Source of the DNA: an uncultured virus (IMG/VR IMGVR_UViG_3300025085_003231)
Lineage: Duplodnaviria; Heunggongvirae; Uroviricota; Caudoviricetes
IMG/VR virus record: IMGVR_UViG_3300025085_003231
Length of the DNA stretch: 63,156 bases
Direction: 5' to 3' (one strand)
Shown: positions 1-63,156 of the stretch, one piece after another
Layout of the letters: each line of letters opens with the position of its first letter
How positions within the stretch are numbered: position 1 is the first letter of the stretch
The notes under the pieces: model-generated
Told to the model about the DNA's origin: nothing
Seen by the model: only the letters and a program-made list of their open reading frames with translations
Databases searched by the model: none
Translations under genes and position numbers: made by a program

Positions 1-290
1 TCTTCTGATGAACCTTGGCGAACCAGACGGTAACCATACGGATAAGTGGATGCACGACCTCCGAAACGACCTCCCAGAGCCGTGCGCTTACCTGCTGTGT
101 AAAGATTCTGTAATGCGGTTTTGCTAAACATGGTGTCGTTATTAAACAAGGTGGTGTAACCATTGTTAGTCAATAGGGTATCTATCTCTGCCAAAACTAA
201 TCCATTTTGTTGAAGTTCCTTACCTTTGAAACCCTCTAACATCAAATAGGCGTAGATAGCCTCCATGTTATCTCGTGGAATCTCCGTCAT
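1..290 (-). CDS. Hypothetical protein, partial (runs off window start)
   Basis: Hand-translated MTEIPRDNMEAIYAYLMLEGFKGKELQQNG..., open to position 1; AGGAGA SD-like site and TATA-like box (~312-321) upstream. Confidence 0.75.
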   Translation of the reverse strand, partial: MTEIPRDNMEAIYAYLMLEGFKGKELQQNGLVLAEIDTLLTNNGYTTLFNNDTMFSKTALQNLYTAGKRTALGGRFGGRASTYPYGYRLVRQGSSE

Positions 291-337
291 ACTAATTATA
301 TCTCCTTCTCTGATATATAAGTTTTCTCTTATTTGGG

Positions 338-751
338 TTAGATAGACCTGCCTTCGGCTCGTAGTTTCAATATCAATTCTGCACGGAAAAACTGATACAG
401 TCTTTTGAACCAGTGTAGATTACGACGGAAGAACAAACAAACCTGTTTGATTTCGGGGTATCTGGGAGCATATAATTCCAAGGCTTCTAAAAATTCTTCA
501 AAGCCTGAGTTGGCCCACACCAGAACTCCAGCATCAGTAACTTGGCGGAAAAATTCTTCATTGACAATCATGCGGTCAAATAATTCTGAGGCTTCCGATT
601 GGGAGTTGGAATCGGGAACATAATGAGGATTCAAATCTACAAAGCGTTGAGATAATTCCAAATAACTGCGTATAGAGATATTACGAAGCCAATTTAGCCA
701 ATTGATGATTTGTTCGGAGCAATATTTTGCCCACACAGGATTCACAGACAT
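338..751 (-). CDS. Hypothetical protein
   Basis: 137-aa ORF packed with neighbours. Confidence 0.75.
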   Translation of the reverse strand: MSVNPVWAKYCSEQIINWLNWLRNISIRSYLELSQRFVDLNPHYVPDSNSQSEASELFDRMIVNEEFFRQVTDAGVLVWANSGFEEFLEALELYAPRYPEIKQVCLFFRRNLHWFKRLYQFFRAELILKLRAEGRSI

Positions 752-755
752 GAGT

Positions 756-1874
756 TCACGACCCGAAATAATCGTCTGGAACTTCCGTTAAATCAACCGC
801 TTCATAAATTTCTCCTGTTTCACGGTGCCGATAGGTGTTAGATGATTCATCAAATTCTAAATCATCATCGTCAATTTCTTCCAATTCCTCAGATTCTGAG
901 GGAGTTCCTGTGGATGACATTTCTTCTTCAGAGATGCCATAATCTTTCATCAAATCATCTACGGATTGTAAAACTCCGAGAGCAGGTGCTGGTTCAGGAA
1001 TGGTAGCATTAGGTGTGTAAGAAGCGAGAGAATCAGGAGTTTCTAAATCATTAGCGGCAAAATTAACCTTGCTGGTGTTGGCAATCTTCTGTTTTTCAGA
1101 TTGCATGGCCCTCTGGATTTCATCCATGCCACTAAGAACATTGACGGGGGCTCCATTAGAATAATCTGCGGGAGCAACTCCGTTGGTTCGGGATTGACGG
1201 TCATTGGTAATATCATTCATAGAGACTCCTGCTTCTTGGGCTAAGGCTTCTATTCCTGAAATTCCGAAATTGGTTTTCTTAGCCGAGGCAGAATAAGTTC
1301 CTTGCAATCCGCTGAGACCATCGGAATTCTGGGCGTGTTTTGGAACTCCCAATATTTCATCCCAATCCATAGGTCCGTCGGTAAATGGATTAGCGGGGCG
1401 AGGAGTTTGAACCACAGGTTCAGGTTCTGGCTCTTCAGCAGACTCTCCTATCTCGGTTCCAACGAATAAATCGGTGTTAGTTCCTGTGTCTTGGGCTTCA
1501 CGAATGCGGTGTAAAAATGCTTCATCTTCGGCACTCAAATCATTGCGTCGTCCTTGAAAGTATTCGGCTGCGCTTCGGAGAACAGGGGCTACATCAGTCA
1601 AAAATCCGAGCATTCCTGTGGCACGACTGACCGTTGGATTGGTGGAAACAGATTCTCCCACTCCATACTTGTCTAAGAAATTAACCAAGGGAACCAAAAC
1701 TTTTTCTGTCATGTCTCCATCCAGATTAAGTTGCTGGCCTAAAGAATTTAAATCTCCATCAGCCGTGAGCATCTCTACCAAAGATTTGGCTTCGGATTGT
1801 GGAACCGATTGGGTCTGTTTTACAGGTTCTGGTTCTGGCTTAGAACTCCGAATGACATCATCAAAATCAGACAT
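756..1874 (-). CDS. Acidic low-complexity hypothetical protein
   Basis: ~372 aa, PEPEP tracts, D/E-rich C-terminus; ATG at 1874 preferred. Confidence 0.8.
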   Translation of the reverse strand: MSDFDDVIRSSKPEPEPVKQTQSVPQSEAKSLVEMLTADGDLNSLGQQLNLDGDMTEKVLVPLVNFLDKYGVGESVSTNPTVSRATGMLGFLTDVAPVLRSAAEYFQGRRNDLSAEDEAFLHRIREAQDTGTNTDLFVGTEIGESAEEPEPEPVVQTPRPANPFTDGPMDWDEILGVPKHAQNSDGLSGLQGTYSASAKKTNFGISGIEALAQEAGVSMNDITNDRQSRTNGVAPADYSNGAPVNVLSGMDEIQRAMQSEKQKIANTSKVNFAANDLETPDSLASYTPNATIPEPAPALGVLQSVDDLMKDYGISEEEMSSTGTPSESEELEEIDDDDLEFDESSNTYRHRETGEIYEAVDLTEVPDDYFGS

Positions 1875-1899
1875 AATACTCACTTGTGTAGTTTCCTTC

Positions 1900-2391
1900 T
1901 TAAATCTTCTGCTTGAATAAGGCTTCTAAACCGATTTTTAAGGATTCTATCCATGCCATGTGCGGAGCGTTAGAGGAACGAATATCTCCAGATTCAATAG
2001 TTTTGGCCGCATCTCGGAGGGATTTAGCCAACAAATTCTGAATAAATTGTTGTTCATTCTCGGCACCTTGGGATGCTCCTTCAATAAAATTACAAATATC
2101 GTCGGTTAGTTTTCGTAACTCTCGTTCTTTAGCCGAAGTTTTCAGTTTCAATACTTCCCAGATAAAATCTGATTTCGCCATGAGTTGGACTCTTTCTTGC
2201 AATGTTCCGTTGGAGTCCAAAATTTCTACCAATGCAAAGAATGATTTTTGAAGTGTTTCTGACTGTTGAGCATCAGTGATGCCTAATTGACTGACAAAAT
2301 CCTCAAAATGCTGAGTCAAAGCGGCTTGCTTTTCTCTCTCTAACAACCGTTTATAGGTGTTAAGCATAGTTTTCATAGATTCTAAGTCCAA
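1900..2391 (-). CDS. Helical hypothetical protein
   Basis: 163-aa ORF in operon. Confidence 0.7.
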   Translation of the reverse strand: MDLESMKTMLNTYKRLLEREKQAALTQHFEDFVSQLGITDAQQSETLQKSFFALVEILDSNGTLQERVQLMAKSDFIWEVLKLKTSAKERELRKLTDDICNFIEGASQGAENEQQFIQNLLAKSLRDAAKTIESGDIRSSNAPHMAWIESLKIGLEALFKQKI

Positions 2392-2400
2392 AGAATCGCC

Positions 2401-3192
2401 TCAGTATTGTGGTCCATTGTTAGAATTGAATGATTCCAAGAACCAGTTATCCCATTGTTTCCTGCCTTGCGGTTGTCGTGGTTTTTGTTGTTGGGAATCT
2501 TTTTCTGCTCTTTTGTTTTCACGAGATTCGGCTCGCTTGATAGCAGATTCCGCTTCGTTAAGTTGTTTCTCAATTTGTCCAATTTGGGAATTGATGGCAT
2601 CCATTTTAGATTTGTAATAATACATGGTTCCAACCACACCGACTAACATTCCGCCAACGAATCCGACAGCCATGTTGCCTTTACCAACAGCAAATCCCGC
2701 TGAAGCGAGAGGTGAGGCAGTATTTTGCGCTTGCTTAACCACTGGGGGTTCAGTGGATGAAGTTTCGCCTCCTAATCCTCGTCGGGCAATTTCAGAGTGG
2801 ATGCTGGTTAAATCAGTCTTGAATTTAGAAAACTCTTCAGCAGACTTAATATCTGAGTCGGCCATGGAGCCCATCAAATCCATAATCTCTGAATCGGATA
2901 AATCCCCTAATTTAATGTTTTTCTTAACTGAAATCTCTTCGGCAGCGAAAACACGGTTATCTTCCGTAGCCATCCATGAAGCGGAAACTTTGGGCTCTTC
3001 AATAATACAGTCTGTAATCTTGCGGAATCCTCTGATTCCTTTACCTCGTTGTCCCAAAATGTATTTTCCTGGGCCTGTTTGGTGAGCAAAAGAGACAAAA
3101 TCACCAATAGAAATCTCATCATCTGAAACAAGAACATCTTGAGTTCCAGAGTTCTTAACTCCTTTTTGGTAACGGCGAATAAACCAGACCAT
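2401..3192 (-). CDS. Membrane protein with one TM helix and C-terminal coiled coil
   Basis: TM-like MAVGFVGGMLVGVVGTMYYY then heptad-like helix; internal VFAAE motif; promoter 20 nt upstream. Confidence 0.8.
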   Translation of the reverse strand: MVWFIRRYQKGVKNSGTQDVLVSDDEISIGDFVSFAHQTGPGKYILGQRGKGIRGFRKITDCIIEEPKVSASWMATEDNRVFAAEEISVKKNIKLGDLSDSEIMDLMGSMADSDIKSAEEFSKFKTDLTSIHSEIARRGLGGETSSTEPPVVKQAQNTASPLASAGFAVGKGNMAVGFVGGMLVGVVGTMYYYKSKMDAINSQIGQIEKQLNEAESAIKRAESRENKRAEKDSQQQKPRQPQGRKQWDNWFLESFNSNNGPQY

Positions 3193-3277
3193 AATATTCT
3201 TTGTGCGGTCTTGTTATATGAATCTTTTGGATGATTGGGTCCGAATCGTATCCCAAACATCCGATAATCTAAAGTTC

Positions 3278-3742
3278 TTAACTCCAGAGTTGAGCCAGAT
3301 TTTCGTAACAGGAATTTATGGTCTCAGGATTTGGATTAGCAACTTCGGGCATCATGGATTCCAAGGATTCAATCGTTCGGAAAATTTGCCTCCATTTGAG
3401 TTCTCGCATCTTGTCATAAATGCCTCGTTCTTCGGCACGGTCTTCGTATCCTTTTTGAACCAAATACTTTTCCAAGGCCAAGACATCCAACCTCCATCGG
3501 ATTCCTCCTTTTCGGTCTTTGGCTTGAGCGTGTCGGAAACAAGGTCGGTTACGCAAAATACCCACTACTTCACGAGAGGTATAACGGCGAGGTTTGTAAT
3601 CTACCATGTAAGATGAAATTTGTGTGGAATAGCCATAGCCTTCGTGTTCTAACAAATAATCTACTATGTCTAAAACCAGTGTTTCCGTAAGTGGAAGGGG
3701 TCGTCTTTTAGAACGAGGTTTTTCTTCGGGAACTTCACTCAT
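3278..3742 (-). CDS. Putative winged-HTH DNA-binding protein
   Basis: IVDYL..STQISSYM..TSREVVGILR..WRL pattern; ATG 3742 coupled to upstream micro-ORF. Confidence 0.55.
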   Translation of the reverse strand: MSEVPEEKPRSKRRPLPLTETLVLDIVDYLLEHEGYGYSTQISSYMVDYKPRRYTSREVVGILRNRPCFRHAQAKDRKGGIRWRLDVLALEKYLVQKGYEDRAEERGIYDKMRELKWRQIFRTIESLESMMPEVANPNPETINSCYENLAQLWS

Positions 3743-3857
3743 CCTTTTTGCCCCCGTGTTGGTTGAAATCCTTTCTATTTCCACACTCAGGGCATTTAAG
3801 GGGACGATATGTGCGTGTCATAAAATGACCGCAATTCGCACATGACCATCCATCCAA
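3735..3857 (-). CDS. Rubredoxin-like Zn-ribbon micro-protein (40 aa)
   Basis: Hand-translated MDGWSCANCGHFMTRTYRPLKCPECGNRKDF; TTG start after GGAGTGA. Confidence 0.65.
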   Translation of the reverse strand: MDGWSCANCGHFMTRTYRPLKCPECGNRKDFNQHGGKKDE

Positions 3858-3860
3858 AGG

Positions 3861-4289
3861 TCACTCCTCCGAATCTTTGCCGTAAATAACAGGGACATCC
3901 ATAGGTTCATCAGGCAAATCAAGAGCATTACGAACCATGTTGGCTTTGTCTTTATCATATTCTTCACGGGCTTCTTCTAAAGTTAGACCTCGTGCTTTAC
4001 AATCCATGATGTATTGTTTCTTGTTTTGTTCAAAACTCATGAGTGCTATAATGTTAGCGATTGAATCATCAACTTGTTTGTCCTCTTCGGAGGCAGGTCG
4101 TGAAAACAACTCATCAACTTCCCTTCGGAGAGCAGCGTGGGTAGCCCCGCCACCCACAGGAACGAATTCTTCTATATCATCGTCTCGGACTGCACCAATA
4201 GCACCCTCCGAAATTCTTTCAATCATTTCTTCGGCTTGGCTACGGGTAACTGGAAAACCTGCTCTTTCCCAATATCTGACTTCGGACAT
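3861..4289 (-). CDS. Hypothetical protein
   Basis: 142-aa ORF with promoter at 4310. Confidence 0.75.
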   Translation of the reverse strand: MSEVRYWERAGFPVTRSQAEEMIERISEGAIGAVRDDDIEEFVPVGGGATHAALRREVDELFSRPASEEDKQVDDSIANIIALMSFEQNKKQYIMDCKARGLTLEEAREEYDKDKANMVRNALDLPDEPMDVPVIYGKDSEE

Positions 4290-4305
4290 AATCTATATTA
4301 CTGTC

Positions 4306-4485
4306 TTATCCTATTTGAATGTTCTGTTTAACTGAATGCACTTGCCGCCTTAAATATATGGCTTTAGCAATTTCCTTAGCATCCGTATTGAGTTTGCCTG
4401 AAATGTAAAATGAGTAGCCTTGGGACTGACGAATTTCAATAATGTGCCTGAAATCATAGACCCATGAGGGAATATCAACGCTCAT
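4306..4485 (-). CDS. Small hypothetical protein
   Basis: MSVDIPSW..., overlaps stop of upstream gene. Confidence 0.55.
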   Translation of the reverse strand: MSVDIPSWVYDFRHIIEIRQSQGYSFYISGKLNTDAKEIAKAIYLRRQVHSVKQNIQIG

Positions 4486-4849
4486 ACAATATCCACCCAC
4501 CTGCTAAGTTTTGATTTTTAGCAGAAAATAGTCTACCTGTGCGATACCCGTTTTTAGAACGGACTGAATCGGAGATGAGTCGTCCCCGACATTCCAATCC
4601 CCATGGTGGGGCAGAAAACTCCGTTCTTATCCGAAAAGTTTCGGATTCAGTAAAATCAACGGGAGTGACTTGCATAGTTCCTGTGGAGGCATCCCATTTT
4701 AATTCTGCAATAACCAAATGCAATCCTGTGCCTGATGATGAAATACGATACCAGACTCGTAGTGGATAACGAGCCGCTAATTCATTGATGGCGGTTTCAA
4801 CTATTGGGTCGGTAATGGAAACATCATCCCAATCAAATGTCAGCCACAT
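4475..4849 (-). CDS. Minimal AEP (primase-polymerase)-like protein
   Basis: hhDhD motif (LTFDWD) and SSSGTGLH motif like AEP motifs I/II. Confidence 0.5.
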   Translation of the reverse strand: MWLTFDWDDVSITDPIVETAINELAARYPLRVWYRISSSGTGLHLVIAELKWDASTGTMQVTPVDFTESETFRIRTEFSAPPWGLECRGRLISDSVRSKNGYRTGRLFSAKNQNLAGGWILYER

Positions 4850-4891
4850 AGAAAATCTATGCTGCTACTTTCTATTTAAGCATTCACAATC

Positions 4892-5500
4892 TCAAAAAGA
4901 TTGTTGTGAACTTGATGATGGGTCAGTAAGACAAAACCCTGACATATCTGGCTTGTAAGAAAATGGGGTGTAGTTGGGGTCAGTTTCAGCCTCATTGGTT
5001 TCAGTGGTTTCAAAAACCCACTCATAATCGGCGGAAATTGGATTCGGAGGTGTGGTAGCGTCTTGAGCCACAGTTTCATAGTCGGTAATCCAAGTGTCGT
5101 GGTCCAGCGTATCATCACTACGATACTTTTGTTGTGTGGCCGCAGGTTGGCTTCGTAGACATCGTCCATCCTGTGCTTGACGGGAAGAACCTTCAACGGC
5201 CTTGCACATCAATTCACTAATGACAATATCTTGAGATTCGTCGGAAACATCAACTGCTTCACCGTCGGCATCATAAACATAGACACCACCAACCAAAACA
5301 GCATTGTTAGTAGGTGCTTCAGTGGTAGAAAGTGCTACACAGGAATTTTCATCATCTGGGTCAGCATAATATCCTTCCATACAGGTGCATTCTCCATCAA
5401 CACGCTCCATGTTGGAGTCTGGGCAATGGATTTTGGTATAGTAGTATCCCATTCCGAGTCCAATGACTCCGATGGTGGCTATCAATGGTGTAGCGTTCAT
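4892..5500 (-). CDS. N-terminally anchored Cys-rich (EGF-like) protein
   Basis: N-terminal TM; CPDSNMERVDGECTCMEGYY..C. Confidence 0.7.
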   Translation of the reverse strand: MNATPLIATIGVIGLGMGYYYTKIHCPDSNMERVDGECTCMEGYYADPDDENSCVALSTTEAPTNNAVLVGGVYVYDADGEAVDVSDESQDIVISELMCKAVEGSSRQAQDGRCLRSQPAATQQKYRSDDTLDHDTWITDYETVAQDATTPPNPISADYEWVFETTETNEAETDPNYTPFSYKPDMSGFCLTDPSSSSQQSF

Positions 5501-5508
5501 ACTATTAT

Positions 5509-5652
5509 CTAATCGTTTTCGCTATTTAAGTTTTGCGAAACAAACCTGGTAATAACTGGATTACGGATGGCAATAAACCACCAAACAAAATAGAGGCTTG
5601 CTAAGGATAATGAGGTCAGCCAAGCCAAAATAAACCAAATAATCAGTTCCAA
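5509..5652 (-). CDS. Small membrane protein (47 aa)
   Basis: Hand-translated MELIIWFILAWLTSLSLASLYFVWWFIAIR; TTG start after GGAGTG, overlapping ArsA stop. Confidence 0.55.
   Translation of the reverse strand: MELIIWFILAWLTSLSLASLYFVWWFIAIRNPVITRFVSQNLNSEND
5521..5529 (-). promoter_or_regulatory. TATA box, TAGC class (representative)
   Basis: TTAAATAGC 20 nt before ATG; same class at 6851, 10186, 10706, 16951, 19929, 23832, 25796, 35512, 49059. Confidence 0.85.
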
Positions 5653-6830
5653 CTTAGTTTCACTCCTGCGGAGACTTTACGACGAGTGGGTTTTCCTGCT
5701 TCGGCGGGAAGTGGGACTTGATAATGTGGTGAACTGCCTCCCATGTTAAAGTCCTCCCAACGATACAAAGACTCTTGCTCATTGATTTTCCACTTGGCTG
5801 AGTCCAAAAATGGCACAGAGACGGTGACTGACTTGTCGCCAATTATCAATGATTTTTTGGGAGCAAAGGAGATTCCTTTAGCATTCCACAGAATTTTAGC
5901 ATAATCAATCAACTTGGCACCACGAGGTTCATACGGCAAACGAGATACGCCTACTAATCGGATATTGTGAGTGCCACAGATTTCTTGATATTTGACCAGA
6001 TATGGTTGCTGGATGTCGTATTCACACTTGATTAACTGGGTTGCTGGATTGGGATTATCTCCTTCAGCGGCTTCCCAAGTGCTGGGTCCGAAATTAGGGA
6101 TGATATTATTTACCACTATGTTGTGAACCTTGATTTTCTGAGACTCCAAGAATCGGATAGTTCGGTAACACTCTTGAAGTCCTGCCTCCGAAGCAATAGA
6201 TACCAAATTAACACTGACCCACTCGCTACGAAGTAAGGCTTTGAGACGGTCTATTTTATCACAAACCTCTTCCAATAAATTGGCTAATTTTTCTGCGGTT
6301 TTGTCACGGCGGAACAAAACGCCTTTGAAATTCTCAATCTTGGCTTTCATACGCAAAATCTTGAGCAAAAAGGTTTTGATATAATCTGGGGCTGTTAAAG
6401 CACGAAGCGTGTGTCCTGTGGGTGCGGTATCAAATACCACTACATCATAGTCACAAGATTGGGTTAATCGCAGAATCTCTTCTAAAGCAAAGTATTCGTC
6501 CATTCCTGGAAATCCTGCCATGTCAGAAAACAGTTCGGAATCCAAACCTGGCAACATTTTGGAGAATGTCTCAGCAGTGGCTTGATTCAAGGTATCTGTA
6601 AAATTAAGAGCCATGCGTTCTGCATCTATGTTTTTAGCCCAAAAATTGGGTCCGATTTGAACTTCAGTCGGACCGACGGCCACGCCTAATGTGTCATCAG
6701 TGCTATGGGCTGGGTCAGAAGATACCAGAATTGTTCGGTAGCCTTGAGAGGCTAAATGTTGGGCTGATGCAGCGGAAACGGTGGATTTGCCGACACCGCC
6801 CTTGCCTGTATATAGTAACAGTTGAGCCAT
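5643..6830 (-). CDS. ArsA/Get3(TRC40)-family ATPase, single domain, with C-terminal extension
   Basis: GKGGVGKST, SSDPAHS, PGMDE and DTAPTGH motifs. Confidence 0.92.
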   Translation of the reverse strand: MAQLLLYTGKGGVGKSTVSAASAQHLASQGYRTILVSSDPAHSTDDTLGVAVGPTEVQIGPNFWAKNIDAERMALNFTDTLNQATAETFSKMLPGLDSELFSDMAGFPGMDEYFALEEILRLTQSCDYDVVVFDTAPTGHTLRALTAPDYIKTFLLKILRMKAKIENFKGVLFRRDKTAEKLANLLEEVCDKIDRLKALLRSEWVSVNLVSIASEAGLQECYRTIRFLESQKIKVHNIVVNNIIPNFGPSTWEAAEGDNPNPATQLIKCEYDIQQPYLVKYQEICGTHNIRLVGVSRLPYEPRGAKLIDYAKILWNAKGISFAPKKSLIIGDKSVTVSVPFLDSAKWKINEQESLYRWEDFNMGGSSPHYQVPLPAEAGKPTRRKVSAGVKLSWN

Positions 6831-6865
6831 ACTTTGGCTTTATCATTGTTGCTATTTGAATCTTC

Positions 6866-7279
6866 TTAAGCCCATTTCATAACGAAATCATCTGACAAAA
6901 CCTTGGTATCGTCAGCAATAATCCAGTTTTCAATAAAGTCTCCTCGGATAATAACTGTGTAAAAAGTCCCGTAAATTACTGAGGCTAATTCTGCTGGGTA
7001 AAAACTGGCGGACAATGAAAACAACAAAACTCGGTCATCTTCATAGGCACTATCCTCAATTTTTATATTGATGCCTTCGCCAATATATGGCCCTGAGTAG
7101 ATAACTTCCGAATCCATACAGACAAAGATGTGAAAATAGTCTGCATATTGGGTTTCTTCAGGGGCAATCAAAATTTCTGTGAGTTGGACTCCCGCAGGTA
7201 TTTTTGCAGAGGTCATAACCAACAGGTCTTCGGTTGAACTAACGGTCATGCGGCGTTCGTATTCTGACATGGTTCTCAT
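6866..7279 (-). CDS. Beta-rich hypothetical protein (possibly structural)
   Basis: ORF; start 7279 chosen from promoter spacing. Confidence 0.65.
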   Translation of the reverse strand: MRTMSEYERRMTVSSTEDLLVMTSAKIPAGVQLTEILIAPEETQYADYFHIFVCMDSEVIYSGPYIGEGINIKIEDSAYEDDRVLLFSLSASFYPAELASVIYGTFYTVIIRGDFIENWIIADDTKVLSDDFVMKWA

Positions 7280-7324
7280 GTATAATTTCATTTATTTACT
7301 ATTTAAGTTTTTAGCCTTCCTGCA

Positions 7325-10165
7325 TCACGATTTGTCGGATTCTTCTGTTTCTGGGTCTTCATTTTCCTTTTTTCGGCGTTCTAATGGTGTTTCTTTTCTG
7401 GGAACTGAACTACCATACAAAGTTTCATCTTCTAACCATTGAGCATCCGAAGCAATTTGTCGTTTCAGTTGAGAATCTTGGTCGGGGAATGCACTCATGT
7501 TTTTCAGATTCCTCTCTATGAAGTCATCTTCTATGAAATCATGATTAGAAACCACAAATTCTCCGTCCAGAATTTCCTCTAATCCGTTAGCAATAGCAGA
7601 TTGTTGCTTACGACGACGGCGTAATCTTCCTTGTCGCTCTTTGTCAATCAACATTTTACGATATTCGGCTTGTTGAGCATCAATCCAGGCTTCAACTTCT
7701 TCATTACTCATGTTCAAAACATCGCCATTAAGGATTTTTCGCTTATACCATTCCACATTTTCTACGGTTACACGAAGTCCCAATTCTTGGATAACCACGG
7801 CAACCAACGAATCAATGTTATCGTATAACAGATAATCAATCCAGACTCGTGCCGTTCTTCCTGTGGAACCTTGAAGTTCAAAAGATTGGAATCCTCTCAC
7901 AGTTGCTATCGTGCCAAGAGGTGTTTCCCAAGGCAGGTCAAGAGATTGAATGGCTCTTTGGCCTAATTGAGTGGTGTCTACGGCTCCACCAAAGAAGCAT
8001 AGTCCATCTAAAAACGGAGTCATGTTACGAGGCGTGTAAAAGGCAGATTTAGTGTTGGAATCAACACCAGGAAACTGGTCGGTCTGGTCAAGATAAGCAA
8101 TTTGGGTGGCTGGTTGTCGGTCAAAAGCAGAATTGCAACTCATTACTGTGCCTCCTGTGGAGTCTGCATAAGTAAAAACCCACTGGTCACGGTCAGCATC
8201 CCATCCTCCCGAAACAGGAATTCGGGTCGTAGAATTGCGGTTCACTTCAATATCGGCATTCATGGTGGCTCCAAAATTGAAAATATCAGGTCCTGCTGCT
8301 GTATCTACCACCCATTTATTTGCGATAACATTTCCCGACATTTGCACAGTGCCGAAATCATACATAATGACTTGCGGGCCATTTGCTGAACGATACCCTA
8401 AAAATCCATAAGCGATGTTAGCGGGCTCTCCTGTGAAGGCGGGTTCATTAGAGGCACCATACTGAATAACATTGGGAGTTTGAAGGCCGCAATAATAACT
8501 TATTGGCTCGGGAGATTGTCCTTGTAATGTCGGGTCAGAACTAAGACGACGCTCCAAATTTTTATCTGGTATGGCTCGCAAAATCTTGATACCAACATCT
8601 CCTTCTTCCTGTTGAAATTCAATTTCTATTAAATCTTTAGCAATTGCTTCCTGTTCCTGCGTAAATGTTTTTTGTTGAATTGCTTTGGCATACCATTTAT
8701 CAGGCAGAGTGATACCTGCTGCTGTTTCTATGCCACCACCCTTGACTCCAAAAGGCCAAATACCCAATCCCTGAGTCGGAGGTGTCACGAAAACTGTGGT
8801 AAGTGAATCAAAAACATAGAAAAAGTTGGCAGCGTAAATTTCTCCATTAGTTGAGGCACCGTGCGTAACACGGTCTACGGCAAGCAATACTTGGAGCGTA
8901 GCAGGGTCTTGGGTTCCATCTTGTTCAGAAAAACTGGGTGTGATAGCAGTGCCATAAGCACCGTTAAGATTATAGGCAGGAACTGATGCGTCTATCATCC
9001 AGTTCAGATTCCCCAGTGCAAAAGTCATTACACCGTTAGCAAAAGGCCCGCTTTCTCGTAAGTAATCCCAGCCTGAGAAAAATGGTGTGGTGATGCTGAC
9101 TGAACCTGCACCATCTCCATAGGCTACTTCTCCTGTAAAAACACCGAAATTGATGGTGGCATCATAAGGAATTGGGGCAACATTGAGGCAAGAAACATCA
9201 TGAACTCGGGTAGGGTAATATCCATTATTGAGTGTGGTGATGTCCACTTGGGTGAAGGTAACAGTGGAAGTATTTGATGACTTGCAAATACTGGATATAT
9301 CCAGTTTTCTTGCTGGGGCGCATAATTGAGACGGTAATCCTGTTCCGATATTGGTGGAACCATTGATGGAAACGGTAGAGGATTCATTACGAATAAACTG
9401 AATATCGTATGCTTTGAAGGTGTTCGTGGGGAGTGTTTCTGAATATTCAATTTCGGGAGAGACAATCTCAAATATGAGGGTGCTGAACCACGCTGAATAA
9501 TCTTGTCCTGTTAGTCCACCCTCTACTGCGGTGTTAATGCGACTATGACCTCCGACAACTAAATTAAATTGCTGGATACCTTCATTGACTCTTTTAGCAC
9601 TATCTAAGCCATAAACTCCTGGTGTGGAATCGCTGGAAATCCCTGTGAGTCCTGGGTCGCACTCATAAGGCATACGACATAGGTAAGTCCAATATTCATT
9701 CCGCCTGTTAAATGGTTGGTCAATAATAAATCCGTTGCTATCATAACCAGGATTCAACCAATACTTGTCAGAAAATATGGGCGGTTCCCCTCCTGGGTTT
9801 TGTTCTTGAAAATAGTGGGCATCCACAAATCCTAAGTTGTGTGCTCTGATTATGGTAATAAAACCATCCCACGCCCATGCTCCTGCTCCTCCGTTCAAAT
9901 CACTGAAAAATGCCCGATAACTACCGACCACAATATAATGGTCTTGACAATAAGTGGTGTTACGAATAATGATGTCAAATTCAGAAAAATCTGCATCACT
10001 AAATTGAGGGATGACGATGTCTCCCGCAGGTTTAGTAGAACTCTGACCTTGTCGGTTGCTGTCTGCTGCGAATTTCCATAGTTGTCTATCTCCATCGCTC
10101 AATATGTATCCCCAATCAGTGAGGCTCTTTAGGGCTTCTACATTTAGATTGTATGCTAACCCCAT
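7325..10165 (-). CDS. Large beta-rich protein (possible virion spike/surface protein)
   Basis: 946 aa, G/T/S/aromatic-rich body, charged helical C-terminus; function inferred. Confidence 0.75.
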   Translation of the reverse strand: MGLAYNLNVEALKSLTDWGYILSDGDRQLWKFAADSNRQGQSSTKPAGDIVIPQFSDADFSEFDIIIRNTTYCQDHYIVVGSYRAFFSDLNGGAGAWAWDGFITIIRAHNLGFVDAHYFQEQNPGGEPPIFSDKYWLNPGYDSNGFIIDQPFNRRNEYWTYLCRMPYECDPGLTGISSDSTPGVYGLDSAKRVNEGIQQFNLVVGGHSRINTAVEGGLTGQDYSAWFSTLIFEIVSPEIEYSETLPTNTFKAYDIQFIRNESSTVSINGSTNIGTGLPSQLCAPARKLDISSICKSSNTSTVTFTQVDITTLNNGYYPTRVHDVSCLNVAPIPYDATINFGVFTGEVAYGDGAGSVSITTPFFSGWDYLRESGPFANGVMTFALGNLNWMIDASVPAYNLNGAYGTAITPSFSEQDGTQDPATLQVLLAVDRVTHGASTNGEIYAANFFYVFDSLTTVFVTPPTQGLGIWPFGVKGGGIETAAGITLPDKWYAKAIQQKTFTQEQEAIAKDLIEIEFQQEEGDVGIKILRAIPDKNLERRLSSDPTLQGQSPEPISYYCGLQTPNVIQYGASNEPAFTGEPANIAYGFLGYRSANGPQVIMYDFGTVQMSGNVIANKWVVDTAAGPDIFNFGATMNADIEVNRNSTTRIPVSGGWDADRDQWVFTYADSTGGTVMSCNSAFDRQPATQIAYLDQTDQFPGVDSNTKSAFYTPRNMTPFLDGLCFFGGAVDTTQLGQRAIQSLDLPWETPLGTIATVRGFQSFELQGSTGRTARVWIDYLLYDNIDSLVAVVIQELGLRVTVENVEWYKRKILNGDVLNMSNEEVEAWIDAQQAEYRKMLIDKERQGRLRRRRKQQSAIANGLEEILDGEFVVSNHDFIEDDFIERNLKNMSAFPDQDSQLKRQIASDAQWLEDETLYGSSVPRKETPLERRKKENEDPETEESDKS

Positions 10166-10202
10166 ACCTTATTTTAGGGTATGCTGCTATTTCAATCTTC
10201 GC

Positions 10203-10685
10203 TTAACTGGTGGCTGTCCATGATATTCTCGCACCTGTGGGAAAATTCTCAATTGGCTCTACCAAAGCATTAGCGATAAAATAGGTAATATCCCAATCAG
10301 TTCCTGGTGGAATTTCTATTTGCCAACCTGTGGGGTCCATCGGTTGGTCGCTCAAACTGATGGAATAAGGTGCCGCAGTTCCTGACAATCCGACGGCGGG
10401 GCGGCCATCTGGGTCCAAAAAATATGATGTGGTTCCAACAACAAAATTGACATAACCTCCTGGGACCCAATCGTTTCCAAGCCCCCATAATCCTGGAGTG
10501 GAGCCAAAGTATTGTAACACTACAAATTCATTGGTTTTGGTGCGGAGACGGTTCTTGATAGTAGCCGTTCCGATTTTAGAATAAAAAACTGATTGTGGGG
10601 TTTTCTCTAATAAATCTAATTGTTTAGGAGGGATGTTTCCTAAATCTGCGACTTCCCACTGAAACCCTTGTCTGCGGATAGCCAT
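10203..10685 (-). CDS. Beta-rich protein, possible single jelly-roll structural protein
   Basis: 160 aa with alternating strand pattern (YVNFVV, IEIPPG, WDITY); fold is inference. Confidence 0.6.
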   Translation of the reverse strand: MAIRRQGFQWEVADLGNIPPKQLDLLEKTPQSVFYSKIGTATIKNRLRTKTNEFVVLQYFGSTPGLWGLGNDWVPGGYVNFVVGTTSYFLDPDGRPAVGLSGTAAPYSISLSDQPMDPTGWQIEIPPGTDWDITYFIANALVEPIENFPTGARISWTATS

Positions 10686-10732
10686 GGTAATTATTGTGTT
10701 GGCTTGCTATTTCAATCTTAGGGACTCATCCC

Positions 10733-10867
10733 TCAATCTGATTTATAGACTTTGACGACAGCATAAGAGATGGTCAAAGCAATTCCTAACTTAACTATCA
10801 TAGGAAGTTTATTGATGCTAAGGCTATCTGCCTTTTTGACAACATTATTTCCACATCCGCAACCCAT
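10733..10867 (-). CDS. Small tail-anchored membrane protein
   Basis: MGCGCGNNVVKKADS followed by C-terminal TM. Confidence 0.65.
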   Translation of the reverse strand: MGCGCGNNVVKKADSLSINKLPMIVKLGIALTISYAVVKVYKSD

Positions 10868-10868
10868 G

Positions 10869-11168
10869 TTAATTTCTCCTGAATTTTCGCCATAGTTTCT
10901 GACGGAACTGAGTTGGTTCTCCACAGACTTGATGATGCTGACTTTGTTTCTTCTTTTCTATTTTTTGAGCAGCAGCCAGTTCTTGGGAGTCCTTTTCGCT
11001 GAGGTGTTTCACCCATTCGGGTGTTTTGGATTCCGTGGGGATTATTGAAGGTAATTCGGACGGAATCTGAAATTCGGGCAAATGGGAACTACGGAAACGA
11101 AGCAATCCTGCAAGCCTTTTTTCTTCGGCTTTCATCAATTGTTCTAAAGTTGGCTTCATTTTTTCCAC
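10869..11168 (-). CDS. Hypothetical protein
   Basis: 99-aa ORF in operon. Confidence 0.6.
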   Translation of the reverse strand: MEKMKPTLEQLMKAEEKRLAGLLRFRSSHLPEFQIPSELPSIIPTESKTPEWVKHLSEKDSQELAAAQKIEKKKQSQHHQVCGEPTQFRQKLWRKFRRN

Positions 11169-11581
11169 CTAATTGATGCAAACAAAGATTTGGGACTAAT
11201 GCCGACTTCACGAAGAATTTCAGCATCTGCTTCTCCTGAGAATACATCAACAATCTCTTTAGCACCCTTGACTTCAACGGGGCATTGATAACTGGAACCC
11301 CAACGAGCAAATTGAATAGTTGATTTGAATCCAAAATCACTAAATAATCCGCCCCATGCTCGGCTACGAGAGTTGGAAGCAGAATAACGAATGTAAAATT
11401 GCAAAATCTTTATCATCTTGGCTTCAAATGATGTCATCTCTGGCAATCCTTCGCCTTCAGACGAAAATGTTTCTGTGTCCATCATGCGTGTTATCAATTC
11501 ATCAGTGAGTGCTTCATACTGAACCACTAATGCGATAAGGTCATCACGACTCATTTCTGAATATTCGCTCATAAGGGTCAC
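11156..11581 (-). CDS. Hypothetical protein
   Basis: 141-aa ORF, SD GGAGTG. Confidence 0.7.
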   Translation of the reverse strand: MTLMSEYSEMSRDDLIALVVQYEALTDELITRMMDTETFSSEGEGLPEMTSFEAKMIKILQFYIRYSASNSRSRAWGGLFSDFGFKSTIQFARWGSSYQCPVEVKGAKEIVDVFSGEADAEILREVGISPKSLFASIRWKK

Positions 11582-11584
11582 TCC

Positions 11585-12073
11585 TTACCAAGTGGAGGGC
11601 AATAGTTCCGTAGCATTTAGTTGTTTTGCACGGAGTTTAATGAATTTCTTAGCCTTAGCCTTGTTTGATTTCTTAGCAAGTCCCCAAGTTTTAATTGCAT
11701 TCTTCAAGTCAGACTTGTTGCGGATTGGGAAACTACCGTCTTTCAATGCGTGTCCCTTCTTTGCCAAACGCTCTCGTTGGTTTTGAGTAAATTCTGCGGC
11801 TGCTACTTCGGTTGTCTCTCCAACTTCTGCAATAACCTTGGTGACATCTTCCTTAATTGCTGATGTGGCTTTCTCAGTATCTTTTGAGCCCTTCATTTGA
11901 AATGCTTTGACTCCTCCATAAACCATCAATATACCTACGGTGGTCATACCAATGGTGTTCCAGTAAGAAACTGTGCGGAAGGTTTTGACGGAACGAACCA
12001 ACAAAAGTCCACCAGCAGAAATTCCAATAACTCCTGCCACGATGTAGGTATTCACTTTAAATTCTTCAGCCAT
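11585..12073 (-). CDS. Two-TM protein with C-terminal basic domain (DUF6582-like)
   Basis: Two N-terminal TMs; after AAAE comes DGSFPIRNKSDLKNAI, a module I recall from phage head-associated proteins. Confidence 0.7.
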   Translation of the reverse strand: MAEEFKVNTYIVAGVIGISAGGLLLVRSVKTFRTVSYWNTIGMTTVGILMVYGGVKAFQMKGSKDTEKATSAIKEDVTKVIAEVGETTEVAAAEFTQNQRERLAKKGHALKDGSFPIRNKSDLKNAIKTWGLAKKSNKAKAKKFIKLRAKQLNATELLPSTW

Positions 12074-12111
12074 ACACTTAAATTAGTGTCGCTGTTATTT
12101 AAGTTTTAACA

Positions 12112-12357
12112 TCAATAAGTGTTAATCCCTGCTTGACGGAGATACAAAAATGCCATAGCACCACCAGCAATCACACCTGCGGGGCCTAAAATCTTGCCCA
12201 CTGTGCTGGATTCTCCTCGCAAAATGTAGGGGATTGAGTGTGCTGTTTCTGCCACACCTGTAAGCATCATGCCCAATGCAAGGGTATATCCAATCAAATG
12301 GATGGGTTTTTTCTCAGTTTCGTAGTATATTTTGGGATAGTTCTTCATATTTTTCAC
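12112..12357 (-). CDS. Small two-TM membrane protein
   Basis: Two hydrophobic segments. Confidence 0.7.
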   Translation of the reverse strand: MKNMKNYPKIYYETEKKPIHLIGYTLALGMMLTGVAETAHSIPYILRGESSTVGKILGPAGVIAGGAMAFLYLRQAGINTY

Positions 12358-12358
12358 C

Positions 12359-13615
12359 TTATTTTCTCATAAACCATGCCGCTCCGCCTGTGAAAACGGC
12401 CAATCCAAAGAAAGGCCACCACAAATTTGTGGTTACGGGTTCATCAGCAACGGTGGTGGTATGGGAGTAGGTAGTGACGGTAGTGGAACTTCCACCTGAA
12501 TCAGTGCTGGGGGTTGAAGCATCGTCGTCAATTTCAGGCTGGACATCAATAATATTATCTGGGGCTACTGTGGGTCCAGTTACTGAGACAATGGAAAACT
12601 CATTTGAATATGGGCCTTCAGTCTGCATAAGCGGTCCGACATACGGGGCGGAATTGGTTGCTGACCAAGCCACACCATCAGTGGTTCCAGAAATTGTGAA
12701 TCCTTGTCGGGGAGTTATTTTGAATCGTGCTGCTTCTCCTGAATAATTAGAACTCAGGAAAAATGGATTTTGTCCTTGAAGATTGAATTTTTCTGTGCGA
12801 ACTCCTCGTTCATTAAAGAATCCTGTGCCACACTTGACCAGATAATCTTCATTACCTCTTAATATAACATTGAATGTAGGTGTGTTGAAAGACTTTGGCA
12901 ACAAATAATCTGTGGTAATGTCTACTACGCAAGAACCATCATCAAAATTAGCCGAAGCATTGTAATTATCTGCGGAAGAACAGGTGCATCCCTCACGAAC
13001 TGGAATACAAGAGCCATCATCGGTGTTAGCACGACCATCAAAATTCAAAGCCGTCGCATCGGTGCATCCTTTGTAGACACAATTTCCTGCGGAATTAGCA
13101 TTTTTATCATAATTGTCTGCCTCTGAATCCATACATCCAACAATATTTACGGTAGCCGAAGTAATTTTTAAGAAATGATACTGACCTGGTGCTACGGTAA
13201 ATGTAGTAGAGCCTGACCAAGACTGAGAAGAAATTGCATCTCCTTCTTTGAGAGCATTCATGCTAACGCCCCATCCTGAAACAGAGGAAATATTATCTTT
13301 GAAGGCGACTGTGACTTGAACTGCTTTGGTTTCTTTGTTGCGGATTACAACAGTTGATTTGTGTCCATCATAAAATACTCCATATCCGAAACTACCACTT
13401 CCTGATTTAACTTCGGGCTCCCAAGATTCTGAGGCTCCTGCCCAAGTTGCAGTAACTTGTAAATAATCTGCTATATCCGCAGGTAGGTCTTCTGAGTGGT
13501 CGGTCCGATAACTATTTTTCCAAACAGTTGGTGGTGCAGAAGTAGCCCTCAATACTACTGACTCCGCATTGTAAATGCCTGTCCAATAATTATCTACTGC
13601 GGTAATTCCCAACAT
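12359..13615 (-). CDS. Tail-anchored Cys-rich surface protein with GCxDxxAxNY..DDGSC repeats
   Basis: Three degenerate GC(M/T)..A.N(Y/F)..A...G.C repeats, S/T linker, C-terminal TM + MRK, no signal peptide. Confidence 0.85.
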   Translation of the reverse strand: MLGITAVDNYWTGIYNAESVVLRATSAPPTVWKNSYRTDHSEDLPADIADYLQVTATWAGASESWEPEVKSGSGSFGYGVFYDGHKSTVVIRNKETKAVQVTVAFKDNISSVSGWGVSMNALKEGDAISSQSWSGSTTFTVAPGQYHFLKITSATVNIVGCMDSEADNYDKNANSAGNCVYKGCTDATALNFDGRANTDDGSCIPVREGCTCSSADNYNASANFDDGSCVVDITTDYLLPKSFNTPTFNVILRGNEDYLVKCGTGFFNERGVRTEKFNLQGQNPFFLSSNYSGEAARFKITPRQGFTISGTTDGVAWSATNSAPYVGPLMQTEGPYSNEFSIVSVTGPTVAPDNIIDVQPEIDDDASTPSTDSGGSSTTVTTYSHTTTVADEPVTTNLWWPFFGLAVFTGGAAWFMRK

Positions 13616-13616
13616 A

Positions 13617-14060
13617 TTATTGCCCCTGATTGTAATATTGTAGTGATAAGATTAGAATCATACCGATAGTTGCTACACCCAAAATTTTCTGAGTTGGTAT
13701 TTCATTGGCTGGCTTGATACTTGAACTTTGCGATGAAATGTTGTTGGATTTAACTTGAGTAACACAAGCGCAATCCTGAGATTTACAATCATAACCGCCG
13801 CCAACGAACACCGAGTCGGCATCTGAACAACTAACATGGGTTTCGGGACAAATCAAACTCTTTTGTCGGTTAAACTCGGCTTCATCTAATCCTCGGTCGG
13901 TCCACAGTTTCTTAAAATCCGAATAACTGGCACTGGAAAATTTCTGACCCGATTCATCATCATACATTCGGGACACAATAAATTCATGGTAAGTCAAACT
14001 GCAATCTACTAAGGCTTGAAGTCTGCCTGAAGTGTAAGTGTGGTCTAAATCAAACTTCAT
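13617..14060 (-). CDS. Tail-anchored Cys-containing protein
   Basis: C-terminal TM ILGVATIGMILILSL. Confidence 0.75.
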   Translation of the reverse strand: MKFDLDHTYTSGRLQALVDCSLTYHEFIVSRMYDDESGQKFSSASYSDFKKLWTDRGLDEAEFNRQKSLICPETHVSCSDADSVFVGGGYDCKSQDCACVTQVKSNNISSQSSSIKPANEIPTQKILGVATIGMILILSLQYYNQGQ

Positions 14061-14488
14061 TTTATCACCTGCGGAGGTCTTTTACTGTAATTGATGAGGA
14101 AGTGGTAGTAATCCTGGTTCTCCCAATAATTTAACCATATTTTGTGTAGGGTGGGTGTCAGAGGAAGGTATGTCCAATAAACATTATCATCAACAGAGTA
14201 TTTTTCAGCGTTAGGGCCTCCTCTGTTTGAACAATACGGCCATATATCATTGGTTTGTAACCAAGCACTCGCTTGTTCTGTAAGCCATAGTTCCTCTCCA
14301 TCAGTGATGGGTAATGAAATATCTCCCAAATCCGCCGTCCTCTGGACATGGAAGAAAAATGGTAATTCTTGTCGGTAGACTTCTTCATAGACTTCTTCCT
14401 GAATATATCCTCCCACACCAGGGAGTTTGATTTGGTAATTTGGAGGGAACTTTTTCATCCACTCAGGCAATAAATCGTAATTATTCAT
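14057..14488 (-). CDS. Hypothetical protein with C-terminal LINY..PPQVIK tag
   Basis: Coupled ORF. Confidence 0.75.
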   Translation of the reverse strand: MNNYDLLPEWMKKFPPNYQIKLPGVGGYIQEEVYEEVYRQELPFFFHVQRTADLGDISLPITDGEELWLTEQASAWLQTNDIWPYCSNRGGPNAEKYSVDDNVYWTYLPLTPTLHKIWLNYWENQDYYHFLINYSKRPPQVIK

Positions 14489-14778
14489 TGTATCACCTGT
14501 GGAAGTTTTTGATTATAATTGATGATAAAATTAGATAGTGATTTAAGTTGAGTATATTGGGACATATTTTCTCCAACCATTTCTTCATTACCTGCATTGT
14601 TAATTAGCCAATTCCTGAAATCTTGTTTAGAATTGAAATAGAGAAGGGTGTTTCTTTCATCATCCCTGTATATTGGGAGTCCATCGTTTTTAATATCAAA
14701 TAAATCCTCTTTCTCCCTATCAGGGTGCGACCATAAAAGGTCAAACTTTCTTTCTAATTCTTCAGAGGTCAAAATCAA
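14485..14778 (-). CDS. Hypothetical protein with C-terminal IINY..LPQVIQ tag
   Basis: Coupled ORF. Confidence 0.7.
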   Translation of the reverse strand: MILTSEELERKFDLLWSHPDREKEDLFDIKNDGLPIYRDDERNTLLYFNSKQDFRNWLINNAGNEEMVGENMSQYTQLKSLSNFIINYNQKLPQVIQ

Positions 14779-15917
14779 GCCTCCTGATTCTTGGCCGAGA
14801 TAACGGTAGAAACTACGATTCCTACCGCAGTTAAGCCCACAATTCCTGCTACTAAACCTGTTGCGGTAAAAGATTTTTCGGGGGTGGGGTCTGGGGAGGG
14901 GGTTGTTTTTGCTTGCTTATCCTTGACACACTTGCCAAAAGTTCCAAGTATTCCTCGTTTATACCCTGCTTTGCACACACATTTTCCTGCTGTGGCATCA
15001 TATTCTGAATGTGTATCGCTATCGTGACAATATTCACAAGGATTGTCTGGGTCTTCGGCAACTGCTCCTTCCACATAATTTTGTGCCGTGGAATCCATAC
15101 ATCCGAATTTTTGGAATCCTGTGGCTGTGGTGATGCGGTATTTTTTCCATGATGTGGGCATCAGCGATGGTTTTACAATGTATTCTTGAGTGGTGAGTCC
15201 TGTGGCTCGGTATCCTGCTTTCGCTATCCGAACCTTGTTGTCCGATTTATCTGGTTGCGGAATATCTGACTTTCCTGCTTTTTCTTCCCACTCCCACTTG
15301 TGTAGGATTTTAGCATACGGTGGATTGGTATCGTATTCATTGGTGGGTTGTCCTTGGTAAGTCCATTGTTCTACAATATATCCGCCTTCAGTATATGTGG
15401 GTGCATAGATACAGGAACAATCACCGTCAGTTTCTGCGACTGGTTGAAGAATTGGTGTTTCGCTCCAACTCTTATTGAATTCCCAAACTGGGTTGCTGGT
15501 TTTGCAAGGACATCCTGAACTCGGGGCTGCTGAAGAATAATTGATAGCACTGGAATCTCCGCAACCGTCTTCTACTCGGAAGGCATTCATCTTTTCTATG
15601 TAATCTGCTCGGGCGGAATTGGCCTCAGATGTGGTGCTATATTCTCCAATTTTACGGGCTGTATTAGAATCTATGGGGTTTCTACCGTCAGTGGTGGAAC
15701 TCACTCGGTATTTGATGGCTTGGGTATCAATCGTGGTAATTTTCATCACATAGATTGTTTCATCGTGAACTGAATTGCAAGCCAATGATAAATTATCTAT
15801 AACATCATATTTGATATTGCCACTGGTGAATGTTTCCACTCGCTTTTCTATTGTTTCGGCATTGCGAGCCGTCTGAGCAAAATTCATTTCATAAGGGTTA
15901 GACAATATAGTTCCCAT
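14775..15917 (-). CDS. Tail-anchored Cys-rich surface protein
   Basis: GCMDSTAQNY, EGF-like CVCKAGY, PT linker, C-terminal TM; N-terminal RNAE. Confidence 0.85.
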   Translation of the reverse strand: MGTILSNPYEMNFAQTARNAETIEKRVETFTSGNIKYDVIDNLSLACNSVHDETIYVMKITTIDTQAIKYRVSSTTDGRNPIDSNTARKIGEYSTTSEANSARADYIEKMNAFRVEDGCGDSSAINYSSAAPSSGCPCKTSNPVWEFNKSWSETPILQPVAETDGDCSCIYAPTYTEGGYIVEQWTYQGQPTNEYDTNPPYAKILHKWEWEEKAGKSDIPQPDKSDNKVRIAKAGYRATGLTTQEYIVKPSLMPTSWKKYRITTATGFQKFGCMDSTAQNYVEGAVAEDPDNPCEYCHDSDTHSEYDATAGKCVCKAGYKRGILGTFGKCVKDKQAKTTPSPDPTPEKSFTATGLVAGIVGLTAVGIVVSTVISAKNQEA

Positions 15918-16930
15918 TAAATTTTCCCTCCATAGATTGTGGCTCCTGCGGTAATCAGGACTATTGCTAATCCTGCGGCAACGAATCCTCCTGAGTCAGT
16001 AGTGGGTGTGGATTCATTATCATCGTCAGTGGTATTCTGGCAGTGGGTGTTGTCCCAATAGTGTGCGTCAGCATTGTATTTAGAATTAGATTCATCGGTG
16101 CATGATGCGGTGAATGTTGGCGATTTTAACCACCACATTAGTTTTCCTGTGCCTCCTGTTTGTTGATGATATTTAGTGGCTTCTGTGATAGCCCATGAAA
16201 AATACTTAACAAAAATTTCTGTTCCGACATATCCTTGTGAGATACATTCTGATTCTGAAAACTGAGACTCATTAGCATCCACATAAAATATGCAAGGCAT
16301 GGAAACTTTCCATTCTTGGCTGTCGGGTTCAATAACCGCTACGCCTTTTTTCAAAGCATCCGAAGATGATGATACATCTAATCCATTGGGTAGATTGGTG
16401 AGGTGTCCTCCAGAATCAACCCTCCATCCTGCGGGCAATGTGTGTGGTTGGTGTCCTTGATAGATAGTCAAATCATACAATTTGTCAGAATTATCTATGG
16501 ATTGATAAGATTCTTCCCAAGTTTCTTTGCAAAACAACTTAGCATCCCGATATTCTTTTGGTTGGTCGTTGTAAAACAACTCTCCTGCGTAGGATTGAGA
16601 ATTGGCTCCTGCACAAGTTCCTGTGGTGATAGTGATGTTATCTGGATGTTCCCACCATTGGTCGTGGGTGTTTGATTGTCGTTGGAAGATAACGGGTCGC
16701 TCAGATTCGGCGGCAAATGGGTTCTGATTAGGGCCAGCAATTTTAACCAAAGTTTGAGGTGGTATGCCGTTGCTAAATTTAGTCTTTGCTTGAACTGAAC
16801 CATCTGGATTTTGGGTGAGAACATATCCGTCTGCCCAAGCAGCCAAAGATTTAGTCTCTCCTGAATCTCGTGATTGCCACATATTTTGTGGCGGTAATGG
16901 AACTCTGTTAAAAGCCGAGCCAAACCACAT
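15917..16930 (-). CDS. Tail-anchored Cys-containing surface protein
   Basis: CTDESNSKYNADA motif, C-terminal TM; NPFAAE near N-terminus. Confidence 0.85.
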   Translation of the reverse strand: MWFGSAFNRVPLPPQNMWQSRDSGETKSLAAWADGYVLTQNPDGSVQAKTKFSNGIPPQTLVKIAGPNQNPFAAESERPVIFQRQSNTHDQWWEHPDNITITTGTCAGANSQSYAGELFYNDQPKEYRDAKLFCKETWEESYQSIDNSDKLYDLTIYQGHQPHTLPAGWRVDSGGHLTNLPNGLDVSSSSDALKKGVAVIEPDSQEWKVSMPCIFYVDANESQFSESECISQGYVGTEIFVKYFSWAITEATKYHQQTGGTGKLMWWLKSPTFTASCTDESNSKYNADAHYWDNTHCQNTTDDDNESTPTTDSGGFVAAGLAIVLITAGATIYGGKI

Positions 16931-16978
16931 GGCGTTTTATTGTGGCTCTCGCTATTTAAGTTTGGCGTTGTTGATAAA

Positions 16979-17227
16979 TCACTCAAGCGGGTTGTCTATT
17001 CCCATCTCACCGAGAGTCCATTTAAGGGTCTTAATGACTCCTTCTAAAGCCTTTTTGTTACGGGCGGCTTCCTTCATGCCTTGTGAGTCTTTGGATTGCT
17101 TAGAGTGGTGGTAAAATAGTATCCACTGATTCATTTTCTTTTCAGCACGAACCAGCATAGCCTCTATCTCGTCCCAAGACCTGTTATATGTCCGATGGAC
17201 GGAATCTTGGTGGTCGCTCATAGTCAT
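16979..17227 (-). CDS. Helical hypothetical protein
   Basis: 82-aa ORF with promoter at 17248. Confidence 0.75.
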   Translation of the reverse strand: MTMSDHQDSVHRTYNRSWDEIEAMLVRAEKKMNQWILFYHHSKQSKDSQGMKEAARNKKALEGVIKTLKWTLGEMGIDNPLE

Positions 17228-17265
17228 AATGATGGGGGCTCTCTTTACCTATTTAAATATTATGG

Positions 17266-17397
17266 TTAAGGGAATTCATCAAACATTACTACGAAAGGCC
17301 ACAAGGCCACAAATAGTATGAATCGCACAGGATTTAGAATTAACTTTCGGAGAAAACCAAATGTCCGACTCAAGAATGAACTTTCATTGTCGGCCAT
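17266..17397 (-). CDS. Small membrane peptide (43 aa)
   Basis: Hand-translated MADNESSFLSRTFGFLRKLILNPVRFILFVALWPFVVMFDEFP. Confidence 0.5.
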   Translation of the reverse strand: MADNESSFLSRTFGFLRKLILNPVRFILFVALWPFVVMFDEFP

Positions 17398-17416
17398 TGG
17401 CAATCAATCCTGGTAA

Positions 17417-19117
17417 TCAGACTTCTAAGGCATCAAGAATGCCGTCGTTGTCATCATCGTCGTCCAGATTATCTGCGACACCATCGTTGTCATGGTCAAA
17501 CTGACCTGTTTCATCGTTGCCGTCATTCTGTTCAAACCAATCGGAAAGTCCGTCGTTGTCGTCGTCCAAATCCGAAGCATCCCAAATACCATCGTTGTCA
17601 TGGTCGTAGCGATAAGCGGAGAATGCACCACCGATTTCATCAACATCAAGAATGTCGTCGTTATCGTCGTCAATATCTACTGCATCGTTAAGTCCATCAT
17701 TGTCGTGGTCACGAGAAGCATCAGAACCGTTGTCGTAAAGGTCTTTGTAGTTGTCAATTCCGTCGTTATCAATGTCCAAGTCATACCAGTCGGGGATGTT
17801 GTCGTTGTCGTGGTCGTAAATGTCGGTATTGTCATTACCGTCATTGACTTCTTCGTTGTCGTTTAGACCGTCGCCATCGTCATCATCGTCTTCTGAATCA
17901 ACAATTCCGTCGTTGTCGTGGTCCATTGGGGAATCATCCATAGAATCTGGGATTCCATCATTGTCGTCATCATTATCCAAATCATTAGGGATTCCGTCAC
18001 CATCATTGTCGTTTTCGCCATTTTGGTTTTGGTTATCTAATTGTTGCCCTTGTTGTTGTTCATTCTGTTGTCCTTGCTGACCTTGTTGGCCGTTTTGGGT
18101 TTGACCTTGCTGTTGTTGGTTAGCACCATTTTGGTTTTGGCCGTTCTGTTCTTCGGCTTGTTGTTCAGATTGCTGACCGCCTTGCTGACCGCCTTGTTGT
18201 TGTTGGCCTTGGCCGTTGTCTTGTTGCTGGCCTTGTTGTCCAGATTGACCTTGGTTTCCTTGCTGACCTTGTTGGCCCTGCTGACCTTGCTGTCCCTGTT
18301 GTCCCTGTTGGCCTTGCTGTCCTTGCTGGCCTTGTTGTCCTTGTTGGCCCTGTCCTTGACCTTGACCTTGGGATTGTCCTTGGCCTTGACCTTGACCTTG
18401 TCCTTGGCCTTGCCCTTGTCCTTGACCTTGACCCTGACCTTGACCCTGACCTTGGCCTTGACCTTGGCCTTGACCTTGGCCTTGTCCTTGACCTTGGCCT
18501 TGACCTTGGCCTTGTCCCTGCCCTTGTCCCTGTCCTTGTCCTTGGCCTTGGCCTTGTCCTTGACCTTGACCTTGACCCTGACCTTGACCTTCTCCTTGTC
18601 CTTGGTCTTCGGATTCTCCTCCGCCCTCGGTTCCACCATCTCCAGAACCTGGGTTAGATTCTTGGAAATCTGGGTCGTAGGCATCGGGAATTCCATCTCC
18701 GTCGGAGTCGGAATACTCGCCATCGTTAGGGTCTGTTGGGTATTGGTCTACATTGTCGGCCTTGCCGTCACCATCGGTGTCGGAGTTATTGGGATTTGTT
18801 CCCTTGGCATATTCTTGGGCATTGGAAAGTCCATCGCCATCAGGGTCTGCATTGGCATCTCCACCGTTGGTGGGGTTGAGGCCATTGGAAACTTCCCACC
18901 CATCGGGTAGTCCGTCGCCGTCTGAATCAGCGTTGTTCATATTAGTGCCGTGTGTTTGTTCTTCGGAATTGGTAAGTCCATCTCCGTCCCAGTCGGCTCC
19001 ACCGTCAGATGGGTCCAATGGGTCAGAACCGTCAGCGGCTCCAACACCTGCGCTCAAAACGAGCATCAGGGTAGTCAGTAGTGCAAGCATCGTATTTTTG
19101 AATTTGTTATTTTTCAT
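17417..19117 (-). CDS. Secreted Ca-binding (DxDxDG, thrombospondin-3-like) protein with poly-GQ linker
   Basis: Signal peptide, DSDGDG repeats, (GQ)n/(GQQ)n tract, DHDND repeats. Confidence 0.9.
   Translation of the reverse strand: MKNNKFKNTMLALLTTLMLVLSAGVGAADGSDPLDPSDGGADWDGDGLTNSEEQTHGTNMNNADSDGDGLPDGWEVSNGLNPTNGGDANADPDGDGLSNAQEYAKGTNPNNSDTDGDGKADNVDQYPTDPNDGEYSDSDGDGIPDAYDPDFQESNPGSGDGGTEGGGESEDQGQGEGQGQGQGQGQGQGQGQGQGQGQGQGQGQGQGQGQGQGQGQGQGQGQGQGQGQGQGQGQGQGQGQGQGQGQGQSQGQGQGQGQQGQQGQQGQQGQQGQQGQQGQQGQQGQQGNQGQSGQQGQQQDNGQGQQQQGGQQGGQQSEQQAEEQNGQNQNGANQQQQGQTQNGQQGQQGQQNEQQQGQQLDNQNQNGENDNDGDGIPNDLDNDDDNDGIPDSMDDSPMDHDNDGIVDSEDDDDDGDGLNDNEEVNDGNDNTDIYDHDNDNIPDWYDLDIDNDGIDNYKDLYDNGSDASRDHDNDGLNDAVDIDDDNDDILDVDEIGGAFSAYRYDHDNDGIWDASDLDDDNDGLSDWFEQNDGNDETGQFDHDNDGVADNLDDDDDNDGILDALEV
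18230..18604 (-). repeat. Coding hexamer/nonamer tandem repeat (GQ, then GQQ)
   Basis: ccttga/ccttgg/ccttgt/ccctga units on + strand with synonymous variation. Confidence 0.95.
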
Positions 19118-19218
19118 AGTAATCGTTTTCCTATTATAAAGTTGTTCATAGGGAACCCACTGTTCCCTCTAACTGTATATTCGGTTTTCTTCCTATTTAA
19201 GATTAACTATGTGCTGCA

Positions 19219-19908
19219 TCACTTTCTTTCCCAATCATTGAGTGTGAATCCCGTAGATGTGACGGAAAAAATTACCTCTACGGCTATTAAAACTTTGATT
19301 GTGAACTCCGTCTCTCCGATGGTTTCTGTAAATTGGTATTCTATTGTTTCTATTGGCATTGTGATTTCTTCGTTGTATGTGTTGGGGTTTGTATCATCCC
19401 AATCGGATAACCATGAATCAGGATTGTCGTAAATGTCATCCAAGTGTTCTTCAGCCCACTCATCAACAAATTGTTGTATATCGTCATCATCCACAGAAAA
19501 ATCCCAGTCAGAAGAAATACTCCCTGCTGGTCCGACCACATCAACAACTTTCCAACTATATCTGCCTTCGCCTTTTCTTGTGAATGTTGCTATTGCCTCG
19601 TAATCAGGGTCATCTCCATACTCATCCACACCTTCGTAGTCAGATATTTCTGAGGTGGTGGCATCAAAATATTCTGTCAAATAAACATCTATGGTATCTT
19701 CTAAAGATTCAATTTTATGTCCGATTGTGTTAGATTTCTTTTGCAATTGGTGGGCAAGATGTCTTCCTTCAGGAGTATTGGGACACTCGGAAATCATGTG
19801 GTTAATTTCCAAAAACAAATTCAATAGGAATCCATAATCATTAGACTCCATAGCATCGGATTCTTTTAACCAGTTAAGCAGAAGTGTAGCCTCCCCCAAA
19901 TCATTCAT
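19219..19908 (-). CDS. Highly acidic hypothetical protein
   Basis: About 50 D/E in 229 aa (hand count). Confidence 0.8.
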   Translation of the reverse strand: MNDLGEATLLLNWLKESDAMESNDYGFLLNLFLEINHMISECPNTPEGRHLAHQLQKKSNTIGHKIESLEDTIDVYLTEYFDATTSEISDYEGVDEYGDDPDYEAIATFTRKGEGRYSWKVVDVVGPAGSISSDWDFSVDDDDIQQFVDEWAEEHLDDIYDNPDSWLSDWDDTNPNTYNEEITMPIETIEYQFTETIGETEFTIKVLIAVEVIFSVTSTGFTLNDWERK

Positions 19909-19954
19909 GGACTTATGGGGTGTTTCTTGCTATTTGAACTTGCGCCCAATTTAG

Positions 19955-20104
19955 TCAAACTGCTTCCGAACACTTGATACCAATATAATTAGTTTTTTCA
20001 ATGATGGTAGCCATCTTTTGTTTGACTTCAAACAAAGTTCCCTCGTAGTAATTGAATTTCTTCCAATTTCCGCTGCTGTCTAAGCATTCTATCAAAAACT
20101 TCAT
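19955..20104 (-). CDS. Micro-protein (49 aa)
   Basis: MKFLIECLDSSGNWKKFNYYEG...; promoter at canonical spacing (20125). Confidence 0.65.
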   Translation of the reverse strand: MKFLIECLDSSGNWKKFNYYEGTLFEVKQKMATIIEKTNYIGIKCSEAV

Positions 20105-20136
20105 AATACTTGGTAGTAATGCTACCTATTTAACAT

Positions 20137-20637
20137 TTACAAAGTGTGTGCTAAATTGAATGCTTTGGCATTATCTGATGGATAGTGTAAGCCAACACTG
20201 ACACGAGCATGGGCTATTCTCCGAGCAATTCGGTAAAATGATAGGGTGTGGAGAGGGTATTTTTTAGAAAGGTGTCGGGCGATTAAATAAGATTGAAAAG
20301 TATGTCCTGATGGGTAGGCAGGGGTTTTAGCAGTTTCTGAGGGTTGTGGCTGGATTTCAGAATTCACTTGTGCTGGGCGTGGTCGGTTGTAGTAGTTTTT
20401 GTGAGCCATTAACAATGGGAAGGAATCTTTGATGATAGCAGTTAATTCTTGAGGTTCAAAATCTAAATTATTGTTTTCTAAATATTGAGTAAATGCTGCA
20501 CGAGGGGATTCATCAGTGAGTAAAAAATAATCCATATCGGGTTTTTTCATGGCTTGCCGCACCAATTTAGATTCCTGATATGAATCAGGGTGATATTGGG
20601 GTTGAGGTTCCTGAGAGGGCGAATAACGGTCAATCAC
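20137..20637 (-). CDS. PAP2/haloperoxidase-superfamily phosphatase
   Basis: KNYYNRPRP, YPSGH and RVSVGLHYPSD motifs. Confidence 0.9.
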   Translation of the reverse strand: MIDRYSPSQEPQPQYHPDSYQESKLVRQAMKKPDMDYFLLTDESPRAAFTQYLENNNLDFEPQELTAIIKDSFPLLMAHKNYYNRPRPAQVNSEIQPQPSETAKTPAYPSGHTFQSYLIARHLSKKYPLHTLSFYRIARRIAHARVSVGLHYPSDNAKAFNLAHTL

Positions 20638-22314
20638 TTACTCACCTGATGAAGATGATTTATTACGGCGGAAAATTGACTCTTTACCTTTTTTTCGCCA
20701 GTAACCTGCTTTTTTAGGAGCAGTTGATTTTTTAAATCTGTTAAGGCTGTGGCGGGCAAGTGGAGCCTCAAAAAGTTCTGTTGGCTCTAAAGGAAGGTAT
20801 CCTGAGTTTGCAACAATGAAACATCGGCCAGTATCTGCATCACAGACTACATCACCTACTGATAACGAACGAGCGTCAGGTTCATCGGTGTAGTTTGCAA
20901 TAGTTGTGGAGTCGGCTAACCATCCATCACGGCTCAAATTTTGAGTGATGTGGAATGGAGCATAACCTCCAATTACTTTAGCGGTTTTCTGATAATTGCT
21001 GGTGCGAATAAATTGTCCTGGACCTCGGACAAAAAATAAGTCTGCAAATCTGCTATCTTTTTCTCGTTCATCTGTGTCGTGCATATAGATAATCCAAGAA
21101 TCAGCATCGGGCAAATTAGTAGGCTCGCCAATAACCATTATTTCTGAGTCGTTAAAATTGTAATTTCCTTCGGCTCCAAATGATAAATTTTGGGAATCGG
21201 CTAAAGGTTGGGCGCATCCTCCATCACAAGCCCAGATTTCTCCTAATAATTGGTCGTCTTCATCAAACAGTCCAAAGGCTTGAGGAGATTCATCGCCACA
21301 CAACTGACATATTTTCGGAAGTTCTGTGATTTCCAATGGTGGGGGTGCGGGGGAGGTTCGGGCTCTTTCTAAGGCTTGGGCTAATTGTCCTTCTGGGTCA
21401 CCGCCCCAATTTTCGGCCTCAAAATCTTCTTCCATATCTTCAAAATCAATAAATGGTTGAACTGCCTTGCGATTGTTGTTCATAATTGCTTGAACTATTT
21501 GTCTTATTTCAGAATTGGCATCTTTTCGGAGTTGGTCAATTTTGTTCTTGGGAATTCGGCGGGTGAGTTTCCACATCAGTTCCTTATCTCCATAATCGTC
21601 TTCGTATTTATCAAGGGGTTGAAGATTAAAATTCCAACCGTAGACTTGATAGAGTTGAATATAAGTAGCCAACTGACCTATCCCTGGTCTCCAATTTTCA
21701 GAGCCAAGGTCATCTTTAAGATACCTAACAAGGTCTATGACAGTAGGGATGTTGCGAGGAATTGATGCGCTTACGCTAAAAACTTCAGTTCTCTCGTCAT
21801 CGTCTTCTATGGCGGTAGATTTGATACTAACTGTATTTTTATTAACTCGGATTTGGTTAATGACATCATCATAACCTTCTTCCTCAAGTTCATCATACTT
21901 TTCCTGGCTAATTAAGTGGTTGAAGGCCCACCAGTAACCTACTTCCTCTACAATCTTGCCTAAATCCTTAGTATTTTCTAAGAGAGTGTGTTTGGGACTT
22001 ATTGTTTTGGCATAATAACGGACTATGGCAGAAGTCCATGTGGGGTCGGTAGAAGTGCGGATTATTTTTTGAAGTTGAGAGTAAGTTAATTCTATTTCAT
22101 AATTGCTGAAATCTGGGCTCTCTAAAAACTCACGAAACCACTCTGGGTAATAGTTAGTTTCTTCTAACTCATTAGATTCTAACCAGTTGGTAAATGATTT
22201 TACCCGAGAAAATCCGTATTGGTTAATGAATGAAATAGGGTCTATTTTACGAGGATAACGAGCAATACAATCACTCAACATCTGCATATAGTCATTGTGA
22301 AACTTACTTCTCAT
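20638..22314 (-). CDS. Multi-module protein with Zn-finger and YodL-like segment
   Basis: CQLC..CDGGC; RSLSVGDVV; modules separated by FEAE, FGAE, FEAP. Confidence 0.8.
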   Translation of the reverse strand: MRSKFHNDYMQMLSDCIARYPRKIDPISFINQYGFSRVKSFTNWLESNELEETNYYPEWFREFLESPDFSNYEIELTYSQLQKIIRTSTDPTWTSAIVRYYAKTISPKHTLLENTKDLGKIVEEVGYWWAFNHLISQEKYDELEEEGYDDVINQIRVNKNTVSIKSTAIEDDDERTEVFSVSASIPRNIPTVIDLVRYLKDDLGSENWRPGIGQLATYIQLYQVYGWNFNLQPLDKYEDDYGDKELMWKLTRRIPKNKIDQLRKDANSEIRQIVQAIMNNNRKAVQPFIDFEDMEEDFEAENWGGDPEGQLAQALERARTSPAPPPLEITELPKICQLCGDESPQAFGLFDEDDQLLGEIWACDGGCAQPLADSQNLSFGAEGNYNFNDSEIMVIGEPTNLPDADSWIIYMHDTDEREKDSRFADLFFVRGPGQFIRTSNYQKTAKVIGGYAPFHITQNLSRDGWLADSTTIANYTDEPDARSLSVGDVVCDADTGRCFIVANSGYLPLEPTELFEAPLARHSLNRFKKSTAPKKAGYWRKKGKESIFRRNKSSSSGE

Positions 22315-22323
22315 AATATCATC

Positions 22324-23811
22324 TCAGTTACAATCGCACTCACACATTTTACAAACTTCGCCACAATCCTCGCAACCGCTATCATCATAACAATAAGCCA
22401 CACCACAGCCAGTGCAATCTCCGATGTAGTCGCCACATTGGTTGCACATTTGCTTAGAACAATAGACACATTCATTAAAAACTTCTGCATCATCCTCGTT
22501 TCCACAATTACCACAAGTTAGCAAATCCATAGTTTCTGCTCCAGCCATCCAGCGTTGAGACTTTCCAGATTTCTTGACTTCCCACATTTTGCCATCGTTG
22601 CCTCTCATGCGAGTGCCAATCTTTCGGCGGGTGGCTGAAATTGTAGGTGCTTTGCGGCCAGCCTTAGCCTTTGGCTTGGCTTTACGAGTTGTAGTTTTCT
22701 TAGCAACTTTAGCCTTGGGTTTCGTAGTGGCTTTCTTGGCTCGTGCTTTTGGTTTAGGTTTGATTCCTTTAAGTGCTGGTATCAAGGCTTTGACTTGTTT
22801 TTTGAGGCTGGCAGGATATTCCCAATAATCAAAGAATTCTCCATCTTCCATCATTCCAAGAACATTCCAATTTTTAATGTTGGCTCTGTTTTTGAAGTAG
22901 GGTCCACAATGTTTGCAGTTCATTTTGGTGGCTTCAGATTTATGCTGAACTGTTTTGTTATACTTGTTTTCTATCGCATCTTTTTGTTCTATGTAATCAA
23001 AGAAATCAAAATCCTCTTTATCATACGGTGCTGCCTCCCACCTTTTTTGCAACTTATTCATCTTTCTTTTATCAGAAGCACTCCATTCACTCCAAGGAGT
23101 CGTTCTATCGTAAATGCAAAAATCTATGTCTAAATACATGGTTTCATACGGCTCATCATCATATTTTTCTGACCCTTCCCAAGTAGGGTTAAGGTAATTG
23201 ATGAAAGCCCAATAAGAGTGAGGCAATGCTTCTCGGAGGATGGTATCTCCGCCAGTATCGGCATCAGCGTATTTTCCAGATTGAACAGTTTTTACATGGT
23301 GATACCACCAGTCCCAATCTTCCATATCTACTTCATAGTGTTCATCACTACCGTATTTGGCTATGTATTGTTTGCGAGAAATTGCTGGACCACGACTTTT
23401 TTTGAGGTCTTTCAACCAATAAGGTTTCATTAAAGCAATAACCTTTCTTTTGGCTTGAAGTGGAGTCATGGTTTTCGGGGCTTCAAAAACTTCCATATTT
23501 TCTGCCTTAATCTCTTTGCGAGTGCGGGCATCCTTAGCAGATAGATTTTTATCTTGCTTTAATTTACGCAGGGTTTCAGAAACAGGTTTTCCTGACATGG
23601 TTCTAACACGAGCAGTTTTTTGTTCAGCGAGATAGCCTTGCTTACGGCTCATAAAGGTTAGTCCCAAAACGGTAGCACCTGTAATGGCTGCAATGAAATA
23701 TCCTGCCGAGGCAGGTCCAGGCATCTTACCTGTGTATGTATCTTTGAGGACGGCCAATGACATATAGCCTCCTGCTCCGACAATAAATCCGATAATCGGA
23801 GTGGCTAACAT
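22324..23811 (-). CDS. Multi-module membrane protein with Lys-rich tract and Cys-rich tail
   Basis: Two N-terminal TMs, KPKAKA tract, GNDGKMW motif, terminal CxxC array; start 23811 by promoter spacing. Confidence 0.85.
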   Translation of the reverse strand: MLATPIIGFIVGAGGYMSLAVLKDTYTGKMPGPASAGYFIAAITGATVLGLTFMSRKQGYLAEQKTARVRTMSGKPVSETLRKLKQDKNLSAKDARTRKEIKAENMEVFEAPKTMTPLQAKRKVIALMKPYWLKDLKKSRGPAISRKQYIAKYGSDEHYEVDMEDWDWWYHHVKTVQSGKYADADTGGDTILREALPHSYWAFINYLNPTWEGSEKYDDEPYETMYLDIDFCIYDRTTPWSEWSASDKRKMNKLQKRWEAAPYDKEDFDFFDYIEQKDAIENKYNKTVQHKSEATKMNCKHCGPYFKNRANIKNWNVLGMMEDGEFFDYWEYPASLKKQVKALIPALKGIKPKPKARAKKATTKPKAKVAKKTTTRKAKPKAKAGRKAPTISATRRKIGTRMRGNDGKMWEVKKSGKSQRWMAGAETMDLLTCGNCGNEDDAEVFNECVYCSKQMCNQCGDYIGDCTGCGVAYCYDDSGCEDCGEVCKMCECDCN

Positions 23812-23843
23812 AGCCATTTATTGATGTTCTTGCTATTTAAGTT

Positions 23844-24128
23844 TCACTTTTGAAGTGAAGCATCTCCGTTGAAAGAGGTATTGCTCAGATATTCAAGTGC
23901 TGAAAGAGGGAGTCTTTTTCCTGCTTTCAAATCGGTTAATAAAATCTGGCGTTTCCTCTCAAAGTTTTCTATGGTGGTAGACTCTCCGCAAGATTCACAA
24001 TCAGACTGAAATACTAAATTGGTGCATTCGCAATTGACACAATCTTGTAGGTTGAGTGGGGCGAAAATGGTTTCTAATGGAATCGGAATTGAAATCCAGT
24101 TAATGGTAAAAAACTGGACGGTTCTCAA
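23844..24128 (-). CDS. Zn-ribbon protein
   Basis: CVNC..CESC. Confidence 0.55.
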   Translation of the reverse strand: MRTVQFFTINWISIPIPLETIFAPLNLQDCVNCECTNLVFQSDCESCGESTTIENFERKRQILLTDLKAGKRLPLSALEYLSNTSFNGDASLQK

Positions 24129-24491
24129 TCAATCACTTCCTGCTCTTTCTGCGGCGTGATGCTTGCGGTGGCACGAAACACAAAGAAGTGCGAGAGTGTG
24201 GACTTTAGCCAACAAGTCATCCCACGAATAATCGGTGATACTTTTTTCAGTTCCTTGCTTGTAAGATGGGTCGGTGTGATGCACATCCAAAAGAATTGGG
24301 TCATCTTCGCTGCATTGTTCGCAACAACCGCCCAAACGATTTAGAATCCAAGTTTTCTTATTGACTCGTAGGTTTCTTTTGTTGGTGACTGATTTACCAA
24401 CCAAGTTTTTAGCATCTTTGTTTTCTTGATACCAACGCTTGTTGTATTCTCTCATATATGCTTTCTTCTTCTCAGGGTCTGAGTAGGGCAT
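24129..24491 (-). CDS. HNH endonuclease
   Basis: GGCCEQC..LDVHH..LLCVSCHRKHH. Confidence 0.85.
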   Translation of the reverse strand: MPYSDPEKKKAYMREYNKRWYQENKDAKNLVGKSVTNKRNLRVNKKTWILNRLGGCCEQCSEDDPILLDVHHTDPSYKQGTEKSITDYSWDDLLAKVHTLALLCVSCHRKHHAAERAGSD

Positions 24492-24530
24492 AATGCTTCT
24501 GGTAGCGTTCTCCTATATGAATCTTTGTCT

Positions 24531-24824
24531 TCAAGACCTGTCGTTCTTGAGGGCTTCCTTGATTCCTGGAATGTTGAAAAAGTTCTTAGCATCAAAACTT
24601 TTTTCTAATGAGGCTCCTGATTTGGGGGCTCCTAATTTAGAGTCGGCTCCAATCTTTTGTTCTCCTCGTCCTGGCTTAACTTGGTCTTGATGAGCCTTGA
24701 CAATATCTGCATTGGTTAATTGTGGGCCTAAATGTGGGTGTTGCAAAGAGAATGCCTTTTTTCTCTCTTTTTCTGCGGCCATGGCTGCCAAAATGTCTGC
24801 ATTGGTTGTCATGTTATCCCTCAT
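24531..24824 (-). CDS. Hypothetical protein with TNADI repeat
   Basis: Coupled ORF. Confidence 0.65.
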   Translation of the reverse strand: MRDNMTTNADILAAMAAEKERKKAFSLQHPHLGPQLTNADIVKAHQDQVKPGRGEQKIGADSKLGAPKSGASLEKSFDAKNFFNIPGIKEALKNDRS

Positions 24825-25291
24825 TCATCTTTTAGGCCGAATATTCCTGTGGTATCGCTGTTACTTAGGGGGGTAAATGAGGTGATAATAGAATTTTCTA
24901 TGGTTGGTGCGGGGCGGGTTGTGATGAATCCAGTTGGGATGTCATACGATGGTTCATCGTTAGCAGGTTCTGGACGACCCATTAGCATTGGGTCATTGGT
25001 GTTGAGGACAAGTCGGTAAATTTCTGGGGTAAAGTCTATCCAGTTGATGAAAGGATTTCTAACTTGAATAAGTGCTGCTCCTCTTTCAATAATGGCTGGT
25101 GTGGTATCTACTACTGCAATGGCTCCTCCCAAGGATGGGGGCGGAGTGACACTATTATCGGAAAATACTTCCATTCTTTGTTCATCGGTAACAAATGGAT
25201 TATCCAGATAAGCGACTGTGGTTTTTGATGGTTGTGATGAAGGCCAACCTGTTCCGTGTCGGGAAGGGTCATAATTAGGAGAACGAGGCAT
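24821..25291 (-). CDS. Pro-rich hypothetical protein
   Basis: 156-aa ORF. Confidence 0.7.
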   Translation of the reverse strand: MPRSPNYDPSRHGTGWPSSQPSKTTVAYLDNPFVTDEQRMEVFSDNSVTPPPSLGGAIAVVDTTPAIIERGAALIQVRNPFINWIDFTPEIYRLVLNTNDPMLMGRPEPANDEPSYDIPTGFITTRPAPTIENSIITSFTPLSNSDTTGIFGLKDE

Positions 25292-25624
25292 TTACATCAC
25301 CGTTGTTATTCCCAATGCGGCTCCCAAAAATCCTGGCAAAAACATCATTACAATTTGCCACCAACGACTACGGAATCTTTCAATTTCTTCATCGGTGTTT
25401 TTGACATTTTGTTCTAAAAGGGCTAATCGTGTCAAGATGGGTGGCTGACCGTTACCATCAATAACAACTTTGGTAAGTCTTTTTAAGTCGGCCTTATGTG
25501 ACATTGATTCTGATGCCAAGCGGTCCAAATGAATTTCAGTGGAACGAGAGGTATCAACAAGTGCTTGTAAAAGTGTTTCCAAATGCTGGGCTACTTCTAC
25601 CACGGCTCTTTCATCCTCGGACAA
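25292..25624 (-). CDS. Coiled-coil protein with C-terminal TM (XhlA/holin-like architecture)
   Basis: GNGQPPILTRLALLEQ coil and terminal TM. Confidence 0.7.
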   Translation of the reverse strand: MSEDERAVVEVAQHLETLLQALVDTSRSTEIHLDRLASESMSHKADLKRLTKVVIDGNGQPPILTRLALLEQNVKNTDEEIERFRSRWWQIVMMFLPGFLGAALGITTVM

Positions 25625-25775
25625 TTTTCATCCCCCGAATGATGTCCAAAATGCGTGTGGCTAACTGCCCTACACATTGCGTTGAATGTCTGGTAGATTC
25701 TAACCGATTTTCAACATGAAGCAGAGACAAATTAGATTGTTCAATCAATGACTCAACATTGTGAATCTCTGCCAT
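25611..25775 (-). CDS. Micro-protein (54 aa)
   Basis: MAEIHNVESLIEQ...; promoter at 25796. Confidence 0.65.
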   Translation of the reverse strand: MAEIHNVESLIEQSNLSLLHVENRLESTRHSTQCVGQLATRILDIIRGMKIVRG

Positions 25776-25821
25776 GTTGTTAATGTGGCGTTATTGCTAC
25801 TTAAATTTGTCGTTTAACAAA

Positions 25822-27870
25822 TCAATTATTTGTGCTATCTGTGGAAACTGTTTTATTTGCTTTGGTTGTTTCAACTGTGCTATCTGCGACGAAATCAAGT
25901 TCACACATATCATTGTCACAGAACCTCTCAATAGCAATTTCTTCGCCCTTAATTCTTCCAAAAGAGAGACGGCCTAAAGACGATTTCATCTCTTGGTATG
26001 TTTCTAAATCAATGGCTTCATAAGGCATTTGTGGGTAGGCTCCATAATCCAAACGAGGGAGGAAAGAAATACCTTTTAGTTGATATTGGAAAATATCCAG
26101 TGCAGGTGCAATTTGTGAGCCTTCATTTTCTGGGTCAAAGGTAACTGTGCAAGAAACTTGATTATCTGCCCAATATCTCTGGGCTAAAGCAGCAATTCCC
26201 AATTGTTCCCACATGGAAACTTTGTCTACGGTGCGAACACCTTCGCCTACATCTACGGGGATTTCCACAACTAATGTGGTATCTTCGCTACCGAAAGCAG
26301 GTTCTATCTTGTATCCAGCCTTCAAAAGTGGTGCAACCAGATTGGAATCTTTTCCGAGCCTCATGCGTCGGATATAATAGCGAGATTCTGGGAAGTGGAT
26401 TCCAGGTGTGGCTCCTGCCAGAAGTGAAACTGTTCCAGATGGTTTGATAGATGTGGTTTTGATGGAGCGTGGGATAGCCATCCAATCGGAGTATTCTTTG
26501 TCTAATTGTTGAATGTGTCCGTAACCGACATCCATCCAATCTCGGAGTTTGCCCAATCCTCGGTTTGCAATAAACTGAGCGATACCACTCATAGAACATC
26601 CAATTCTTCGGTTGCGAAGCATAACACGGTTGGTTTCAGGCCAATGAGTCTTGCCGAGTGTGACAGTTTTGGCATAAAGGTAAGCATACTTGAGAGTGGT
26701 TTGGTAATCTTCTATGGAGTCGTGATTGTTAGGGAATGTTTCTACCAGACAGCACAATTCATAACTTTCCAAGGTTTGTTCCAGACACGGGTTTCCGCCC
26801 ATGGCTCGGTGGTCTTTGAAGTTGGGTGCGTCAGCCATGCGTCCATAGTCTTTCATGTTTTCTAACCACGCATATCCTGGCTCTCCATTGATACGAACTC
26901 GTTCGGCTGAATCTTCGTAGTCCATGCCCAATCCTGCAAAAATGGAGTTGTTGGATGTCCAACCATATTCGGCTCGGTGTGGATTTACCTCGTAGTTTTT
27001 CAAATCAAGATATTCATCATTGTCAGGTTCGCCAAATACAATTTCGGCGGTTCGGCGCACATTCCCTGCCACAACACACTTGCCAATGAGGTTCATAATA
27101 TCTACAATAGATGTGATGGAAATTGGGGCTCCTGTTTCGGCTCCCAGAATTTCACGAACTTGATTGTGTAGTTCAATCAATGGTTGTGGTCCAGATGATT
27201 CTCCTCCGAATCCTTTGATTGGAACTCCAAATGCACGGATTTCTGAGTAATCAAATTCAATTGGGGCGGCTCCGTAAGCATACGAGTCCAACAACAAACG
27301 AAGTGATTCAACCCATCCTTCACGAGTGTCAGGGATGGTGTATTTCTCGGTGCGTCGGTTTTCAGACGGGCCTTTGAGAATCAAAGTTCCTGCTCCTTTG
27401 GTGTCAAATCCGACTCCAACACCTAACATAGAGGCATCCATCAAGAAACAAAACGGCTTGGAAAATTCAGAAGACATAGATTGTGTTGAGACGAAAGCAC
27501 AGTTGTTGAGTGCGGCAAACAAACCTCTTTCTTCGGTAATTGCAGTTCCCATAGCCCACAGCCCACGACCTGGCGGTAGAAACTTCATGTTAAAAATACG
27601 GTCATACATTTCTTGGGCAGAATGTTGTGCTTTCCAAGCGTTCCATCCCAGTCCATTTGACTCAATGTGACGCTTCTGCATATTGAATGTTCCTTCTACA
27701 ACACGCTGAACGGTTTCAAACCATTGTTCATTTTTACCATCAGCCTTCAAACGAGAATAGGTTCGGTTATAGACTAACTCGCCCAAACCGTTGAATCCAA
27801 ATGGGGCTTTCTTGCGTCGGTATTTATTCATGAAGTTATCGCTGAGTTGGAACTTATTTTCGTTTGGCAT
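25822..27870 (-). CDS. nrdJ: Class II adenosylcobalamin-dependent ribonucleotide reductase (monomeric RTPR type)
   Basis: RTYSR, PPGRGLW, ALNNC, GNVRRTA, NPCLE, KPSGT; start 27870 after GGTGA SD. Confidence 0.95.
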   Translation of the reverse strand: MPNENKFQLSDNFMNKYRRKKAPFGFNGLGELVYNRTYSRLKADGKNEQWFETVQRVVEGTFNMQKRHIESNGLGWNAWKAQHSAQEMYDRIFNMKFLPPGRGLWAMGTAITEERGLFAALNNCAFVSTQSMSSEFSKPFCFLMDASMLGVGVGFDTKGAGTLILKGPSENRRTEKYTIPDTREGWVESLRLLLDSYAYGAAPIEFDYSEIRAFGVPIKGFGGESSGPQPLIELHNQVREILGAETGAPISITSIVDIMNLIGKCVVAGNVRRTAEIVFGEPDNDEYLDLKNYEVNPHRAEYGWTSNNSIFAGLGMDYEDSAERVRINGEPGYAWLENMKDYGRMADAPNFKDHRAMGGNPCLEQTLESYELCCLVETFPNNHDSIEDYQTTLKYAYLYAKTVTLGKTHWPETNRVMLRNRRIGCSMSGIAQFIANRGLGKLRDWMDVGYGHIQQLDKEYSDWMAIPRSIKTTSIKPSGTVSLLAGATPGIHFPESRYYIRRMRLGKDSNLVAPLLKAGYKIEPAFGSEDTTLVVEIPVDVGEGVRTVDKVSMWEQLGIAALAQRYWADNQVSCTVTFDPENEGSQIAPALDIFQYQLKGISFLPRLDYGAYPQMPYEAIDLETYQEMKSSLGRLSFGRIKGEEIAIERFCDNDMCELDFVADSTVETTKANKTVSTDSTNN

Positions 27871-27971
27871 CTTTGTCACCTTTTGGGAATGTTGCTTGGT
27901 TGGTTTCTCATATATAAGATTGTCGCCACGACCTTGCGTTGTTTCGTGCAAGGTGGTGTAGTTGCGCTATT

Positions 27972-28193
27972 TCAGTTAATTCTTTTGAACACCGTTGGTC
28001 CTTGTGAACCATTGGGTCGCACGACGATAAAGTCCGAATCGTTCTTCATCTTGGCGGCTAAACTTCGGTTGGTAGGAATTTCTTTTCTGCCCAGTGTAAC
28101 CATTCGGTCAATAACTGTTTTTGCAGTTAATTCTTCATCTAATTGAACTAAGGATTTAGCGGCTTGGTAACTGGTGGGTTTGCTCCTTCTCAT
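27972..28193 (-). CDS. Small putative wHTH protein
   Basis: LTAKTVIDRM..IPTNRSLAAKM pattern. Confidence 0.55.
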   Translation of the reverse strand: MRRSKPTSYQAAKSLVQLDEELTAKTVIDRMVTLGRKEIPTNRSLAAKMKNDSDFIVVRPNGSQGPTVFKRIN

Positions 28194-28197
28194 AATA

Positions 28198-28917
28198 TCA
28201 CAACCTCGGGGCTACCAATCCCGTATATTCTACTCCTTCATAGGGAGTCCATGTGAATTCCACAGGGCATGAGTCAGAACCGCCTCGGATAGACACAGAT
28301 TCTTTGGTGCTGGCAGAAATCATAGCGGCTACTTCAGAAGCAGTAAATAATTGTCGGCTACTGAAATCTTCTTCGCATTCTAATTCTACGGCGGGAGCCC
28401 AAGTAATCAATTCTTCGGCATCCAATGTTTCCCAAATAAGGCTATTATCCCTTATATTGATAGAATAAATTGGGGTTTTATCCAGAGTTTTCAAGTAATC
28501 TCTAATGTCTTTGGCCGAAGAAACGGTGGTGTTGTATTCATAGTCAAAGTCAGGGATGGCTTGCAAATCATAGACTAATTCTATTCTTTTAAGCCTGATA
28601 ACTCGCTCCATAGAATTTGCTAACAAAGCGAATTTGTTATCGGCATATCGGAGTTTAAGTTCGTCAGCATTCACTAATCCTGTGGTGATGCTCTTGAGTT
28701 TGCTCAAATCTACTGCTAAACGGTGTCGTTCATCGCAAGTGTAGGATTCAAAGGCGGCGGGTTCTACCCGAAGTCGCATCATTTTAGCACGAATGGAGTC
28801 CACTACATGAACGGTCAATCCTGTTTCAGAAAAGTCCAAAATACAATCTTCTGCAATAGATTGTAGACCTTTTAGAATATTTTTCATCCTCGGAACTGCT
28901 ATGCTCGCCTCTAACAT
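28198..28917 (-). CDS. pcn: Divergent PCNA sliding clamp
   Basis: FSETGL..VD, AFESYTCD, LAVDL, terminal LVAPR; ~240 aa. Confidence 0.85.
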   Translation of the reverse strand: MLEASIAVPRMKNILKGLQSIAEDCILDFSETGLTVHVVDSIRAKMMRLRVEPAAFESYTCDERHRLAVDLSKLKSITTGLVNADELKLRYADNKFALLANSMERVIRLKRIELVYDLQAIPDFDYEYNTTVSSAKDIRDYLKTLDKTPIYSINIRDNSLIWETLDAEELITWAPAVELECEEDFSSRQLFTASEVAAMISASTKESVSIRGGSDSCPVEFTWTPYEGVEYTGLVAPRL

Positions 28918-28939
28918 GAGTTTATAGTTGTGTTGTGAC

Positions 28940-29572
28940 CTATTTAACATGGTTCGCCATACGGTTAATCATCTTGGGTTCGTAAAGACGATTTTTTTGC
29001 TGGAACTTGGAACACCAATTTAAGGGTTGATAGCCTCGGATAGATTTGATGAGGTATAATCCTGATAAAATGGCTTGGAAGGTATATCCCCTCATGGAAT
29101 CTGCTTGAGCACGAAACATAGATTTTGTGATTCGCAACAATTCACTGTTTTTGTGAGGGTGAAACATTGCTGAGTTTCCGTGTTGTCCTGTATTTTGGGG
29201 CATAGTTACTCTTTGGAGATTAGCAAATTTTCTCTCGGCTGAATCTGACAATCGGACAACGGGTGTAAATACTGATTTGAAATCAGGAATGTTGCGGTGG
29301 ACGCTGACATATTGATGGTGATTTTCCTTACCTCGTTGAACGCTCTTGCTCTCGGCTCGTTGATATTCCTTATACGCTTTCTTGAGCGATTTGATAATTT
29401 TGATTCCCTCTTGAGTTGGTTTAGAAATCCAAGTGGTGAGTCGGTAGTAGCCTTGCGGGTCCCAATTATAGTCTGTGAGGTAAATCAGGTCTTTCATGGT
29501 TCCAAATTGAACTGCTGAGTATGGGATTCCGTGGTGCGGAGTCCCGAAAAACATAGTTCCATCAGTAGCCAT
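28940..29572 (-). CDS. Hypothetical protein
   Basis: ~210-aa ORF with promoter. Confidence 0.7.
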   Translation of the reverse strand: MATDGTMFFGTPHHGIPYSAVQFGTMKDLIYLTDYNWDPQGYYRLTTWISKPTQEGIKIIKSLKKAYKEYQRAESKSVQRGKENHHQYVSVHRNIPDFKSVFTPVVRLSDSAERKFANLQRVTMPQNTGQHGNSAMFHPHKNSELLRITKSMFRAQADSMRGYTFQAILSGLYLIKSIRGYQPLNWCSKFQQKNRLYEPKMINRMANHVK

Positions 29573-29603
29573 CAACAACTATTATCATGTCTCACCTATT
29601 TAA

Positions 29604-30281
29604 CTATTGTGATTTTGACCTGTCTACAATAACTCGGGATTCGGTGACTCCCCATTTTGTGCGAATGAAAGAATCTACGGCATTCCAAGTGGCTCCTTTG
29701 GCTACGCCTCTTGTTTCAGCCTCATCCCAATTATTGACAAAATCTTTGAGGTCAGCATAACCTGTGTGAATCTTTTTGGCTGTGGCTCTTCCGACTCGGG
29801 GGATTTGTTCCAACATAGCATGATGTTTATTTCGGGTGCTGGTAACAACGGTAACGGGGCGAACGAGTTGATTTACTGAGCCGTCCTTAACACGAAGGGA
29901 TAGTGAACGCACATATCGTATGGTTTCATCCAATGAGTCGGTATAAATTACTGGGCAGACTTCCACACACATTCGGTTGAAGAAAGTTTGCAATCCTTTG
30001 ATGCTGTCCATGTCTGCGTAGACTTCACTCCATGAGCCTTCTACTAACAAAATATATTTATCACAATTTTCTACCATGCGGGAGATTTGTTCTTGGATTC
30101 TTTTACTGCTCCATGAAGAGTAAGCGTCACCCCATGTTTTTCGTTCAATAACCCATCGCTTTCCATCATCGTTTTCAATTACGATGTCGCCTTCGGGAAG
30201 ATTAACTATGTCTGCATTAAGCATCATTTTAAATTTGTCTTTGGTAGATGCTGCTTCCTTAGAGTCAATCAAAATCTTCAT
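29604..30281 (-). CDS. ERCC4 (XPF/Mus81/Hef-like) nuclease with HhH
   Basis: IDSKE, GD..IERKTWGD, IPRVGRATA. Confidence 0.88.
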   Translation of the reverse strand: MKILIDSKEAASTKDKFKMMLNADIVNLPEGDIVIENDDGKRWVIERKTWGDAYSSWSSKRIQEQISRMVENCDKYILLVEGSWSEVYADMDSIKGLQTFFNRMCVEVCPVIYTDSLDETIRYVRSLSLRVKDGSVNQLVRPVTVVTSTRNKHHAMLEQIPRVGRATAKKIHTGYADLKDFVNNWDEAETRGVAKGATWNAVDSFIRTKWGVTESRVIVDRSKSQ

Positions 30282-30306
30282 GGTGTTGCATTGAGCAACC
30301 TCCTAT

Positions 30307-30444
30307 TTAAGATTGAGTTTCCATGGAAGAAACACTGACTGACCAGCCACAACCACAATGGTAGTATCCATCTTGAAGGATAGCGGTTTTGTGGTTTTTG
30401 AATCTTGTTCCACAGGCTTCACATTTAATTTTCGGTTCCATCAT
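30307..30444 (-). CDS. Zn-ribbon micro-protein (45 aa)
   Basis: Hand-translated MMEPKIKCEACG..YHCGCGW. Confidence 0.55.
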   Translation of the reverse strand: MMEPKIKCEACGTRFKNHKTAILQDGYYHCGCGWSVSVSSMETQS

Positions 30445-30679
30445 ATTCACTCTCAATTCCTGATGCACAATCGTCAAGATATTTTTGGTATTCTTCTGTG
30501 GTCTGGGAGTCAGAATTTCCGTTGGTTAAAATAACTTCTAAGGGACTTCTCCAAAGGCAACTCATGATTAAAAACTGTTCAAGGAAGGCGTTTAATCCTT
30601 TATCCTCAAACTCCCCTCCTGTTTGTGATTGAGCAATCCAGCGACGAAGAGCCGTTTCCGAGATTGAAAGTTCTTTCAT
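30425..30679 (-). CDS. Hypothetical protein
   Basis: 84-aa ORF with promoter. Confidence 0.7.
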   Translation of the reverse strand: MKELSISETALRRWIAQSQTGGEFEDKGLNAFLEQFLIMSCLWRSPLEVILTNGNSDSQTTEEYQKYLDDCASGIESEYDGTEN

Positions 30680-30710
30680 AATAAATCCTTATCTCTTTAC
30701 CTATTTAATA

Positions 30711-31766
30711 CTACGCCCACTGGAACGGGAGGGTTATCAACCGAAGGTTCAAGGCTATCAAATCAGAATATGGTGTGGTGGAAAAATACTGGGCTATATC
30801 TGGGAGGGTTTCTATCAAAGGTTGGTAATCGGAATGGTGTAGCAAACGAGTGCCTCCTCTTTCTAAATCTCTCCAATATGTTCCGTGGTTTTCAATACAG
30901 GATTTTTGTGTGAGTTTGTTGTTGGAACGATATTCTTTTAGAGCGAGAGAAATAGATTCCATACTTTCGGTGTCGGTGGGTTGATACCAATTAAGAAGTA
31001 GTGAGTCATTTGTTAATTCATCTCCGTGTGCTTGAATGAGTTGAGCGGCGGATTTGGGTCCAATCTTGGGAATTCCTGTGATGCTATCGCTGGTATCACC
31101 TGTAATGGACTTGAGTAGGGTATAATGTTTGAGTTCAATTCCTAAATCCTCAGTAATTTCTGTGCGGGATATTTCTCTAACAAAGTTGTGAATTCTGATT
31201 CGGTCATCCCAGTCAAACAATTGCCACAAATCGGTATCTCCTGAGAATACCCAAATGTCATCCTCGGCTCCGATGGTGGGGTCAGAAATAAGTTCCTGAA
31301 CCTGATAAGCAATCATGTCGTCGGCTTCCATGATAGACTCGTAATGGGAAATCCAATTTTTACGCAAATCATTGGTGTCAAAATTAAGAGAAACAAGATA
31401 GTCTCGGAAATCGTTAATTGTGTGGGTGGAAGCATCATATGTTTCAGCCTCGTATCCCATGCGAATTGCTCGCTCGGATTTATAGGTTTTGAGTAGCGTT
31501 CCCCGAAGATTTCGGCCTTCTACTCCATCCCAACAAAAATGTATGGGTCTGGCGGCAGATACAAAATACTTAACTTCTCTCATACGGAATTCCAGATATT
31601 TCATGTCGTTGATAATACACTTTCTTTGTAAATTAAAGAATTGCACACGAGAGCGTCGTCCTGCGGCTAACTGTCTTTTCATCCGAGTGAGTTGGCCTTT
31701 GGGTCCCCAATGTCGGCCTCGTCTACCGATAAAAAATCCTGCATCAACTACGGCAACTGAAGCCAT
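30711..31766 (-). CDS. 5'-3' exonuclease/flap endonuclease (T4 RNase H/T5 FEN-like)
   Basis: VVDA, EADD, SGDTD, GDTSDSITGIPKIGPK. Confidence 0.9.
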   Translation of the reverse strand: MASVAVVDAGFFIGRRGRHWGPKGQLTRMKRQLAAGRRSRVQFFNLQRKCIINDMKYLEFRMREVKYFVSAARPIHFCWDGVEGRNLRGTLLKTYKSERAIRMGYEAETYDASTHTINDFRDYLVSLNFDTNDLRKNWISHYESIMEADDMIAYQVQELISDPTIGAEDDIWVFSGDTDLWQLFDWDDRIRIHNFVREISRTEITEDLGIELKHYTLLKSITGDTSDSITGIPKIGPKSAAQLIQAHGDELTNDSLLLNWYQPTDTESMESISLALKEYRSNNKLTQKSCIENHGTYWRDLERGGTRLLHHSDYQPLIETLPDIAQYFSTTPYSDLIALNLRLITLPFQWA

Positions 31767-31768
31767 GA

Positions 31769-32548
31769 TTAAGCCTCCTCAAATAGATGGTGTGGGAATG
31801 AATCTCGTAAGGGTTGCAAGTCTAAAGCCGTTGCACCTTGAGTCCAATACTTGGGTGAGTCAAAGGATGTATTGGCGGCATCTTTTATGTCGGTTCCATA
31901 CAAAAAATCGCGGGAAATGGATTCAAAATAATCTCTAAATTTCAGGTCTGGTATGTGATGTTGTAAATCTTCTCGGAGCCAAAGATTGGGTCGGAGATAA
32001 GCATCAGCAATCACTAATCCATGAAGTGAAGAAGAAATGATTCGGTCACAAGCCACAATTTGGTCTACTACGGATTCCCATGAATCTGTGGCGTTGATAA
32101 GATGAATGTCATGAAATATCTCTAACTCATCGGCTTGGTCTGAATAATTTTCCCACCAAGACCAATGCGGGACAAAACCTGTTTTTCCTGTGAGTTCAGG
32201 AAGTGGTTTGGGTTGATAAAAATCTGGTAACAACAAGGCAGGGTCGCCCCACGGAATTGTTTCTTTCATCGGCACTACGCCTCGGTAAAATCCTTCGGTG
32301 CGTGGACCTCTAACTGCATGAATGTGTAAATCATCAGTTCGCAACTGATATAGCATGATACCGCTTCCCCAAACATGGCTTCCAGGTGCTAAGTTATGGG
32401 AAATTGAGCCGATAACTGAAAAAACAGGTTGGCTCATATCATTGGATTTTTCCACGGGTCTTCCGAGCATGGCCTGAGCAATTACAGGGCCTAACTCATC
32501 ACCAAAGTTTCCTGAGCCTTGGTTGTGTCGCCAATACCCTACCTTCAT
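31769..32548 (-). CDS. Polysaccharide pyruvyl transferase family (ExoV-like)
   Basis: NFGD, AVRGP, GDPALL, SSSLHG. Confidence 0.88.
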   Translation of the reverse strand: MKVGYWRHNQGSGNFGDELGPVIAQAMLGRPVEKSNDMSQPVFSVIGSISHNLAPGSHVWGSGIMLYQLRTDDLHIHAVRGPRTEGFYRGVVPMKETIPWGDPALLLPDFYQPKPLPELTGKTGFVPHWSWWENYSDQADELEIFHDIHLINATDSWESVVDQIVACDRIISSSLHGLVIADAYLRPNLWLREDLQHHIPDLKFRDYFESISRDFLYGTDIKDAANTSFDSPKYWTQGATALDLQPLRDSFPHHLFEEA

Positions 32549-32572
32549 GGTTTATCCTAAGTAGCCACCTAT

Positions 32573-33040
32573 TTAACTCTTCTTTTTCTTGCGCTTAGTA
32601 GTTTTTTTCTTAGCGGGCTTCTTTTTAGTGGTTTTGCGCTTGGTGGACTTGCGTTTCTTAGCAGGTTTCTTGGGGACTTCTAATGCTAATGGAGATTTGG
32701 AGTTAGATAAATCTTTTTGCATACAATCGTGAGAACAATAATTTTGGGTGGTAATGGTGCGATGCCACCTTTCTCGCTGAGTTTTACACCATCCTACGGT
32801 CGCTGTATAACCTGCCATAAATTTGGAGGAACAGACGCTGCATTCGCATCCGTCTTCATCAGTGACTCCTTCGCCTGTGATGCCTTCCATTACTTCTTTA
32901 ACGCACTTGTGAGAGCAATATGTATCGGTATTTAGGTGTTCAACCCACCTTCCATTGGCTTGGAAAAGAGTATCTGTTAAGATGTAAATCGGTTTGCTGG
33001 TCTTGATTCCTTGGTCGCACATAGCACATTCAAAAGTCAT
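32573..33040 (-). CDS. Tandem TRASH-like Zn-finger protein with Lys-rich tail
   Basis: Two CxxC..YCSxxC units; poly-K tail. Confidence 0.75.
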   Translation of the reverse strand: MTFECAMCDQGIKTSKPIYILTDTLFQANGRWVEHLNTDTYCSHKCVKEVMEGITGEGVTDEDGCECSVCSSKFMAGYTATVGWCKTQRERWHRTITTQNYCSHDCMQKDLSNSKSPLALEVPKKPAKKRKSTKRKTTKKKPAKKKTTKRKKKKS

Positions 33041-33534
33041 TTACTCCACCTCAATAATTCCTGTCCTGGTCTTAGGTCAGAGGTCCACCTATATAGAGTC
33101 TGCGATGTGGATTTGTCCATGGTGATAACTCCACGAGCCACCCAACGCCTCAATGCTATTGATACTCCACGGGCTCCTTTGACTCTAAATGGTTGCTTGT
33201 TGCAAGCCTCATAAATATCTTGGGAAGTTAAACCATCGGGGCTTTCATAAATGGCGGTGAACATAAATGTGTATTTCATTCCTTTGTGACAAGCCATGGT
33301 TTCGTTAAGGCATTTGACTCCACAAAATCTTTGGTTAGCATGACAATAAGGGGCTTTGAGTTCAAAGGTGTCGTCGCAGGAATAACACTTGATGGGGATT
33401 TTCCGTCGGTAATCATAGGGCAGTTTCCTCTTTTGCGTTTCAGCACAGAATCTTGAGCAAACATGGCTGTAAATTTTATTACGAGCATATGCCCAGTTAC
33501 TCTCTATTTTATTTCCACAGAAACAAACGGCCAT
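33037..33534 (-). CDS. Zn-finger + wHTH regulator (paralog family)
   Basis: CxC..CSxxC..CxxC..FCxxxC then wHTH-like segment. Confidence 0.75.
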   Translation of the reverse strand: MAVCFCGNKIESNWAYARNKIYSHVCSRFCAETQKRKLPYDYRRKIPIKCYSCDDTFELKAPYCHANQRFCGVKCLNETMACHKGMKYTFMFTAIYESPDGLTSQDIYEACNKQPFRVKGARGVSIALRRWVARGVITMDKSTSQTLYRWTSDLRPGQELLRWSK

Positions 33535-33543
33535 GATTATCAC

Positions 33544-34092
33544 CTATTCTTGTTCAAAGAATACCCATCGGGTCAAGTCTGCGTCAATGGTGTCTCCGTC
33601 AATTCCGTGAAGGTATGATAGCAAACCTTCCCAAGAACCAAAAATCCAGTTGTGATTCATAACACCAAAAATCCAGTTAGAAACATTGTTCTTTCCGCCT
33701 TCAACCATTACAAGAGTTGGTTTTCGTTGGTCAAGTGCTGTTTTGAGTTCCCAAATAGTTCCAAATGGTTTAGCCTCCATGTCAATATAAACCATTACAA
33801 AATCACTGCGGTCAAGCATACGCAAGTCTACATGGGCAATCGGCTTCATGATTTTAGTCAAACCTTCGTAATCTTCTTGCTCTTTCAAGTCCATTAACTT
33901 GATTTTTTCTTCTTCAATTTCTTTGTATTCGGTATCAAGTGTGGGTTTGTTGCAGGGGTCCATTACTGATACTCCTTTCTGTTCAAGCCAAAGGGTGGCT
34001 TTGTTTCGCCAACCGACACCATCATCGTCTGCGTAATCTATTGGTCCTGCCAAATAACATCTTAGTCCTTTCAATCTGTTCATATTTTTCAC
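33544..34092 (-). CDS. Nucleoside 2-deoxyribosyltransferase-like protein
   Basis: YLAGPI, DLRMLDRSD, GTIWE. Confidence 0.8.
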   Translation of the reverse strand: MKNMNRLKGLRCYLAGPIDYADDDGVGWRNKATLWLEQKGVSVMDPCNKPTLDTEYKEIEEEKIKLMDLKEQEDYEGLTKIMKPIAHVDLRMLDRSDFVMVYIDMEAKPFGTIWELKTALDQRKPTLVMVEGGKNNVSNWIFGVMNHNWIFGSWEGLLSYLHGIDGDTIDADLTRWVFFEQE

Positions 34093-34283
34093 TCCGTAAA
34101 TTCATCATATCTGTCGTCATTGGGTGGTCTGATAATTTGATGCTCAGGAGCGTTCAAATTAAACCATTGCTCAATGCTGACTCGTGATGTGGCGGGTAAT
34201 GCTTCCATTAAACCTTGTAGAATGTGAGCAAACTCGTCGTCGGTTTCATAACCGAGGGTGATGGTGATAATTTTACATTTCAT
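34089..34283 (-). CDS. Small hypothetical protein
   Basis: ATG after GGAGG SD. Confidence 0.6.
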   Translation of the reverse strand: MKCKIITITLGYETDDEFAHILQGLMEALPATSRVSIEQWFNLNAPEHQIIRPPNDDRYDEFTE

Positions 34284-34285
34284 AT

Positions 34286-34630
34286 TTATTCCTCCTGTTC
34301 TTCCCAGTCTTTCCATGACATATCTGGGGTCTGTGTGGTATTGAAGTGGGCGTTAATATCTTGGTTGTTAGGGAGTCGTCCATGCTTTTGGATGTGGTTT
34401 TGAGCAAAACTAATCCAATCTTCCAAATAAACATCTTGTGGGATGCTGATTTGGTGGTCTTCAAATTCCATTTCATCATCGTGATATTCGGGGCAGACAT
34501 GGGAAACAATGTGTTCCATCATGTCTCCTAAATTTCTACGCTTCCACCAACCCAAATGGACTGAGGCGAGATTGAGAGTGAAATTGAGTAGAGCCATTAC
34601 GAGTAGGATTTGAGTCCAATCATCCATCAA
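34286..34630 (-). CDS. Membrane protein
   Basis: N-terminal TM. Confidence 0.65.
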   Translation of the reverse strand: MMDDWTQILLVMALLNFTLNLASVHLGWWKRRNLGDMMEHIVSHVCPEYHDDEMEFEDHQISIPQDVYLEDWISFAQNHIQKHGRLPNNQDINAHFNTTQTPDMSWKDWEEQEE

Positions 34631-34908
34631 TAAACATCTCCGTTAAGACGGGACTTATCATCTTCGTAAGGTGCAGCGATGCGTCGGTAAAGTTCCATCT
34701 TGGAACATTCCAAGACACCAATAATTTCGTTGATACGAGCATAACTGATTCGCTCGTCATCGTAGAGGATGGCTCCCAAAATTCTGGAAATGGTGTAGTT
34801 CAATCGTCCTGCGGTGGATTCGTTATCACCTGTTTCTAAAAATCTGATGATGAACGAATCAAGTTCGGCATCAAACTCATCTCTTTTATCTTGACGGATA
34901 TAGGGCAT
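34627..34908 (-). CDS. Conserved phage protein (DUF6899-like)
   Basis: MPYI..GRLNY..GVLECSKMELYRR..PYED.K..NGDV; family name from memory. Confidence 0.7.
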   Translation of the reverse strand: MPYIRQDKRDEFDAELDSFIIRFLETGDNESTAGRLNYTISRILGAILYDDERISYARINEIIGVLECSKMELYRRIAAPYEDDKSRLNGDVY

Positions 34909-34939
34909 ATCTAACTTTTAGTGATGCTACCTATTTAAC

Positions 34940-35491
34940 TTAATGGTTGATGTTGATAATGAGGCAATCAGGAGATTCTTCATAACAAAAATTGACACGG
35001 CTGTCCCAAGTTTTGTAAGCATGGGTGTAATTGTGGGTGGTGAAAATTTGAGTCATTATTGGAAGTCCAAAGGGTTTTTCTCGTTCATCGTAGGGTATTC
35101 TATCGCTGCTGGGAGGAATATCCTGCAATTGATTGATAATGGGTTGCAATTCAGAGGTATAATAGGTGATGGGCGGGAGTGTTAATCCCTCTACTACGGT
35201 CAGCCACAAAATAATTTCATCCATTACTATTTTGAATTTTTCAAATTGTTGGGAATACGCCGCTAAATTGTCAAGCCTATGGGTTTTGGTTTTTTGGGTA
35301 TAGGGGACGATGGAACTGTCCCACAAGGATATTTTGCAAATCATGTAGGAATGCACATAATTTTGGTCTTTATAGCGGGCAGCAGCCAGTCGTAAATCAT
35401 CAGAGAGAAGTTTTCTGCCCTCGGCTTCTACCACAAACGGATATTCAGGATAAAACACAATGGCGGAAGAGCCTGTGATAATATCTGACAT
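34940..35491 (-). CDS. Hypothetical protein
   Basis: 183-aa ORF with promoter. Confidence 0.7.
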   Translation of the reverse strand: MSDIITGSSAIVFYPEYPFVVEAEGRKLLSDDLRLAAARYKDQNYVHSYMICKISLWDSSIVPYTQKTKTHRLDNLAAYSQQFEKFKIVMDEIILWLTVVEGLTLPPITYYTSELQPIINQLQDIPPSSDRIPYDEREKPFGLPIMTQIFTTHNYTHAYKTWDSRVNFCYEESPDCLIININH

Positions 35492-35516
35492 GATTATTCT
35501 AATGCGGTGTTGCTAT

Positions 35517-35711
35517 TTAGTTTTTTTCAAATCTCGGGCGCAAATGGGACTCAAAATAGGCATAGACTGGCATCAGATAAATGGTCGCAATAATGGTGAA
35601 CCATCCGAGGTTAGTCAAATAAGGAATGTTGGTAAGCCAGCACCAGAGTAGAACTATGGGTTGGAGAACAAGAGTTCCATAAATTGGTCGGATGATGTCG
35701 GCTCGTTCCAT
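35517..35711 (-). CDS. Small two-TM membrane protein
   Basis: Hydrophobic ORF with promoter. Confidence 0.65.
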   Translation of the reverse strand: MERADIIRPIYGTLVLQPIVLLWCWLTNIPYLTNLGWFTIIATIYLMPVYAYFESHLRPRFEKN

Positions 35712-35743
35712 TAGGTGAAATTAAGTGTATTCCTATATAACGA

Positions 35744-36355
35744 TTATCCAAACATAAGTTCCAACTTTTCTTGGTCTGTCAAGAAAGAGCCAGTATCATA
35801 CATTCCTGATGTTCCTGAAAATTTCCCTTGTCGCATATACAAGACGGGTTTGTTGTCCCAATCATTAAGTTGTTGTGGTGAAAAATTGTGGTTTTGTCGG
35901 AACACTTCTTTGGTGTTTGGTGATACGATAATATCTGGTTGAATTAAAGCAGGAAATAATTTATAGTATAGTTGAGGGTCCCAATTGATGGTGCGATATG
36001 GGTAAATAATTTTGATAGGTGGGGCAGTATCTATGGTTTCGCCCGTAATGATATTTGCCATATAGCCTTTCGGAATATTTTCTTCCAAATCATCTCGGAA
36101 GATTTCTAACTGCGTAGCGATATTGCCTTGTAGATTAAACCCTGTGTAAGTGAATGGGTTGCCGATTGCGTCTGCGAAAAGTGGTATCAAATAAATTGTT
36201 CCTGTAATCTCGTTTTGTCTACTGAAAATCCATTCAAGTAGTAGCCCATTATTTTGGAGCATATCTTTGCTTTTGCCTAATGCTGACATAAAATCTATGT
36301 AGATGTATAAATCATCCCACTGAGGTGTGCCGTTGGGCAACATCGTAAGAGGCAT
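35744..36355 (-). CDS. Hypothetical protein
   Basis: 203-aa ORF with promoter. Confidence 0.7.
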   Translation of the reverse strand: MPLTMLPNGTPQWDDLYIYIDFMSALGKSKDMLQNNGLLLEWIFSRQNEITGTIYLIPLFADAIGNPFTYTGFNLQGNIATQLEIFRDDLEENIPKGYMANIITGETIDTAPPIKIIYPYRTINWDPQLYYKLFPALIQPDIIVSPNTKEVFRQNHNFSPQQLNDWDNKPVLYMRQGKFSGTSGMYDTGSFLTDQEKLELMFG

Positions 36356-36380
36356 GGTGGTATTTATCTTCCCTGCTATA

Positions 36381-36527
36381 TCAATTTAATGAAAGGGCGA
36401 TGGAAAAGAGAAGTGAAAGCCCGATGATAACCATAACATCCCAATAATCAAAAACCAATTGTTTGGTAATTGGTATTATATCATTGACGGTTGGTATTTC
36501 TGTGGTGTCCCATATTTTTCGTGGCAT
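36381..36527 (-). CDS. Tail-anchored micro-protein (48 aa)
   Basis: Hand-translated MPRKIWDTT...VMVIIGLSLLFSIALSLN. Confidence 0.55.
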   Translation of the reverse strand: MPRKIWDTTEIPTVNDIIPITKQLVFDYWDVMVIIGLSLLFSIALSLN

Positions 36528-36598
36528 TTTATTCCCTTCGGATAATTGTATGAGTGTTTTCTGCTATATCAGTTTATGCGGTGATTGCATCATGGTGG

Positions 36599-37453
36599 TT
36601 AAAATAGTGTGGCTTGCTGAGAAGTTCCTAATGTCTGGACTTGCGGAACCCAGTGCGTGGTGCGCCCATCGGGTGTTTGCTCACGGATAACTAATCTTCC
36701 AGCAGGGTCTTTCTTTTGAGCATAACATTCAAACACAAATGAATAAGTTCCGACTGTGCCATCGGGTGGGACATAATCTCGGAACGAGGCTCCACGAGAT
36801 TGATAAGAGGAATAAATAACTGACTTAACTTGCTTGCTAAGGGTGGTTAAATCGCTATCGGTCAAATCTGAAACTTGAGCAGAAGGGTTAATCTTGGCTT
36901 TGTAAAGTGCTTCGGCCTTGATGTAATTTCCGACTCCTGAAACCACTTGTTGATTCATAATGGCTTTGCAGATATTCCAGTGATTCTTTTTGCGAAGTCG
37001 CTCAATAAAGAATTCATCAGAAACAGACTCGCTTAACATATCTGGTCCAATTTTTGAGAGTTTAGCCTGTAATTCAGCCTCAGAATTTGTCTGGAAGAAC
37101 TTGAAAGTTCCAAACCGTCGGGTATCACGATAATGGGCTTGTGTCCCATCAGAAAATTCTAATGTGAAATGGACACCTTTTAGGCTCTTGAGTTTTCCAA
37201 ATCTCCAAGTGCCTGACATACCAAGTGTGTTAAAGACAACCCACTCATCGGAAAATTTCCAGTAAATGAACTTGCCTTTACAATTGACCGAATCAACAGT
37301 CAAAGGAAGTGCTTGACGGAATTCATTAAACTCGTTTCTCATTTGCTTGGCGGCATATTCCCGAGTGTGAATGCGTAAATTGCTAACGGTTTTCCCTTGC
37401 AAAACACGATGTAATCGGTCAGTAATGGTTTTAACTTCTGGACCTTCAGGCAT
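36599..37453 (-). CDS. mutM: Fpg/Nei DNA glycosylase, zincless-finger type
   Basis: MPEGPEV, CKGK, DTRRFG, SGVGNYIKAE, GRTTHWVPQVQ. Confidence 0.93.
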   Translation of the reverse strand: MPEGPEVKTITDRLHRVLQGKTVSNLRIHTREYAAKQMRNEFNEFRQALPLTVDSVNCKGKFIYWKFSDEWVVFNTLGMSGTWRFGKLKSLKGVHFTLEFSDGTQAHYRDTRRFGTFKFFQTNSEAELQAKLSKIGPDMLSESVSDEFFIERLRKKNHWNICKAIMNQQVVSGVGNYIKAEALYKAKINPSAQVSDLTDSDLTTLSKQVKSVIYSSYQSRGASFRDYVPPDGTVGTYSFVFECYAQKKDPAGRLVIREQTPDGRTTHWVPQVQTLGTSQQATLF

Positions 37454-37474
37454 GATAATCAATTATGGGTTTTC

Positions 37475-37843
37475 CTATTTAAGATAGAGGTTGCTTCCAG
37501 AGGTAATGATTTCGGGATAGGTTTTTCCGTCTAAATTACTGATTCCATCAGTCCAATATGGGACTTTTTTGGGATTGAAACTAATGGCTTTGGTGGGGTC
37601 TATGGTGATGGTTGAAGGGTATTCAAACCAGACAGAATCTGCGTCTACCCACGCACAAACTGTTTTGTTTCGTCCCGCGCAAATGGCCTCAGCAATTCGG
37701 TTTTGATTGTGCAACCGACAGCCAACCATCAGAATTTGAACTCGGGCTGGGTCGTGATATGTAACTCGGCCATCAGGATGTCTGACTTGAAATTTCTTGT
37801 GGTTTTGTCCCAGTCCTAAATGGAATCTTACTCGGTAATTCAT
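37475..37843 (-). CDS. Phage-type hypothetical protein
   Basis: RFHLG..KTVCAWV..FNP pattern. Confidence 0.7.
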   Translation of the reverse strand: MNYRVRFHLGLGQNHKKFQVRHPDGRVTYHDPARVQILMVGCRLHNQNRIAEAICAGRNKTVCAWVDADSVWFEYPSTITIDPTKAISFNPKKVPYWTDGISNLDGKTYPEIITSGSNLYLK

Positions 37844-37952
37844 TGTTGTTTCCTCCTTTTCAAATATTCAATAACTTTGGGTGGTGGAAATGGATTCCCA
37901 CACGGTTTTTTCTGTTGCACTTGCACATTTATCATCCACTGCCACTCACTTT

Positions 37953-38249
37953 TCATTCTGAAGCCTCCACAAACTTTCTTTCGGGAAGTGGTTGATTATG
38001 GGTTTTCTCATAGATTTTTTGACAATCTGGACAAACAGGCAGGGTGCGAGCGAACTCATCTCCGAGATATTTCTGAGGCCACTCTTGGGATTTAGCGGAA
38101 CACAGGTATCGGGAGGTTCCTGCAATATGAATGACCTTGGGTTTGGACAAGCGAGATTGACGCTGAGACTCCTCTTTTTGGTCTGCCGATGCAGGGCAGT
38201 TTCTGGAGTTGTGTCCAGCCTCTCCGCAGTTACCGCATTTCCGTGCCAT
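37953..38249 (-). CDS. Zinc-knuckle (CCHC) protein
   Basis: CGNCGEAGHNSRNC plus H..C..CPDC. Confidence 0.8.
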   Translation of the reverse strand: MARKCGNCGEAGHNSRNCPASADQKEESQRQSRLSKPKVIHIAGTSRYLCSAKSQEWPQKYLGDEFARTLPVCPDCQKIYEKTHNQPLPERKFVEASE

Positions 38250-38275
38250 AGCACGAATCACTCGTGCTACCTATA

Positions 38276-40438
38276 TTAAGTTTTACAGGTTGCTTCATCA
38301 AATGCTGCAAGCATTTTCTCAGGAAGTTTGCTACGAACGGATTGCAACAACGAATCTGAATTCATATCCCAATCACGATTGCGAATCCGAATTAAAGGAA
38401 TGCCCTTTTCCCGACAGATTTTATCTTTAGATTTGTCATTGCCTTTTCGGACTCTAAATGCTTCACGACCTCCGAACTTAGCCGATGGGATATAATGCTG
38501 TTCACCATCCATCTCTACTGCAAAACGGATACCCTTTTGATTGATATAAATGTCTAATTCCAGCATATTGCCTTTGCGATTGCGAAGCCACGGATAACGG
38601 CCATTGTGCTTCAATTCTGGGAAGTATTGTTGTAGCATTTCAACGGCTCTTTTTTCAGCCAAAGATTTGTTTTCATTAGTGACTCCGATAGCGATGTCTT
38701 GTGAGGAGATTTTTTCAGTGTCATTAGAATTGACCCATGTGCTTTCAATCCAATGAGTAATCCAGAGTGAGCCGTCAGATTTTTCCTGAATGTATTTAGC
38801 GTCTTTTCCAGAACGATTTTTAATTGGTTGTGTTCTCCAATGTCCTGAACGAAGGTGCATGGCTTTTTTCTCACCAGTGGATTTAGAACTTTTTGATGAA
38901 ACATACTTGACACCATTTTTTCCAAGAATACGGTATGGCAATTTATTTCGTTTTTTGTCTCCTTTTTTATTTGTTTCTATGCCTGAAACTTTGCGAATCT
39001 CGGGTTCTGAAATGGGTGCTTGAATGTAAATACAAAGATTCAAGCAAGTGCTAACAACTTGATTCCAAAATTTCTCAAGTTCTTTGAGTTCGGTTTTAGT
39101 AATCTTATTTTCACGACCAAAGAGGCCACACATCTGGAACAATAATTGTTGTGCCAGCATGGGTGGCAAAGTAAGTTTTTGGTCATCCTGTGTAAATCTG
39201 GAATCTTTTAAATCTCCAAAAAATTCTTTTGTAAGTTGATTCTGTTGTTCAATAACATCGTCTAATGTTAATTCATCTTTTTGAAATAGTTGGAAAATCT
39301 TCTTGATGTGTTGTTTGACTAATTTCGGAGTGATATTTCCTGAATCATCCACGATGCTGTTTTTGGGAACGACCAATGTTTTGACAGATTCTGTATCTCC
39401 ATAAACATTGAACCAAATTGATTCCTCGGATTCAAACATAAAAATGGTAGACATAAACTCAATTTGAGGTCTATCCTCCCAACTATCCCAATCATGGTGT
39501 AAAAAAGAATCGTCGCAGTAATCAAAGTCAAAAACTATACCATTCTTGTAAGGTCCAATTTTTAATAATTCTGCGGGATAGGTGTAGTTGGTTTTTTCTA
39601 ATTTTTGAACCATGTTCGGTCGGATGATAAATCGCTTGTTTTTTTCAGCAAGACGAGCCGTTTTGTTTTTAGTTTCTGTTCCTGGGCTGTGGTATCTGTG
39701 GTGCATTAAAAGCAAGTCTAAGTTGCGTTTTAGTTCCAGGCTGTGGAACATTTGAATTGTGTTCCACGAGCCTTGTTGTTCTTCATCTTCATTTTCAGCC
39801 CACCAATCTACATCTTGGCTGCGATAATAGAGGACACGCTTCAGGCTCCAGTCATCTCCCACTTTTTTAATCAATCCGATTGATGCGTCTGTATTAAAAA
39901 TTGTAAGTTCGTTCCAACCCACTTCTTCGTAAAACTCATCAGAGCCAATCATGCTGCTAAGGTAATCCTTCCATTCTTCTATAAATTGAACTGCCTCAAC
40001 CACAGAACCATTGATTTCAACAGGAATTGATTCTAATGCTTTATCGGGCAGCGGTGTATTTCGGGGTGATGAATAGGCTCTTTGGTTTTGGTATGATAAT
40101 TCTTCACTACTGTAATCAGTGAAATAGTTGGAGCCTTCTTCAAAAACCTCATCAAAATGTTTTAATGGAATCAAAACTCTGGCATCTTGGTTAGGGGCAG
40201 TAAAGTAGTAATCTCCAGAACTAATCCAATCATCAAGTTGAGTTCTATGGATGGTTGGTTGAATCACAAATCTGAAAATGTCTGATGCTTGAATGCCGCC
40301 TGGTATTGAGTGTAGGGCATCGTAGATAATCCTATTTTTACCACCTTTAGGGTGTTGTTTTAGATATTCATCATAATAGTGCTTCATCAAATCGTGGGGT
40401 GATACATCTGCTCTCCCTTTATTACGGAGCCTTTTCAT
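38276..40438 (-). CDS. Large protein with C-terminal Vsr/DUF559-like PD-(D/E)XK nuclease
   Basis: LELDIY..AVEMDGEQH..D..K..C...GIPLIRI; HLRSGHWR motif upstream. Confidence 0.8.
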   Translation of the reverse strand: MKRLRNKGRADVSPHDLMKHYYDEYLKQHPKGGKNRIIYDALHSIPGGIQASDIFRFVIQPTIHRTQLDDWISSGDYYFTAPNQDARVLIPLKHFDEVFEEGSNYFTDYSSEELSYQNQRAYSSPRNTPLPDKALESIPVEINGSVVEAVQFIEEWKDYLSSMIGSDEFYEEVGWNELTIFNTDASIGLIKKVGDDWSLKRVLYYRSQDVDWWAENEDEEQQGSWNTIQMFHSLELKRNLDLLLMHHRYHSPGTETKNKTARLAEKNKRFIIRPNMVQKLEKTNYTYPAELLKIGPYKNGIVFDFDYCDDSFLHHDWDSWEDRPQIEFMSTIFMFESEESIWFNVYGDTESVKTLVVPKNSIVDDSGNITPKLVKQHIKKIFQLFQKDELTLDDVIEQQNQLTKEFFGDLKDSRFTQDDQKLTLPPMLAQQLLFQMCGLFGRENKITKTELKELEKFWNQVVSTCLNLCIYIQAPISEPEIRKVSGIETNKKGDKKRNKLPYRILGKNGVKYVSSKSSKSTGEKKAMHLRSGHWRTQPIKNRSGKDAKYIQEKSDGSLWITHWIESTWVNSNDTEKISSQDIAIGVTNENKSLAEKRAVEMLQQYFPELKHNGRYPWLRNRKGNMLELDIYINQKGIRFAVEMDGEQHYIPSAKFGGREAFRVRKGNDKSKDKICREKGIPLIRIRNRDWDMNSDSLLQSVRSKLPEKMLAAFDEATCKT

Positions 40439-40677
40439 TTAATCCCGCCCTTTACTCCACAAAAACAACAAGGGCCTTTATAGGAGTCTTTAAATCCAGG
40501 TGTTTCATCTTTAGAGTAGAGGTGACATCCTTTTCCGCAACCACAAGGAGAAATTCTTTGCCATTCCTGAGAGGTGATATTGCTGGTAGTCATTTCTCTA
40601 CCGCAGTTTTGACATTTGCCGTGATTTTCACCACTAACAATAACTCCGCCTTGATAGCCATACCCGTAGTATCCCAT
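40435..40677 (-). CDS. Small Cys-rich Zn-binding protein
   Basis: CQNC, CGC..CH, CCFC. Confidence 0.65.
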   Translation of the reverse strand: MGYYGYGYQGGVIVSGENHGKCQNCGREMTTSNITSQEWQRISPCGCGKGCHLYSKDETPGFKDSYKGPCCFCGVKGGIK

Positions 40678-40703
40678 GAGAGTTATTCTGACCTCTCACC
40701 TAT

Positions 40704-41390
40704 TTAACTATTTTCAAGGACATTATCAACGAATGCTCGGCTAACCTTTTCATATCTTTGGTAACAATTGCTGCACAAACCCATGTTGAATCGGACTCCT
40801 GTGCTGGTGGTTCCCAATGGGTGGTATGTGGGAAGTAATTTGATAATATCTGGCGGGTAATTGGGCTCTAAGGTTTGAACTATTTTTCTGAGTTCTTGTT
40901 GGTATTCTTCTTCAAACGCTGCTTTGCCTTCATAATCGTTCCATTCTAAATTTAATTCTTTTCTGCGAGCCCACAATCTTTTTGACACAGGTGCCAGAAG
41001 TTCGTTGTATTCTTGGATGGCTTTTTTGGCGTTGTTATACGATAATCCACAACTGAGGCAAGGGTCTTTGAAAAAGAAAGAATCTCCTGGATATACCACA
41101 GTAAATAGATTCATTATTTCTTTCCGCATCTCTTCCTTTTGCTTTTCCATCCGCTGTGGTATCCAGGATGGACTCCTGTTTGGGCCTCTTTTATCTTCCC
41201 AATCTTTATCAGTCATTTTTCTTTGCCAATAGGCATTGGAGTCAAACCACATATTTTGGTAGTCTCCAGGTTGCTTCAAGATATTTATGACAGATTTTGA
41301 AGCATCGGGGAGATTGTTGAATTTAGTGTCGGCATAGTTAATGGGCGGATACCAACTTTTATAATACAGTAGCCAACGGTATTTTCCCAT
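40704..41390 (-). CDS. Hypothetical protein with CxxC pairs
   Basis: CLSC, CSNC; start by promoter spacing. Confidence 0.7.
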   Translation of the reverse strand: MGKYRWLLYYKSWYPPINYADTKFNNLPDASKSVINILKQPGDYQNMWFDSNAYWQRKMTDKDWEDKRGPNRSPSWIPQRMEKQKEEMRKEIMNLFTVVYPGDSFFFKDPCLSCGLSYNNAKKAIQEYNELLAPVSKRLWARRKELNLEWNDYEGKAAFEEEYQQELRKIVQTLEPNYPPDIIKLLPTYHPLGTTSTGVRFNMGLCSNCYQRYEKVSRAFVDNVLENS

Positions 41391-41411
41391 AATGAGTAAT
41401 TGGCGGTTCAT

Positions 41412-41528
41412 CTATATTAAGTTATCTTCTAACATCCAGACAACTTCCTTGACGGCTAAATCAAAAAGTAGAAAGCAAATCCAACAAGGTTGCGATTCAC
41501 AAGTGCAAACCTGACGATATGAAAGCAT
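41412..41528 (-). CDS. Cys-rich micro-protein (38 aa)
   Basis: MLSYRQVCTCESQPCWICF...; second copy at 42144-42182 differs mainly at synonymous sites. Confidence 0.6.
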   Translation of the reverse strand: MLSYRQVCTCESQPCWICFLLFDLAVKEVVWMLEDNLI

Positions 41529-41529
41529 A

Positions 41530-42105
41530 CTAATCAAATAAAAATCGGGGTAAATGGTTTCGGTGGGTGTAATTGATTATGCGGAATCCATATTTTGCAA
41601 ACCTCTCATTGAACTCACGAACTATGGGCTTATCATTGGGTGTGGTTGTGAAAATTAAAACCATCTTTTCATAGTGTCCCATGCCATGTTTATTATTAAC
41701 AAACCACGGAATCACCATCTTTATTTCGGGGAATTTTTCTAAGGTTATATGAAAATAGGGTCTTTCGGGATGTTTAGCATCGTATCCATGGAAGACCAAG
41801 GAGTTATTTATGACACTCTTTGGAGCAAGTTGAGTAATCTCCCAAGTTGGTGCGGGTTGTGGTTGCTCTTGGTATAATATTCGGAGTATTTTTCTCAATC
41901 TTTTAATATCTCTTGCTGCTGGTGCGGAGGTGGTTTTTCTCTGGTCAATTTGAAATGCCTCCAAAGAATAATTATTCATGTAGAGAAATTTGATAAATTC
42001 TATCAAAGGGAGGTCTAAGGAAATCTGTTCTGCTGGAGCCCAACTAATCTTAATGCCATACTCATCTAAAATTTGGCTAACCAAAGATTTTGGATTAAGT
42101 GTCAT
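41530..42105 (-). CDS. Hypothetical protein with C-terminal IINY tag
   Basis: 191-aa ORF. Confidence 0.75.
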   Translation of the reverse strand: MTLNPKSLVSQILDEYGIKISWAPAEQISLDLPLIEFIKFLYMNNYSLEAFQIDQRKTTSAPAARDIKRLRKILRILYQEQPQPAPTWEITQLAPKSVINNSLVFHGYDAKHPERPYFHITLEKFPEIKMVIPWFVNNKHGMGHYEKMVLIFTTTPNDKPIVREFNERFAKYGFRIINYTHRNHLPRFLFD

Positions 42106-42183
42106 ACTCTTTATTGCTTGCGCTTGTTATATGAAGTTAATGTTTGGGATTCGCAGGTGCAGACCTGACGATAAACAAGCATA

Positions 42184-42471
42184 TTATTTATTTGCCAATC
42201 TTAAAGAGTGACTTGCATCCATGCCTTCAAGGTTGGCACGGTCTTTAGAAAGTTTCTTAGCGAGTTCAGAGGCAGCAGGTTTTGTAAAGTCTGCGAGGGT
42301 GGTCTGTGAGTCATCAAGGGTATTGCTCTCATTGAGTCCTGTGTGTTTCAAAATCTGGTCATTGACATCCAAGACAGTAGCCACCATTCTTTGAAAGTAA
42401 ATGCTAACAAGTGCTAACAAAAACCATGTTACCAAAATTAGAGAGAACAAAATCATATCCAAGACAATCAC
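42184..42471 (-). CDS. Membrane-anchored protein with PIP-box-like QTTLADF
   Basis: N-terminal TM; QxxLxxF. Confidence 0.7.
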   Translation of the reverse strand: MIVLDMILFSLILVTWFLLALVSIYFQRMVATVLDVNDQILKHTGLNESNTLDDSQTTLADFTKPAASELAKKLSKDRANLEGMDASHSLRLANK

Positions 42472-42680
42472 TCCTCTTCTGGATTTAGAGAAACTGTGTA
42501 TCGGCGGTATCTTTGTCCTGTGGGGTCAGTCTTCCATTCACGAGAAAATTCCCAACCTCTTTCTTCCAAATCAGCGATACGACGAGGCAACGCTCGGATA
42601 CGATAAATTGCTTGCGCTTCCACATTTGAAATGGAGGGTGCTTGACTAAAATGTAGGCGGAGTAAATCCAGTTGGCTCAT
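42468..42680 (-). CDS. Small winged-HTH protein (HTH_39-like)
   Basis: ISNVEA..IRALPRRIADLE.RGW..Y. Confidence 0.75.
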   Translation of the reverse strand: MSQLDLLRLHFSQAPSISNVEAQAIYRIRALPRRIADLEERGWEFSREWKTDPTGQRYRRYTVSLNPEEE

Positions 42681-42716
42681 ATTATTTAGAGAGTGACACT
42701 ACCTATATGAATGTTC

Positions 42717-43220
42717 TTAGTCCCATTGAATTACGGTCCAACGAGGGTTATCATTATACATGATTTTCCAACCAAGAGCAATAAATTTTTCCAGAACTGG
42801 TTTTCCATTGAGGCTGGAATCTGTATCGTCTATTATGACTACTGCTTTTTGAAACCACGATTCAACTTCTGGGAGTTTATACCATTCAAAAATTAAATCT
42901 CTACTTCCTTTTGTGGGTGTTCCATCAACAATAATCAAATCACAATTTTTCTGGAGAATGGGTTTAAGGTGGTCGTGAGAATACCAACCATTTTCTACGG
43001 GGACTAAAATAGATTCTTCTTGCACCCATTTAGGGTCGTGTTCAATGGAAACTACTTTGTGTCCTGCTGTGGTTAATCTGGGTGTTCCTGTGCCTGAGCC
43101 AAATTCTACAATATCAAGGCACGGCTCCATATATTCTTGCATCCAGTCAATAACTGCCCTATCCATGGAATAATCTTGAACGGGTAAATTATCTGGGTGC
43201 CAATTATAATGGACTCTCAT
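42717..43220 (-). CDS. Class I SAM-dependent methyltransferase-like
   Basis: VEFGSGTGT, IEHD, IIVDG, IIDDT. Confidence 0.8.
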   Translation of the reverse strand: MRVHYNWHPDNLPVQDYSMDRAVIDWMQEYMEPCLDIVEFGSGTGTPRLTTAGHKVVSIEHDPKWVQEESILVPVENGWYSHDHLKPILQKNCDLIIVDGTPTKGSRDLIFEWYKLPEVESWFQKAVVIIDDTDSSLNGKPVLEKFIALGWKIMYNDNPRWTVIQWD

Positions 43221-43328
43221 AACTATGAATCAGCAACTTAATATTTAAATCTAATCCTTGAGCAATGAATTGCTGGGGGGGTTGGGGAGGTCATTAGGGA
43301 CAAGCAAATAATGGGGACTAAATTAGCC

Positions 43329-43706
43329 TCATACTATCAGTTGCGATATTTCAGATAGTGCTTGCATATTAGAAATGCCCTCAAAAATTCCTACGGTGTT
43401 CATACCCATCCAAATGATATTGACTAATACTGGTGCCATAGCGTCATGATAAAACGCCGTCAATAATAATCCTGTGGAACCAATAAGGCTAACTCCGTGA
43501 TATGTGGCTGAAGTGTTTGATAGCCAACCTCGTGAAACAGAAGTTACTGCGGCTAATTGTAATGCTCCACCTGCGTAACCGACGGCATCCATCATTTTAC
43601 GGCCATATTTTTTATCAAGATAACTTCTCAATTTGTTAGAACGCTGGGCAGCAAATAGGCTGGCTCCCGTGAATGCAACGGCTACTCCAATCACTAATTT
43701 GTTCAT
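43329..43706 (-). CDS. Multi-TM membrane protein (CBU_0592-like)
   Basis: Four hydrophobic segments, Y..VSLIGS..VNIIW. Confidence 0.65.
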   Translation of the reverse strand: MNKLVIGVAVAFTGASLFAAQRSNKLRSYLDKKYGRKMMDAVGYAGGALQLAAVTSVSRGWLSNTSATYHGVSLIGSTGLLLTAFYHDAMAPVLVNIIWMGMNTVGIFEGISNMQALSEISQLIV

Positions 43707-43725
43707 ATGATATGGTATTGACGCT

Positions 43726-43857
43726 TCAACTATTTGAACTTGTTTCATCTAAACGAAAACTCATATTGCAACTTTGACAAACCAATGTTTCCTTATCTAC
43801 CCTACATTGACGACGACAAGGCCCCCCTATGGACACATATTTTACATTTTTTGCCAT
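43726..43857 (-). CDS. Zn-finger micro-protein (43 aa)
   Basis: MAKKCKICVH..C..C..CQSC; promoter at canonical spacing. Confidence 0.6.
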   Translation of the reverse strand: MAKNVKYVSIGGPCRRQCRVDKETLVCQSCNMSFRLDETSSNS

Positions 43858-43874
43858 GCTATTTACCTCTTTTT

Positions 43875-44423
43875 TCAACTATTTGAATCTGGTGTGAAAT
43901 AATTGGACGCTATCCAATCATCCAAATCCCTAAATTCAGAACTGCTGTTTTCTTCAAAAAGAATGGTGGAGACTATTTCATCTCGGTAATTGTCCAGAGC
44001 CATATTTTTGTATTTGTCTAAAAACCAAGCGATTCTTTCTTCTGTGAAAGTTTTGTTATCAGTAACAAATGTGTTGGTTTTAACATCTATCTTGATGTGC
44101 CAGTTACAGCAAGGGCAAGTATATAATTTCTCTTTGAGGGTCTTGTTATCTTGTTTATACAAATAATAGGGGCAGTGAATACATTTAATGATAATTTTTT
44201 GATTGCTCTTTTCAACTATGGCTCCTTCTGGATAATTGCTATCATAGTGCAGACAACGAAGACAAAGCCAGTTCTTAAAATAAGTTTCTCTGGTAATGGA
44301 ATATTCCTCCGTATTTTTCGGGCTGGAGAAAATCCCTTCTTGCTCCATAGCAAATGGTGTGGATTGGGCAGTGCTTTCTGGTTCTCCCTCATATTGACAT
44401 TGAACACACAATTTGAAATTCAT
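43875..44423 (-). CDS. Multi-CxxC Zn-binding protein
   Basis: Four CxxC pairs. Confidence 0.7.
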   Translation of the reverse strand: MNFKLCVQCQYEGEPESTAQSTPFAMEQEGIFSSPKNTEEYSITRETYFKNWLCLRCLHYDSNYPEGAIVEKSNQKIIIKCIHCPYYLYKQDNKTLKEKLYTCPCCNWHIKIDVKTNTFVTDNKTFTEERIAWFLDKYKNMALDNYRDEIVSTILFEENSSSEFRDLDDWIASNYFTPDSNS

Positions 44424-44893
44424 TGCGAATCACCGTAGCCTATTGGGTAGTCTGTGAATCTTTCAGGCATTTCAGTAAGTCCTGCTTGTTGTGCTTTTAA
44501 AACTTCGGTGTCACGCAAGGGTTTTCTAACAATTGTGATGGTATCGTCTTCTTGATGATTGATTTTGAAACTAAAGAAGCAACAACCACAGGAATAGTCC
44601 GTAGATTCTGGTGGGTTTTTATGAGGGTCAGTTCCTGCGGGGAATTTTTGTGATACTCTCATGCCTCGGTTACATTCAACACACAGCACGGCTGTTTCAT
44701 ATCCTGAACGAACTTCCCAATCTGCGGTGATATACTCATCAGATTCCTCATCAAAAATTTCGTCAGAATAGTTTTCCCAATAGCCACAGTCAAAACAATT
44801 AAACCAATAGGCATTACCATGTCCTTGTGCGAAGGTATTGTATGGAACCTGTTTGCATTTACCACATTCAGGGCAATCAGACCAAGAGCCCAA
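44420..44893 (-). CDS. Double Zn-ribbon protein
   Basis: CPEC..CFDCGY; CVEC..CGCC. Confidence 0.7.
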   Translation of the reverse strand: MGSWSDCPECGKCKQVPYNTFAQGHGNAYWFNCFDCGYWENYSDEIFDEESDEYITADWEVRSGYETAVLCVECNRGMRVSQKFPAGTDPHKNPPESTDYSCGCCFFSFKINHQEDDTITIVRKPLRDTEVLKAQQAGLTEMPERFTDYPIGYGDSQ

Positions 44894-44894
44894 A

Positions 44895-45470
44895 TTAACC
44901 CCTCAATGTCCTCATCAATTCGTCAATCGGGCGCAAATGGTTTTCATAAATACAATGCGTAATGCGTCCAGGTGTGCTGTTCTTTTCTCGTCCACGGCTG
45001 TTGTTTCCGTTTTGAATCTCAGCAGAAATACTTTGCATATCTTCCTTAGAAAGATAGCCCTCAATACGGATATTTTTGGGTTTCTGTAAGTCGCCATTCT
45101 CAAAGTCAATAGGTGTCATCTTGATGTAGTAATCAAACTTGAGGTTGCTGGGTTGGTAATACAATCCTGAATAGCGTGTGGTTTTAACATCGGTGCGTGT
45201 GCGTCCATAGTCAAACTCAAAATCTGCGGAAGCAGTATCGGTGGTAACAAACTCAATCCATTCGTATTGGATAGGCTTGTCCGTGACTGTGGGGTTGTTT
45301 TCTACCTTAGCCATATACCAATCAAACATAATTTCTCCGAGAACTCCATGCCAGTCTGTGGGTCCGTTGCTTCGCTTATTAGAAGTCTTGATTTTGTTAA
45401 AATCTTCCTGCATTGTTTTTGCACGAACAATAAATCGGGAGGCTACTGGGATGTCAAAATGCTTTTCCAT
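44895..45470 (-). CDS. PD-(D/E)XK-like nuclease
   Basis: GVLGE, ADF..DVKT. Confidence 0.6.
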   Translation of the reverse strand: MEKHFDIPVASRFIVRAKTMQEDFNKIKTSNKRSNGPTDWHGVLGEIMFDWYMAKVENNPTVTDKPIQYEWIEFVTTDTASADFEFDYGRTRTDVKTTRYSGLYYQPSNLKFDYYIKMTPIDFENGDLQKPKNIRIEGYLSKEDMQSISAEIQNGNNSRGREKNSTPGRITHCIYENHLRPIDELMRTLRG

Positions 45471-45538
45471 ATGCTTCCATAGCGAGCACACCTATTTAAC
45501 ATTTAGGACTATTCTTCTTCGCAACAAGGCGCAGGGCA

Positions 45539-46513
45539 TCATGGTATCACCTGCAAGGTATCAATTGATAACTCTTTGAATTTGGCCTCAATCATAACAT
45601 CAACATCTTGGCCGTAAAGATTCATCGGGCCATGACACAAATCGGAATGTGCAGGAGATGGCTTGTCGCCACCTTGCTCTAAAACACGAGACTCGGAGTA
45701 GTGAACAACGGGTGTGATACCGTTAGGCCAAGTAGACACGGCTAACAAAAGGGCTTGCTGCTCGGTAAGACCGCCTGTGCAAAACTGGTGGTGATGATAG
45801 TCAAAAACAATAGGTATGCCTGTGGACTCGTAGACCGTCATCAAGTCATTAACTGAATACATACGAGCCTTGTCGTCATTTTCCAAAGTGAGGCGACGGC
45901 GGCAATTGGGGTCAAGGAGTGCGAAATTATTGATGAACCGAACAATGGTAGCGTCATGGTCGCCAGCACCAGACCCGATATGAATGTTAATCTTGTTGTA
46001 ATGTGATGGCTCAAAACCCATGAGGTCAAAAATATGGGAGTGCAAATTGAGTTCATTTACTGCACGACGGACAACATCTGGGTTTTTGCTACCCAACACA
46101 TTATATGGGCCTGGGTGTGATGTCAAACGGTGAGCATTAGTGGTAGCATAATCGCCAATCTGTCGCAACTTGGATTTGATAATGTCGCAAGAGGGTAAGT
46201 CGTCAATGGCATAGCCGAGTCGGTCATGGGACATGAACGGGAAAATTTCGGACGATAGACGCATAAAGCGAATACCGTTGGACTCGTTCCACCGAAGGAT
46301 GGTGAGTAGGTCGTCAAGATTGTCCAAGATTTTCTGATTGACAGAAGGGATGTCAAAAGTGCGGGCGATACAGGTGCGGTTGGTGTATGTCTTGTGTTTG
46401 GCTTTGCCTCCCAAACACTTGAAACAAGACTTGCACCGAGAGCCAGTTTCCTTGAATGTGCGGTCACAACTACCGCCGAGAGTCTGATTGATACAGGCGT
46501 AACCTACTTGCAT
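45539..46513 (-). CDS. uvsE: UV damage endonuclease UvdE/UvsE
   Basis: GYACIN, RLSS, HPG.Y, LENDD, DYHHH, HYSES, AHSD, IEAK.KE. Confidence 0.95.
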   Translation of the reverse strand: MQVGYACINQTLGGSCDRTFKETGSRCKSCFKCLGGKAKHKTYTNRTCIARTFDIPSVNQKILDNLDDLLTILRWNESNGIRFMRLSSEIFPFMSHDRLGYAIDDLPSCDIIKSKLRQIGDYATTNAHRLTSHPGPYNVLGSKNPDVVRRAVNELNLHSHIFDLMGFEPSHYNKINIHIGSGAGDHDATIVRFINNFALLDPNCRRRLTLENDDKARMYSVNDLMTVYESTGIPIVFDYHHHQFCTGGLTEQQALLLAVSTWPNGITPVVHYSESRVLEQGGDKPSPAHSDLCHGPMNLYGQDVDVMIEAKFKELSIDTLQVIP

Positions 46514-46539
46514 AACTTCTATTATGGAGGTTACCTATA

Positions 46540-47439
46540 TTAAGTTTTAAGTGCGTTAGTGATATATTGGTGATAATTTATAATCCATTGTGTTCGGGGT
46601 GGCATTACTACTTCTTCGGAGTTTCCAAAAGACTCATAGGTATCCATTACCCATTTCTGGAATGCAGTCATACTGGCTGATTCCATCAGGTTCCAGTTCA
46701 TAGATTTGTTGTTTCCTTGACCCCATATTTGGGTGATAATCTTCTTCTGTTCCGTAGGGTCTTTCCCAGCAGTAGAGGCACGAGTTAATAGGAACTTACG
46801 ATAGGCAGTTTCAATAATGATTTTTACATCCATAATGCGGGTGTATGCGTCTTTATCTGCGTTCCAGAAATATTGATTGTCTGCTTCGTGAGGTGTTATT
46901 TTATAGGCTTGCATCATTACCTTATCTGGGAGACCATTTGCCCAAATCGCAGATTCACCTGATGATGAGACGAGTTGAAAAAGGTGGCTGGCTTGGTCTA
47001 AAATTTGGATTGATGCTAATCTTCTCTGCCCTTCTTTAAAATAGTAGACTGTGAGGCCATCATAGTAGGGAGAGTTTTGTGCAGGGCAAATAATCCAACG
47101 ATTGTCTAATATGTAGATGTTTTTGAAACGGTCTGCATAAGATTTCCATTTATTGTTCCTGTCTCTTTGACCGTAGGTAGCGAGGAATTTATCATATGAA
47201 ATCAGTTCACCTGAATCGTTGCGGTATCCGTAATCTTCAAATTTAGCATTAAGATGCTTATTGATATTATACTTTGACCTTTGCCTTCCGAGGACGGCTC
47301 TAATAATTTGTCCTTTTCGGTAAGTATCTGCGGGTAAGTTAAGGATGGAGAATTTTGTCCATGCTTTTGGACTCCGAGGATTTGCTTTAGATTTATTTAT
47401 TTTATTCATGGCTGAGAGATACTGTGACCACGAATACAT
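46540..47439 (-). CDS. Hypothetical protein with C-terminal IINY tag
   Basis: 299-aa ORF. Confidence 0.75.
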   Translation of the reverse strand: MYSWSQYLSAMNKINKSKANPRSPKAWTKFSILNLPADTYRKGQIIRAVLGRQRSKYNINKHLNAKFEDYGYRNDSGELISYDKFLATYGQRDRNNKWKSYADRFKNIYILDNRWIICPAQNSPYYDGLTVYYFKEGQRRLASIQILDQASHLFQLVSSSGESAIWANGLPDKVMMQAYKITPHEADNQYFWNADKDAYTRIMDVKIIIETAYRKFLLTRASTAGKDPTEQKKIITQIWGQGNNKSMNWNLMESASMTAFQKWVMDTYESFGNSEEVVMPPRTQWIINYHQYITNALKT

Positions 47440-47502
47440 GGTATTTATTGATGGGTTTTCCTATTTAAATTTTGTCAAAAAAACACTACCCTGAAACAGT
47501 AA

Positions 47503-47567
47503 TGACTTCAAGACCCTTTTGAGATGGCTTTTTGAAAAAGTATTTGACTTCAAGACCCATGGGTCTT
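47503..47567. repeat. 14-bp direct repeat plus 16-bp palindrome
   Basis: tgacttcaagaccc at 47503 and 47545; aagacccatgggtctt at 47552-47567. Confidence 0.85.
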
Positions 47568-47613
47568 TTTGAGGCTCTGTGGGGCGTTTGTGCTTAATGT
47601 GCCTATTTTGTGC

Positions 47614-49038
47614 CTAAAATATGGTTTTTTTCAGGGTTGATGGAGGGTATCTTAAGAAGTTGAGGAAATTAACTGGGATAGAGAATGTGAATCCTCGTGT
47701 GGAGGATAGTTCTGTTATGAGTTCATCATGGTAGTCTTCAATAATGAGGTATGTATTTGGGTCACGAGCCAGATAATAGTTAGTCCACATCACTGAATTG
47801 GGGGTATATTCGGTGGTGTGCAGCATATCATTGTATCGGTCATTGTCTTCAGGAAGGCTGGGTCGGACATTGTCGGTGTTATTATAAGTCATAGTCATTG
47901 GATTGTGATATAGCAAACCATACCTCAACGGGGACACACCCATTCTGCGGGTTTGGGTTTTCAGATTTTGAATAGCGTGTGGTGTGTCTGAGAATCTTCT
48001 TGTCTCAGCAGACCTCTCAGCATTTGGTCCGTAATAATCCCATAATACCTTGACGAGTCCAGTATATGCGGCAGTTACGGGATATTCGCCTATGGCATCG
48101 CTCCAATCAAACTCTTCTCTCTGCTCCTCAAGCCAATCCCCATAATCTTGGTCTTGTTCATTATCTTCATCATATCTCTCGTCAAGATGCTCGGTGAAAT
48201 CATATCCTGTTAAATCTTCAAATAAATATTCATCCAGGTGGAGGTGTTGGGAGTCTATTTGTCGGGTAGTCACATCGCCCGTCCAGAGATATTCGCTGCT
48301 CACCACAAGTTTGACATAGGGTTGTGGCTGCAAATCATTCAGATACCAGTATAGCATATCTAAAATATCTGCCATATTCCACTCTTCCAGAATTCCTGCG
48401 TGTCTGTTTAGATTGCTTTGGTTACGGGCAATAAATTCAGGTTCCCTGTCTGATATACGGGTAAATTCTGCTTGTTCTCGGAGGTCTCGTTCAGTATAAG
48501 GAATCTCTCTAACTGCGTCGTTAAGTATGCGTTTATAGGCTTGGTATGCGGCTACGGATGATAACATCATGTAAAGGGTTTGACCGATGAATTGGGAGGG
48601 ATTACGAAGTGTGAATTGGGATTCCATGGCTGCATTCATGGCTTCAAGGTCTCGTTGATTTCGTTCTTTTCGGTCTTGATTCGTGATGATTGGTGGACGA
48701 CCATCTCCAAGGGAAGGGTATGCAGGGTATCCAGGAAAAAGCCTGTAATATGAAGGAAAGCGCATGGTTGGGTGGAGAGTAGGGTTTGAATTAAGTTCTT
48801 CTTGGCGATAAGAAGAAGCATTGTAAGGGTCAAACATTTTTTTATTGATAGCCAATATACGAGTCTGTTTGAGCCATGCGAATAAATTGTTTCGGAACAG
48901 GGTGTTTTCTGGGAGGGTCTTTTCTTCGTAATGAATTAGTTCGGGCGGTCGTAATGTTTCCAAATTGATTTCATCATCGGGAATGAAACCTGAAGAGGTC
49001 ACATAGTTGTAATACTCCTCATTAGACATCAAGGTCAT
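47614..49038 (-). CDS. Hypothetical protein with acidic central region
   Basis: 474-aa ORF. Confidence 0.8.
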   Translation of the reverse strand: MTLMSNEEYYNYVTSSGFIPDDEINLETLRPPELIHYEEKTLPENTLFRNNLFAWLKQTRILAINKKMFDPYNASSYRQEELNSNPTLHPTMRFPSYYRLFPGYPAYPSLGDGRPPIITNQDRKERNQRDLEAMNAAMESQFTLRNPSQFIGQTLYMMLSSVAAYQAYKRILNDAVREIPYTERDLREQAEFTRISDREPEFIARNQSNLNRHAGILEEWNMADILDMLYWYLNDLQPQPYVKLVVSSEYLWTGDVTTRQIDSQHLHLDEYLFEDLTGYDFTEHLDERYDEDNEQDQDYGDWLEEQREEFDWSDAIGEYPVTAAYTGLVKVLWDYYGPNAERSAETRRFSDTPHAIQNLKTQTRRMGVSPLRYGLLYHNPMTMTYNNTDNVRPSLPEDNDRYNDMLHTTEYTPNSVMWTNYYLARDPNTYLIIEDYHDELITELSSTRGFTFSIPVNFLNFLRYPPSTLKKTIF

Positions 49039-49063
49039 GGTTATTATTGGGTGGTGCTGCTAC

Positions 49064-49531
49064 TTAAGTTTCACTAAGTCGTTGTTTAAGGGGGAAGCAG
49101 TTAGGTAACAAATGTAACTTATCCTGTTCCCGAACGATAAATCCTGGGACGATTCTTCTGATTTTTTGAGATAATCTTCTGGGTGTCATTCTCCAATCAA
49201 AACCTTGAGTTAATTCTCGGGCTACTTCGGCTGGAGTGAGTGCGCCTTTGGCTCTTAAGACTTGTAAGCAATCATACAAAAACAAGTATTTTTTAATTCT
49301 GACTTTACGAGTGCAATCGTCATTACAGAATGATTTGTTTGCTTTGCTGCCTCTTCGGAGAGCAAATTCGTCTCCGCACCAATCACAATTGTGGTAAGCA
49401 ATAATTTGATTTTTATGGAACAGATAATCTTGGGACACAGGTATTTCTTGTAAAATGTGACAACGCTCGCTGCAAAATTGTTCGTAAAGTGAGTAGCGAT
49501 ATTTAGAATCACAACGGCGACAGGATTCCAT
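49064..49531 (-). CDS. Zn-finger + wHTH regulator (paralog family)
   Basis: CRRC..FCSERC..CDWCGDEF..FC. Confidence 0.75.
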   Translation of the reverse strand: MESCRRCDSKYRYSLYEQFCSERCHILQEIPVSQDYLFHKNQIIAYHNCDWCGDEFALRRGSKANKSFCNDDCTRKVRIKKYLFLYDCLQVLRAKGALTPAEVARELTQGFDWRMTPRRLSQKIRRIVPGFIVREQDKLHLLPNCFPLKQRLSET

Positions 49532-49533
49532 GA

Positions 49534-50100
49534 TTATGCCTCACTAAATTTAGTCTTTGCTTGAACGGCATACGCCAAAGGAATATCAGAGTTGAGAAAT
49601 TGAGGGGTGAGATTATACTGGTAAGAATTGTTATTATTTTTGGTGACTGCAACTATTCCTCGTGCAGCATAGACTCGCAAGACGGCTCCAATGGTTCGGG
49701 ATGAACAAATGGTGGATTGGTCTATCCAATAATGTTCTAATTGCTTGGCATTAGAATTGGGGTGGTATTGAAGCAGTTTGAGAATTCTCCAATCACGGCT
49801 GGAGTTTTTTCCACGCTTCATTTGCAAGGAACAGGCTCGTCCACAAAATTGTTTATTAGATTTTCTCTTGTTGTGTGAAATGGTAAATTCGTCTCCGCAC
49901 CAATCGCAAGAAATTTTTATCTTGGGGCGCATCCAAGTATTTTTATGGTGCTTTGATTCTGATACTCTGACTTCGGGATATGCCTCGGGGTTTTGATAAT
50001 AAATCCAACAGTAATGGCTACAATGGGTGGTGAAATACTGCGTGTGCCTTTCAGCAGTGGTGATGATTTCTTCTCCACAAGGGCATTTAGGATACTGCAT
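49534..50100 (-). CDS. Zn-finger + wHTH regulator (paralog family)
   Basis: CPCG..CSHYC..YQNPEAYP..CDWCGDEF..FCGRAC..IGAVLRVY..RGIV. Confidence 0.8.
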   Translation of the reverse strand: MQYPKCPCGEEIITTAERHTQYFTTHCSHYCWIYYQNPEAYPEVRVSESKHHKNTWMRPKIKISCDWCGDEFTISHNKRKSNKQFCGRACSLQMKRGKNSSRDWRILKLLQYHPNSNAKQLEHYWIDQSTICSSRTIGAVLRVYAARGIVAVTKNNNNSYQYNLTPQFLNSDIPLAYAVQAKTKFSEA

Positions 50101-50656
50101 TGACTTTCGCCTCCTTCAATCTCAATTTTTCTTTTACTATTTTTCCTAATGGTAATTTATTGGCTTCTGAAACCATTTTGTAAGTGCGAGGCCATGCTCC
50201 ATCCTCAATCTCAATAATTCCTCGGCTCAGATAAACTCGTAGTATGCTTCCAATGTGTCGGCCTGTAAGATAATTAGTTCCTAATGTTGGGCAGATAATT
50301 TCGGCTAACTCTCCTGATGTGACAGGGCTTTTGGCTACTTTAATATTGGCTAAAATGTAGAGGTCTCTCCAGTTTCTCTTTCCTTGCATCATGGTGTGGT
50401 GACATTTTTTACCACAGAAATTCATATTGGGGTTGCCGTATCTCAACAAGAATTCATCTCCACAGAGGAAACAATCTACTGGTATTTTGGCTCGCTTCAA
50501 ATGGTTTTTATGAGTGATAGCATCGGACATTTTTTCCATCGGGTAGGCATCAGGATTTTGATAATAGACACTACAATAGCGGCTACAATATCCGTGATAA
50601 AAGGTATTACCTGAGCGAATGTAAGTGATTGGTCTTCCACACAAGCATTGTTCCAT
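50087..50656 (-). CDS. Zn-finger + wHTH regulator (paralog family)
   Basis: CLCG..CSRYC..YQNPDAYP..CFLCGDEF..FCGKKC..IGSILRVY..RGII. Confidence 0.8.
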   Translation of the reverse strand: MEQCLCGRPITYIRSGNTFYHGYCSRYCSVYYQNPDAYPMEKMSDAITHKNHLKRAKIPVDCFLCGDEFLLRYGNPNMNFCGKKCHHTMMQGKRNWRDLYILANIKVAKSPVTSGELAEIICPTLGTNYLTGRHIGSILRVYLSRGIIEIEDGAWPRTYKMVSEANKLPLGKIVKEKLRLKEAKVNAVS

Positions 50657-50665
50657 ATTATCACT

Positions 50666-51937
50666 TCACAAAGGGTCTTTGAAAGCAAAGGCTTTCATTT
50701 GGCGATTCTGAATATTGTAGACGGACAAATATCCCATTTTTGGTTTGTAGCCCAACATTTGCATGAAATCTGTTTCACCTTGGAAAGTGGATGAAACAAC
50801 GAGAGGGATGCCACGATACATCTCCATTTGATGAGCATGGGTGTGTCCTGTGACGAAAATATCTGGGTTGGTGCTGATAACCATTTGGTCTTCTTCTTCA
50901 GGAGAGAGTGCATTTCGCTCGCCCCACATTGGAGCAAGGTGTCGCTTTCTTAGCATTTCTTTCATGGCTTCAGCAGGTCGTTCATACGAAACATGAGCCA
51001 TACGAGGAACCATGTCATCAATACCTTTGCCGTGATATGACAATACTTCAATTCCTGAGAGATTTACTCTGGCAGGATTGCCCACATGAACCGCTGAATT
51101 GAACCTTTGTTGAATAAGTGGTTCTAACATGGGTTGAGGTTCAGCAGGTCTAACTGCATCGTGATTTCCTGGCAAAACTACGGGAGTGATGTGGTCTGGT
51201 AATTCATCCAATTTTCTGGCAAACATTTCGTATTGGTCGTAGACATTGTCCATGGTGATATTGCGCTCGTGTCCTGGATATACACCAACTCCATCAACAC
51301 AATCTCCCGAAAGCACAAAATACTTGATATTTTTTGCAACATGATGGTCTGAATTCATCCATTCTACCATCTCATCCCATTCCTTTTCCAAGAACTTTTT
51401 GCTGCCCATGTGGATGTCTGATGCGAAAGCAATAGATACGGGGTCAAAGTCTAATCCGCCACGATTCTGATTATTGGGCAAAACCTCTGGGAACTGAACT
51501 CGGTCAGTCCAAAACATTCTTCCATCATCGGAAAATTTTCCTGTGACTCCGATAACATCGTCTACTAACAAAGTGGCTACGGAAGGGTCTTCTTTTCTTA
51601 AGAATACTGTAATTCTGCCTGTTTTATCCTCTAATTCAACCATTCTGCCTCCAGATTTGGTGCGTCTAATATCACAGACAATTCCAATGATATTACAAGG
51701 GCGGTATTTGAAAGCCATTTTCTGACTGTTCAATTCACTGATATTCATGGTTTCACGAAACCCTAAATGTTGGCGAATAATTTTTCGGAGTTCTTCGTAT
51801 CGGTTAGCAAATAGATTTACCAAATCTCCCATTTTCCCAGTTTGGTCGGTTTGTCCAACACGAACTCCTGGGTCAATCATGTCGGGATAATCTCGTGCTA
51901 ACTCAAACCAGGCTGAGTTAATAGAATTGGATACCAT
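50666..51937 (-). CDS. dp1: DNA polymerase D small (proofreading) subunit DP1
   Basis: OB fold (ELEDKTG), SDIHMGS, GDCVDGVGVYPG, PGNHD..R.AEPQP, YHG, RHLAP, GHTH. Confidence 0.95.
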   Translation of the reverse strand: MVSNSINSAWFELARDYPDMIDPGVRVGQTDQTGKMGDLVNLFANRYEELRKIIRQHLGFRETMNISELNSQKMAFKYRPCNIIGIVCDIRRTKSGGRMVELEDKTGRITVFLRKEDPSVATLLVDDVIGVTGKFSDDGRMFWTDRVQFPEVLPNNQNRGGLDFDPVSIAFASDIHMGSKKFLEKEWDEMVEWMNSDHHVAKNIKYFVLSGDCVDGVGVYPGHERNITMDNVYDQYEMFARKLDELPDHITPVVLPGNHDAVRPAEPQPMLEPLIQQRFNSAVHVGNPARVNLSGIEVLSYHGKGIDDMVPRMAHVSYERPAEAMKEMLRKRHLAPMWGERNALSPEEEDQMVISTNPDIFVTGHTHAHQMEMYRGIPLVVSSTFQGETDFMQMLGYKPKMGYLSVYNIQNRQMKAFAFKDPL

Positions 51938-51954
51938 GTGGTATCATAGGGGTG

Positions 51955-52647
51955 TTACCTATTTAAGAAAGTTAGACCGTCTCGCAACCAGTTGAGTGGT
52001 TGATTTGGAACAAGATAAAGTTGTGCATCATCATGATTTTTATAGAGATTAAAGGGGAGGTTTTCATCCCATTCCCATATTTTCATGTGTTCTTTTGCGT
52101 CAGATGGATTAGCATATGCTCTGTAATCTACTCCGACAAGAATATCGTCTACTAAAACTTCGGTTCTGATTATTGGGATAAGGACTCCTTGCGGGAAATT
52201 TTCCATCTCTTCTGAAGTGGGTGGATTGCCACCATAATCAAAATCGGATGGGTGAAATGGAAGAAATGGTGCGGTTTGTCCTTGTATGTCTTCTTCTAAT
52301 GTATCCCACGAATTAAACATATGTTCTCTCCGTGGTTTCCCATTATTGACATAATACATAGGGTATGTGGGGTGAAGGTTGTTCCTTGTAATGTAGGCTC
52401 TGTATTTGTTGTAATACTTTGGGTCAAGATACATCATGGCTTCAATCCTGGCATTACAAGAATAATCGGTTTTGACCCTCTCTCCCGTAGAGGACGGGGT
52501 GTGGGCTGGCTTAACGCAAACCATATCCCGAGTAAAGCAAAGTGTTTCTGGGTCCCAATCTGTGTCCATCAATTCGGTAAAAAAATGGGAGTCGCCCCAC
52601 TTCTCTGCCATTTCATTATAGTCGGGTTTTGAACCATTGGTTTTCAT
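51955..52647 (-). CDS. Hypothetical protein
   Basis: ~230-aa ORF. Confidence 0.7.
   Translation of the reverse strand: MKTNGSKPDYNEMAEKWGDSHFFTELMDTDWDPETLCFTRDMVCVKPAHTPSSTGERVKTDYSCNARIEAMMYLDPKYYNKYRAYITRNNLHPTYPMYYVNNGKPRREHMFNSWDTLEEDIQGQTAPFLPFHPSDFDYGGNPPTSEEMENFPQGVLIPIIRTEVLVDDILVGVDYRAYANPSDAKEHMKIWEWDENLPFNLYKNHDDAQLYLVPNQPLNWLRDGLTFLNR
51958..51966 (-). promoter_or_regulatory. TATA box, TAGG class (representative)
   Basis: TTAAATAGG 20 nt before DP1 ATG; same class at 17248, 20125, 28939, 30302, 30700, 32568, 34930, 37474, 45491, 46534, 53881, 61892, 62890. Confidence 0.85.
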
Positions 52648-52672
52648 GTTCAGACCCCCTGTGTGAGTCAGA

Positions 52673-53260
52673 TTATTGTGCCGATGCAGAGCGGTATGTT
52701 CGGCCACCGATAGTCATGCGGGTAACACGGTCAGTTCCAATCATACGGTATTGGTCTTTTTCCAAATCAAAGACGGTTCGGAGTTGGAAATTTGTAGGGT
52801 CATATTTCATACCTTCACCTGTGAGTCGGCTTCCTTGTCCTCCAGGCCCTCGGTAGACACCTGTGCGAGCCGTCATGTTTCGGAGAGAGCCATCACGCTT
52901 CTCAAACTGAATGCTGAAAATCTTTCCACCGTTGTTAGCGAGTAGTCCCAAAACTTGTTGTTCAGGAAGGAATGTGCGTCCCGATGTTGATGGTGGTGCT
53001 GGTGCTTCAAATGAACGAGTTTTTGGGTTGTAATGTCGGTGGTCTGAACCTTCTCCTCTCATCATTTTCTTCCCTGCGTATTGCCAATATTGGGTGAAAT
53101 ACCAGAATGAGGCTGTTCCGAGTGCAAGAGTAGCAGCACCGCCCCAAATCATATTGCGGGTGTTCTTTTCTGACCAAGCGTTCTTAGCAAATTGAAATAC
53201 AATTGGCAGCCCAGCGATAGTTCCGATAGCAGTTCCAACCATGAGTAGTTGTTGAGTCAT
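52673..53260 (-). CDS. Two-TM protein fused to SH3/WYL_2-like beta-barrel
   Basis: TMs, then SFEAP, then IFSIQFEKRDGSLR.M..VFDLEK.QYR. Confidence 0.75.
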   Translation of the reverse strand: MTQQLLMVGTAIGTIAGLPIVFQFAKNAWSEKNTRNMIWGGAATLALGTASFWYFTQYWQYAGKKMMRGEGSDHRHYNPKTRSFEAPAPPSTSGRTFLPEQQVLGLLANNGGKIFSIQFEKRDGSLRNMTARTGVYRGPGGQGSRLTGEGMKYDPTNFQLRTVFDLEKDQYRMIGTDRVTRMTIGGRTYRSASAQ

Positions 53261-53298
53261 ACACTTTATTTAGTGCTGCAACTACTTAAGTTTGTCGT

Positions 53299-53844
53299 TC
53301 ACAGAACGCTGTTTAGTTCATCCATGAGTGCATCAGCCGCTGCGTCCGCATCTTCAGGTGACTTTGTCCCTGTGATAACACACTTGCCTGACGAAAACAC
53401 GAGGCATACTGCTGATGGAGCATCAATTCGGTAAATCAAACCTGGGAATTGCTCAGGCTCATATTCTGTCTTTTCAAACGGAAGTGATAGCACAAGATTG
53501 TTAAGGTCTACGGGTTGTTCGTAATCTGTGGTGATAACCAGATTGGAAATTTCAATCATTTCAGTATCAAATGGATTTGCATCGGTCAAGAACCCTTCGG
53601 TTGTTAGACGCTCATGTAGTTGTCGGAAGGCAGATTCAACATCTGATTCTGACCTTGCTCCTGTGGCAACAACTTTTCCGCTGCGGAATAGTAGCAAACA
53701 AACTTTGGGTGTTTCAACACGATAAACCATTCCTGGGAATTGTTCTTGTTCGTATTCTACTTGTAGTGTGTCTGCTACATCATTGATGTCAAGTGATGTG
53801 CAATATCTTGTGCTGGCTACCATATTTACAATTTCGTTAGGCAT
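53299..53844 (-). CDS. tbp: TATA-box binding protein
   Basis: Two repeats: NMVAS..YEQEQFPGMVYR..LFRSGKVVATGA and NLV..YEPEQFPGLIYR..VFSSGKCVITG. Confidence 0.97.
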   Translation of the reverse strand: MPNEIVNMVASTRYCTSLDINDVADTLQVEYEQEQFPGMVYRVETPKVCLLLFRSGKVVATGARSESDVESAFRQLHERLTTEGFLTDANPFDTEMIEISNLVITTDYEQPVDLNNLVLSLPFEKTEYEPEQFPGLIYRIDAPSAVCLVFSSGKCVITGTKSPEDADAAADALMDELNSVL

Positions 53845-53885
53845 ATTTGTTCGCTCCTTAAATACTAAGGTGCGTTATTACCTAT

Positions 53886-54125
53886 TTAAGCATTGAGTGG
53901 GTTGGGCTTTCCACAACTGGTGCAACACGCCAAAATATCGGCGTAAATGATGCCGCATGAACATCGTAATTGCTGGTTAATTCTAAGCACCATGTCTTGA
54001 AGTTCCACATCTAAGTGGTGTTGAGGAATCTCTTGTTTTTTCCAAGATTTGTCTCTTTTTTTCTGCCGTTCTTTTTGTGAGACAAAGTCTCGGTTCTTGT
54101 TCTTATTTTTACCCATATGGTTCAC
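53886..54125 (-). CDS. Basic Zn-ribbon protein
   Basis: CSCG..CTSCG. Confidence 0.65.
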   Translation of the reverse strand: MNHMGKNKNKNRDFVSQKERQKKRDKSWKKQEIPQHHLDVELQDMVLRINQQLRCSCGIIYADILACCTSCGKPNPLNA

Positions 54126-54127
54126 TC

Positions 54128-54469
54128 TCAGATAAGAGATGCTAAATGCTCATTATCTCCGTAACGAGCAATGACTTTCCACAATCTTTTAAGACCTAAT
54201 GATGCAGCCACTAATTCTTGAATTAGCGGTGCCATGAAATCAGGGTCAAGTTCAGGGTCTAAACCTTCCACAGACATTTGAATCTCAGCGGCACAAGCCA
54301 TGATTGCAGGACTAAGTTGCGTGATATTGACCTTTTCTCCTTCGGGAAAATAACTAAGAATCACTTGTTGAATAACGGGCAAAATTGAATACTCTTCGTC
54401 TCCCTCTTCAGTTACTAAATAACTGAGAAGAATATCTTCGGGGTTTTGCTCCAATACCACAGTAATCAC
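54128..54469 (-). CDS. Hypothetical protein
   Basis: 113-aa ORF. Confidence 0.65.
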   Translation of the reverse strand: MITVVLEQNPEDILLSYLVTEEGDEEYSILPVIQQVILSYFPEGEKVNITQLSPAIMACAAEIQMSVEGLDPELDPDFMAPLIQELVAASLGLKRLWKVIARYGDNEHLASLI

Positions 54470-54496
54470 TTGTATTTTTGACTATTTGAATATGAG

Positions 54497-54594
54497 TGCG
54501 GGGTGGTCAAGGGGAAAGAGAGGAAGCGACCCATAAACCAAGAACATCTGAAAGAAAAGAAGAGGAGAACATCCAGAGACTTTTTTACCCCGCA
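54497..54594 (-). ncRNA. Candidate small RNA with terminal stem and pyrimidine-rich loop
   Basis: Promoter at 54614 predicts start ~54593; UGCGGGGU pairs with ACCCCGCA; no plausible ORF. Confidence 0.6.
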
Positions 54595-54607
54595 ATATAG
54601 TTTTGGT

Positions 54608-55174
54608 TCACGACCTATTTAAGAATGAGCGTGACATAATCGTATTATAATTGATGATATAGTTTTCTTCCGAGACAACGGGGTATCCAACTATCTCTGG
54701 GTCAAGGAGAATATCATTGGTTGTGATAACGGTGGGCAATAGTTGTAATTCTGGAAATGGGAGCATAGCATTATGGTCTACAAAATTTCTCATATGTGTG
54801 GCTTTGTCAATCCTTCCGTGGCGGTCTACCTTTCTTTTTTCCGATTTTGTTAGTCGGTAATTATCTCTGGTGATGGGGCGGTCTTGAGGCCATAACTGAA
54901 GTTCTTGTGTGTCATTATTTCGGTGAATTGCTACCCAAGTCCCAACTGTTTTTCCTTGTGGGTGCCAAACAATCAAAAATGCGTCCGTAGCAAGTTTTCC
55001 TGAAGAGTCATTACTAAGGTATATTCTTTGAGTCCTGTTCCCACGAGTCGTAGGGGTTGGAGGGAAGCGACCCAATTTTGAAAGGTAATCGTCTCTGGTT
55101 CCTAATTTTAACAACCGAGCAATTTCATTCAGAGTAGTTGCTGGGAGGCTGTCTATTCGGTGTTCTATCCACAT
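54608..55174 (-). CDS. Hypothetical protein with C-terminal IINY tag
   Basis: 188-aa ORF after GAGGTGA SD. Confidence 0.75.
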   Translation of the reverse strand: MWIEHRIDSLPATTLNEIARLLKLGTRDDYLSKLGRFPPTPTTRGNRTQRIYLSNDSSGKLATDAFLIVWHPQGKTVGTWVAIHRNNDTQELQLWPQDRPITRDNYRLTKSEKRKVDRHGRIDKATHMRNFVDHNAMLPFPELQLLPTVITTNDILLDPEIVGYPVVSEENYIINYNTIMSRSFLNRS

Positions 55175-55178
55175 AAAC

Positions 55179-56450
55179 TCACCTCAGTATTTGCGGGATT
55201 CGGTAATTATAATTGATAATATTGCTATATTCGTGTGTGGATGGGCCTCTTTGTTGAGGTGTTCTTTGTCTTTTCCATTCTCTTTCGGTTCTTCCTGAAA
55301 ATAATGGTAAGCAACTTTCAGGGTCAAAGGTGATTTTAGTGGCGAATCCTATGGGATTTCTGCCTTCAACGGATTCTCGTGTCCTCCTGGTTCCTGCTCC
55401 TGAAGTGGCCCTTGATAGAGAAGAATTGAGACCTGCGTTTCTTAGGACATCCGCAATAGACATTGGATGAAAGATGGCTTGAGACTGATATGCAGCCTCT
55501 GGAAGTGAATAGACAACTCGGAATTCCTGATTTTCTAAAACACTCATTAAAGATTTAAGGTTTTTTTCTGTTACGCAAGTTGCTGTAAATTCTCGTCCTA
55601 TGTAATTGCCTCCCCTTCTCAACTTGTTTCTTTTTAATTTGTCGTGAATGGTTGTCATTTTAACCCCTGTGCCATACCCCAATACGCTGGGGTATTGGAA
55701 TGTAACTGGTTTGAATTGAGCACTGCTTCTTCGTTTTATAGTAGCATACCAATCCATATTTTCTAAAATGCGAGAACGATTTCCTTGAATTGCCTCTCGT
55801 CCTGCTTGACCGTATTTGCGGTAAATAATTCCTCCTTGGAAATCCCAATTATATGCAATTCCTTTGAAGGGTTCCATCTCTGCAAACTCATCTTCTTTTA
55901 ATACATCAAAGTTGTCATTTGCCGTTCGCCTTTTCGCCGTAATGCCCAATATTTGATATTCTACTGGTAGGCCAAATTTAAGTGGATAATTACCTTCAGC
56001 GTCTGCAATGGGGGAGCGATGCAAACAAAACCACCCTCCGTTTGATTTTCCAAATTGGGCAGCCCGATAATTGTTGCTATCTCCTGCCTTAAAGATGTAA
56101 TCTTGTTTTGTTCGTGGAACCCAGAAAAAAAGCAATTTGTTATCCATCAAGTAAAACTTCTGCTTCTCAACAGGCTTTTCTTGAATTTCTGACCAAACAG
56201 ACCATAGATTTATATCTCTCAAAGGTTCGTAATTGATAATTTCTTCTGCTGGAATCGTTCGTCGTCCCGCTCCATATCCGACTCGTCTTTCGCTTGTTAT
56301 GTATAGCCTTAAATATTGCGGCGAAAATTGCGTGGCGGTGGTCATTAGGGGAGGTGTGTTGATGTCAATCATTTGGGTGTATCCAAAGGAACTGAAAAAA
56401 GAATTGAACTCCTCATTAAGAAATGGTCCTGTAAATTTAATAAAACCCAT
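55179..56450 (-). CDS. Hypothetical protein with C-terminal IINY..IPQILR tag
   Basis: 423-aa ORF. Confidence 0.8.
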   Translation of the reverse strand: MGFIKFTGPFLNEEFNSFFSSFGYTQMIDINTPPLMTTATQFSPQYLRLYITSERRVGYGAGRRTIPAEEIINYEPLRDINLWSVWSEIQEKPVEKQKFYLMDNKLLFFWVPRTKQDYIFKAGDSNNYRAAQFGKSNGGWFCLHRSPIADAEGNYPLKFGLPVEYQILGITAKRRTANDNFDVLKEDEFAEMEPFKGIAYNWDFQGGIIYRKYGQAGREAIQGNRSRILENMDWYATIKRRSSAQFKPVTFQYPSVLGYGTGVKMTTIHDKLKRNKLRRGGNYIGREFTATCVTEKNLKSLMSVLENQEFRVVYSLPEAAYQSQAIFHPMSIADVLRNAGLNSSLSRATSGAGTRRTRESVEGRNPIGFATKITFDPESCLPLFSGRTEREWKRQRTPQQRGPSTHEYSNIINYNYRIPQILR

Positions 56451-56769
56451 AGTAATCTCTTAGTGCGCTTGTTATTTAAAATTTTTGAATGTGATGGGGT
56501 CTACTACACAAATATAGGGATGTAAAACCTCGGCAATACATCTTTCTTTTTTGGGATGTCGGGATTCACGCAAAGCATGAAGCAAACATTTACCCGTGGT
56601 TAATATTCAAATATTATTCAGCCCATGGTATCTGCAAATAACCAATTCGCAGCATGAACTTTAAGCGTCGTTTTCAGAACAATATTGTGCCAATCAATAC
56701 TGCCCTGTCCACTTAATCGCTTGTGTAGTTTCCCTCCACTATTTGGTGGTGGTGCTACCTATTTAAGAT

Positions 56770-57129
56770 TCACATATATGAAAAATCGTCTTGTGGTATG
56801 GGGGCTTGTGTGGGTGAGAGGGTTAGGTTTTGTTGAACAAATTGGTGAACAAAATCTGCCATAAATCTGCGGAGTAGTTGCTCGTTAATTCCTTCCAATG
56901 TTGTTTCTACCCAGTCTACTAATTCCTTAACAATTTTTGCCAATATTCCTATGAATGCTTCTTCATCCATGGCTTCATTGAAGGTCAAATTCTTGAAAAT
57001 AATATCGTGAACTTCTGGCTTGAGCGTTCCTTGATAAGAATCATCATCGTGTGAATAAGTGGTGAATAAGTGTTCCTGAATTTTTGTCAGTTGTCGTTCA
57101 ACCATTGAATCTGGAAGTTTCTCAGTCAT
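56770..57129 (-). CDS. Helical hypothetical protein
   Basis: 119-aa ORF with promoter. Confidence 0.7.
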   Translation of the reverse strand: MTEKLPDSMVERQLTKIQEHLFTTYSHDDDSYQGTLKPEVHDIIFKNLTFNEAMDEEAFIGILAKIVKELVDWVETTLEGINEQLLRRFMADFVHQFVQQNLTLSPTQAPIPQDDFSYM

Positions 57130-57164
57130 AATGAGAAATTCTATTGCTTGCTATATCAATCTTC

Positions 57165-57818
57165 TTACCAAGAGATTCTGACAACACAAGTATCATATTG
57201 GTTGGTCTCAACATTTTTTGCTACGGCTTGAAGTGAACCCTTGCTTCGGGCAACTTGCCAAACCAAGAATGTCAATTCTGAATCTTTGGCGCAATACTCA
57301 ATGACTTCTGAATAATTCCCTGCGTTCCATTCGGCTGGTGCGAATTGTGCTTCCATCAATTTTGATTGAGATTCGCCCAAAACGCCTTTAACGAGTTCTT
57401 GAAGTGAAAATCTGAGTCCGTGGGTCGCATCTTCCAGCCAAACCTGCAAGTCTAAATGTTGTCCAGATTCTTCAAACTGCTGAACGATTTCTGCGACTCC
57501 ACAACCGCCTTCAGAAATTGGCTTGCTAATTATGGGTAAATCAAACTTAGCCCCATTTTTAGTCAAAAGTAAATATCCTTCTGAATACCATTCTTCTAAG
57601 TCATGCTTGAGAGTTTCAAATGATTCAACACGATAGGCAACACGAACTGCTTCAGGAATTTCTGCGAGGTGAGCATAGTTGTAATCATTCTCTGATAAAA
57701 CTCCTGCATCCCAAACGCTGACGCAGGAAACTAACCAACCTTGGGGTTCATTGAATGAAAGGTTGTCGGCGGCCATATCCAAATTCTTGGTTTCAATATC
57801 TAATGCAATTACCTTCAT
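57165..57818 (-). CDS. DEDD/RNase H-like 3'-5' exonuclease
   Basis: ALDIET, NGAKFDLP, YCAKD. Confidence 0.85.
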   Translation of the reverse strand: MKVIALDIETKNLDMAADNLSFNEPQGWLVSCVSVWDAGVLSENDYNYAHLAEIPEAVRVAYRVESFETLKHDLEEWYSEGYLLLTKNGAKFDLPIISKPISEGGCGVAEIVQQFEESGQHLDLQVWLEDATHGLRFSLQELVKGVLGESQSKLMEAQFAPAEWNAGNYSEVIEYCAKDSELTFLVWQVARSKGSLQAVAKNVETNQYDTCVVRISW

Positions 57819-57819
57819 T

Positions 57820-57939
57820 TTAATTCCTCCCTAATATCCTTCGGATTTGCTTAAGTTTGGTTTTCAATTGTCGGTTCTCTCGCTCTAAAGTTTTGACCTT
57901 TAGTTGGAGTCTTTTGTCATGGTCTTTGCGAATATCCAT
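57820..57939 (-). CDS. Coiled-coil micro-protein (39 aa)
   Basis: Hand-translated MDIRKDHDKRLQLKVKTLERENRQLK. Confidence 0.6.
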   Translation of the reverse strand: MDIRKDHDKRLQLKVKTLERENRQLKTKLKQIRRILGRN

Positions 57940-57943
57940 TGAC

Positions 57944-58117
57944 TCACCAAACCTTGTAGGTAATCACGACTGATAATGCTAATGCCATCACTGAGGCTAC
58001 TGTGCGAACAAAGGCCATGGTGTGTTGGTGACGGCCTAAAGAAATATCTTTTTTGGCAAGGGCTTTTTCATACAATCCCCATTTCTCTTCAACAAAATTT
58101 CTTAATTCTTCATCCAT
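57944..58117 (-). CDS. Small tail-anchored protein
   Basis: C-terminal TM. Confidence 0.65.
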   Translation of the reverse strand: MDEELRNFVEEKWGLYEKALAKKDISLGRHQHTMAFVRTVASVMALALSVVITYKVW

Positions 58118-58127
58118 GTTATCGCCT

Positions 58128-58358
58128 CTAATCGTGCTTGTGTTCAATTTTGTGAGTGTGTGGGTGGTGGTGTCCTAAGAAAATAGCACCCAATACCATA
58201 GTGGTTGCTCCAAATGCGGCTAACGATGCAGTCAAATATGCTTCTTCATAGATGGCCGAGCCGAACTCAATAATGTGTAGGAATCCATGAAGAGCCAATG
58301 ATAACTCAACAAGTTTAATTCCTGACTTTTTAAGCCAATCCACTACGGACATACTCAT
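58128..58358 (-). CDS. Small membrane protein with His-rich tail
   Basis: Two TMs; HHHPHTH. Confidence 0.7.
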   Translation of the reverse strand: MSMSVVDWLKKSGIKLVELSLALHGFLHIIEFGSAIYEEAYLTASLAAFGATTMVLGAIFLGHHHPHTHKIEHKHD

Positions 58359-58684
58359 TCCTCAAGAGATTCAAGACCCTCGGTTGAGTCATCTGCTACC
58401 GCAGGTGCTGATTCAAGGATTGCAACATTCTTGAGATTGATGGTGTAGAGTCCTTCGGCTGCATTTAGGACAACCGTAGCCCTCTTCGCCGTTGTTGATT
58501 GAACAAGCCCTGTAAGGGTAGTCCCATCACGGATTTCAAAGGTAACGAGGTCGCCAACATTGACATCCTCGGAAACATCCTTTTCATCAATCAAGTCACG
58601 AATCGCCTTCGCCAATTCTTTTAGTTCGTCTACTTCAAGGTCGCTAATTTGTTCTACTATTTCTACAATTTGTTCTTCTGTCAT
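58355..58684 (-). CDS. Acidic protein with SH3-like barrel
   Basis: VGDLVTF..G.V..T.KRATV. Confidence 0.65.
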   Translation of the reverse strand: MTEEQIVEIVEQISDLEVDELKELAKAIRDLIDEKDVSEDVNVGDLVTFEIRDGTTLTGLVQSTTAKRATVVLNAAEGLYTINLKNVAILESAPAVADDSTEGLESLEE

Positions 58685-58689
58685 TATAA

Positions 58690-58911
58690 TCACTCCATTT
58701 CATTTAGGATATTTTCTGGAATACCGAACCCACGAATGGTGATGGTTCCATCGTTGAATGCTGTTTCAACCATGATGTTATCTCCCATGTATGACTTGAC
58801 CAAATCAAGGGCTGAATCGGTAATTGTCTGTTCCAACGGTGAGTCGGGATTAGACATCTTCAATGCGCTCAAAATTACTTGCCATTCTTCTTGGGTAGGT
58901 GGTGATTCCAT
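58690..58911 (-). CDS. Hypothetical protein
   Basis: Start by promoter spacing. Confidence 0.65.
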   Translation of the reverse strand: MESPPTQEEWQVILSALKMSNPDSPLEQTITDSALDLVKSYMGDNIMVETAFNDGTITIRGFGIPENILNEME

Positions 58912-58942
58912 ATCTACCACTTCTGGCATTACCTATTTAATA

Positions 58943-59110
58943 CTATGGACGCAGGAAGGTAAGACGGCTAATAAGTGTCTTGATTAGTGATGAACTGATT
59001 TCTGCATCACGAGCCTCACAGTAATCATCAATCTGTTTTACTACGCCATCAATAAAGGCGTTCATCTCGTTCGTTCTAAAGCCTGGGGGGTCTTCCAGTG
59101 GCACAGTCAT
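58943..59110 (-). CDS. Micro-protein (55 aa)
   Basis: MTVPLEDPPGFR...; promoter at 59132. Confidence 0.65.
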   Translation of the reverse strand: MTVPLEDPPGFRTNEMNAFIDGVVKQIDDYCEARDAEISSSLIKTLISRLTFLRP

Positions 59111-59143
59111 ACCCATATATTATGGGGATAACCTATTTAAGAA

Positions 59144-59290
59144 TCACTCTTCTGACTCATCAAACTTAACAGGAATCACACAGAGTCGGTGGTCGCAAGT
59201 TCCAAATGTTTGGTCGCCCCAAGCCACAAATCTGCGGAGTGGCACAAAAATCGGGGAGGTAATTTTTCCTATAAGTCGTCGTATCTTCAT
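59144..59290 (-). CDS. Micro-protein (48 aa)
   Basis: MKIRRLIGK...; ATGA-coupled. Confidence 0.5.
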   Translation of the reverse strand: MKIRRLIGKITSPIFVPLRRFVAWGDQTFGTCDHRLCVIPVKFDESEE

Positions 59291-59379
59291 TCTTCTTCAC
59301 CTTGGTTTGAAAGTGTGCAAGCACACACAATTTGGGGAGAGATTATTGATTTGCAGTATTCACATTCAATTATTTCCAT
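59287..59379 (-). CDS. Zn-binding micro-protein (30 aa)
   Basis: CEYC..CAC; SD GAGGTGA. Confidence 0.5.
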   Translation of the reverse strand: MEIIECEYCKSIISPQIVCACTLSNQGEEE

Positions 59380-59383
59380 GTAA

Positions 59384-59605
59384 TCACCTCATTAAGAGAA
59401 AAATTCCTGTGGTAAGCACAATAGCAAGCAGAATTAGCACATATTTTATACTGCCTTTAGGCAGAACAGATTTTGATGATTTAACATCAGCATACCAATT
59501 TTCTTCTTCAGCAGGAGCAACATTAAGTGTGCGATAATAACTGATACCCTCGTAAGTCCAACCGTTGCTTAACAGTTGTTGGTCTGTCCATGCGGAAATG
59601 TCCAT
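59384..59605 (-). CDS. Small tail-anchored protein
   Basis: C-terminal TM. Confidence 0.7.
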   Translation of the reverse strand: MDISAWTDQQLLSNGWTYEGISYYRTLNVAPAEEENWYADVKSSKSVLPKGSIKYVLILLAIVLTTGIFLLMR

Positions 59606-59908
59606 TCACATCACCTGGGGTATGTATGTTTGCTCATCTCTGTCATAGTGGTAAAGTGTGAGGCCAACCATTGCATTAGTCTGCATCCACACCTTTAGGA
59701 ATGAAGTCAAAACAGGAGTCAATCCTGTGATGTAGAGGTTGATTTGTCTAACGCCTGATGAAACCATGGCTTCAATAAAAGAGAGTGATAGTGCTTGATG
59801 CTGCTTAAAGTCCAGTGGATTTTCCACATGGGCATCAAAAATGTATTGGCTAACATTTGGTATTTCGTGTCGTCCAGGCCCACAAAGTCCGCAACTGATT
59901 TCGTCCAT
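59606..59908 (-). CDS. Phage-type hypothetical protein
   Basis: GL..GRHEIP..YIF..LYITGLT..LYHYDR. Confidence 0.75.
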   Translation of the reverse strand: MDEISCGLCGPGRHEIPNVSQYIFDAHVENPLDFKQHQALSLSFIEAMVSSGVRQINLYITGLTPVLTSFLKVWMQTNAMVGLTLYHYDRDEQTYIPQVM

Positions 59909-59930
59909 AAACTCACCTGTGATTCTTCAC

Positions 59931-60074
59931 CTATTTAAGATTTGTCCAATCTATGTGTGGGAACATACATTGAGCGCACATTCTCAAATCATTGACACTT
60001 CCCATTTCATCGGAATATCCTTCTTTGTCACAAACGACACAATAAACCAATCTGGGATTCTCATTCCTCGGCAT
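59931..60074 (-). CDS. Zn-finger micro-protein (47 aa)
   Basis: CVVC..CAQC. Confidence 0.6.
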   Translation of the reverse strand: MPRNENPRLVYCVVCDKEGYSDEMGSVNDLRMCAQCMFPHIDWTNLK

Positions 60075-60402
60075 TTTTAGCATCCTCCTTGGCCTTTTGT
60101 CGTGCCTTGATTTTTTCAGTATTGATAATTGAGATATTCATCAATGTCTTGTTTTTGAGGTTATGAGCCCAACGGAGTTTTTGGGTATCTGATTCGGCTG
60201 CATAATAATGAATGAATTTATGTTTGATGGCTTGGGTAACAACCATGGCTCCACCGTCATAAAGTGTGGTAATGGCGATGGGCTTAAAATCGGACAAGAC
60301 TTTTTCATCAGTTGATTTGACCCAACGGCGTTGAGTAAATCCTGTTACCATTTTCTTAATTGCATTCTTTGATAATTTATCATCTGTGTTGTATTCTTTC
60401 AT
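60061..60402 (-). CDS. Hypothetical protein
   Basis: ATG after GGAGG SD. Confidence 0.65.
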   Translation of the reverse strand: MKEYNTDDKLSKNAIKKMVTGFTQRRWVKSTDEKVLSDFKPIAITTLYDGGAMVVTQAIKHKFIHYYAAESDTQKLRWAHNLKNKTLMNISIINTEKIKARQKAKEDAKNAEE

Positions 60403-60545
60403 TTCAATTCCTCCATTTTGTGCCATGAGCATGAACGGCATTCCCAAAGCAAAATTAGTTCTCCAGCGACTAAACCCTTTTCAACGGTTCGGCGCAATTG
60501 GGATTCACAATCGGGACAATGAGTTATCGGATTCTGTTCACTCAT
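60399..60545 (-). CDS. Zn-ribbon micro-protein (48 aa)
   Basis: CPDC..WECRSCSW. Confidence 0.65.
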   Translation of the reverse strand: MSEQNPITHCPDCESQLRRTVEKGLVAGELILLWECRSCSWHKMEELK

Positions 60546-60569
60546 TTAATCCCTGCTCCCGACACCACT

Positions 60570-61016
60570 TCATTCTTCTTCTGTGATGATTGATTCGCCA
60601 ATTTCTACACCTTCAAAATCGGTGGTGCAGGTTGGGTCAGCGCATTCTGGGTCGGCACATCCATGACTAATTTGCGTTTGGTCAAGAATTGCTTGTGCGG
60701 CTACTTTCGGGTCAATACCTTCGGCAACCATCGCCTGTCGTGCTTTACGAATCTTGGTTTGAACCTTAGCGTGATAGGCTTGATTACGAGCCACTTGAGT
60801 TTGTTCTGCACGAGTGATAGGTCGTCCTCGGGACACTACCTCAATTTTCTGATGAATGCTTCCATCTCCATTGACTCGGATTCTGGGTTGAGGTGTGACG
60901 ATTTCTCCTGCTGCTGAATACTCAGTGCAAGTTCGGCACAGACCTTTGTGGCGATAGATTTGACCATCGTTGCAACCTTCGGCGTTACACTTCCAAAAAG
61001 TTTGTCGCATATTCAT
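60570..61016 (-). CDS. Zn-finger protein with CADPECADP motif
   Basis: CNAEGC..CRTC; HGCADPECADPTC. Confidence 0.75.
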   Translation of the reverse strand: MNMRQTFWKCNAEGCNDGQIYRHKGLCRTCTEYSAAGEIVTPQPRIRVNGDGSIHQKIEVVSRGRPITRAEQTQVARNQAYHAKVQTKIRKARQAMVAEGIDPKVAAQAILDQTQISHGCADPECADPTCTTDFEGVEIGESIITEEE

Positions 61017-61276
61017 TCCTCCTCTTTGCAAGAAGGGTCAGCGCATTCTGGGTCAGCGCATCCTTCATCGTGGACATGAGGCTCAGTGGTGTTAATCTGT
61101 GCATCCATACCAAACAATTCTGGGTGGCTGTCAATGATGTTGTTGAGGGCTGCCCTCATATCAATCAGCGCATCAATAGCCGTAAGCATATCTGTAATAA
61201 TTAGATTTGCTTTTACTTCGGGCGGCAATGCGTGGTATTGTTCTGCTGTCAATTGGGTCGGTTGTGTTGGGTTCAT
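61013..61276 (-). CDS. Small protein with HVHDEGCADPECADPSC tail
   Basis: Coupled ORF. Confidence 0.75.
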   Translation of the reverse strand: MNPTQPTQLTAEQYHALPPEVKANLIITDMLTAIDALIDMRAALNNIIDSHPELFGMDAQINTTEPHVHDEGCADPECADPSCKEEE

Positions 61277-61641
61277 TCTTGTTCCTCCTGTGCTTTTCTA
61301 AAATCCTTCTGGAATTTACCCAGATTCATCTCGGTGTGGATTTCAACACCGTATCCTTCGTCATCACCGATAGAAATCAGTGCGTTGGAATCGTCAATAG
61401 AGAGCAAGAAGTCAAAAATCTCGTCTGGAAGCAATCCTTCCTCAGAATTTTTCTGTGCCTCAATAAGCACATATCCTGCGTCTGTGTAAAATACGCCCTT
61501 GAAAGGCTCTTTTGTGGTTGATGAGAAAAGTCCGTTATCCTCATCTTCAACCTCATATCCACGCTCAACAAAGAAAGCAGAAAATTGCTCCCATGTCAAA
61601 GGGTTGTCTTTGGTAAATGCCAATGCTACTACTTCGCTCAT
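61273..61641 (-). CDS. Acidic hypothetical protein
   Basis: Start by promoter spacing. Confidence 0.7.
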   Translation of the reverse strand: MSEVVALAFTKDNPLTWEQFSAFFVERGYEVEDEDNGLFSSTTKEPFKGVFYTDAGYVLIEAQKNSEEGLLPDEIFDFLLSIDDSNALISIGDDEGYGVEIHTEMNLGKFQKDFRKAQEEQE

Positions 61642-61667
61642 AATATTCATACTCCTGTGTTACCTAT

Positions 61668-61871
61668 TTAAGATTCTGTGGTGTCGGGGTTTGTATCTCC
61701 GATTAGTGTTTTAATTTCTGTGGCTGGAATGCGAATGGTGCTTCTTTTACCTGCACCAATGCGGAGTGCCTTAATCACACCACGCTGAACATAGTTCCTA
61801 ACGGTGGATTCACTTACTCTCAAAAGTTTTGCAACCTCCTTGACAGTATAGAATGTATCTGTTTCGTCCAT
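61668..61871 (-). CDS. Excisionase-family HTH (HTH_17) DNA-binding protein
   Basis: YTVKEVAKLLRVSESTVRNYVQRG.I.A.RIG..IRIP. Confidence 0.9.
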   Translation of the reverse strand: MDETDTFYTVKEVAKLLRVSESTVRNYVQRGVIKALRIGAGKRSTIRIPATEIKTLIGDTNPDTTES

Positions 61872-61905
61872 AATTTATAGGTCTTGTGCTACCTATATAA
61901 GTTTA

Positions 61906-61960
61906 AGCAAATTAACGCAACTAACACAATTAAGCACACATAGCACAATTAGCACAATTG
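61906..61960. repeat. Degenerate tandem repeat (~AGCACAATT)
   Basis: agcaaatt/aacgcaact/aacacaatt/aagcacacat/agcacaatt/agcacaatt. Confidence 0.7.
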
Positions 61961-61963
61961 GGC

Positions 61964-62869
61964 TTATGGCTGCACAATATAGTATTGGTTGAGAGAATTC
62001 TTGCTCACTAATCCCTCACGCCACAATAAATCAAGCACTTGCTTGACTTTCCTTCTGCCTGTGGCATTATTGTAGCCTACGGTGAGTTTGCCTTGTGCGT
62101 TCTTGAGCGTAACCACACCAGTAATTGTGAGTGGACCATCTGCTAAGGACTCATAGACCTTGCGATGAAAATCTGTTTCAAGCACCCTTCCCAAATTTTG
62201 GGTGTGAATGTATCTGTTGTTCAACTTCTTGACCAAACGCTTGGATTGCAAGTAAAGCAGTATCTCATCCCTCATTTTACGATACTTGCCTGAGCGACGA
62301 GTGATATTGAGGATGTCTGATTTAGTTAGCCCTTGAGAGTTGTTTTTCAGAGCCGTAGTAATCTCTGTCATGAACTTGGTGTATGTGCGTCTTTGTCGTG
62401 TCCCAAATTTTGGTTCATCAAATTCCACGCTTGCTTGTGCGAGAGTGTAGTCTTGTGCTATTTGTGGTTTAGCCTCAATCATTTCTTTAGAAGTGAATGG
62501 TGTGCTTTCTGCTTCTTCAATAGACATTCCTGCTTCCAGCCTTGTTTTTATGATGGCTATTTCTGCTAATTTTTCTTGGATGAGGTTGGCTTCTGCTTCC
62601 TTACGAGCGAGACTTTCTGCCTCTTTAGCACGAGCAATAGCCTCAACCTCCATTTCTGCCTCTTGCACAAGAACCTCAATTTCTCCATTACGGATAGCAG
62701 AAATCCTTTCAATCTCCTGCTTAACCACTTGTTCATCAAGCCCAAATTCCTGTGCTAATTTTGACACCCAATGTGCCTGAAATGCCTCATTTGTCAAAAC
62801 AACCTGTTGTTGTGCTGGGGAGAGATGGCTGAACTCAGATTTTATTGCGGTGCTTGGCTCCACTGACAT
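61964..62869 (-). CDS. Coiled-coil protein with putative tandem wHTH C-terminus
   Basis: EA-rich coil; two HTH-like segments. Confidence 0.75.
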   Translation of the reverse strand: MSVEPSTAIKSEFSHLSPAQQQVVLTNEAFQAHWVSKLAQEFGLDEQVVKQEIERISAIRNGEIEVLVQEAEMEVEAIARAKEAESLARKEAEANLIQEKLAEIAIIKTRLEAGMSIEEAESTPFTSKEMIEAKPQIAQDYTLAQASVEFDEPKFGTRQRRTYTKFMTEITTALKNNSQGLTKSDILNITRRSGKYRKMRDEILLYLQSKRLVKKLNNRYIHTQNLGRVLETDFHRKVYESLADGPLTITGVVTLKNAQGKLTVGYNNATGRRKVKQVLDLLWREGLVSKNSLNQYYIVQP

Positions 62870-62925
62870 AGTGTAAATGTATGCTGCTACCTATATGAAA
62901 CTACTTCTGTCTGGGCGGTCAAATT

Positions 62926-62986
62926 TCGGACCAGAATGTCCGAAAACCTGCCGCTGACTGGCAAAAAGTCGGACCAGAATGACCGA
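62926..62986. repeat. Two 18-bp dyad elements TCGGAC-CAGAAT-G(T/A)CCGA
   Basis: 62926-62943 perfect, 62969-62986 one mismatch. Confidence 0.85.
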
Positions 62987-63156
62987 GTATTTGCCGCACA
63001 AATAAAGCAAATAGCGCAGATAGCATGGTTTAGTATCAATTAAGAGAAGGGACAGGATAAAAGTCGGACAACTCGGGGACAGGGCGGCACAAATTCGGAT
63101 TTTAGCGAGGCGGAAACAGTGTTTTTTGAATGCAAACCGACAAACCGACAAAAATG

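What the first reader, a model, noticed from the sequence alone, without database searches (positions are those of the whole stretch)
3213..62899. Two-class promoter code at fixed spacing separates replication genes from structural-like genes
Seen: more than 40 minus-strand TATA elements. Most end exactly 20 nt before an ATG (e.g. 5521/5500, 6851/6830, 10186/10165, 16951/16930, 30302/30281, 37474/37453, 46534/46513, 51958/51937, 62890/62869), implying leaderless mRNAs. The bases 3' of the box define two classes. TAGG(TA) precedes PCNA, ERCC4, the exonuclease operon, NDT operon, Fpg, UvdE, DP1, TBP and the HTH. TAGC/TAAC/TAGT precedes the Get3-like ATPase, the beta-rich and tail-anchored proteins and nearly all AE-motif and IINY-tag proteins. 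Established: the canonical archaeal BRE lies upstream of TATA, so conservation downstream is atypical. Inference: an early/late switch, possibly read by the element's own TBP, itself under a TAGG promoter.
Basis: partly seen in the sequence, partly recalled or inferred. Interest (0 to 1): 0.85.

Follow-up and report, generated by a model that had tools for sequence, protein, structure and literature searches.

The report
Promoter classes in a marine archaeal virus
A large marine archaeal virus starts most of its operons from a TATA box placed exactly 21 bases before the start codon, and the few bases just after the box come in distinct versions that sort replication and repair genes from membrane and putative particle genes.

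Summary
TTAAATAG is the commonest minus-strand 8-mer (26 against 0 on plus). For 37 of 105 degenerate boxes the next ATG lies 20-22 nt downstream, against 2.7 expected. Genes behind a box lack a Shine-Dalgarno: 3 of 42, against 20 of 52 other genes. The mRNAs are therefore probably leaderless.

The bases 3' of the box are discrete sub-motifs, not one fuzzy consensus (MI 0.47 bit between positions 8 and 9, no permutation reached it). GGT[AG] boxes carry informational genes in 12 of 23 operons, other boxes in 1 of 23 (p=0.0006).

Three 150-166 kb relatives share the geometry and show three types. G against non-G is kept between orthologues in four of six genome pairs. The function link is strong in one relative (13/37 against 3/71) and not significant in the other two. 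TAGC and TAGT types interchange.

All three relatives also encode a TFB and PolD. An early/late switch, and its reading by viral TBP/TFB, remain untested. The host is unknown and no transcript 5' ends were obtained. This is a new variant of virus promoter classes; the nearest precedent is the rudivirus GTC element just after TATA.

The parts
62887..62898 (-). G-class box, 21 nt to ATG 62869 (301 aa, unknown)
61889..61900 (-). G-class box, 21 nt to ATG 61871 (HTH_17 regulator)
61660..61671 (-). G-class box, 22 nt to ATG 61641 (three-gene operon, unknown)
59927..59938 (-). G-class box, 22 nt to ATG 59908
59129..59140 (-). G-class box, 22 nt to ATG 59110
58929..58940 (-). G-class box, 21 nt to ATG 58911 (operon of small proteins)
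56755..56766 (-). G-class box with no ORF behind it (319-nt gap); possible non-coding transcript
54611..54622 (-). G-class box with no ORF at the usual spacing (138-nt gap)
53878..53889 (-). G-class box, 37-nt leader with Shine-Dalgarno to ATG 53844 (TBP)
53299..53844 (-). virus-encoded TATA-binding protein gene (181 aa)
   Evidence: PF00352, E 1.3e-54
51955..51966 (-). G-class box, 21 nt to ATG 51937 (PolD small subunit DP1, then three Zn/HNH-like paralogues)
47457..47468 (-). G-class box (TAGGAA), 21 nt to ATG 47439 (299 aa with a C-terminal IINY tag; an exception to the tag rule)
46531..46542 (-). G-class box, 21 nt to ATG 46513 (UvdE)
45488..45499 (-). G-class box, 21 nt to ATG 45470
42699..42710 (-). 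G-class box, 22 nt to ATG 42680 (winged HTH)
40696..40707 (-). G-class box, 22 nt to ATG 40677 (80 aa, then the 720-aa HNH endonuclease protein)
38267..38278 (-). G-class box, 21 nt to ATG 38249 (98-aa ORF)
37471..37482 (-). G-class box (TAGGAA), 21 nt to ATG 37453 (Fpg)
35729..35740 (-). G-class box, 21 nt to ATG 35711
34927..34938 (-). G-class box, 22 nt to ATG 34908 (DUF6899 and NDT operon)
32565..32576 (-). G-class box, 20 nt to ATG 32548 (5'-3' exonuclease operon)
30697..30708 (-). G-class box, 21 nt to ATG 30679
30299..30310 (-). G-class box (TAGGAG), 21 nt to ATG 30281 (ERCC4)
29592..29603 (-). G-class box, 23 nt to ATG 29572 (210 aa)
28936..28947 (-). G-class box, 22 nt to ATG 28917 (PCNA)
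24509..24520 (-). G-class box, 21 nt to ATG 24491 (HNH endonuclease)
20122..20133 (-). G-class box, 21 nt to ATG 20104 (49 aa)
19189..19200 (-). G-class box with a ~75-nt leader to ATG 19117 (secreted TSP3/QG-repeat protein); the leader holds a family-conserved hairpin element at 19173-19144
17245..17256 (-). G-class box, 21 nt to ATG 17227
4307..4318 (-). G-class box (TAGGAT), 21 nt to ATG 4289
57147..57158 (-). C-class box, 21 nt to ATG 57129
56468..56479 (-). C-class box (TAACAAG), 21 nt to ATG 56450 (two proteins with IINY tags)
49056..49067 (-). C-class box, 21 nt to ATG 49038 (474 aa)
42123..42134 (-). C-class box (TAACAAG), 21 nt to ATG 42105 (IINY tag)
36372..36383 (-). C-class box, 20 nt to ATG 36355
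35509..35520 (-). C-class box (CTAAATAG variant), 21 nt to ATG 35491
25793..25804 (-). C-class box, 21 nt to ATG 25775
23829..23840 (-). C-class box, 21 nt to ATG 23811 (495 aa, 558 aa, PAP2)
19926..19937 (-). C-class box, 21 nt to ATG 19908 (acidic 229 aa)
16948..16959 (-). C-class box, 21 nt to ATG 16930 (seven-gene operon of tail-anchored and IINY-tagged proteins)
12091..12102 (-). C-class box (TAACAGC), 21 nt to ATG 12073
10703..10714 (-). C-class box, 21 nt to ATG 10685 (160-aa protein, 55-65% identical across the family)
10183..10194 (-). C-class box, 21 nt to ATG 10165 (946 aa)
6848..6859 (-). C-class box, 21 nt to ATG 6830 (ArsA/Get3-like ATPase)
5518..5529 (-). C-class box, 21 nt to ATG 5500
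3210..3221 (-). C-class box (TAACAAG), 21 nt to ATG 3192
54478..54489 (-). T-class box (TAGTCA), 21 nt to an in-frame GTG at 54460
53278..53289 (-). T-class box (TAGTTG), 21 nt to ATG 53260 (membrane protein with WYL_2 domain)
43875..43886 (-). T-class box, 21 nt to ATG 43857
43726..43737 (-). T-class box, 23 nt to ATG 43706 (membrane protein)
7295..7306 (-). T-class box (TAGTAA), 19 nt to ATG 7279
41408..41419 (-). unclassed box (TAGATG), 21 nt to ATG 41390
4868..4879 (-). unclassed box (TAGAAA), 22 nt to ATG 4849
43237..43248 (-). unclassed box (TATTAA), 20 nt to ATG 43220
27906..27917 (-). unclassed box (TATGAG), 39-nt leader to ATG 27870 (class II RNR); RNR has a 34-40-nt leader in all four genomes

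Best explanation
These are archaeal-type core promoters of a roughly 150-170 kb marine archaeal virus. Each consists of a weak BRE (an A three bases before the box), an 8-bp TATA box about 30 to 23 bases before the start codon, and a T-A initiator whose A is the A of the ATG. The first gene of each operon is therefore translated from a leaderless mRNA. Internal genes use a Shine-Dalgarno.

The 4-7 bp directly 3' of the box come in discrete versions. In this window they are GGT[AG] or GGA (G class), against GCA[AG], ACAAG or GCG (C) and GT[TC] (T). I read these versions as marks of differently regulated gene sets. G covers the replication, repair and transcription-factor regulon, including the virus's own TBP. 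Non-G covers mostly membrane, tagged and putative particle genes.

The likeliest reader is the initiation-factor pair itself. The element lies where TFB touches DNA on the downstream side of the TBP-TATA complex, and it co-varies with a base on the upstream side. The virus family encodes its own TBP and TFB next to the host's set. That would allow a switch of host RNA polymerase between promoter classes, much as phages switch sigma factors.

Shown: the geometry, the discreteness of the sub-motifs, the conservation of class between orthologues, the function link in this window and in one relative, and the presence of TBP and TFB genes. Inferred: leaderless starts, temporal order, and which protein reads the element.
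For: Geometry: 37 of 105 boxes have the next ATG at 20-22 nt, against 2.67 expected. No other conserved element lies from -70 to -9 of the box, and T is conserved at -1 of the ATG. A is found at position -4 of my box start in 39 of 43 promoters. A Shine-Dalgarno is present in 3/42 box genes against 20/52 others, with the same direction in the three relatives.

Discreteness: in the window MI between positions 8 and 9 is 0.47 bit. In the three relatives the pairs 7-8 and 8-9 give 0.28-1.04 bit. None of 2000 permutations reached any of these values. Position -2 co-varies with positions 7 or 8 at 0.27-0.37 bit in the window, G004 and G005, but not in G003.

Conservation: G against non-G concordance of first-gene orthologues is 15/18 (p=0.003), 32/41 (p=0.012), 28/37 (p=0.02) and 45/49 (p<0.0001) in four of six genome pairs, at 41-53% mean protein identity. 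PCNA and ERCC4 are G in all four genomes. WYL_2, RNR and SOD are never G.

Function: informational operons are 12/23 among G and 1/23 among non-G in the window (p=0.0006), and 13/37 against 3/71 in G003. Membrane proteins are about threefold rarer in G operons in all four genomes (odds ratios 0.27-0.38). The F[EA]A[PE] motif occurs in 0 of 195 G-governed genes against 30 of 478 other box-governed genes across the four genomes. IINY tags are 5 C against 1 G in the window.

Readers: TBP is in the window. TFB, DP2 and TBP are in G003, G004 and G005. No RNA polymerase family was found among the 216 G005 proteins scanned.
Against: No transcript 5' ends or time courses exist; the RNA runs are contigs and show no starts. 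The function link is weak in the two complete relatives: G005 7/18 against 13/70 (p=0.11) and G004 6/20 against 13/71 (p=0.35). Concordance for WIN|G004 (10/16) and WIN|G005 (7/9) is not significant.

There are at least three sequence types plus a TTAAATAC type, but only one viral TFB. C and T types interchange between orthologues: 10/25 and 6/22 are the same. TFB and TBP genes themselves change class between genomes, ArsA is C here but G in G004 and G005, and DP1 is T in G005. A G box drives a secreted repeat protein (19200). 'Structural' is unproven. The host and its promoters are unknown.
Confidence: 0.5

Rival explanations
1. The class-specific bases are operators for small virus-encoded DNA-binding proteins (HTH, winged-HTH or zinc-finger repressors or activators). 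These would sit between TATA and the start site and block or aid RNA polymerase recruitment. The same host TBP/TFB would be used at all promoters.
For: This is the known paradigm in archaeal viruses. SIRV2 early genes share a consensus regulatory sequence around a common TATA/BRE core and are thought to be repressed through it (PMC11065993, passages read). F55 and SvtR act the same way (PMC5569661, passages read). The window encodes at least two HTH proteins and many small Zn-ribbon proteins, mostly under G boxes. More than two sequence types exist. Gene-specific inverted repeats are enriched between box and ATG: in G005, 28% of spacers have arms of 5 bp or more, against 7% of shuffled spacers.
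Against: The element is short and not palindromic. It always abuts the box in the same register and co-varies with a base on the other side of the box, which suits a factor that straddles TBP better than a separate dimeric regulator. The spacer palindromes differ from promoter to promoter and are not class-specific.
Confidence: 0.3
2. There is no regulatory code. The sub-motifs reflect promoter strength variants or shared descent of promoters copied together with neighbouring genes, and all are used alike.
For: Classes are interleaved along the genome (runs test p=0.24) and only weakly positional (Mann-Whitney p=0.046). The function link is not significant in G004 and G005. C and T types swap freely between orthologues.
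Against: Intergenic DNA at 41-53% protein identity should be saturated with changes, yet G against non-G is kept in four of six genome pairs. The same three or four sub-motifs recur in all genomes at one register. Function, membrane content and two peptide motifs all track the class.
Confidence: 0.15
3. The box is not a TATA box but lies at or near the transcript 5' end, so that the mRNAs carry a ~29-nt leader whose first bases define the class at the RNA level.
For: The fixed distance to the ATG would also fit a fixed-length leader. Some spacers can form hairpins.
Against: No AT-rich or other conserved element lies 20-35 nt upstream of the box. The leaders would lack a Shine-Dalgarno, while internal genes have one. 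The distance and the T-A at the ATG fit the standard archaeal TATA-to-start geometry; the TATA position of about -26 to -30 is stated in PMC5817253 (passage read).
Confidence: 0.04

Closest known systems
GTC element of rudiviruses SIRV1 and SIRV2
   Same: [quoted passage not shown] The T type of the relatives reads TAGTCG, that is GTC in the same place.
   Different: In the rudiviruses a single motif is reported in the majority of promoters. Here there are several mutually exclusive versions that partition the genes. Only one box in this window has GTC (54489). The hosts and virus families are unrelated, and no reader is known in either case.
Early-gene consensus regulatory sequence of SIRV2 and other Sulfolobales viruses (anti-defence gene promoters)
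   Same: A conserved sequence around a common TATA/BRE core marks one temporal class of genes within an archaeal virus genome (PMC11065993, passages read).
   Different: That consensus is long (motif widths were set to 30-100 bp) and includes inverted repeats for a repressor. Here the class mark is 4-7 bp abutting the box, and the whole genome is partitioned, not only a terminal early set.
Downstream TFIIB recognition element (BREd) of eukaryotic RNA polymerase II promoters
   Same: The position is the same, immediately 3' of the TATA box, where the first cyclin repeat of TFIIB/TFB meets DNA. This rests on my recall of the literature, not on a call.
   Different: No archaeal BREd turned up in my one search. 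The consensus as I recall it does not match GGTAGC or GCAAG. Recognition by TFB is untested here.
Phage sigma-factor cascades and multiple TBP/TFB regulons of haloarchaea
   Same: Alternative initiation factors direct one RNA polymerase to promoter classes. In Halobacterium the BRE/TATA core alone conferred heat induction (PMC2396416, passages read).
   Different: In that haloarchaeal case, mutating the sequence downstream of TATA had no effect. A virus-encoded TBP plus TFB pair acting as a switch has not been shown anywhere.
Virus-encoded TBP or TFB genes in other archaeal viruses
   Same: TBP genes are annotated in Halorubrum virus HRTV-9 and Haloarcula virus HJTV-2 (31-37% identity). TFB genes are annotated in Sulfolobales viruses YNP1 and YNP2, Halorubrum tailed virus records and Acidianus rod-shaped viruses 2 and 3 (22-33% identity).
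   Different: No record appears in the hit lists of both searches. The family studied here has both genes together with PolD, and a genome-wide promoter partition.

Membership tests
Archaeal core promoter driving leaderless mRNA | AT-rich 8-bp TATA box centred about 26 bp before the transcription start | tested here: inconclusive
   The box lies 29 to 22 nt (or 30 to 23 nt) before the A of the ATG in 35 of 54 curated promoters, and within 1 nt of that in 46 of 54. The start site itself is not mapped.
Archaeal core promoter driving leaderless mRNA | Purine-rich BRE just upstream of TATA, with A at -3 | tested here: met
   A is present in 39 of 43 promoters at position -4 of my box start, which is -3 if the TATA begins one base earlier as in the relatives' TTTAAGTA. 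The rule for a strong BRE is taken from PMC5817253 (passage read).
Archaeal core promoter driving leaderless mRNA | No Shine-Dalgarno before the first gene; Shine-Dalgarno before internal genes | tested here: met
   3/42 against 20/52 in the window (p=0.0005). The relatives give 5/69 against 43/142, 11/75 against 55/113 and 8/91 against 28/88.
Archaeal core promoter driving leaderless mRNA | Transcript 5' end at the start codon | not testable with these tools
   Only assembled contigs of RNA runs were available, and they gave no starts.
Temporal (early/late) viral promoter classes | Distinct sequence classes of promoters within one genome | tested here: met
   Position-pair MI is 0.47 bit (positions 8-9) in the window and 0.28-1.04 bit (pairs 7-8 and 8-9) in the relatives, with no permutation reaching these values. 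Recurrent 5-mers after the box are listed.
Temporal (early/late) viral promoter classes | Classes map to functional modules | tested here: inconclusive
   Strong in the window (12/23 against 1/23) and in G003 (13/37 against 3/71). Not significant in G005 (7/18 against 13/70) or G004 (6/20 against 13/71).
Temporal (early/late) viral promoter classes | Classes expressed at different times | not testable with these tools
   No time-resolved or 5'-end data.
BREd-like element read by TFB/TFIIB | Located immediately 3' of the TATA box | tested here: met
   The class-defining bases are positions 8-12 counted from the box start, with no gap.
BREd-like element read by TFB/TFIIB | Bound sequence-specifically by TFB | not testable with these tools
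   Indirect only. The element co-varies with position -2 on the other flank of the box, and viral TFB is present in the relatives.
Rudivirus GTC promoter element | GTC directly downstream of TATA in the majority of promoters | tested here: not met
   In the window 1 of 54 boxes has GTC. In the relatives TAGTC is one of three types, for example 11 of 83 hits in G005.
SIRV2-type early-gene regulatory consensus | Long consensus spanning the core promoter, with repressor inverted repeats | tested here: not met
   No conservation beyond about 8 bp upstream and about 7 bp downstream of the box. The spacer inverted repeats are gene-specific.

The most novel reading that the evidence does not exclude
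A family of large marine archaeal viruses carries its own TBP and TFB. It uses them to redirect host RNA polymerase from one promoter class to another by reading a short element directly downstream of the TATA box. This would be a natural archaeal counterpart of the eukaryotic BREd and of phage sigma-factor cascades, and the first case of virus-encoded general transcription factors setting a temporal programme in archaea.
Probability: 0.3. Interest if true: 0.85.

Novelty: new variant of a known kind. Interest (0 to 1): 0.62.

Why it matters
Archaeal viruses are held to depend on host TBP, TFB and RNA polymerase (PMC5569661, passages read). How large ones order their gene expression is largely unknown. 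Here the promoters are unusually clean: one box, one spacing, and a few mutually exclusive flanks. They partition 50 to 100 operons per genome in viruses that also carry a TBP and a TFB.

That makes a concrete question testable with a handful of recombinant proteins and short DNA templates: can general initiation factors, viral or host, tell promoters apart by the bases just after TATA? A yes would add a new core-promoter element to archaeal transcription and a new mode of viral takeover. The fixed geometry also gives a practical rule for calling gene starts and operons in these abundant, unannotated marine viral contigs.

Tried and rejected
1. Own-genome search: the window's assembly is not held. 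The nearest record, G001, is 96-98% identical to window 23.5-63.1 kb and too close for conservation tests.

3. Expression: one search for sequencing runs found seawater and marine RNA and DNA runs holding 5-26% of the sampled words. Laid on 34000-53999, they gave 90-99% identical contigs only. There were no starts, strands or levels, and one RNA-library contig runs across the box at 46542. This says nothing on start sites or timing.

4. Host. The first genome-contig scan with a PolD large-subunit alignment found nothing. A TBP alignment found Thermoplasmata, Poseidoniales and others at only 41-48% identity. The protein database holds Thorarchaeota- and Bathyarchaeota-labelled TBPs at 57-59%. 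In 340 kb of one Poseidoniales genome, about 5 of about 240 genes have a similar box 21 nt before the ATG, followed by GG, GG, GA, CG or CA. That is too few to say which class is host-like. The Atlas search for DP1 gave only viral and Thermoplasmatota or Methanobacteriota neighbours.

5. Structural nature of non-G genes. Pfam and PHROGs on the window and Pfam on 216 of 224 G005 proteins (eight genes spanning locus joins were skipped) found no capsid, portal or terminase family. The AlphaFold model of the conserved 160-aa protein, from 31 sequences, had mean pLDDT 37.7 and was not searched further.

6. Further family members through TBP: two shorter contigs (GC 36-37%) carry few such boxes and mostly other types.

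7. Rfam and tRNA scans of the window found nothing.

8. A hand-counted test for G005 (8/18 against 9/70) used an inconsistent gene category. It is superseded by the automated count.

9. A one-base class rule does not carry over between distant genomes for C against T.

10. A script with slow simulations timed out and was rerun with fewer simulations.

Full report
WHAT THE WINDOW IS. All long ORFs lie on the minus strand, and GC is about 42%. Pfam finds TBP, the small subunit of PolD (DP1), PCNA, ERCC4, Fpg, UvdE, a 5'-3' exonuclease, a nucleoside deoxyribosyltransferase, class II RNR, two HTH proteins and an ArsA/Get3-like ATPase. About 80% of the 105 called proteins have no family.

The window's assembly is not held. 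The nearest record (G001, 40.6 kb) is 96-98% identical to 23.5-63.1 kb. DP1 led to three diverged relatives of 150, 160 and 166 kb, at 65-69% DP1 identity. Two of them have inverted terminal repeats, and all have two arms transcribed towards each other.

The 166-kb relative also encodes TFB, the PolD large subunit, an MCM-like protein, a ligase, a helicase, a resolvase and methylases. It has a central 55 kb without any Pfam hit and no RNA polymerase. TFB, DP2 and TBP are present in all three relatives.

RNA and DNA contigs 90-99% identical to the window occur in seawater and marine runs. I found no description of such viruses in five literature searches.

THE OBSERVATION. The nine cited sites are as described. 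TTAAATAG is the commonest minus-strand 8-mer, 26 against 0. For a degenerate box, 37 of 105 minus-strand hits have the next ATG 20-22 nt on, 26 of them at exactly 21. The plus strand has 1 of 65, and simulated sequence averages 2.67. Forty-three promoters pass an automatic rule. My curated list has 54, with 35 at exactly 21 nt and 46 at 20-22 nt.

Nothing else is conserved from 70 to 9 nt upstream of the box. There is an A three or four bases before it and a T just before the ATG. Genes behind a box lack a Shine-Dalgarno (3/42), while other genes often have one (20/52). The same holds in the three relatives. This is the standard archaeal picture of leaderless first genes and Shine-Dalgarno-led internal genes. 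The transcript starts themselves are inferred, not seen.

ARE THERE CLASSES? Of the 43 automatic promoters, 24 have G after the 8-mer, 15 have C and 4 have A or T. G is followed by T (18) or A (6). C is followed by A (13) or G (2). Mutual information between positions 8 and 9 is 0.47 bit in the window. In the relatives the pairs 7-8 and 8-9 give 0.28-1.04 bit. No permutation out of 2000 reached these values. Position -2, on the other side of the box, co-varies with positions 7 or 8 in three of the four genomes.

The relatives have the box at the same offset and three clear types: TATCAGAA, TAGTCGT or TAGTTGA, and TA[GA]GTG. A rarer TTAAATAC type sits near the termini. The window's G class equals the third type. 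Its few TAGTT boxes equal the second. Its TAGCA and TAACA boxes probably stand for the first.

ARE THE CLASSES CONSERVED? I compared reciprocal-best orthologues that are both first genes behind a box. G against non-G agrees in:
- 15/18 for WIN|G003 (p=0.003)
- 10/16 for WIN|G004 (not significant)
- 7/9 for WIN|G005 (not significant)
- 32/41 for G003|G004 (p=0.012)
- 28/37 for G003|G005 (p=0.02)
- 45/49 for G004|G005 (p<0.0001)

Mean protein identity in these sets is 41-53%. C against T is kept only between the two closest genomes (25/36). Elsewhere it is not (10/25, 6/22).

DO THE CLASSES TRACK FUNCTION? I used one automatic definition: operons holding at least one gene with a replication, repair, nucleotide-metabolism or transcription annotation, carried to the relatives by reciprocal best hits. 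Results:
- Window: G 12/23, non-G 1/23 (p=0.0006)
- G003: 13/37 against 3/71 (p<0.0001)
- G005: 7/18 against 13/70 (p=0.11)
- G004: 6/20 against 13/71 (p=0.35)

PCNA and ERCC4 are G in all four genomes. RNR (always with a 34-40-nt leader), the WYL_2 membrane protein and SOD are never G. DP1, DP2, TFB, TBP, Fpg, NDT and ArsA change class between genomes.

Membrane proteins are about threefold rarer in G operons in every genome, though each test alone is weak. The F[EA]A[PE] peptide motif occurs in 30 genes under non-G boxes and in none of 195 under G boxes over the four genomes. The C-terminal IINY tag is 5 C against 1 G in the window. Orthologues are not independent, so these pooled counts overstate the evidence.

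Classes are interleaved along the window (runs test p=0.24; position test p=0.046). The function link is therefore not just a matter of two genome halves. 'Structural' remains a guess, because no capsid or packaging family was detected and the one structure model failed.

MECHANISM. The class element lies about 22 to 15 nt before the start, abuts the box in one register, is short and is not palindromic. From my recall of the TBP-TFB-DNA structures and of the eukaryotic BREd, this is where TFB's first cyclin repeat meets DNA. The covariation with the upstream flank suits a factor that straddles TBP. The virus family brings its own TBP and TFB but no polymerase. An infected cell would therefore hold two factor sets.

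Against it: there are more types than factor sets, C and T swap between orthologues, and the factor genes themselves change class. The main rival is the known archaeal-virus mode, in which small DNA-binding proteins act between TATA and the start site (PMC11065993 and PMC5569661, passages read). The gene-specific inverted repeats enriched in the spacers may belong to that layer. I put about 0.3 on factor switching, 0.3 on dedicated regulators and 0.15 on no regulatory meaning. I put 0.5 on the general statement that the classes are differently regulated promoter sets, with the factor pair as the likeliest reader.

COMPARISON WITH WHAT IS KNOWN. The nearest precedent is the GTC triplet just downstream of TATA in most SIRV1 and SIRV2 promoters, proposed as a virus-specific element (PMC5569661, passage read). 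One of the family's types carries GTC at that place, but here several exclusive versions split the genome. The SIRV2 early-gene consensus is long and repressor-linked (PMC11065993). In a haloarchaeal heat-shock promoter, the BRE/TATA core decided factor-directed regulation and the downstream sequence did not (PMC2396416, passages read). TBP or TFB genes are annotated singly in other archaeal viruses.

I file this as a new variant of a known kind: virus promoter classes with a TATA-proximal downstream mark, in an apparently undescribed family of PolD-, TBP- and TFB-encoding marine archaeal viruses.

LIMITS. There are no 5' ends and no timing data. The host is unknown. Gene starts and operons come from my own simple caller. 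Annotation covers a minority of genes. The four genomes form three lineages, so the replication is modest.

Noticed in passing
L020:14782-18348 (G005), L019:1914-2900 (G005); window 50666-51937: The virus family encodes both PolD subunits (DP2 of 1189 aa in the relatives, DP1 in the window) and a full TFB next to TBP. It also has an MCM-like protein, a ligase, a helicase and PCNA. Genomes are 150-166 kb and linear, with inverted terminal repeats and two arms transcribed towards each other. I found no description of such viruses in five literature searches.
   Followed up: partly
window 56450-55179, 55174-54608, 47439-46540, 42105-41530, 14778-14485, 14488-14057: Six proteins end in a shared C-terminal tag, [FIL][IL]NY followed by about 10-15 residues. 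Five are in C-class operons. The tag is nearly absent from the three relatives (0, 2 and 0 genes).
   Followed up: partly
window and G003-G005, whole: The peptide motif F[EA]A[PE] occurs in 30 genes governed by non-G boxes and in none of 195 governed by G boxes. It may be a processing site of particle proteins.
   Followed up: partly
window 19173-19144 (minus strand): A 30-nt element with a 6-bp hairpin stem lies in the leader of the secreted TSP3/QG-repeat protein gene. It is 92-97% identical in all three relatives while the flanks differ.
   Followed up: partly
window 56766-56451 and 54622-54470: Two perfect G-class boxes have no ORF behind them (gaps of 319 and 138 nt). These may be non-coding transcripts. 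Rfam finds nothing, and the folds were made without a shuffle control.
   Followed up: partly
window 38276-40674: The 720-aa protein with a C-terminal HNH/homing-endonuclease region lies in about 2.4 kb that G001 lacks; G001 has about 1.5 kb of unaligned sequence there instead. This looks like a mobile insertion.
   Followed up: no
window 17417-19117: A 566-aa secreted protein has bacterial TSP3 repeats and a long run of Q-G dipeptides. This run explains the CAAGG-type 8-mers among the commonest words.
   Followed up: no
window 49064-50656: Three tandem paralogues (189, 188 and 155 aa) rich in cysteine pairs hit a PHROG named HNH endonuclease. They follow DP1 in the same operon.
   Followed up: no
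window, many intergenic gaps of 21-26 nt: The stop codon of the upstream gene often lies inside the box itself, as the TAA or TAG of TTAAATAG. Promoter and gene end therefore overlap.
   Followed up: no
G005 promoters, e.g. 90303, 118701, 137986, 155780: Perfect 6-8 bp inverted repeats fill the spacer between box and ATG, and they differ from promoter to promoter. In G005, 28% of spacers have arms of 5 bp or more, against 7% of shuffled spacers. The excess is weaker in the window (12% against 4%).
   Followed up: partly
window 27870 and orthologues in G003-G005: The RNR gene has a 34-40-nt leader and a non-G box in all four genomes, unlike nearly all other first genes.
   Followed up: no
L124-L140 (Poseidoniales genome G006): A few host-type genes carry TTGAATAG, TTATATAG or TGAAATAG exactly 21 nt before the ATG, the same geometry as the virus. 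This applies to only about 5 of about 240 genes.
   Followed up: partly
window 10203-10685: The 160-aa C-class protein is among the best-conserved proteins of the family. It is 55-65% identical in about 100 clusters, many from ocean surveys, on contigs of up to 164 kb. It may be a major particle protein, but the structure model was unusable.
   Followed up: partly

Follow-up and report, generated by a model that had tools for sequence, protein, structure and literature searches.

In Get3-type insertion, the N-terminal domain of the client protein stays on the cytoplasmic face of the membrane. According to one review, a TRC40-type insert alone does not predict tail-anchor targeting, and Get3 homologues that bear a crystallin domain may be general chaperones (PMC6593721), while Get3d is reported to bind tail-anchored proteins in vitro (PMC10248533). 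Here we analyzed a 63,156-nucleotide stretch of DNA from an uncultured virus (IMG/VR record IMGVR_UViG_3300025085_003231, hereafter the window), for which an initial annotation had proposed a virus-borne tail-anchor targeting factor. That annotation knew of no described viral example, and our own literature search likewise found no paper describing a virus-encoded Get3. The presence of a viral Get3 together with a candidate membrane partner and many tail-anchored proteins suggests a virus-run delivery route.

Results

The ATPase encoded at 5643..6830 (Table 1) had been described as a single-domain member of the ArsA family, and this description was borne out. The protein matches PF02374 (ArsA_ATPase) in Pfam with an E value of 1.4e-57 over aa 4-246, scores 180.1 bits against TIGR00345 (GET3_arsA_TRC40, cutoff 135), and contains one P-loop and one ATPase domain. 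Its deviant Walker A (GKGGVGKS), switch I (SSDPAHS) and switch II (DTAPTGHT) motifs are intact and invariant across 59 family members. Among PDB sequences, the top per-domain scores were 127.9 bits for Methanothermobacter TRC40 (M. thermautotrophicus, 3zq6) and 115 bits for M. jannaschii Get3 (3ug6), while L. ferriphilum ArsA reached 73 bits with its better half. The same two archaeal structures were the best Foldseek matches of an AF2 model (pLDDT 85.9), for which VIA gave a Z of 26.0 with 3zq6 versus 21-22 with the ArsA structures 1f48 and 9nbl. The protein also bears an extended helical subdomain. The segment between switch II and the next strand measures 63 aa. Its median is 68 aa among cellular single-domain homologues (n = 56); in ArsA it has 49 aa in N-halves and 37 aa in C-halves (24 of each). 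Relative to the cellular single-domain homologues, the helical insert is shorter by 5 aa and contains less Met (2.0 vs 3.7), and the protein has no CXXC dimerisation motif. Overall, profiles, fold matches, helical segment length and trees (see below) support a Get3-type rather than an arsenic-pump ATPase, as originally suggested.

Table 1. Features of the window discussed in the text
Feature	Coordinates	Strand	Remarks
Get3/TRC40-type ATPase	5643..6830	-	395 aa
C-terminal beta domain of the ATPase	5646..5885	-	aa ~316-395; ~80 aa, six strands
Promoter box TCAAATAG, TAGca class	6852..6859	-	21 nt upstream of the ATPase ATG
Small conserved single-pass membrane protein	5509..5652	-	47 aa, TTG start
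Cys-rich protein with N-terminal membrane anchor	4892..5500	-	202 aa; variable membrane-protein slot downstream of Get3
Protein of unassigned function	6866..7291	-	141 aa; conserved upstream neighbour, synteny in L001/L002
Protein of unassigned function	7325..10165	-	946 aa; conserved upstream neighbour, promoter class of the ATPase
Small tail-anchor-like protein	10733..10924	-	63 aa (GTG start) or 44 aa (ATG start)
Weaker tail-anchor call	12359..13615	-	418 aa, 8 Cys; three Cys-rich repeats, Thr-rich linker
Tail-anchor-like protein	13617..14060	-	147 aa, 6 Cys; KD 1.57
Tail-anchor-like protein	14775..15917	-	380 aa, 12 Cys; Ser/Thr/Pro linker precedes TM
Tail-anchor-like protein	15917..16930	-	337 aa, 6 Cys, without signal peptide; heads the cluster, own TAGcg box
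Small tail-anchor-like protein	25292..25504	-	70 aa; G003 homologue also tail-anchored
Small tail-anchor-like protein	36381..36527	-	48 aa; KD at least 1.6
Two adjacent small tail-anchor-like proteins	57944..58358	-	57 and 76 aa; KD at least 1.6
Small tail-anchor-like protein	59384..59605	-	73 aa; KD at least 1.6

The family name, the label "arsenite-transporting ATPase" carried by homologues at source and one phage record with an annotated arsenite pump ATPase could suggest an auxiliary metabolic gene for arsenic or antimony resistance encoding an ArsA pump ATPase. This reading is contradicted by the single ATPase domain, by a score of only 91.5 bits against TIGR04291 (cutoff 650), by missing Cys at all three metalloid-binding positions, by a tree that sets the protein apart from tandem ArsA halves and by missing ars partners, with no ArsB, Acr3, ArsD, ArsR or ArsC in the window or in the scanned ORFs of the complete relative G003. 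The missing ars operon had been pointed out before and was confirmed by a Pfam scan of 84 minus-strand ORFs (16 + 68) of at least 60 aa in the window, not one of which fell into these ars families. We consider a role in resistance extremely improbable.

Beyond the ATPase domain, the protein ends in a beta domain that was absent from the initial account. The domain is kept across the ATPase family and has a pLDDT above 90 in the full model. Its Pfam search returned zero matches at an E value of 10 or less, and hhalign against the C-terminal domains of the Poseidoniales host proteins gave a probability of 3.5%. A VIA-wide comparison reached a top Z of 3.5-3.6, the first matches including Get3d C-termini (3igf, 8elf) and many crystallin domains. 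This is possibly a degenerate alpha-crystallin/HSP20-like domain, as on Poseidoniales Get3. The ATPase might be a general holdase or assembly chaperone that shields hydrophobic or aggregation-prone viral proteins, whatever their kind, during mass production, without specific membrane targeting, similar to the role proposed for magrovirus chaperonins. Such a function would agree with the weak likeness to alpha-crystallin domains and the Get3d C-terminus, with the PF17886 (ArsA_HSP20) domain borne by the closest cellular clade and with the location of the gene amid conserved, function-unassigned and possibly structural genes. In addition, a review favours a chaperone role for such homologues (PMC6593721), and magroviruses are described as encoding chaperonins (PMC5434244). 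However, the crystallin resemblance is statistically weak, a subfamily of about 316 aa lacks the C-terminal domain yet retains the small membrane partner, and both the tight coupling to this conserved membrane protein and the excess of tail-anchor-like proteins (see below) point to the membrane. We therefore regard a holdase as unlikely, albeit a contender to be taken seriously.

The small ORF 5509..5652, overlooked in the initial annotation, overlaps the ATPase stop by 10 nt. Its product is translationally coupled to the viral Get3 ATPase and consists of an N-terminal TM followed by the motif [YF]FV[WR]W..RN and a short tail of polar residues; F22, V23, W25, R30, N31 and T35 are invariant in an alignment of five sequences. 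Proteins of this kind, 47-60 aa in length, were found in all five viral loci and in 16 of the 18 metagenomic loci that could be assessed. The gene is located directly 3' of Get3 in four of the five IMG/VR loci and 2 kb off in the fifth, and was not seen beside Poseidoniales cellular Get3 genes. The pairing is drawn from gene order only, which makes the protein a candidate receptor or partner of the ATPase at the membrane. A conserved membrane partner would also suit a membrane-tethered, MinD/ParA-like ATPase that positions a viral structure, be it the genome, an exit portal or an assembly site, at the membrane and has no tail-anchored clients. The viral Get3 is a member of the SIMIBI/ParA-MinD-related P-loop class and gives weak CbiA, ParA and MinD profile matches over the P-loop. 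In addition, G003 encodes a HerA/FtsK-like ATPase with a C-terminal TM, which raises the possibility of DNA handling at the membrane. The ParA/MinD matches nevertheless span just ~35-50 residues at the P-loop, whereas the Get3/ArsA profile and fold extend over aa 1-318 and the Get3-specific helical subdomain is retained. Positioning or egress thus appears improbable.

Both genes directly upstream of the ATPase are conserved. Family searches gave no match for the product of 6866..7291, and neither Pfam nor PDB gave one for that of 7325..10165, homologues of which lie upstream of Get3 in four related loci (L001-L004). The downstream slot at 4892..5500 is filled in relatives by other membrane proteins; its product is N-terminally anchored in the window and in three of four distinct related lineages, and tail-anchored in L001/L002. 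The envelope put forward in the initial annotation is hypothetical, and our searches recognised no protein of a capsid, portal or envelope. A T[TCG]A[AT]ATAG box precedes the ATG by 20-23 nt in 37 genes, and the spacing is exactly 21 nt at 29/48 listed sites. The TAGca form found at the ATPase is common to 7325, 10203, 19219, 4892 and, as TAGcg, 15917, while a TAGgt form is found at most replication genes (28-63 kb). With 15917 being the cluster head, the promoter class initially described as common to the ATPase and the adjacent cluster is indeed shared, and it also occurs at structural-side neighbours.

Tail-anchor-like proteins were called with a Kyte-Doolittle window of 19, a KD of at least 1.6 or at least 1.4 and an absent signal peptide, using a TM predictor and an ORF caller that are both crude. 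Among the proteins previously listed as having a single C-terminal TM, those at 10733, 14775, 15917, 25292, 36381, 57944 and 59384 were recovered at the higher threshold and 13617 only at the lower one, while 12359 failed at both. The latter has no atlas match, and its C-terminus contains ~20 uncharged, Trp/Gly-rich hydrophobic residues followed by RK. One protein beyond that list, 58128, also passes at 1.6, and none of the large C-terminal-TM proteins has a hydrophobic N-terminus. Tail-anchor-like ORFs amount to 8/105 in the window versus 25/1138, under the same calling, in 80 cellular loci that represent Get3 neighbourhoods, not random genome samples (Fisher p=0.005). G003 has 14/222 (p=0.002), and HVTV-1, a tailed virus of haloarchaea, has 2/145. 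Overall, the element and its relatives are enriched approximately threefold in tail-anchor-like proteins. On the other hand, adjacency of the ATPase to the tail-anchored cluster, emphasized in the initial annotation, is not a conserved feature, because the cluster (10733-16930) is a variable insertion and related contigs lack it at this place. The proposal that the Cys-rich parts are ectodomains conflicts with tail-anchor topology, as they would be outside the particle only if the particle membrane were built inside the cytoplasm. Moreover, many tails end in Arg/Lys past the TM, so that, by the positive-inside rule, a type I topology would fit better than a translocated tail.

Among the sources searched, the ~390-aa form of the ATPase is confined to marine metagenomes and IMG/VR contigs, including two linear ~160-kb genomes with terminal repeats that encode PolD. 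Full-length relatives (52-57% identity) are found on five IMG/VR contigs of 84-166 kb, and the closest cellular relatives among 185,579 species genomes share 35-39% identity over aa 1-247 only. In the tree, the viral clade is monophyletic (support 100) and falls within the single-domain archaeal Get3 set, split from tandem ArsA halves (support 99), in line with the Get3 affinity first proposed; one side of a branch holds the viral clade and Poseidoniales Get3 (SH-aLRT 85). The Poseidoniales gene adjoins SRP54 in 6/7 loci read, with a full-length ORF of 454-456 aa in five and Pfam confirmation in two. These data support a virus-like element with a strongly diverged Get3 of its own. We interpret it as the left arm of a linear, virus-like genome that is large (complete relatives measure ~160 kb) and belongs to marine archaea, probably Poseidoniales. 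Contigs from four RNA libraries (three studies) span the ATPase gene and the small-ORF junction, which is weak evidence given possible DNA carry-over.

Discussion

We lean, if only slightly, toward a virus-run membrane-delivery route composed of the virus-borne Get3, its small membrane partner and tail-anchored clients. Late in infection, a viral Get3 dimer would capture the C-terminal TM helices of viral tail-anchored proteins post-translationally, hold them soluble and pass them to a membrane, where the small membrane protein would be the docking site, taking the part of Get1/Get2 in eukaryotes. ATP hydrolysis would power the cycle, and client N-terminal domains would remain on the cytoplasmic side. 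Points against this route are the non-conserved cluster, the N-anchored downstream slot, the Arg/Lys tails, the shorter Met-poor insert and the missing CXXC, as well as the fact that the host already has its own Get3.

Compared with known systems, the viral ATPase shares with bacterial ArsA (E. coli 1f48; L. ferriphilum 9nbl) the superfamily, the core fold (Z 21-22) and the DTAPTGHT signature, but not the tandem domains, metalloid Cys triad, short helical segment or ars operon. The proposed route resembles eukaryotic GET (Get3 with Get1/Get2 or WRB/CAML) in combining a cytosolic ATPase, a membrane-embedded docking partner and clients with a single C-terminal TM. However, the viral candidate partner comprises a single TM helix and ~25 further residues, and no homologues of Get1, Get2, Get4, Get5 or Sgt2 were recognised in the element. 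Get3d (Arabidopsis At1g26090, 8elf; Nostoc All4481, 3igf/8egk) similarly joins a Get3-like ATPase to a small beta-sandwich, and its C-termini are among the first VIA matches of the viral C-terminal model (Z 3.5 and 3.2). Sequence likeness nevertheless stops at ~155 residues (E 5e-10 and 5e-9), NF050088 gives the viral protein 78 bits (cutoff 325), and the Get3d active site is reported as incomplete (PMC10248533) whereas the viral one is intact.

Archaeal Get3/TRC40 proteins (3zq6; 3ug6/3ug7) likewise have one ATPase domain, the same catalytic motifs, a common fold over aa 1-318 (VIA Z 26.0 and 24.1) and an extended helical subdomain of similar length; CXXC is also missing in some archaeal homologues, according to a review (PMC6593721). 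In contrast, identity in the fold alignments is 26-31%, the stem branch of the viral clade is long (0.9 changes per site), the viral protein adds the ~80-aa beta domain, and it is encoded by a virus-like element and coupled to a small membrane protein. Finally, Poseidoniales (Marine Group II) Get3 with ArsA_HSP20 is the nearest cellular clade and similar in total length (387-437 aa) and in having a beta domain after the ATPase. It differs in its low identity to the viral protein, confined to aa 1-247, and in a C-terminal domain whose homology to the viral one is not demonstrable by hhalign; the two also differ in the gene that comes next, SRP54 in Poseidoniales and that of the small membrane protein in the virus-like element.

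A Get3-fold ATPase rather than an arsenite pump

The ATPase passes the curated cutoff of the TIGR00345 GET3_arsA_TRC40 profile (180.1 bits, cutoff 135) as well as that of PF02374 (195.7 bits, cutoff 24.3), and falls below those of ArsA (TIGR04291; 91.5 bits, cutoff 650) and of the NosAFP profile (78 bits, cutoff 325). Three motifs are invariant in 59 family members, namely a deviant Walker A (GKGGVGK[ST]), switch I (DPAH) and switch II (DTAPTGHT). There is one P-loop in its 395 aa, and the protein groups with single-domain and not with tandem proteins, as expected of Get3, which works as a homodimer of single-domain chains. By sequence, the closest solved relatives are Chlamydomonas ARSA1, M. 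thermautotrophicus TRC40 (E 4e-36) and M. jannaschii Get3 (E 3e-32), all with per-domain scores above those of the ArsA halves. When an AlphaFold2 model built on 59 homologues (pLDDT 85.9) was searched with Foldseek, two archaeal Get3 structures came out on top (E 9e-22 to 3zq6). VIA-align to 3zq6 gave Z 26.0 and rmsd 3.4 over 276 aligned residues, compared with Z 24-25 for eukaryotic Get3 and Z 21-22 for ArsA; all VIA alignments span model residues 1-318. Overall, the ATPase is a catalytically intact Get3-fold protein of a virus-associated clade.

As a member of the Get3/TRC40/ArsA family, the protein could also be read as an arsenite pump conferring arsenic resistance. The initial annotation had argued against this from the lack of an ars operon, and rightly so: no ars gene was found among the 84 window ORFs or the 97 ORFs scanned in a complete relative genome (G003). 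Neither a HMMER alignment to 9nbl nor an alignment to 24+24 ArsA halves places a cysteine at the metalloid-binding positions, which correspond to Cys113, Cys172 and Cys422 of E. coli ArsA. Given the single domain, the missed ArsA cutoff, the lack of metalloid cysteines and the lack of ars context, the pump identity and with it the arsenic reading were rejected.

Extended helices with the TRC40-type insert are present in the ATPase. From switch II to the strand that follows, the viral clade has 63 aa (alignment of 125 rows), as against a median of 68 aa in 56 cellular single-domain homologues and 49 aa and 37 aa in ArsA (24 N-halves and 24 C-halves, respectively). With regard to the exposed, Met-rich hydrophobic groove of Get3, the sequence of this segment has a hydrophobic fraction of 0.46 in viral versus 0.41 in cellular single-domain homologues, but a Met content of 2.0 versus 3.7. 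According to a review, a TRC40-type insert is by itself no proof of tail-anchor targeting (PMC6593721). A general holdase role and a MinD/ParA-like positioning role are rival readings of the ATPase. A complex prediction with two ATPase copies and the C-terminal 45 residues encoded by 14775, run without controls, returned a score of 0.01 and a mark of 0.32 and gives no verdict. The CXXC zinc motif, located at the dimer interface in Get3, is absent from the ATPase sequence. Since plant homologues that are functional and a part of the archaeal ones also lack it, as the same review states (PMC6593721), CXXC does not define the whole Get3 group.

The C-terminal region of the ATPase (residues ~316-395) is conserved in the family and folds into six strands in the full model, where its pLDDT exceeds 90. 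Pfam searches with three viral C-termini gave no match at E <= 10, ArsA_HSP20 (PF17886) included, and hhalign to host C-terminal domains covered 56 columns in the expected register with a probability of 3.5% and E 0.012. Modelled alone, the domain yielded a weak model (pLDDT 61), for which VIA-wide returned nothing above Z 3.6; the first rows included the C-termini of Get3d (3igf, Z 3.5; 8elf, Z 3.2) alongside many alpha-crystallin domains. The domain is best described as putatively crystallin-like.

Marine distribution and phylogeny

A protein search scored 8,000 candidates, of which 6,180 matched at E <= 1e-5. The top 120 matches are 47-97% identical, about 380-430 aa long and all from marine sources, and window DNA is present in runs of 14 studies. 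The ATPase family is abundant in marine metagenomes. Among 185,579 prokaryotic species (one genome each), the best matches, Poseidoniales among them, are 35-39% identical and confined to aa 1-247; tblastn against GenBank phages produced only partial matches of 29-36% identity.

The initial annotation had proposed a phylogeny against the Get3 and ArsA clades, and two trees were built. In a first tree (125 rows, LG+G4), the viral clade is monophyletic (support 100) with a long stem and lies inside a single-domain, mostly archaeal set that is split from both tandem ArsA halves (support 99). A second tree, of 70 rows under a mixture model, omitted most ArsA halves and the five longest rows of the single-domain set. 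There, the viral clade (100) and a Poseidoniales clade (97) fall on the same side of a branch; the SH-aLRT of 85 for this grouping neither shows nor rejects it. Both trees are without a named eukaryotic Get3 or E. coli ArsA sequence, for which the PDB comparisons stand in.

The cellular proteins of Poseidoniales measure 387-437 aa, and ArsA_HSP20 scored above its Pfam cutoff in one of them and at E <= 0.01 in three of five scanned. An SRP54-like ORF directly follows the cellular Get3 gene in 6 of the 7 Poseidoniales-type loci read (two confirmed by Pfam), and two protein-targeting factors therefore stand side by side there. No small partner of the viral type was seen beside the Poseidoniales genes.

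An archaeal-type element with complete linear relatives

Every recognisable gene of the window (GC ~42%) is carried by the minus strand, and Pfam returned an archaeal-type replication and repair gene set. An alignment-based scan of viral contigs detected full-length ATPase relatives on five IMG/VR contigs of 84-166 kb, one of them labeled as a provirus in IMG/VR, while a single-protein query of the same contigs found 0 loci. The record nearest to the window, a 40.6-kb fragment (G001), is without the ATPase gene. IMG/VR records inverted terminal repeats for two complete relatives, G003 (160 kb) and G004 (166 kb), and the window is collinear with G003, matching its first ~53 kb in reverse orientation. 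Besides the large PolD subunit DP2, G003 encodes a PolX-like protein, a ligase, a primase, three C5 methyltransferases and glycosyltransferases; no family B polymerase was recognised in it. Linear and ~160 kb long, the complete relatives combine inverted terminal repeats with genes for both PolD subunits, of which DP1 is also present in the window.

No capsid, portal or tail family was recognised by Pfam or PHROGs in the conserved block of the window or in the G003 ORFs scanned, and the designation as a virus therefore rests on IMG/VR classification, terminal repeats and gene content. PDB sequence searches with the 372-aa and 946-aa proteins were empty. The 372-aa and 137-aa proteins form a conserved adjacent pair at the end of the syntenic block with no match in Pfam, PHROGs, PDB or atlas searches, and their sizes would suit a major capsid protein and a penton-type protein. 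Homologues of the conserved 263-aa protein in the relatives carry a TM in mid-chain. The 566-aa secreted protein contains a ~170-residue run dominated by Gly-Gln repeats, and its ends are 78-89% conserved in all five related viral loci.

Features of the window and of related loci (bare coordinates refer to the window)
Coordinates	Strand	Feature	Remarks
338-751	-	137-aa protein	paired with 756-1874
756-1874	-	372-aa protein	paired with 338-751
2401-3192	-	conserved 263-aa protein	weak PHROG match to Rz-like spanins (E 1.4e-5, aa 176-240), coiled-coil hint
4475-4849	-	124-aa protein	no family match in Pfam or PHROGs
5509-5652	-	small membrane protein	47 aa, TTG start, 10-nt overlap with ATPase stop codon
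5643-6830	-	ATPase (viral Get3)	395 aa
6852-6859		promoter box
7325-10165		946-aa protein
10187-10194		promoter box
12359-13615	-	Cys-bounded-repeat protein	three motif copies
14775-15917	-	Cys-bounded-repeat protein
15917-16930	-	Cys-bounded-repeat protein
16952-16959		promoter box
17417-19117	-	566-aa secreted protein	classical signal peptide, bacterial TSP3 (calcium-binding) repeats
25822-27870	-	class II ribonucleotide reductase	Pfam
28198-28950	-	PCNA	Pfam
50666-51937	-	small subunit of family D DNA polymerase (DP1)	Pfam
53299-53844	-	TBP	Pfam
	-	ERCC4, FEN-like nuclease, UvdE, Fpg, HNH (in the window)	Pfam
L089:4730-5914	+	HerA/FtsK-like P-loop ATPase	G003, outside the window; 394 aa
L091:6624-10190	-	large PolD subunit (DP2)	G003; E 1e-104
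L008:6001-8571		cellular Get3 followed by SRP54-like ORF	Poseidoniales-type locus
L029:6001-8685		cellular Get3 followed by SRP54-like ORF	Poseidoniales-type locus

A small membrane protein is the constant neighbor of the ATPase

Gene order is conserved in the five IMG/VR loci (L001-L005): the 946-aa protein is followed by a ~140-aa protein, the ATPase, a variable slot and then homologues of window ORFs 4475, 3861, 3278, 2401, 1900, 756 and 338. In L001 and L002 the variable slot holds two tail-anchor-like proteins; in the window, L003 and L004 it is occupied by Cys-rich proteins with an N-terminal anchor. The initial annotation had stressed the position of the ATPase beside a tail-anchored cluster at 10733-16930, an arrangement which did not extend to the relatives: none of them has the cluster at that place, and homologues of 16979 and 10203 almost adjoin where the window carries it.

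The constant neighbor of the ATPase is a small ORF that the initial annotation had missed. In L003, L004 and L005 the start of its counterpart and the ATPase stop are only a few bases apart, and in L001 the counterpart lies 2 kb downstream. Among 19 metagenomic loci of the family, one had too little downstream DNA; the small ORF was found in 16 of the 18 assessable loci (displaced by ~570 nt in one of the 16) and was lacking in two, L104 and L109. The small proteins have in common an N-terminal TM helix and six invariant residues, with the motif [YF]FV[WR]W..RN..T. Because basic residues follow the TM, the C-terminal ~25 residues are suggested to face the cytoplasm. No Get1/Get2 or WRB/CAML families were recognised among window ORFs.

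In a viral Get3 subfamily of ~316 aa (L101, L103, L106-L108, L110 and L113), the C-terminal beta domain is lacking but the small membrane protein is still present, its RN motif replaced by RWN. After the small ORF, nearly all loci of the family continue with the conserved gene for the 124-aa protein. When viral contigs were scanned with an alignment of the small protein, the sole confirmed locus (L096) was an unrelated high-GC contig without Get3 and was dismissed as a chance match.

Promoter boxes and expression

Of 48 listed sites with the box T[TCG]A[AT]ATAG, 29 have it at exactly 21 nt from the ATG and 37 at 20-23 nt upstream, a spacing that would fit leaderless archaeal transcripts. This rigid box is spread over the whole window. 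At this spacing, 13 boxes are followed by C, including those of the ATPase, 7325, 10203, 15917, 19219, 4892 and 11585, and 21 by G, mostly as GT and mostly before replication genes at 28-63 kb. The 'TAGca/cg' and 'TAGgt' forms split the left, structural-side genes from the replication genes, and the two may represent temporal classes. A promoter class common to the ATPase and the adjacent cluster had been noted, correctly, in the initial annotation: a C follows both the ATPase and the 15917 box. The cluster has a single box, before 15917, and the downstream genes overlap or abut, a layout that resembles one transcription unit.

Much of 4400-8200, with the ATPase in it, is represented by contigs (90-99% alike) of four RNA libraries from three studies; these contigs leave parts of 8198-9463 uncovered, which carries no meaning. 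Records of 151-209 nt from RNA libraries span the junction between the ATPase and the small ORF. DNA carry-over is possible in such libraries, and transcript ends are not readable from contigs.

Candidate tail-anchored clients

By a simple hydropathy rule, ORFs were scored as tail-anchor-like if they contained one segment with KD >= 1.6 that starts after residue 20 and ends <=25 aa from the C-terminus. In the window, 8/105 ORFs satisfied this rule (2/67 of those >=100 aa, at the strict threshold), as did 14/222 in G003 (10/155), 25/1138 in 80 cellular loci (10/802) and 2/145 in HVTV-1 (0/94). Compared with the cellular loci, the window differed when all ORFs were counted (p=0.005), with no significant difference for ORFs >=100 aa, and G003 differed in both counts (p=0.002 and p=0.0004, respectively). 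Overall, the element and its relative carry an excess of candidate clients.

The large tail-anchor-like proteins are without a hydrophobic N-terminus; classical signal peptides occur on other proteins of the same genomes, such as the 566-aa secreted protein. Many of the candidates have a Thr/Ser/Asp-rich linker ahead of the TM and one to three basic residues at the end. Sorting of the PGF-CTERM/archaeosortase type was rejected: it depends on a signal peptide at the N-terminus, which these proteins do not have, and NCBIfam gave no match for the three large tail-anchored proteins.

Three products of the cluster contain repeats of a ~22-aa Cys-bounded motif, approximately C-x-D-x2-A-x-N-Y-x6-9-D-x-x-C, and have no match in Pfam, NCBIfam, PHROGs or the atlas. 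G003 also encodes a HerA/FtsK-like ATPase with a TM helix at its C-terminus; the protein matches the PHROG 'terminase large subunit' (E 5e-13) and HerA/DUF87 entries in the PDB (down to E 6.5e-7). HerA/FtsK-like ATPases package DNA in membrane-containing icosahedral viruses, and as a lead this product would be a membrane-anchored candidate packaging ATPase.

Discussion

What the initial annotation observed, a Get3-type ATPase together with tail-anchor-like proteins and a common promoter class, is confirmed. Its interpretation, a dedicated factor for building a membrane or envelope, is borne out in part. We propose that a dimer of the viral Get3 would capture C-terminal TM helices of viral proteins post-translationally and hand the captured proteins to a membrane, where the small membrane protein would serve as docking site. 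Get3-type insertion keeps N-terminal domains cytoplasmic, and the Cys-rich domains would therefore be external on the particle only if its membrane arises inside the cytoplasm. Disulfides and glycans would then also need to be produced in that compartment; glycosyltransferases are present in G003, and no thiol oxidase was recognised by Pfam among window ORFs.

Tentatively, and with more doubt than confidence, these elements can be assembled into a so far undescribed lineage of marine archaeal viruses, with linear, PolD-encoding genomes of ~160 kb and their own minimal, orthogonal GET pathway. A diverged Get3 would work with a 47-60-aa single-pass receptor, which would mark a membrane specific to the virus, such as a virion membrane that is internal or formed inside the cell. 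From the cytoplasm, this membrane would receive dozens of viral tail-anchored proteins, among them a HerA/FtsK-type ATPase and Cys-rich proteins that are receptor-binding-like and probably glycosylated. If true, this would be the first virus-encoded membrane-protein targeting factor and the first candidate receptor for any archaeal-type Get3. It would also imply that host capacity does not suffice for a large archaeal virus to mount its many tail-anchored proteins, and would be a sign that a virus group not yet seen has a membrane, either in its particle or where it assembles. Finally, an ATPase and a ~50-aa membrane protein would provide a two-gene system for in vitro tests of the archaeal Get3 membrane step.

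In the literature searched, with most subscription journals outside it, we found no description of PolD-encoding viruses of marine archaea and no virus-encoded Get3 or other factor for post-translational membrane-protein delivery. Viruses are known to carry chaperonins. The part of the magroviruses paper that was covered discusses chaperonins and contains no ArsA, Get3 or tail-anchor terms (PMC5434244), and none of six terms looked for occurs in PMC11706807. Get3d binds tail-anchored proteins in vitro, according to the abstract of the paper on it (PMC10248533). The kind of protein, Get3, is already known; as far as this search extends, its setting is new, combining a virus-like element, a dedicated small membrane partner and a large pool of candidate clients.

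Follow-up and report, generated by a model that had tools for sequence, protein, structure and literature searches.

The question raised by this locus is what a promoter motif transcribes when no start codon follows it at the usual distance. In the 63,156-nt stretch of viral DNA that was analysed (hereafter, the window), a perfect TTAAATAGG occurs at 54614-54622 on the minus strand, as stated in the preliminary description, and is one of 21 copies, all of them on that strand, as against 0.67 expected. The largest count in any shuffled sequence was 3, and 0 of 100 shuffles reached 21. At 17 of the 21 sites an ATG lies 20-23 nt past the motif and opens a frame of 49-423 codons; the four sites without such an ATG are 56766, 54622, 53889, and 19200. 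Many further genes possess variants of the motif (TCATATAGG, TTCAAATAGC, TTAAATAAC) at equal spacing. This motif-to-ATG geometry is that of an archaeal TATA box driving leaderless mRNAs, and TTAAATAGG is accordingly best viewed as a putative archaeal-type promoter feeding leaderless mRNAs from predicted start sites, in agreement with the earlier claim that promoter-proximal genes are leaderless. A literature search for TTAAATAGG, with subscription journals mostly outside its reach, returned unrelated papers only. The TATA-like consensus copy at 54614-54622 overlaps the final codons of an upstream 188-aa gene (p188) and is invariant across all relatives of the locus.

Genome setting and relatives of the locus

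Every long ORF of the 63-kb window is on the minus strand, and its G+C content is 38-44%. Among the encoded proteins are a TATA-binding protein (TBP; 53299-53844, minus strand; Pfam TBP, E 1.3e-54) and an OB-fold protein of the DNA polymerase small-subunit/Mre11-like type, resembling the PolD small subunit (50666-51937, minus strand), together with PCNA, an ERCC4 nuclease, a flap-endonuclease-like protein, Fpg, UvdE, a class II ribonucleotide reductase, and an ArsA-type ATPase. When 29 of the window's proteins were compared with PHROGs, none matched a structural protein. The presence of TBP and of GGAGGTGA-type Shine-Dalgarno (SD) motifs upstream of internal genes points to an archaeal host, a prediction made from gene content and motifs. 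The SD motifs of internal genes consist of GGAGG, GAGGTGA, or AGGTGAT 4-12 nt ahead of the start. A simple 5-mer rule assigned an SD sequence to 20 of 94 ORFs, 18 of which lack a promoter-like motif. Leaders also occur in this virus: that of the TBP gene is 36 nt long and includes AAGGAG, and that of the gene at 19117 is ~60 nt long.

The nearest record was a 40.6-kb IMG/VR viral contig with 97% identity over the region. According to the ICTV profile (PMC10768690), magroviruses have genomes of 90-100 kb, a G+C content of 31.5%, and genes in two clusters of opposite orientation; the G+C content of the window and its single coding strand leave a magrovirus identity unsupported. The accessible portion of the Philosof paper (PMC5434244) contained no passage on TATA or promoters.

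Relatives, comprising 16 loci from metagenomes and one viral contig, were located through homologues of the upstream 423-aa protein (p423; 37-86% identity). The source of the relatives is marine metagenomes, with contigs reaching 163-173 kb. Homologues of the downstream gene product p113 occur on dozens of clustered contigs, the longest of 173 kb; one member of the cluster bears the label of a Thorarchaeota MAG, and other relatives are called simply 'archaeon'. The gene order p423, p188, the non-coding element, p113, p79, and TBP is maintained among them. Even in the distant clade, where the identity of p188 falls to 25-32%, the motif of the promoter, the stretch without coding potential, and a block downstream can still be aligned. 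Nine distinct sequence variants were recovered, falling into three clades: a window-like clade, L015/L016, and L010/L013/L017. A covariance model (R2) built from L010, L013, and L017 only detected the window copy with E=1.2e-8 in 126 kb. All 12 loci that extend across the interval gave one covariance-model match apiece (the remaining loci end short of it and were excluded from this count), and the element is single copy in the window. In the search for further relatives, the viral contig collection gave one record only, by protein and by DNA pattern, the phage collection gave no match, and three distant TBP-bearing viral contigs were without the element (best E 0.44). Eleven DNA-pattern matches in genome contigs had neither the promoter nor a model match and were rejected as chance.

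Coding potential, fold, and strand

The element was delimited as a 96-nt core at 54498-54593 (minus strand), a three-way junction of helices P1, P2, and P3 defined by folds, covariance-model matches, and pair counts. Judging by the motif-to-ATG spacing at other sites, transcription is predicted to start at G54593, at offset 21 past the motif, and this G is also the first base of P1, an arrangement that, counted on the alignment, holds in all three clades. The preliminary description had proposed a promoter-linked, structured, non-coding RNA with no ATG at the usual place, and the analysis bears this out. No ORF of at least 20 codons is common to all clades. A 37-codon frame opening with TTG is present in the window, L005, and L006, diverges after five residues in L015, and is absent from L004, L010, L017, and L013; 1-nt indels inside it separate close relatives. 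To judge from these frames, the ~96-nt stretch 54593-54498 is non-coding.

The interior between the P1 arms is 70.7% C+U versus 47% for the strand, and only 7 of 12,615 sliding windows were equally rich. The sequence GAUGUUCU is present twice, at 54573-54566 and 54548-54541 (minus strand). Both features had been noted previously and both are true of the window, but the other clades have not preserved the repeat. The element could not be placed in a known family, since Rfam 15 gave 0 matches at the gathering threshold over the whole window, and a search of 54300-54800 at E up to 10 gave only RF01536 at chance level (18.2 bits vs. a gathering threshold of 45; E 0.62). ARAGORN found 0 tRNA or tmRNA genes in the window. 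With respect to C/D box sRNAs, no C box (RUGAUGA) was found in any of the nine variants, and the D box CUGA was absent from seven and internal in the remaining two.

Single-sequence folding gave the same three helices in all nine variants: P1, of 7-8 bp, joins the ends and is followed by a junction of 4-6 A, the P2 hairpin, and the P3 hairpin, which abuts the 3′ arm of P1. In the window (all features on the minus strand), the 5′ arm of P1, GCGGGGU (54593-54587), pairs with ACCCCGC (54504-54498), as had been proposed; the A-run between P1 and P2 lies at 54581-54586. The strands of P2 are at 54582-54572 and 54552-54540, enclosing the 19-nt loop L2 (54553-54571; 1 purine), and those of P3 are at 54539-54530 and 54514-54505, enclosing the 15-nt loop L3 (54515-54529; 1 purine). 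Taken by itself, the window sequence has only a moderate folding advantage over its shuffles (z -2.26 and -2.44); it is the relatives that carry the case for structure. In the distant clade, the advantage over shuffles was larger, with z values of -5.39 (L010) and -4.77 (L017).

A plain MAFFT alignment of all clades analysed with RNAalifold missed P1 and P2, their arms being misaligned by one column, and a first model (R1) built from this alignment inherited the shift; on account of this misregistration, we relied on single-sequence folds, the distant-clade model, and a position-wise count. In that count, 63 of 63 P1 positions across nine variants formed standard pairs, with three positions altered on both sides, so that the conserved stem anticipated for homologs is present with compensatory changes. 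The P1 arms read GCGGGGU/ACCCCGC in the window clade and L015, CGGAGGU/ACCUCCG in L010 and L017, and UGGAGGU/ACCUCCG in L013, with two G-U intermediates, in L004 and L013. The other helices also covary: CUGGA/UUCAG of P2 is replaced by UUGGU/ACCAA in L015, and GGUUUAUGGG/CCCCUUGACC of P3 corresponds to GGGUUCAGGU/ACCUGAACCC. On an alignment derived from R2, 87.9% of cells were paired, compared with 71.2% in shuffles (0 of 500 reached the observed value) and 36-51% when partners were slid by 1-3 columns. Changes on both sides were counted at 16 of 28 pairs, a figure that is somewhat inflated by register slip (L006 and L009 are one column off in P1) and by the fitting of the alignment to the model. 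The covariation is drawn from three clades only and thus represents few independent events.

In the window clade the reverse complement folds about equally well (-25.2 vs. -25.2 kcal/mol). A C-to-U change in the 3′ arm of P1 in L004 yields a G-U pair on the minus strand but A-C on the other, and the respective energies are -22.5 and, for the reverse complement, -17.1 kcal/mol. This tolerance of G-U, the direction of the promoter, and the strand asymmetry of the loops identify the minus strand as the RNA strand. Taken as a whole, these results make it very probable that the locus holds an RNA structure that is under selection and is expressed from the minus strand.

Transcript boundaries and candidate functions

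Seven nt past P1 is a second, variant promoter, TTCAAATAG (54482-54490, minus strand), which lies 21 nt before the GTG at 54460. At this promoter [CT]TCAAATAGT is retained in all clades, its distance from P1 is conserved at 7-8 nt, and the same variant, followed by 21 nt and an ATG, precedes the genes that start at 19908, 6830, and 4289. The gene downstream, p113 (54128-54460, minus strand), is the first of the conserved run p113, p79, and TBP. The GTG at 54460 is invariant in all clades, and the GTG chosen by the ORF finder, three codons upstream, is GGG in L013; p113 probably starts at the second GTG as a predicted leaderless mRNA. Since p113 most probably has its own conserved leaderless promoter and can dispense with the upstream one, the structured RNA is probably a separate product. 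The modelled structure of p113 (pLDDT 73.2) had no fold match at an E of 0.001 or better. Its neighbour p79 is a conserved, basic zinc-ribbon protein, and a further conserved neighbour has a sub-threshold match to WYL_2 (Sm-like SH3 barrel; E 5.2e-05, 23.9 bits vs. a cut-off of 26.7).

Contigs from RNA libraries (X2, X7, X8, and X9; four runs of four studies) were compared with the locus, and the RNA is covered by three of them, X2, X7, and X9, each from a different study. X7 (54483-54633) and X2 (54408-54709) cover the RNA plus its promoter, and X9 (54432-54606) is continuous from the RNA into p113. Such contigs carry no information on ends, strand, or level, and the parts left uncovered have no weight. 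Transcription that reads through the locus, or DNA carried over into the libraries, would account for the contigs as readily as a discrete RNA would.

A second unit of similar layout was found upstream of p423, where a consensus promoter (56766-56758, minus strand) is followed by ~270 nt without a conserved frame, then by TTTTAAATAAC and the leaderless p423 ATG. In 10 of 10 loci this region keeps its place, 316-325 nt ahead of p423, and in the window the putative second RNA would occupy 56746-56478. Helices predicted in the second region comprise 34 pairs, 11 of which have changes on both sides; the region had no Rfam match, and the predicted 5′ end of its RNA is an invariant GGAGG. The occurrence of two units of the same layout argues that they are RNA genes rather than accidents.

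The loops of the 96-nt RNA have 0-3 purines in 12-20 nt in every variant (L2, 0-1 purines in 12-19 nt; L3, 14-20 nt in length), and they cannot pair with each other, the best L2-L3 duplex being +0.3 to +2.0 kcal/mol in all nine variants. Within L3, the motif UCGCUUCC (54522-54529, minus strand) is complementary to the SD consensus GGAGGUGA. It was found in L3 of all eight variants tested, is predicted to be unpaired (mean probability 0.84-0.999), and gives a predicted duplex of eight pairs with GGAGGUGA, including two G-U pairs, with an energy of -11.9 to -12.1 kcal/mol, as compared with -14.3 kcal/mol for a perfect complement. Only 7-30 of 2000 composition-matched shuffles of L3 paired equally well with the SD consensus, i.e., L3 is better than 98.5-99.7% of them, although this is a post hoc test of one invariant motif, and hence a single observation, with p ~0.01 conditional on composition. 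As a functional signal, the predicted complementarity of L3 is suggestive. L2 showed no excess over shuffles against the SD consensus (293-898 of 2000 were as good). The idea of an anti-SD-like loop, put forward in the preliminary description, thus survives for L3, with its invariant and accessible SD-complementary motif, but not for L2, and no specific target accompanies it. In a scan of the whole minus strand, the best L2 and L3 targets (-20.1 and -20.0 kcal/mol) were within the range of 20 shuffled loops. Pairing of L3 with the TBP leader (AAGGAGCGA) was considered and rejected, as the CGA part of that sequence alters in the L010 clade while L3 is unchanged. The purine-rich 5′ end of the second RNA was the preferred site of the loops in four of five clades, but shuffled targets were as good in a fraction of 0.005-0.83, which is not significant.

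We tentatively favor a stand-alone, virus-encoded, small structured RNA that acts on SD sequences through the anti-SD-like L3 loop, a reading we hold to be plausible though short of probable. Transcription from the TTAAATAGG promoter would start at G54593, and the transcript would fold into the three-way junction, with P1 tying the 5′ end to ~54498 and the P2 and P3 hairpins exposing two nearly purine-free loops. The mature 3′ end could arise if the transcript were trimmed as far as P1, or if the promoter complex 7 nt downstream formed a block. The L3 motif UCGCUUCC would then pair in trans with SD-type purine tracts on mRNAs, so that SD-dependent initiation of translation would be damped and the leaderless, promoter-proximal viral genes exempt. 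The start site, 3′ end, trans action, and targets of the RNA are inferred. Against this mechanism, internal genes of the virus itself have SD motifs and would be affected too; such cistrons often overlap or abut the preceding gene and could escape by translational coupling. Also against it, shuffled loops find targets in the window that are as strong as the best ones predicted for the real loops. As for the RNA being discrete, there is no evident terminator, and the RNA-library contigs also span the promoter and p113.

These last points lend themselves to another explanation, which we consider possible but doubtful, namely that the element is a cis-acting, structured 5′ leader of a long p113-p79(-TBP) transcript and controls its stability or translation. 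For example, firing of the strong promoter could provide the otherwise leaderless GUG gene with a leader, make its translation poor, and thereby act as a temporal tandem-promoter switch. No terminator-like T tract follows P1 (within 1.2 kb downstream, tracts of at least 5 T were absent in seven of nine variants), X9 runs from the RNA into p113, and the second promoter keeps a short, conserved distance from P1, all of which would suit a leader. Leaders are known in this virus, as described above for TBP and the gene at 19117, and p423 is preceded by the same tandem layout. However, p113 has its own conserved promoter variant at the exact leaderless spacing. Moreover, pairing of the loops within the putative long transcript was neither conserved nor better than that of shuffles: no pairing with the p113 start region was kept across clades or beat shuffles, that with the p79 ribosome-binding site was inconsistent, none was established with the TBP leader, and that with the EEG codons of p113 beat shuffles in one of seven variants. 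Finally, P1 begins exactly at the predicted start and closes off the two ends, which would be typical of a stand-alone, stable RNA.

It is also conceivable, if unlikely, that the RNA is a scaffold or decoy whose two purine-free loops, through CUUC-type motifs common to both, would bind a pyrimidine-tract-binding, possibly dimeric, protein of the host or the virus and thereby sequester or recruit it, base pairing with mRNA being beside the point. In favor of this, both loops retain their composition (0-3 purines) and the short motifs that they have in common even as the stems vary, no RNA is conspicuous as a target, and the neighbouring genes include those for the basic p79 and the sub-threshold WYL_2 protein. 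On the other hand, the model of p113 is without a fold match, no partner protein was identified, and the fit of the L3 motif to the SD consensus is left unexplained. An element acting as DNA (in replication, packaging, or regulation), or a transcribed spacer with incidental structure, would be in keeping with the near-equal folding of the reverse complement in the window clade but is very improbable in view of the compensatory changes in all three helices, the tolerance of G-U on the minus strand only, the invariant and correctly placed consensus promoter, and the strongly strand-asymmetric composition of the loops.

Significance and comparison with known RNAs

The structured RNA encoded by this virus is very probably genuine and had not been filed before, and the anti-SD hypothesis put forward for it can be tested. 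Descriptions of non-coding RNAs from archaeal viruses seem to be few, and this family is absent from Rfam; a literature search on such RNAs, which left subscription journals mostly outside, found nothing comparable. The family offers a defined promoter, a covariation-supported fold, and a falsifiable motif in an abundant, uncultivated marine lineage that carries TBP. Even without an anti-SD function, both RNAs merit annotation as genes and give handles for finding related viruses. If the anti-SD reading is true, it would represent an RNA-based means by which a virus favors leaderless over SD-led translation, and the relation between leaderless and SD-led initiation is an open question in archaeal biology. 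A further-reaching proposal, and in our estimation an improbable one, is that the virus remodels translation initiation, with the 96-nt RNA, if abundant, titrating host SDs as an anti-SD mimic and the GGAGG of the second RNA mimicking an SD on ribosomes. Ribosomes would then shift to leaderless viral messages; added to a TBP encoded by the virus and a TATA variant private to it, such a shift would amount to a takeover of start-site choice in both transcription and translation.

Several known RNAs share one or another trait with the element. Small RNAs that target SD sequences through C/U-rich apical loops include RsaE/RoxS and RNAIII of Firmicutes and the prophage sRNA DicF. Like these, the present RNA is short and has its own promoter and an accessible, pyrimidine-rich loop complementary to ribosome-binding sites; unlike them, it has archaeal-type transcription, no sequence or structure homology was found through Rfam, and no terminator, target, or chaperone was found. 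The anti-SD of the 3′ tail of 16S rRNA is the complement of the SD consensus, and UCGCUUCC matches its octamer at six of eight positions, both differences being transitions that pair with GGAGGUGA via G-U. The likeness extends over 8 nt only, and UCGCUUCC is located in the hairpin loop of a small RNA rather than at a free ribosomal 3′ end. Y RNAs are ~100 nt in length, and their ends form a closing stem; they have pyrimidine-rich single strands and a bulged helix to which Ro binds. The element resembles them in length, in the closing stem formed from both ends, and in its pyrimidine-rich single-stranded regions, but the Ro-binding bulged helix was not seen and Rfam gave no match.

In phi29-type pRNA, the loops of separate molecules pair with each other, which serves the formation of a ring, and a pRNA-like RNA has reportedly been proposed for the Acidianus bottle-shaped virus (Ampullaviridae). 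The element shares with phi29-type pRNA a viral origin, a promoter of its own, a length of ~100-170 nt, a three-way junction, paired ends, and two hairpin loops. It differs in that L2 and L3 cannot pair in any of the nine variants, in having no Rfam match, and in that its gene is apparently not at the genome end. By analogy, then, the putative working principle of the RNA appears closest to that of small RNAs that mask ribosome-binding sites, and its shape to that of three-way-junction viral RNAs such as pRNA.

Promoter motifs of the element

The TATA-like motif TTAAATAGG was found in exact form at 21 sites on the minus strand of the whole window, and variants such as TCATATAGG, TTCAAATAGC, TTAAATAAC and others were numerous on the same strand. 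A leaderless ATG lies about 21 nt after the motif, variants included, and this arrangement was observed at 17 of the 21 exact sites. The element also carries its own TBP gene. This motif set appears to be a private promoter system of the element. In two more distant TBP-bearing viral contigs (L036 and L037), TTAAATACC followed by 21 nt and an ATG was found in place of TTAAATAGG.

Leaders of the TBP and TSP3-repeat genes

Unlike most genes of the element, the TBP gene possesses a leader. In the region 53845-53889 (minus strand), TTAAATAGG precedes 36 nt in which a second TATA-like sequence, TATTTAAGG, overlaps an AAGGAG SD. ATTTAAGGAG was unchanged in all clades, and a site of autoregulation may lie here. 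At 19118-19200 (minus strand), a leader of ~60 nt was also observed after the consensus promoter at 19200, ahead of a 566-aa TSP3-repeat gene. It opens with a perfect hairpin (GGGAAC...GUUCCC), and no SD was evident within it.

A second non-coding unit and the P1 stem of the main RNA

A second promoter-driven non-coding unit was observed at 56478-56766 (minus strand), upstream of the gene encoding the 423-aa protein. No ATG comes after its promoter motif, TTAAATAGG (56766-56758); instead, ~270 nt are followed by TTTTAAATAAC and then by the ATG at 56450 that opens the leaderless 423-aa gene. In all 10 loci, the unit's promoter was located 316-325 nt upstream of this gene. The consensus fold comprises 34 predicted pairs, 11 of which have changed on both sides, with a 16-bp hairpin among its helices, and an invariant GGAGG forms the predicted 5′ end. 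An Rfam search of the unit returned no match.

The P1 stem that closes the main RNA was observed in the distant clade at positions 3933-3939 with 4020-4026 of L010, and likewise in L017 and L013. There, P1 itself pairs GGAGGU with ACCUCC, an SD/anti-SD-like duplex; the window-clade stem is GCGGGGU/ACCCCGC.

Endonuclease-like genes and p79

Two proteins encoded on the minus strand (38276-40438 and 50087-50656) had HNH or homing-endonuclease matches in PHROGs, and both lie within a stretch of genes for replication and repair. Between p113 and TBP sits p79 (53886-54125, minus strand), a weak match to which was also found ahead of TBP in distant contigs L037 and L038. The N-terminal half of p79 is basic, and its four invariant cysteines (CxC...CxxC) form a pattern resembling that of a zinc ribbon.
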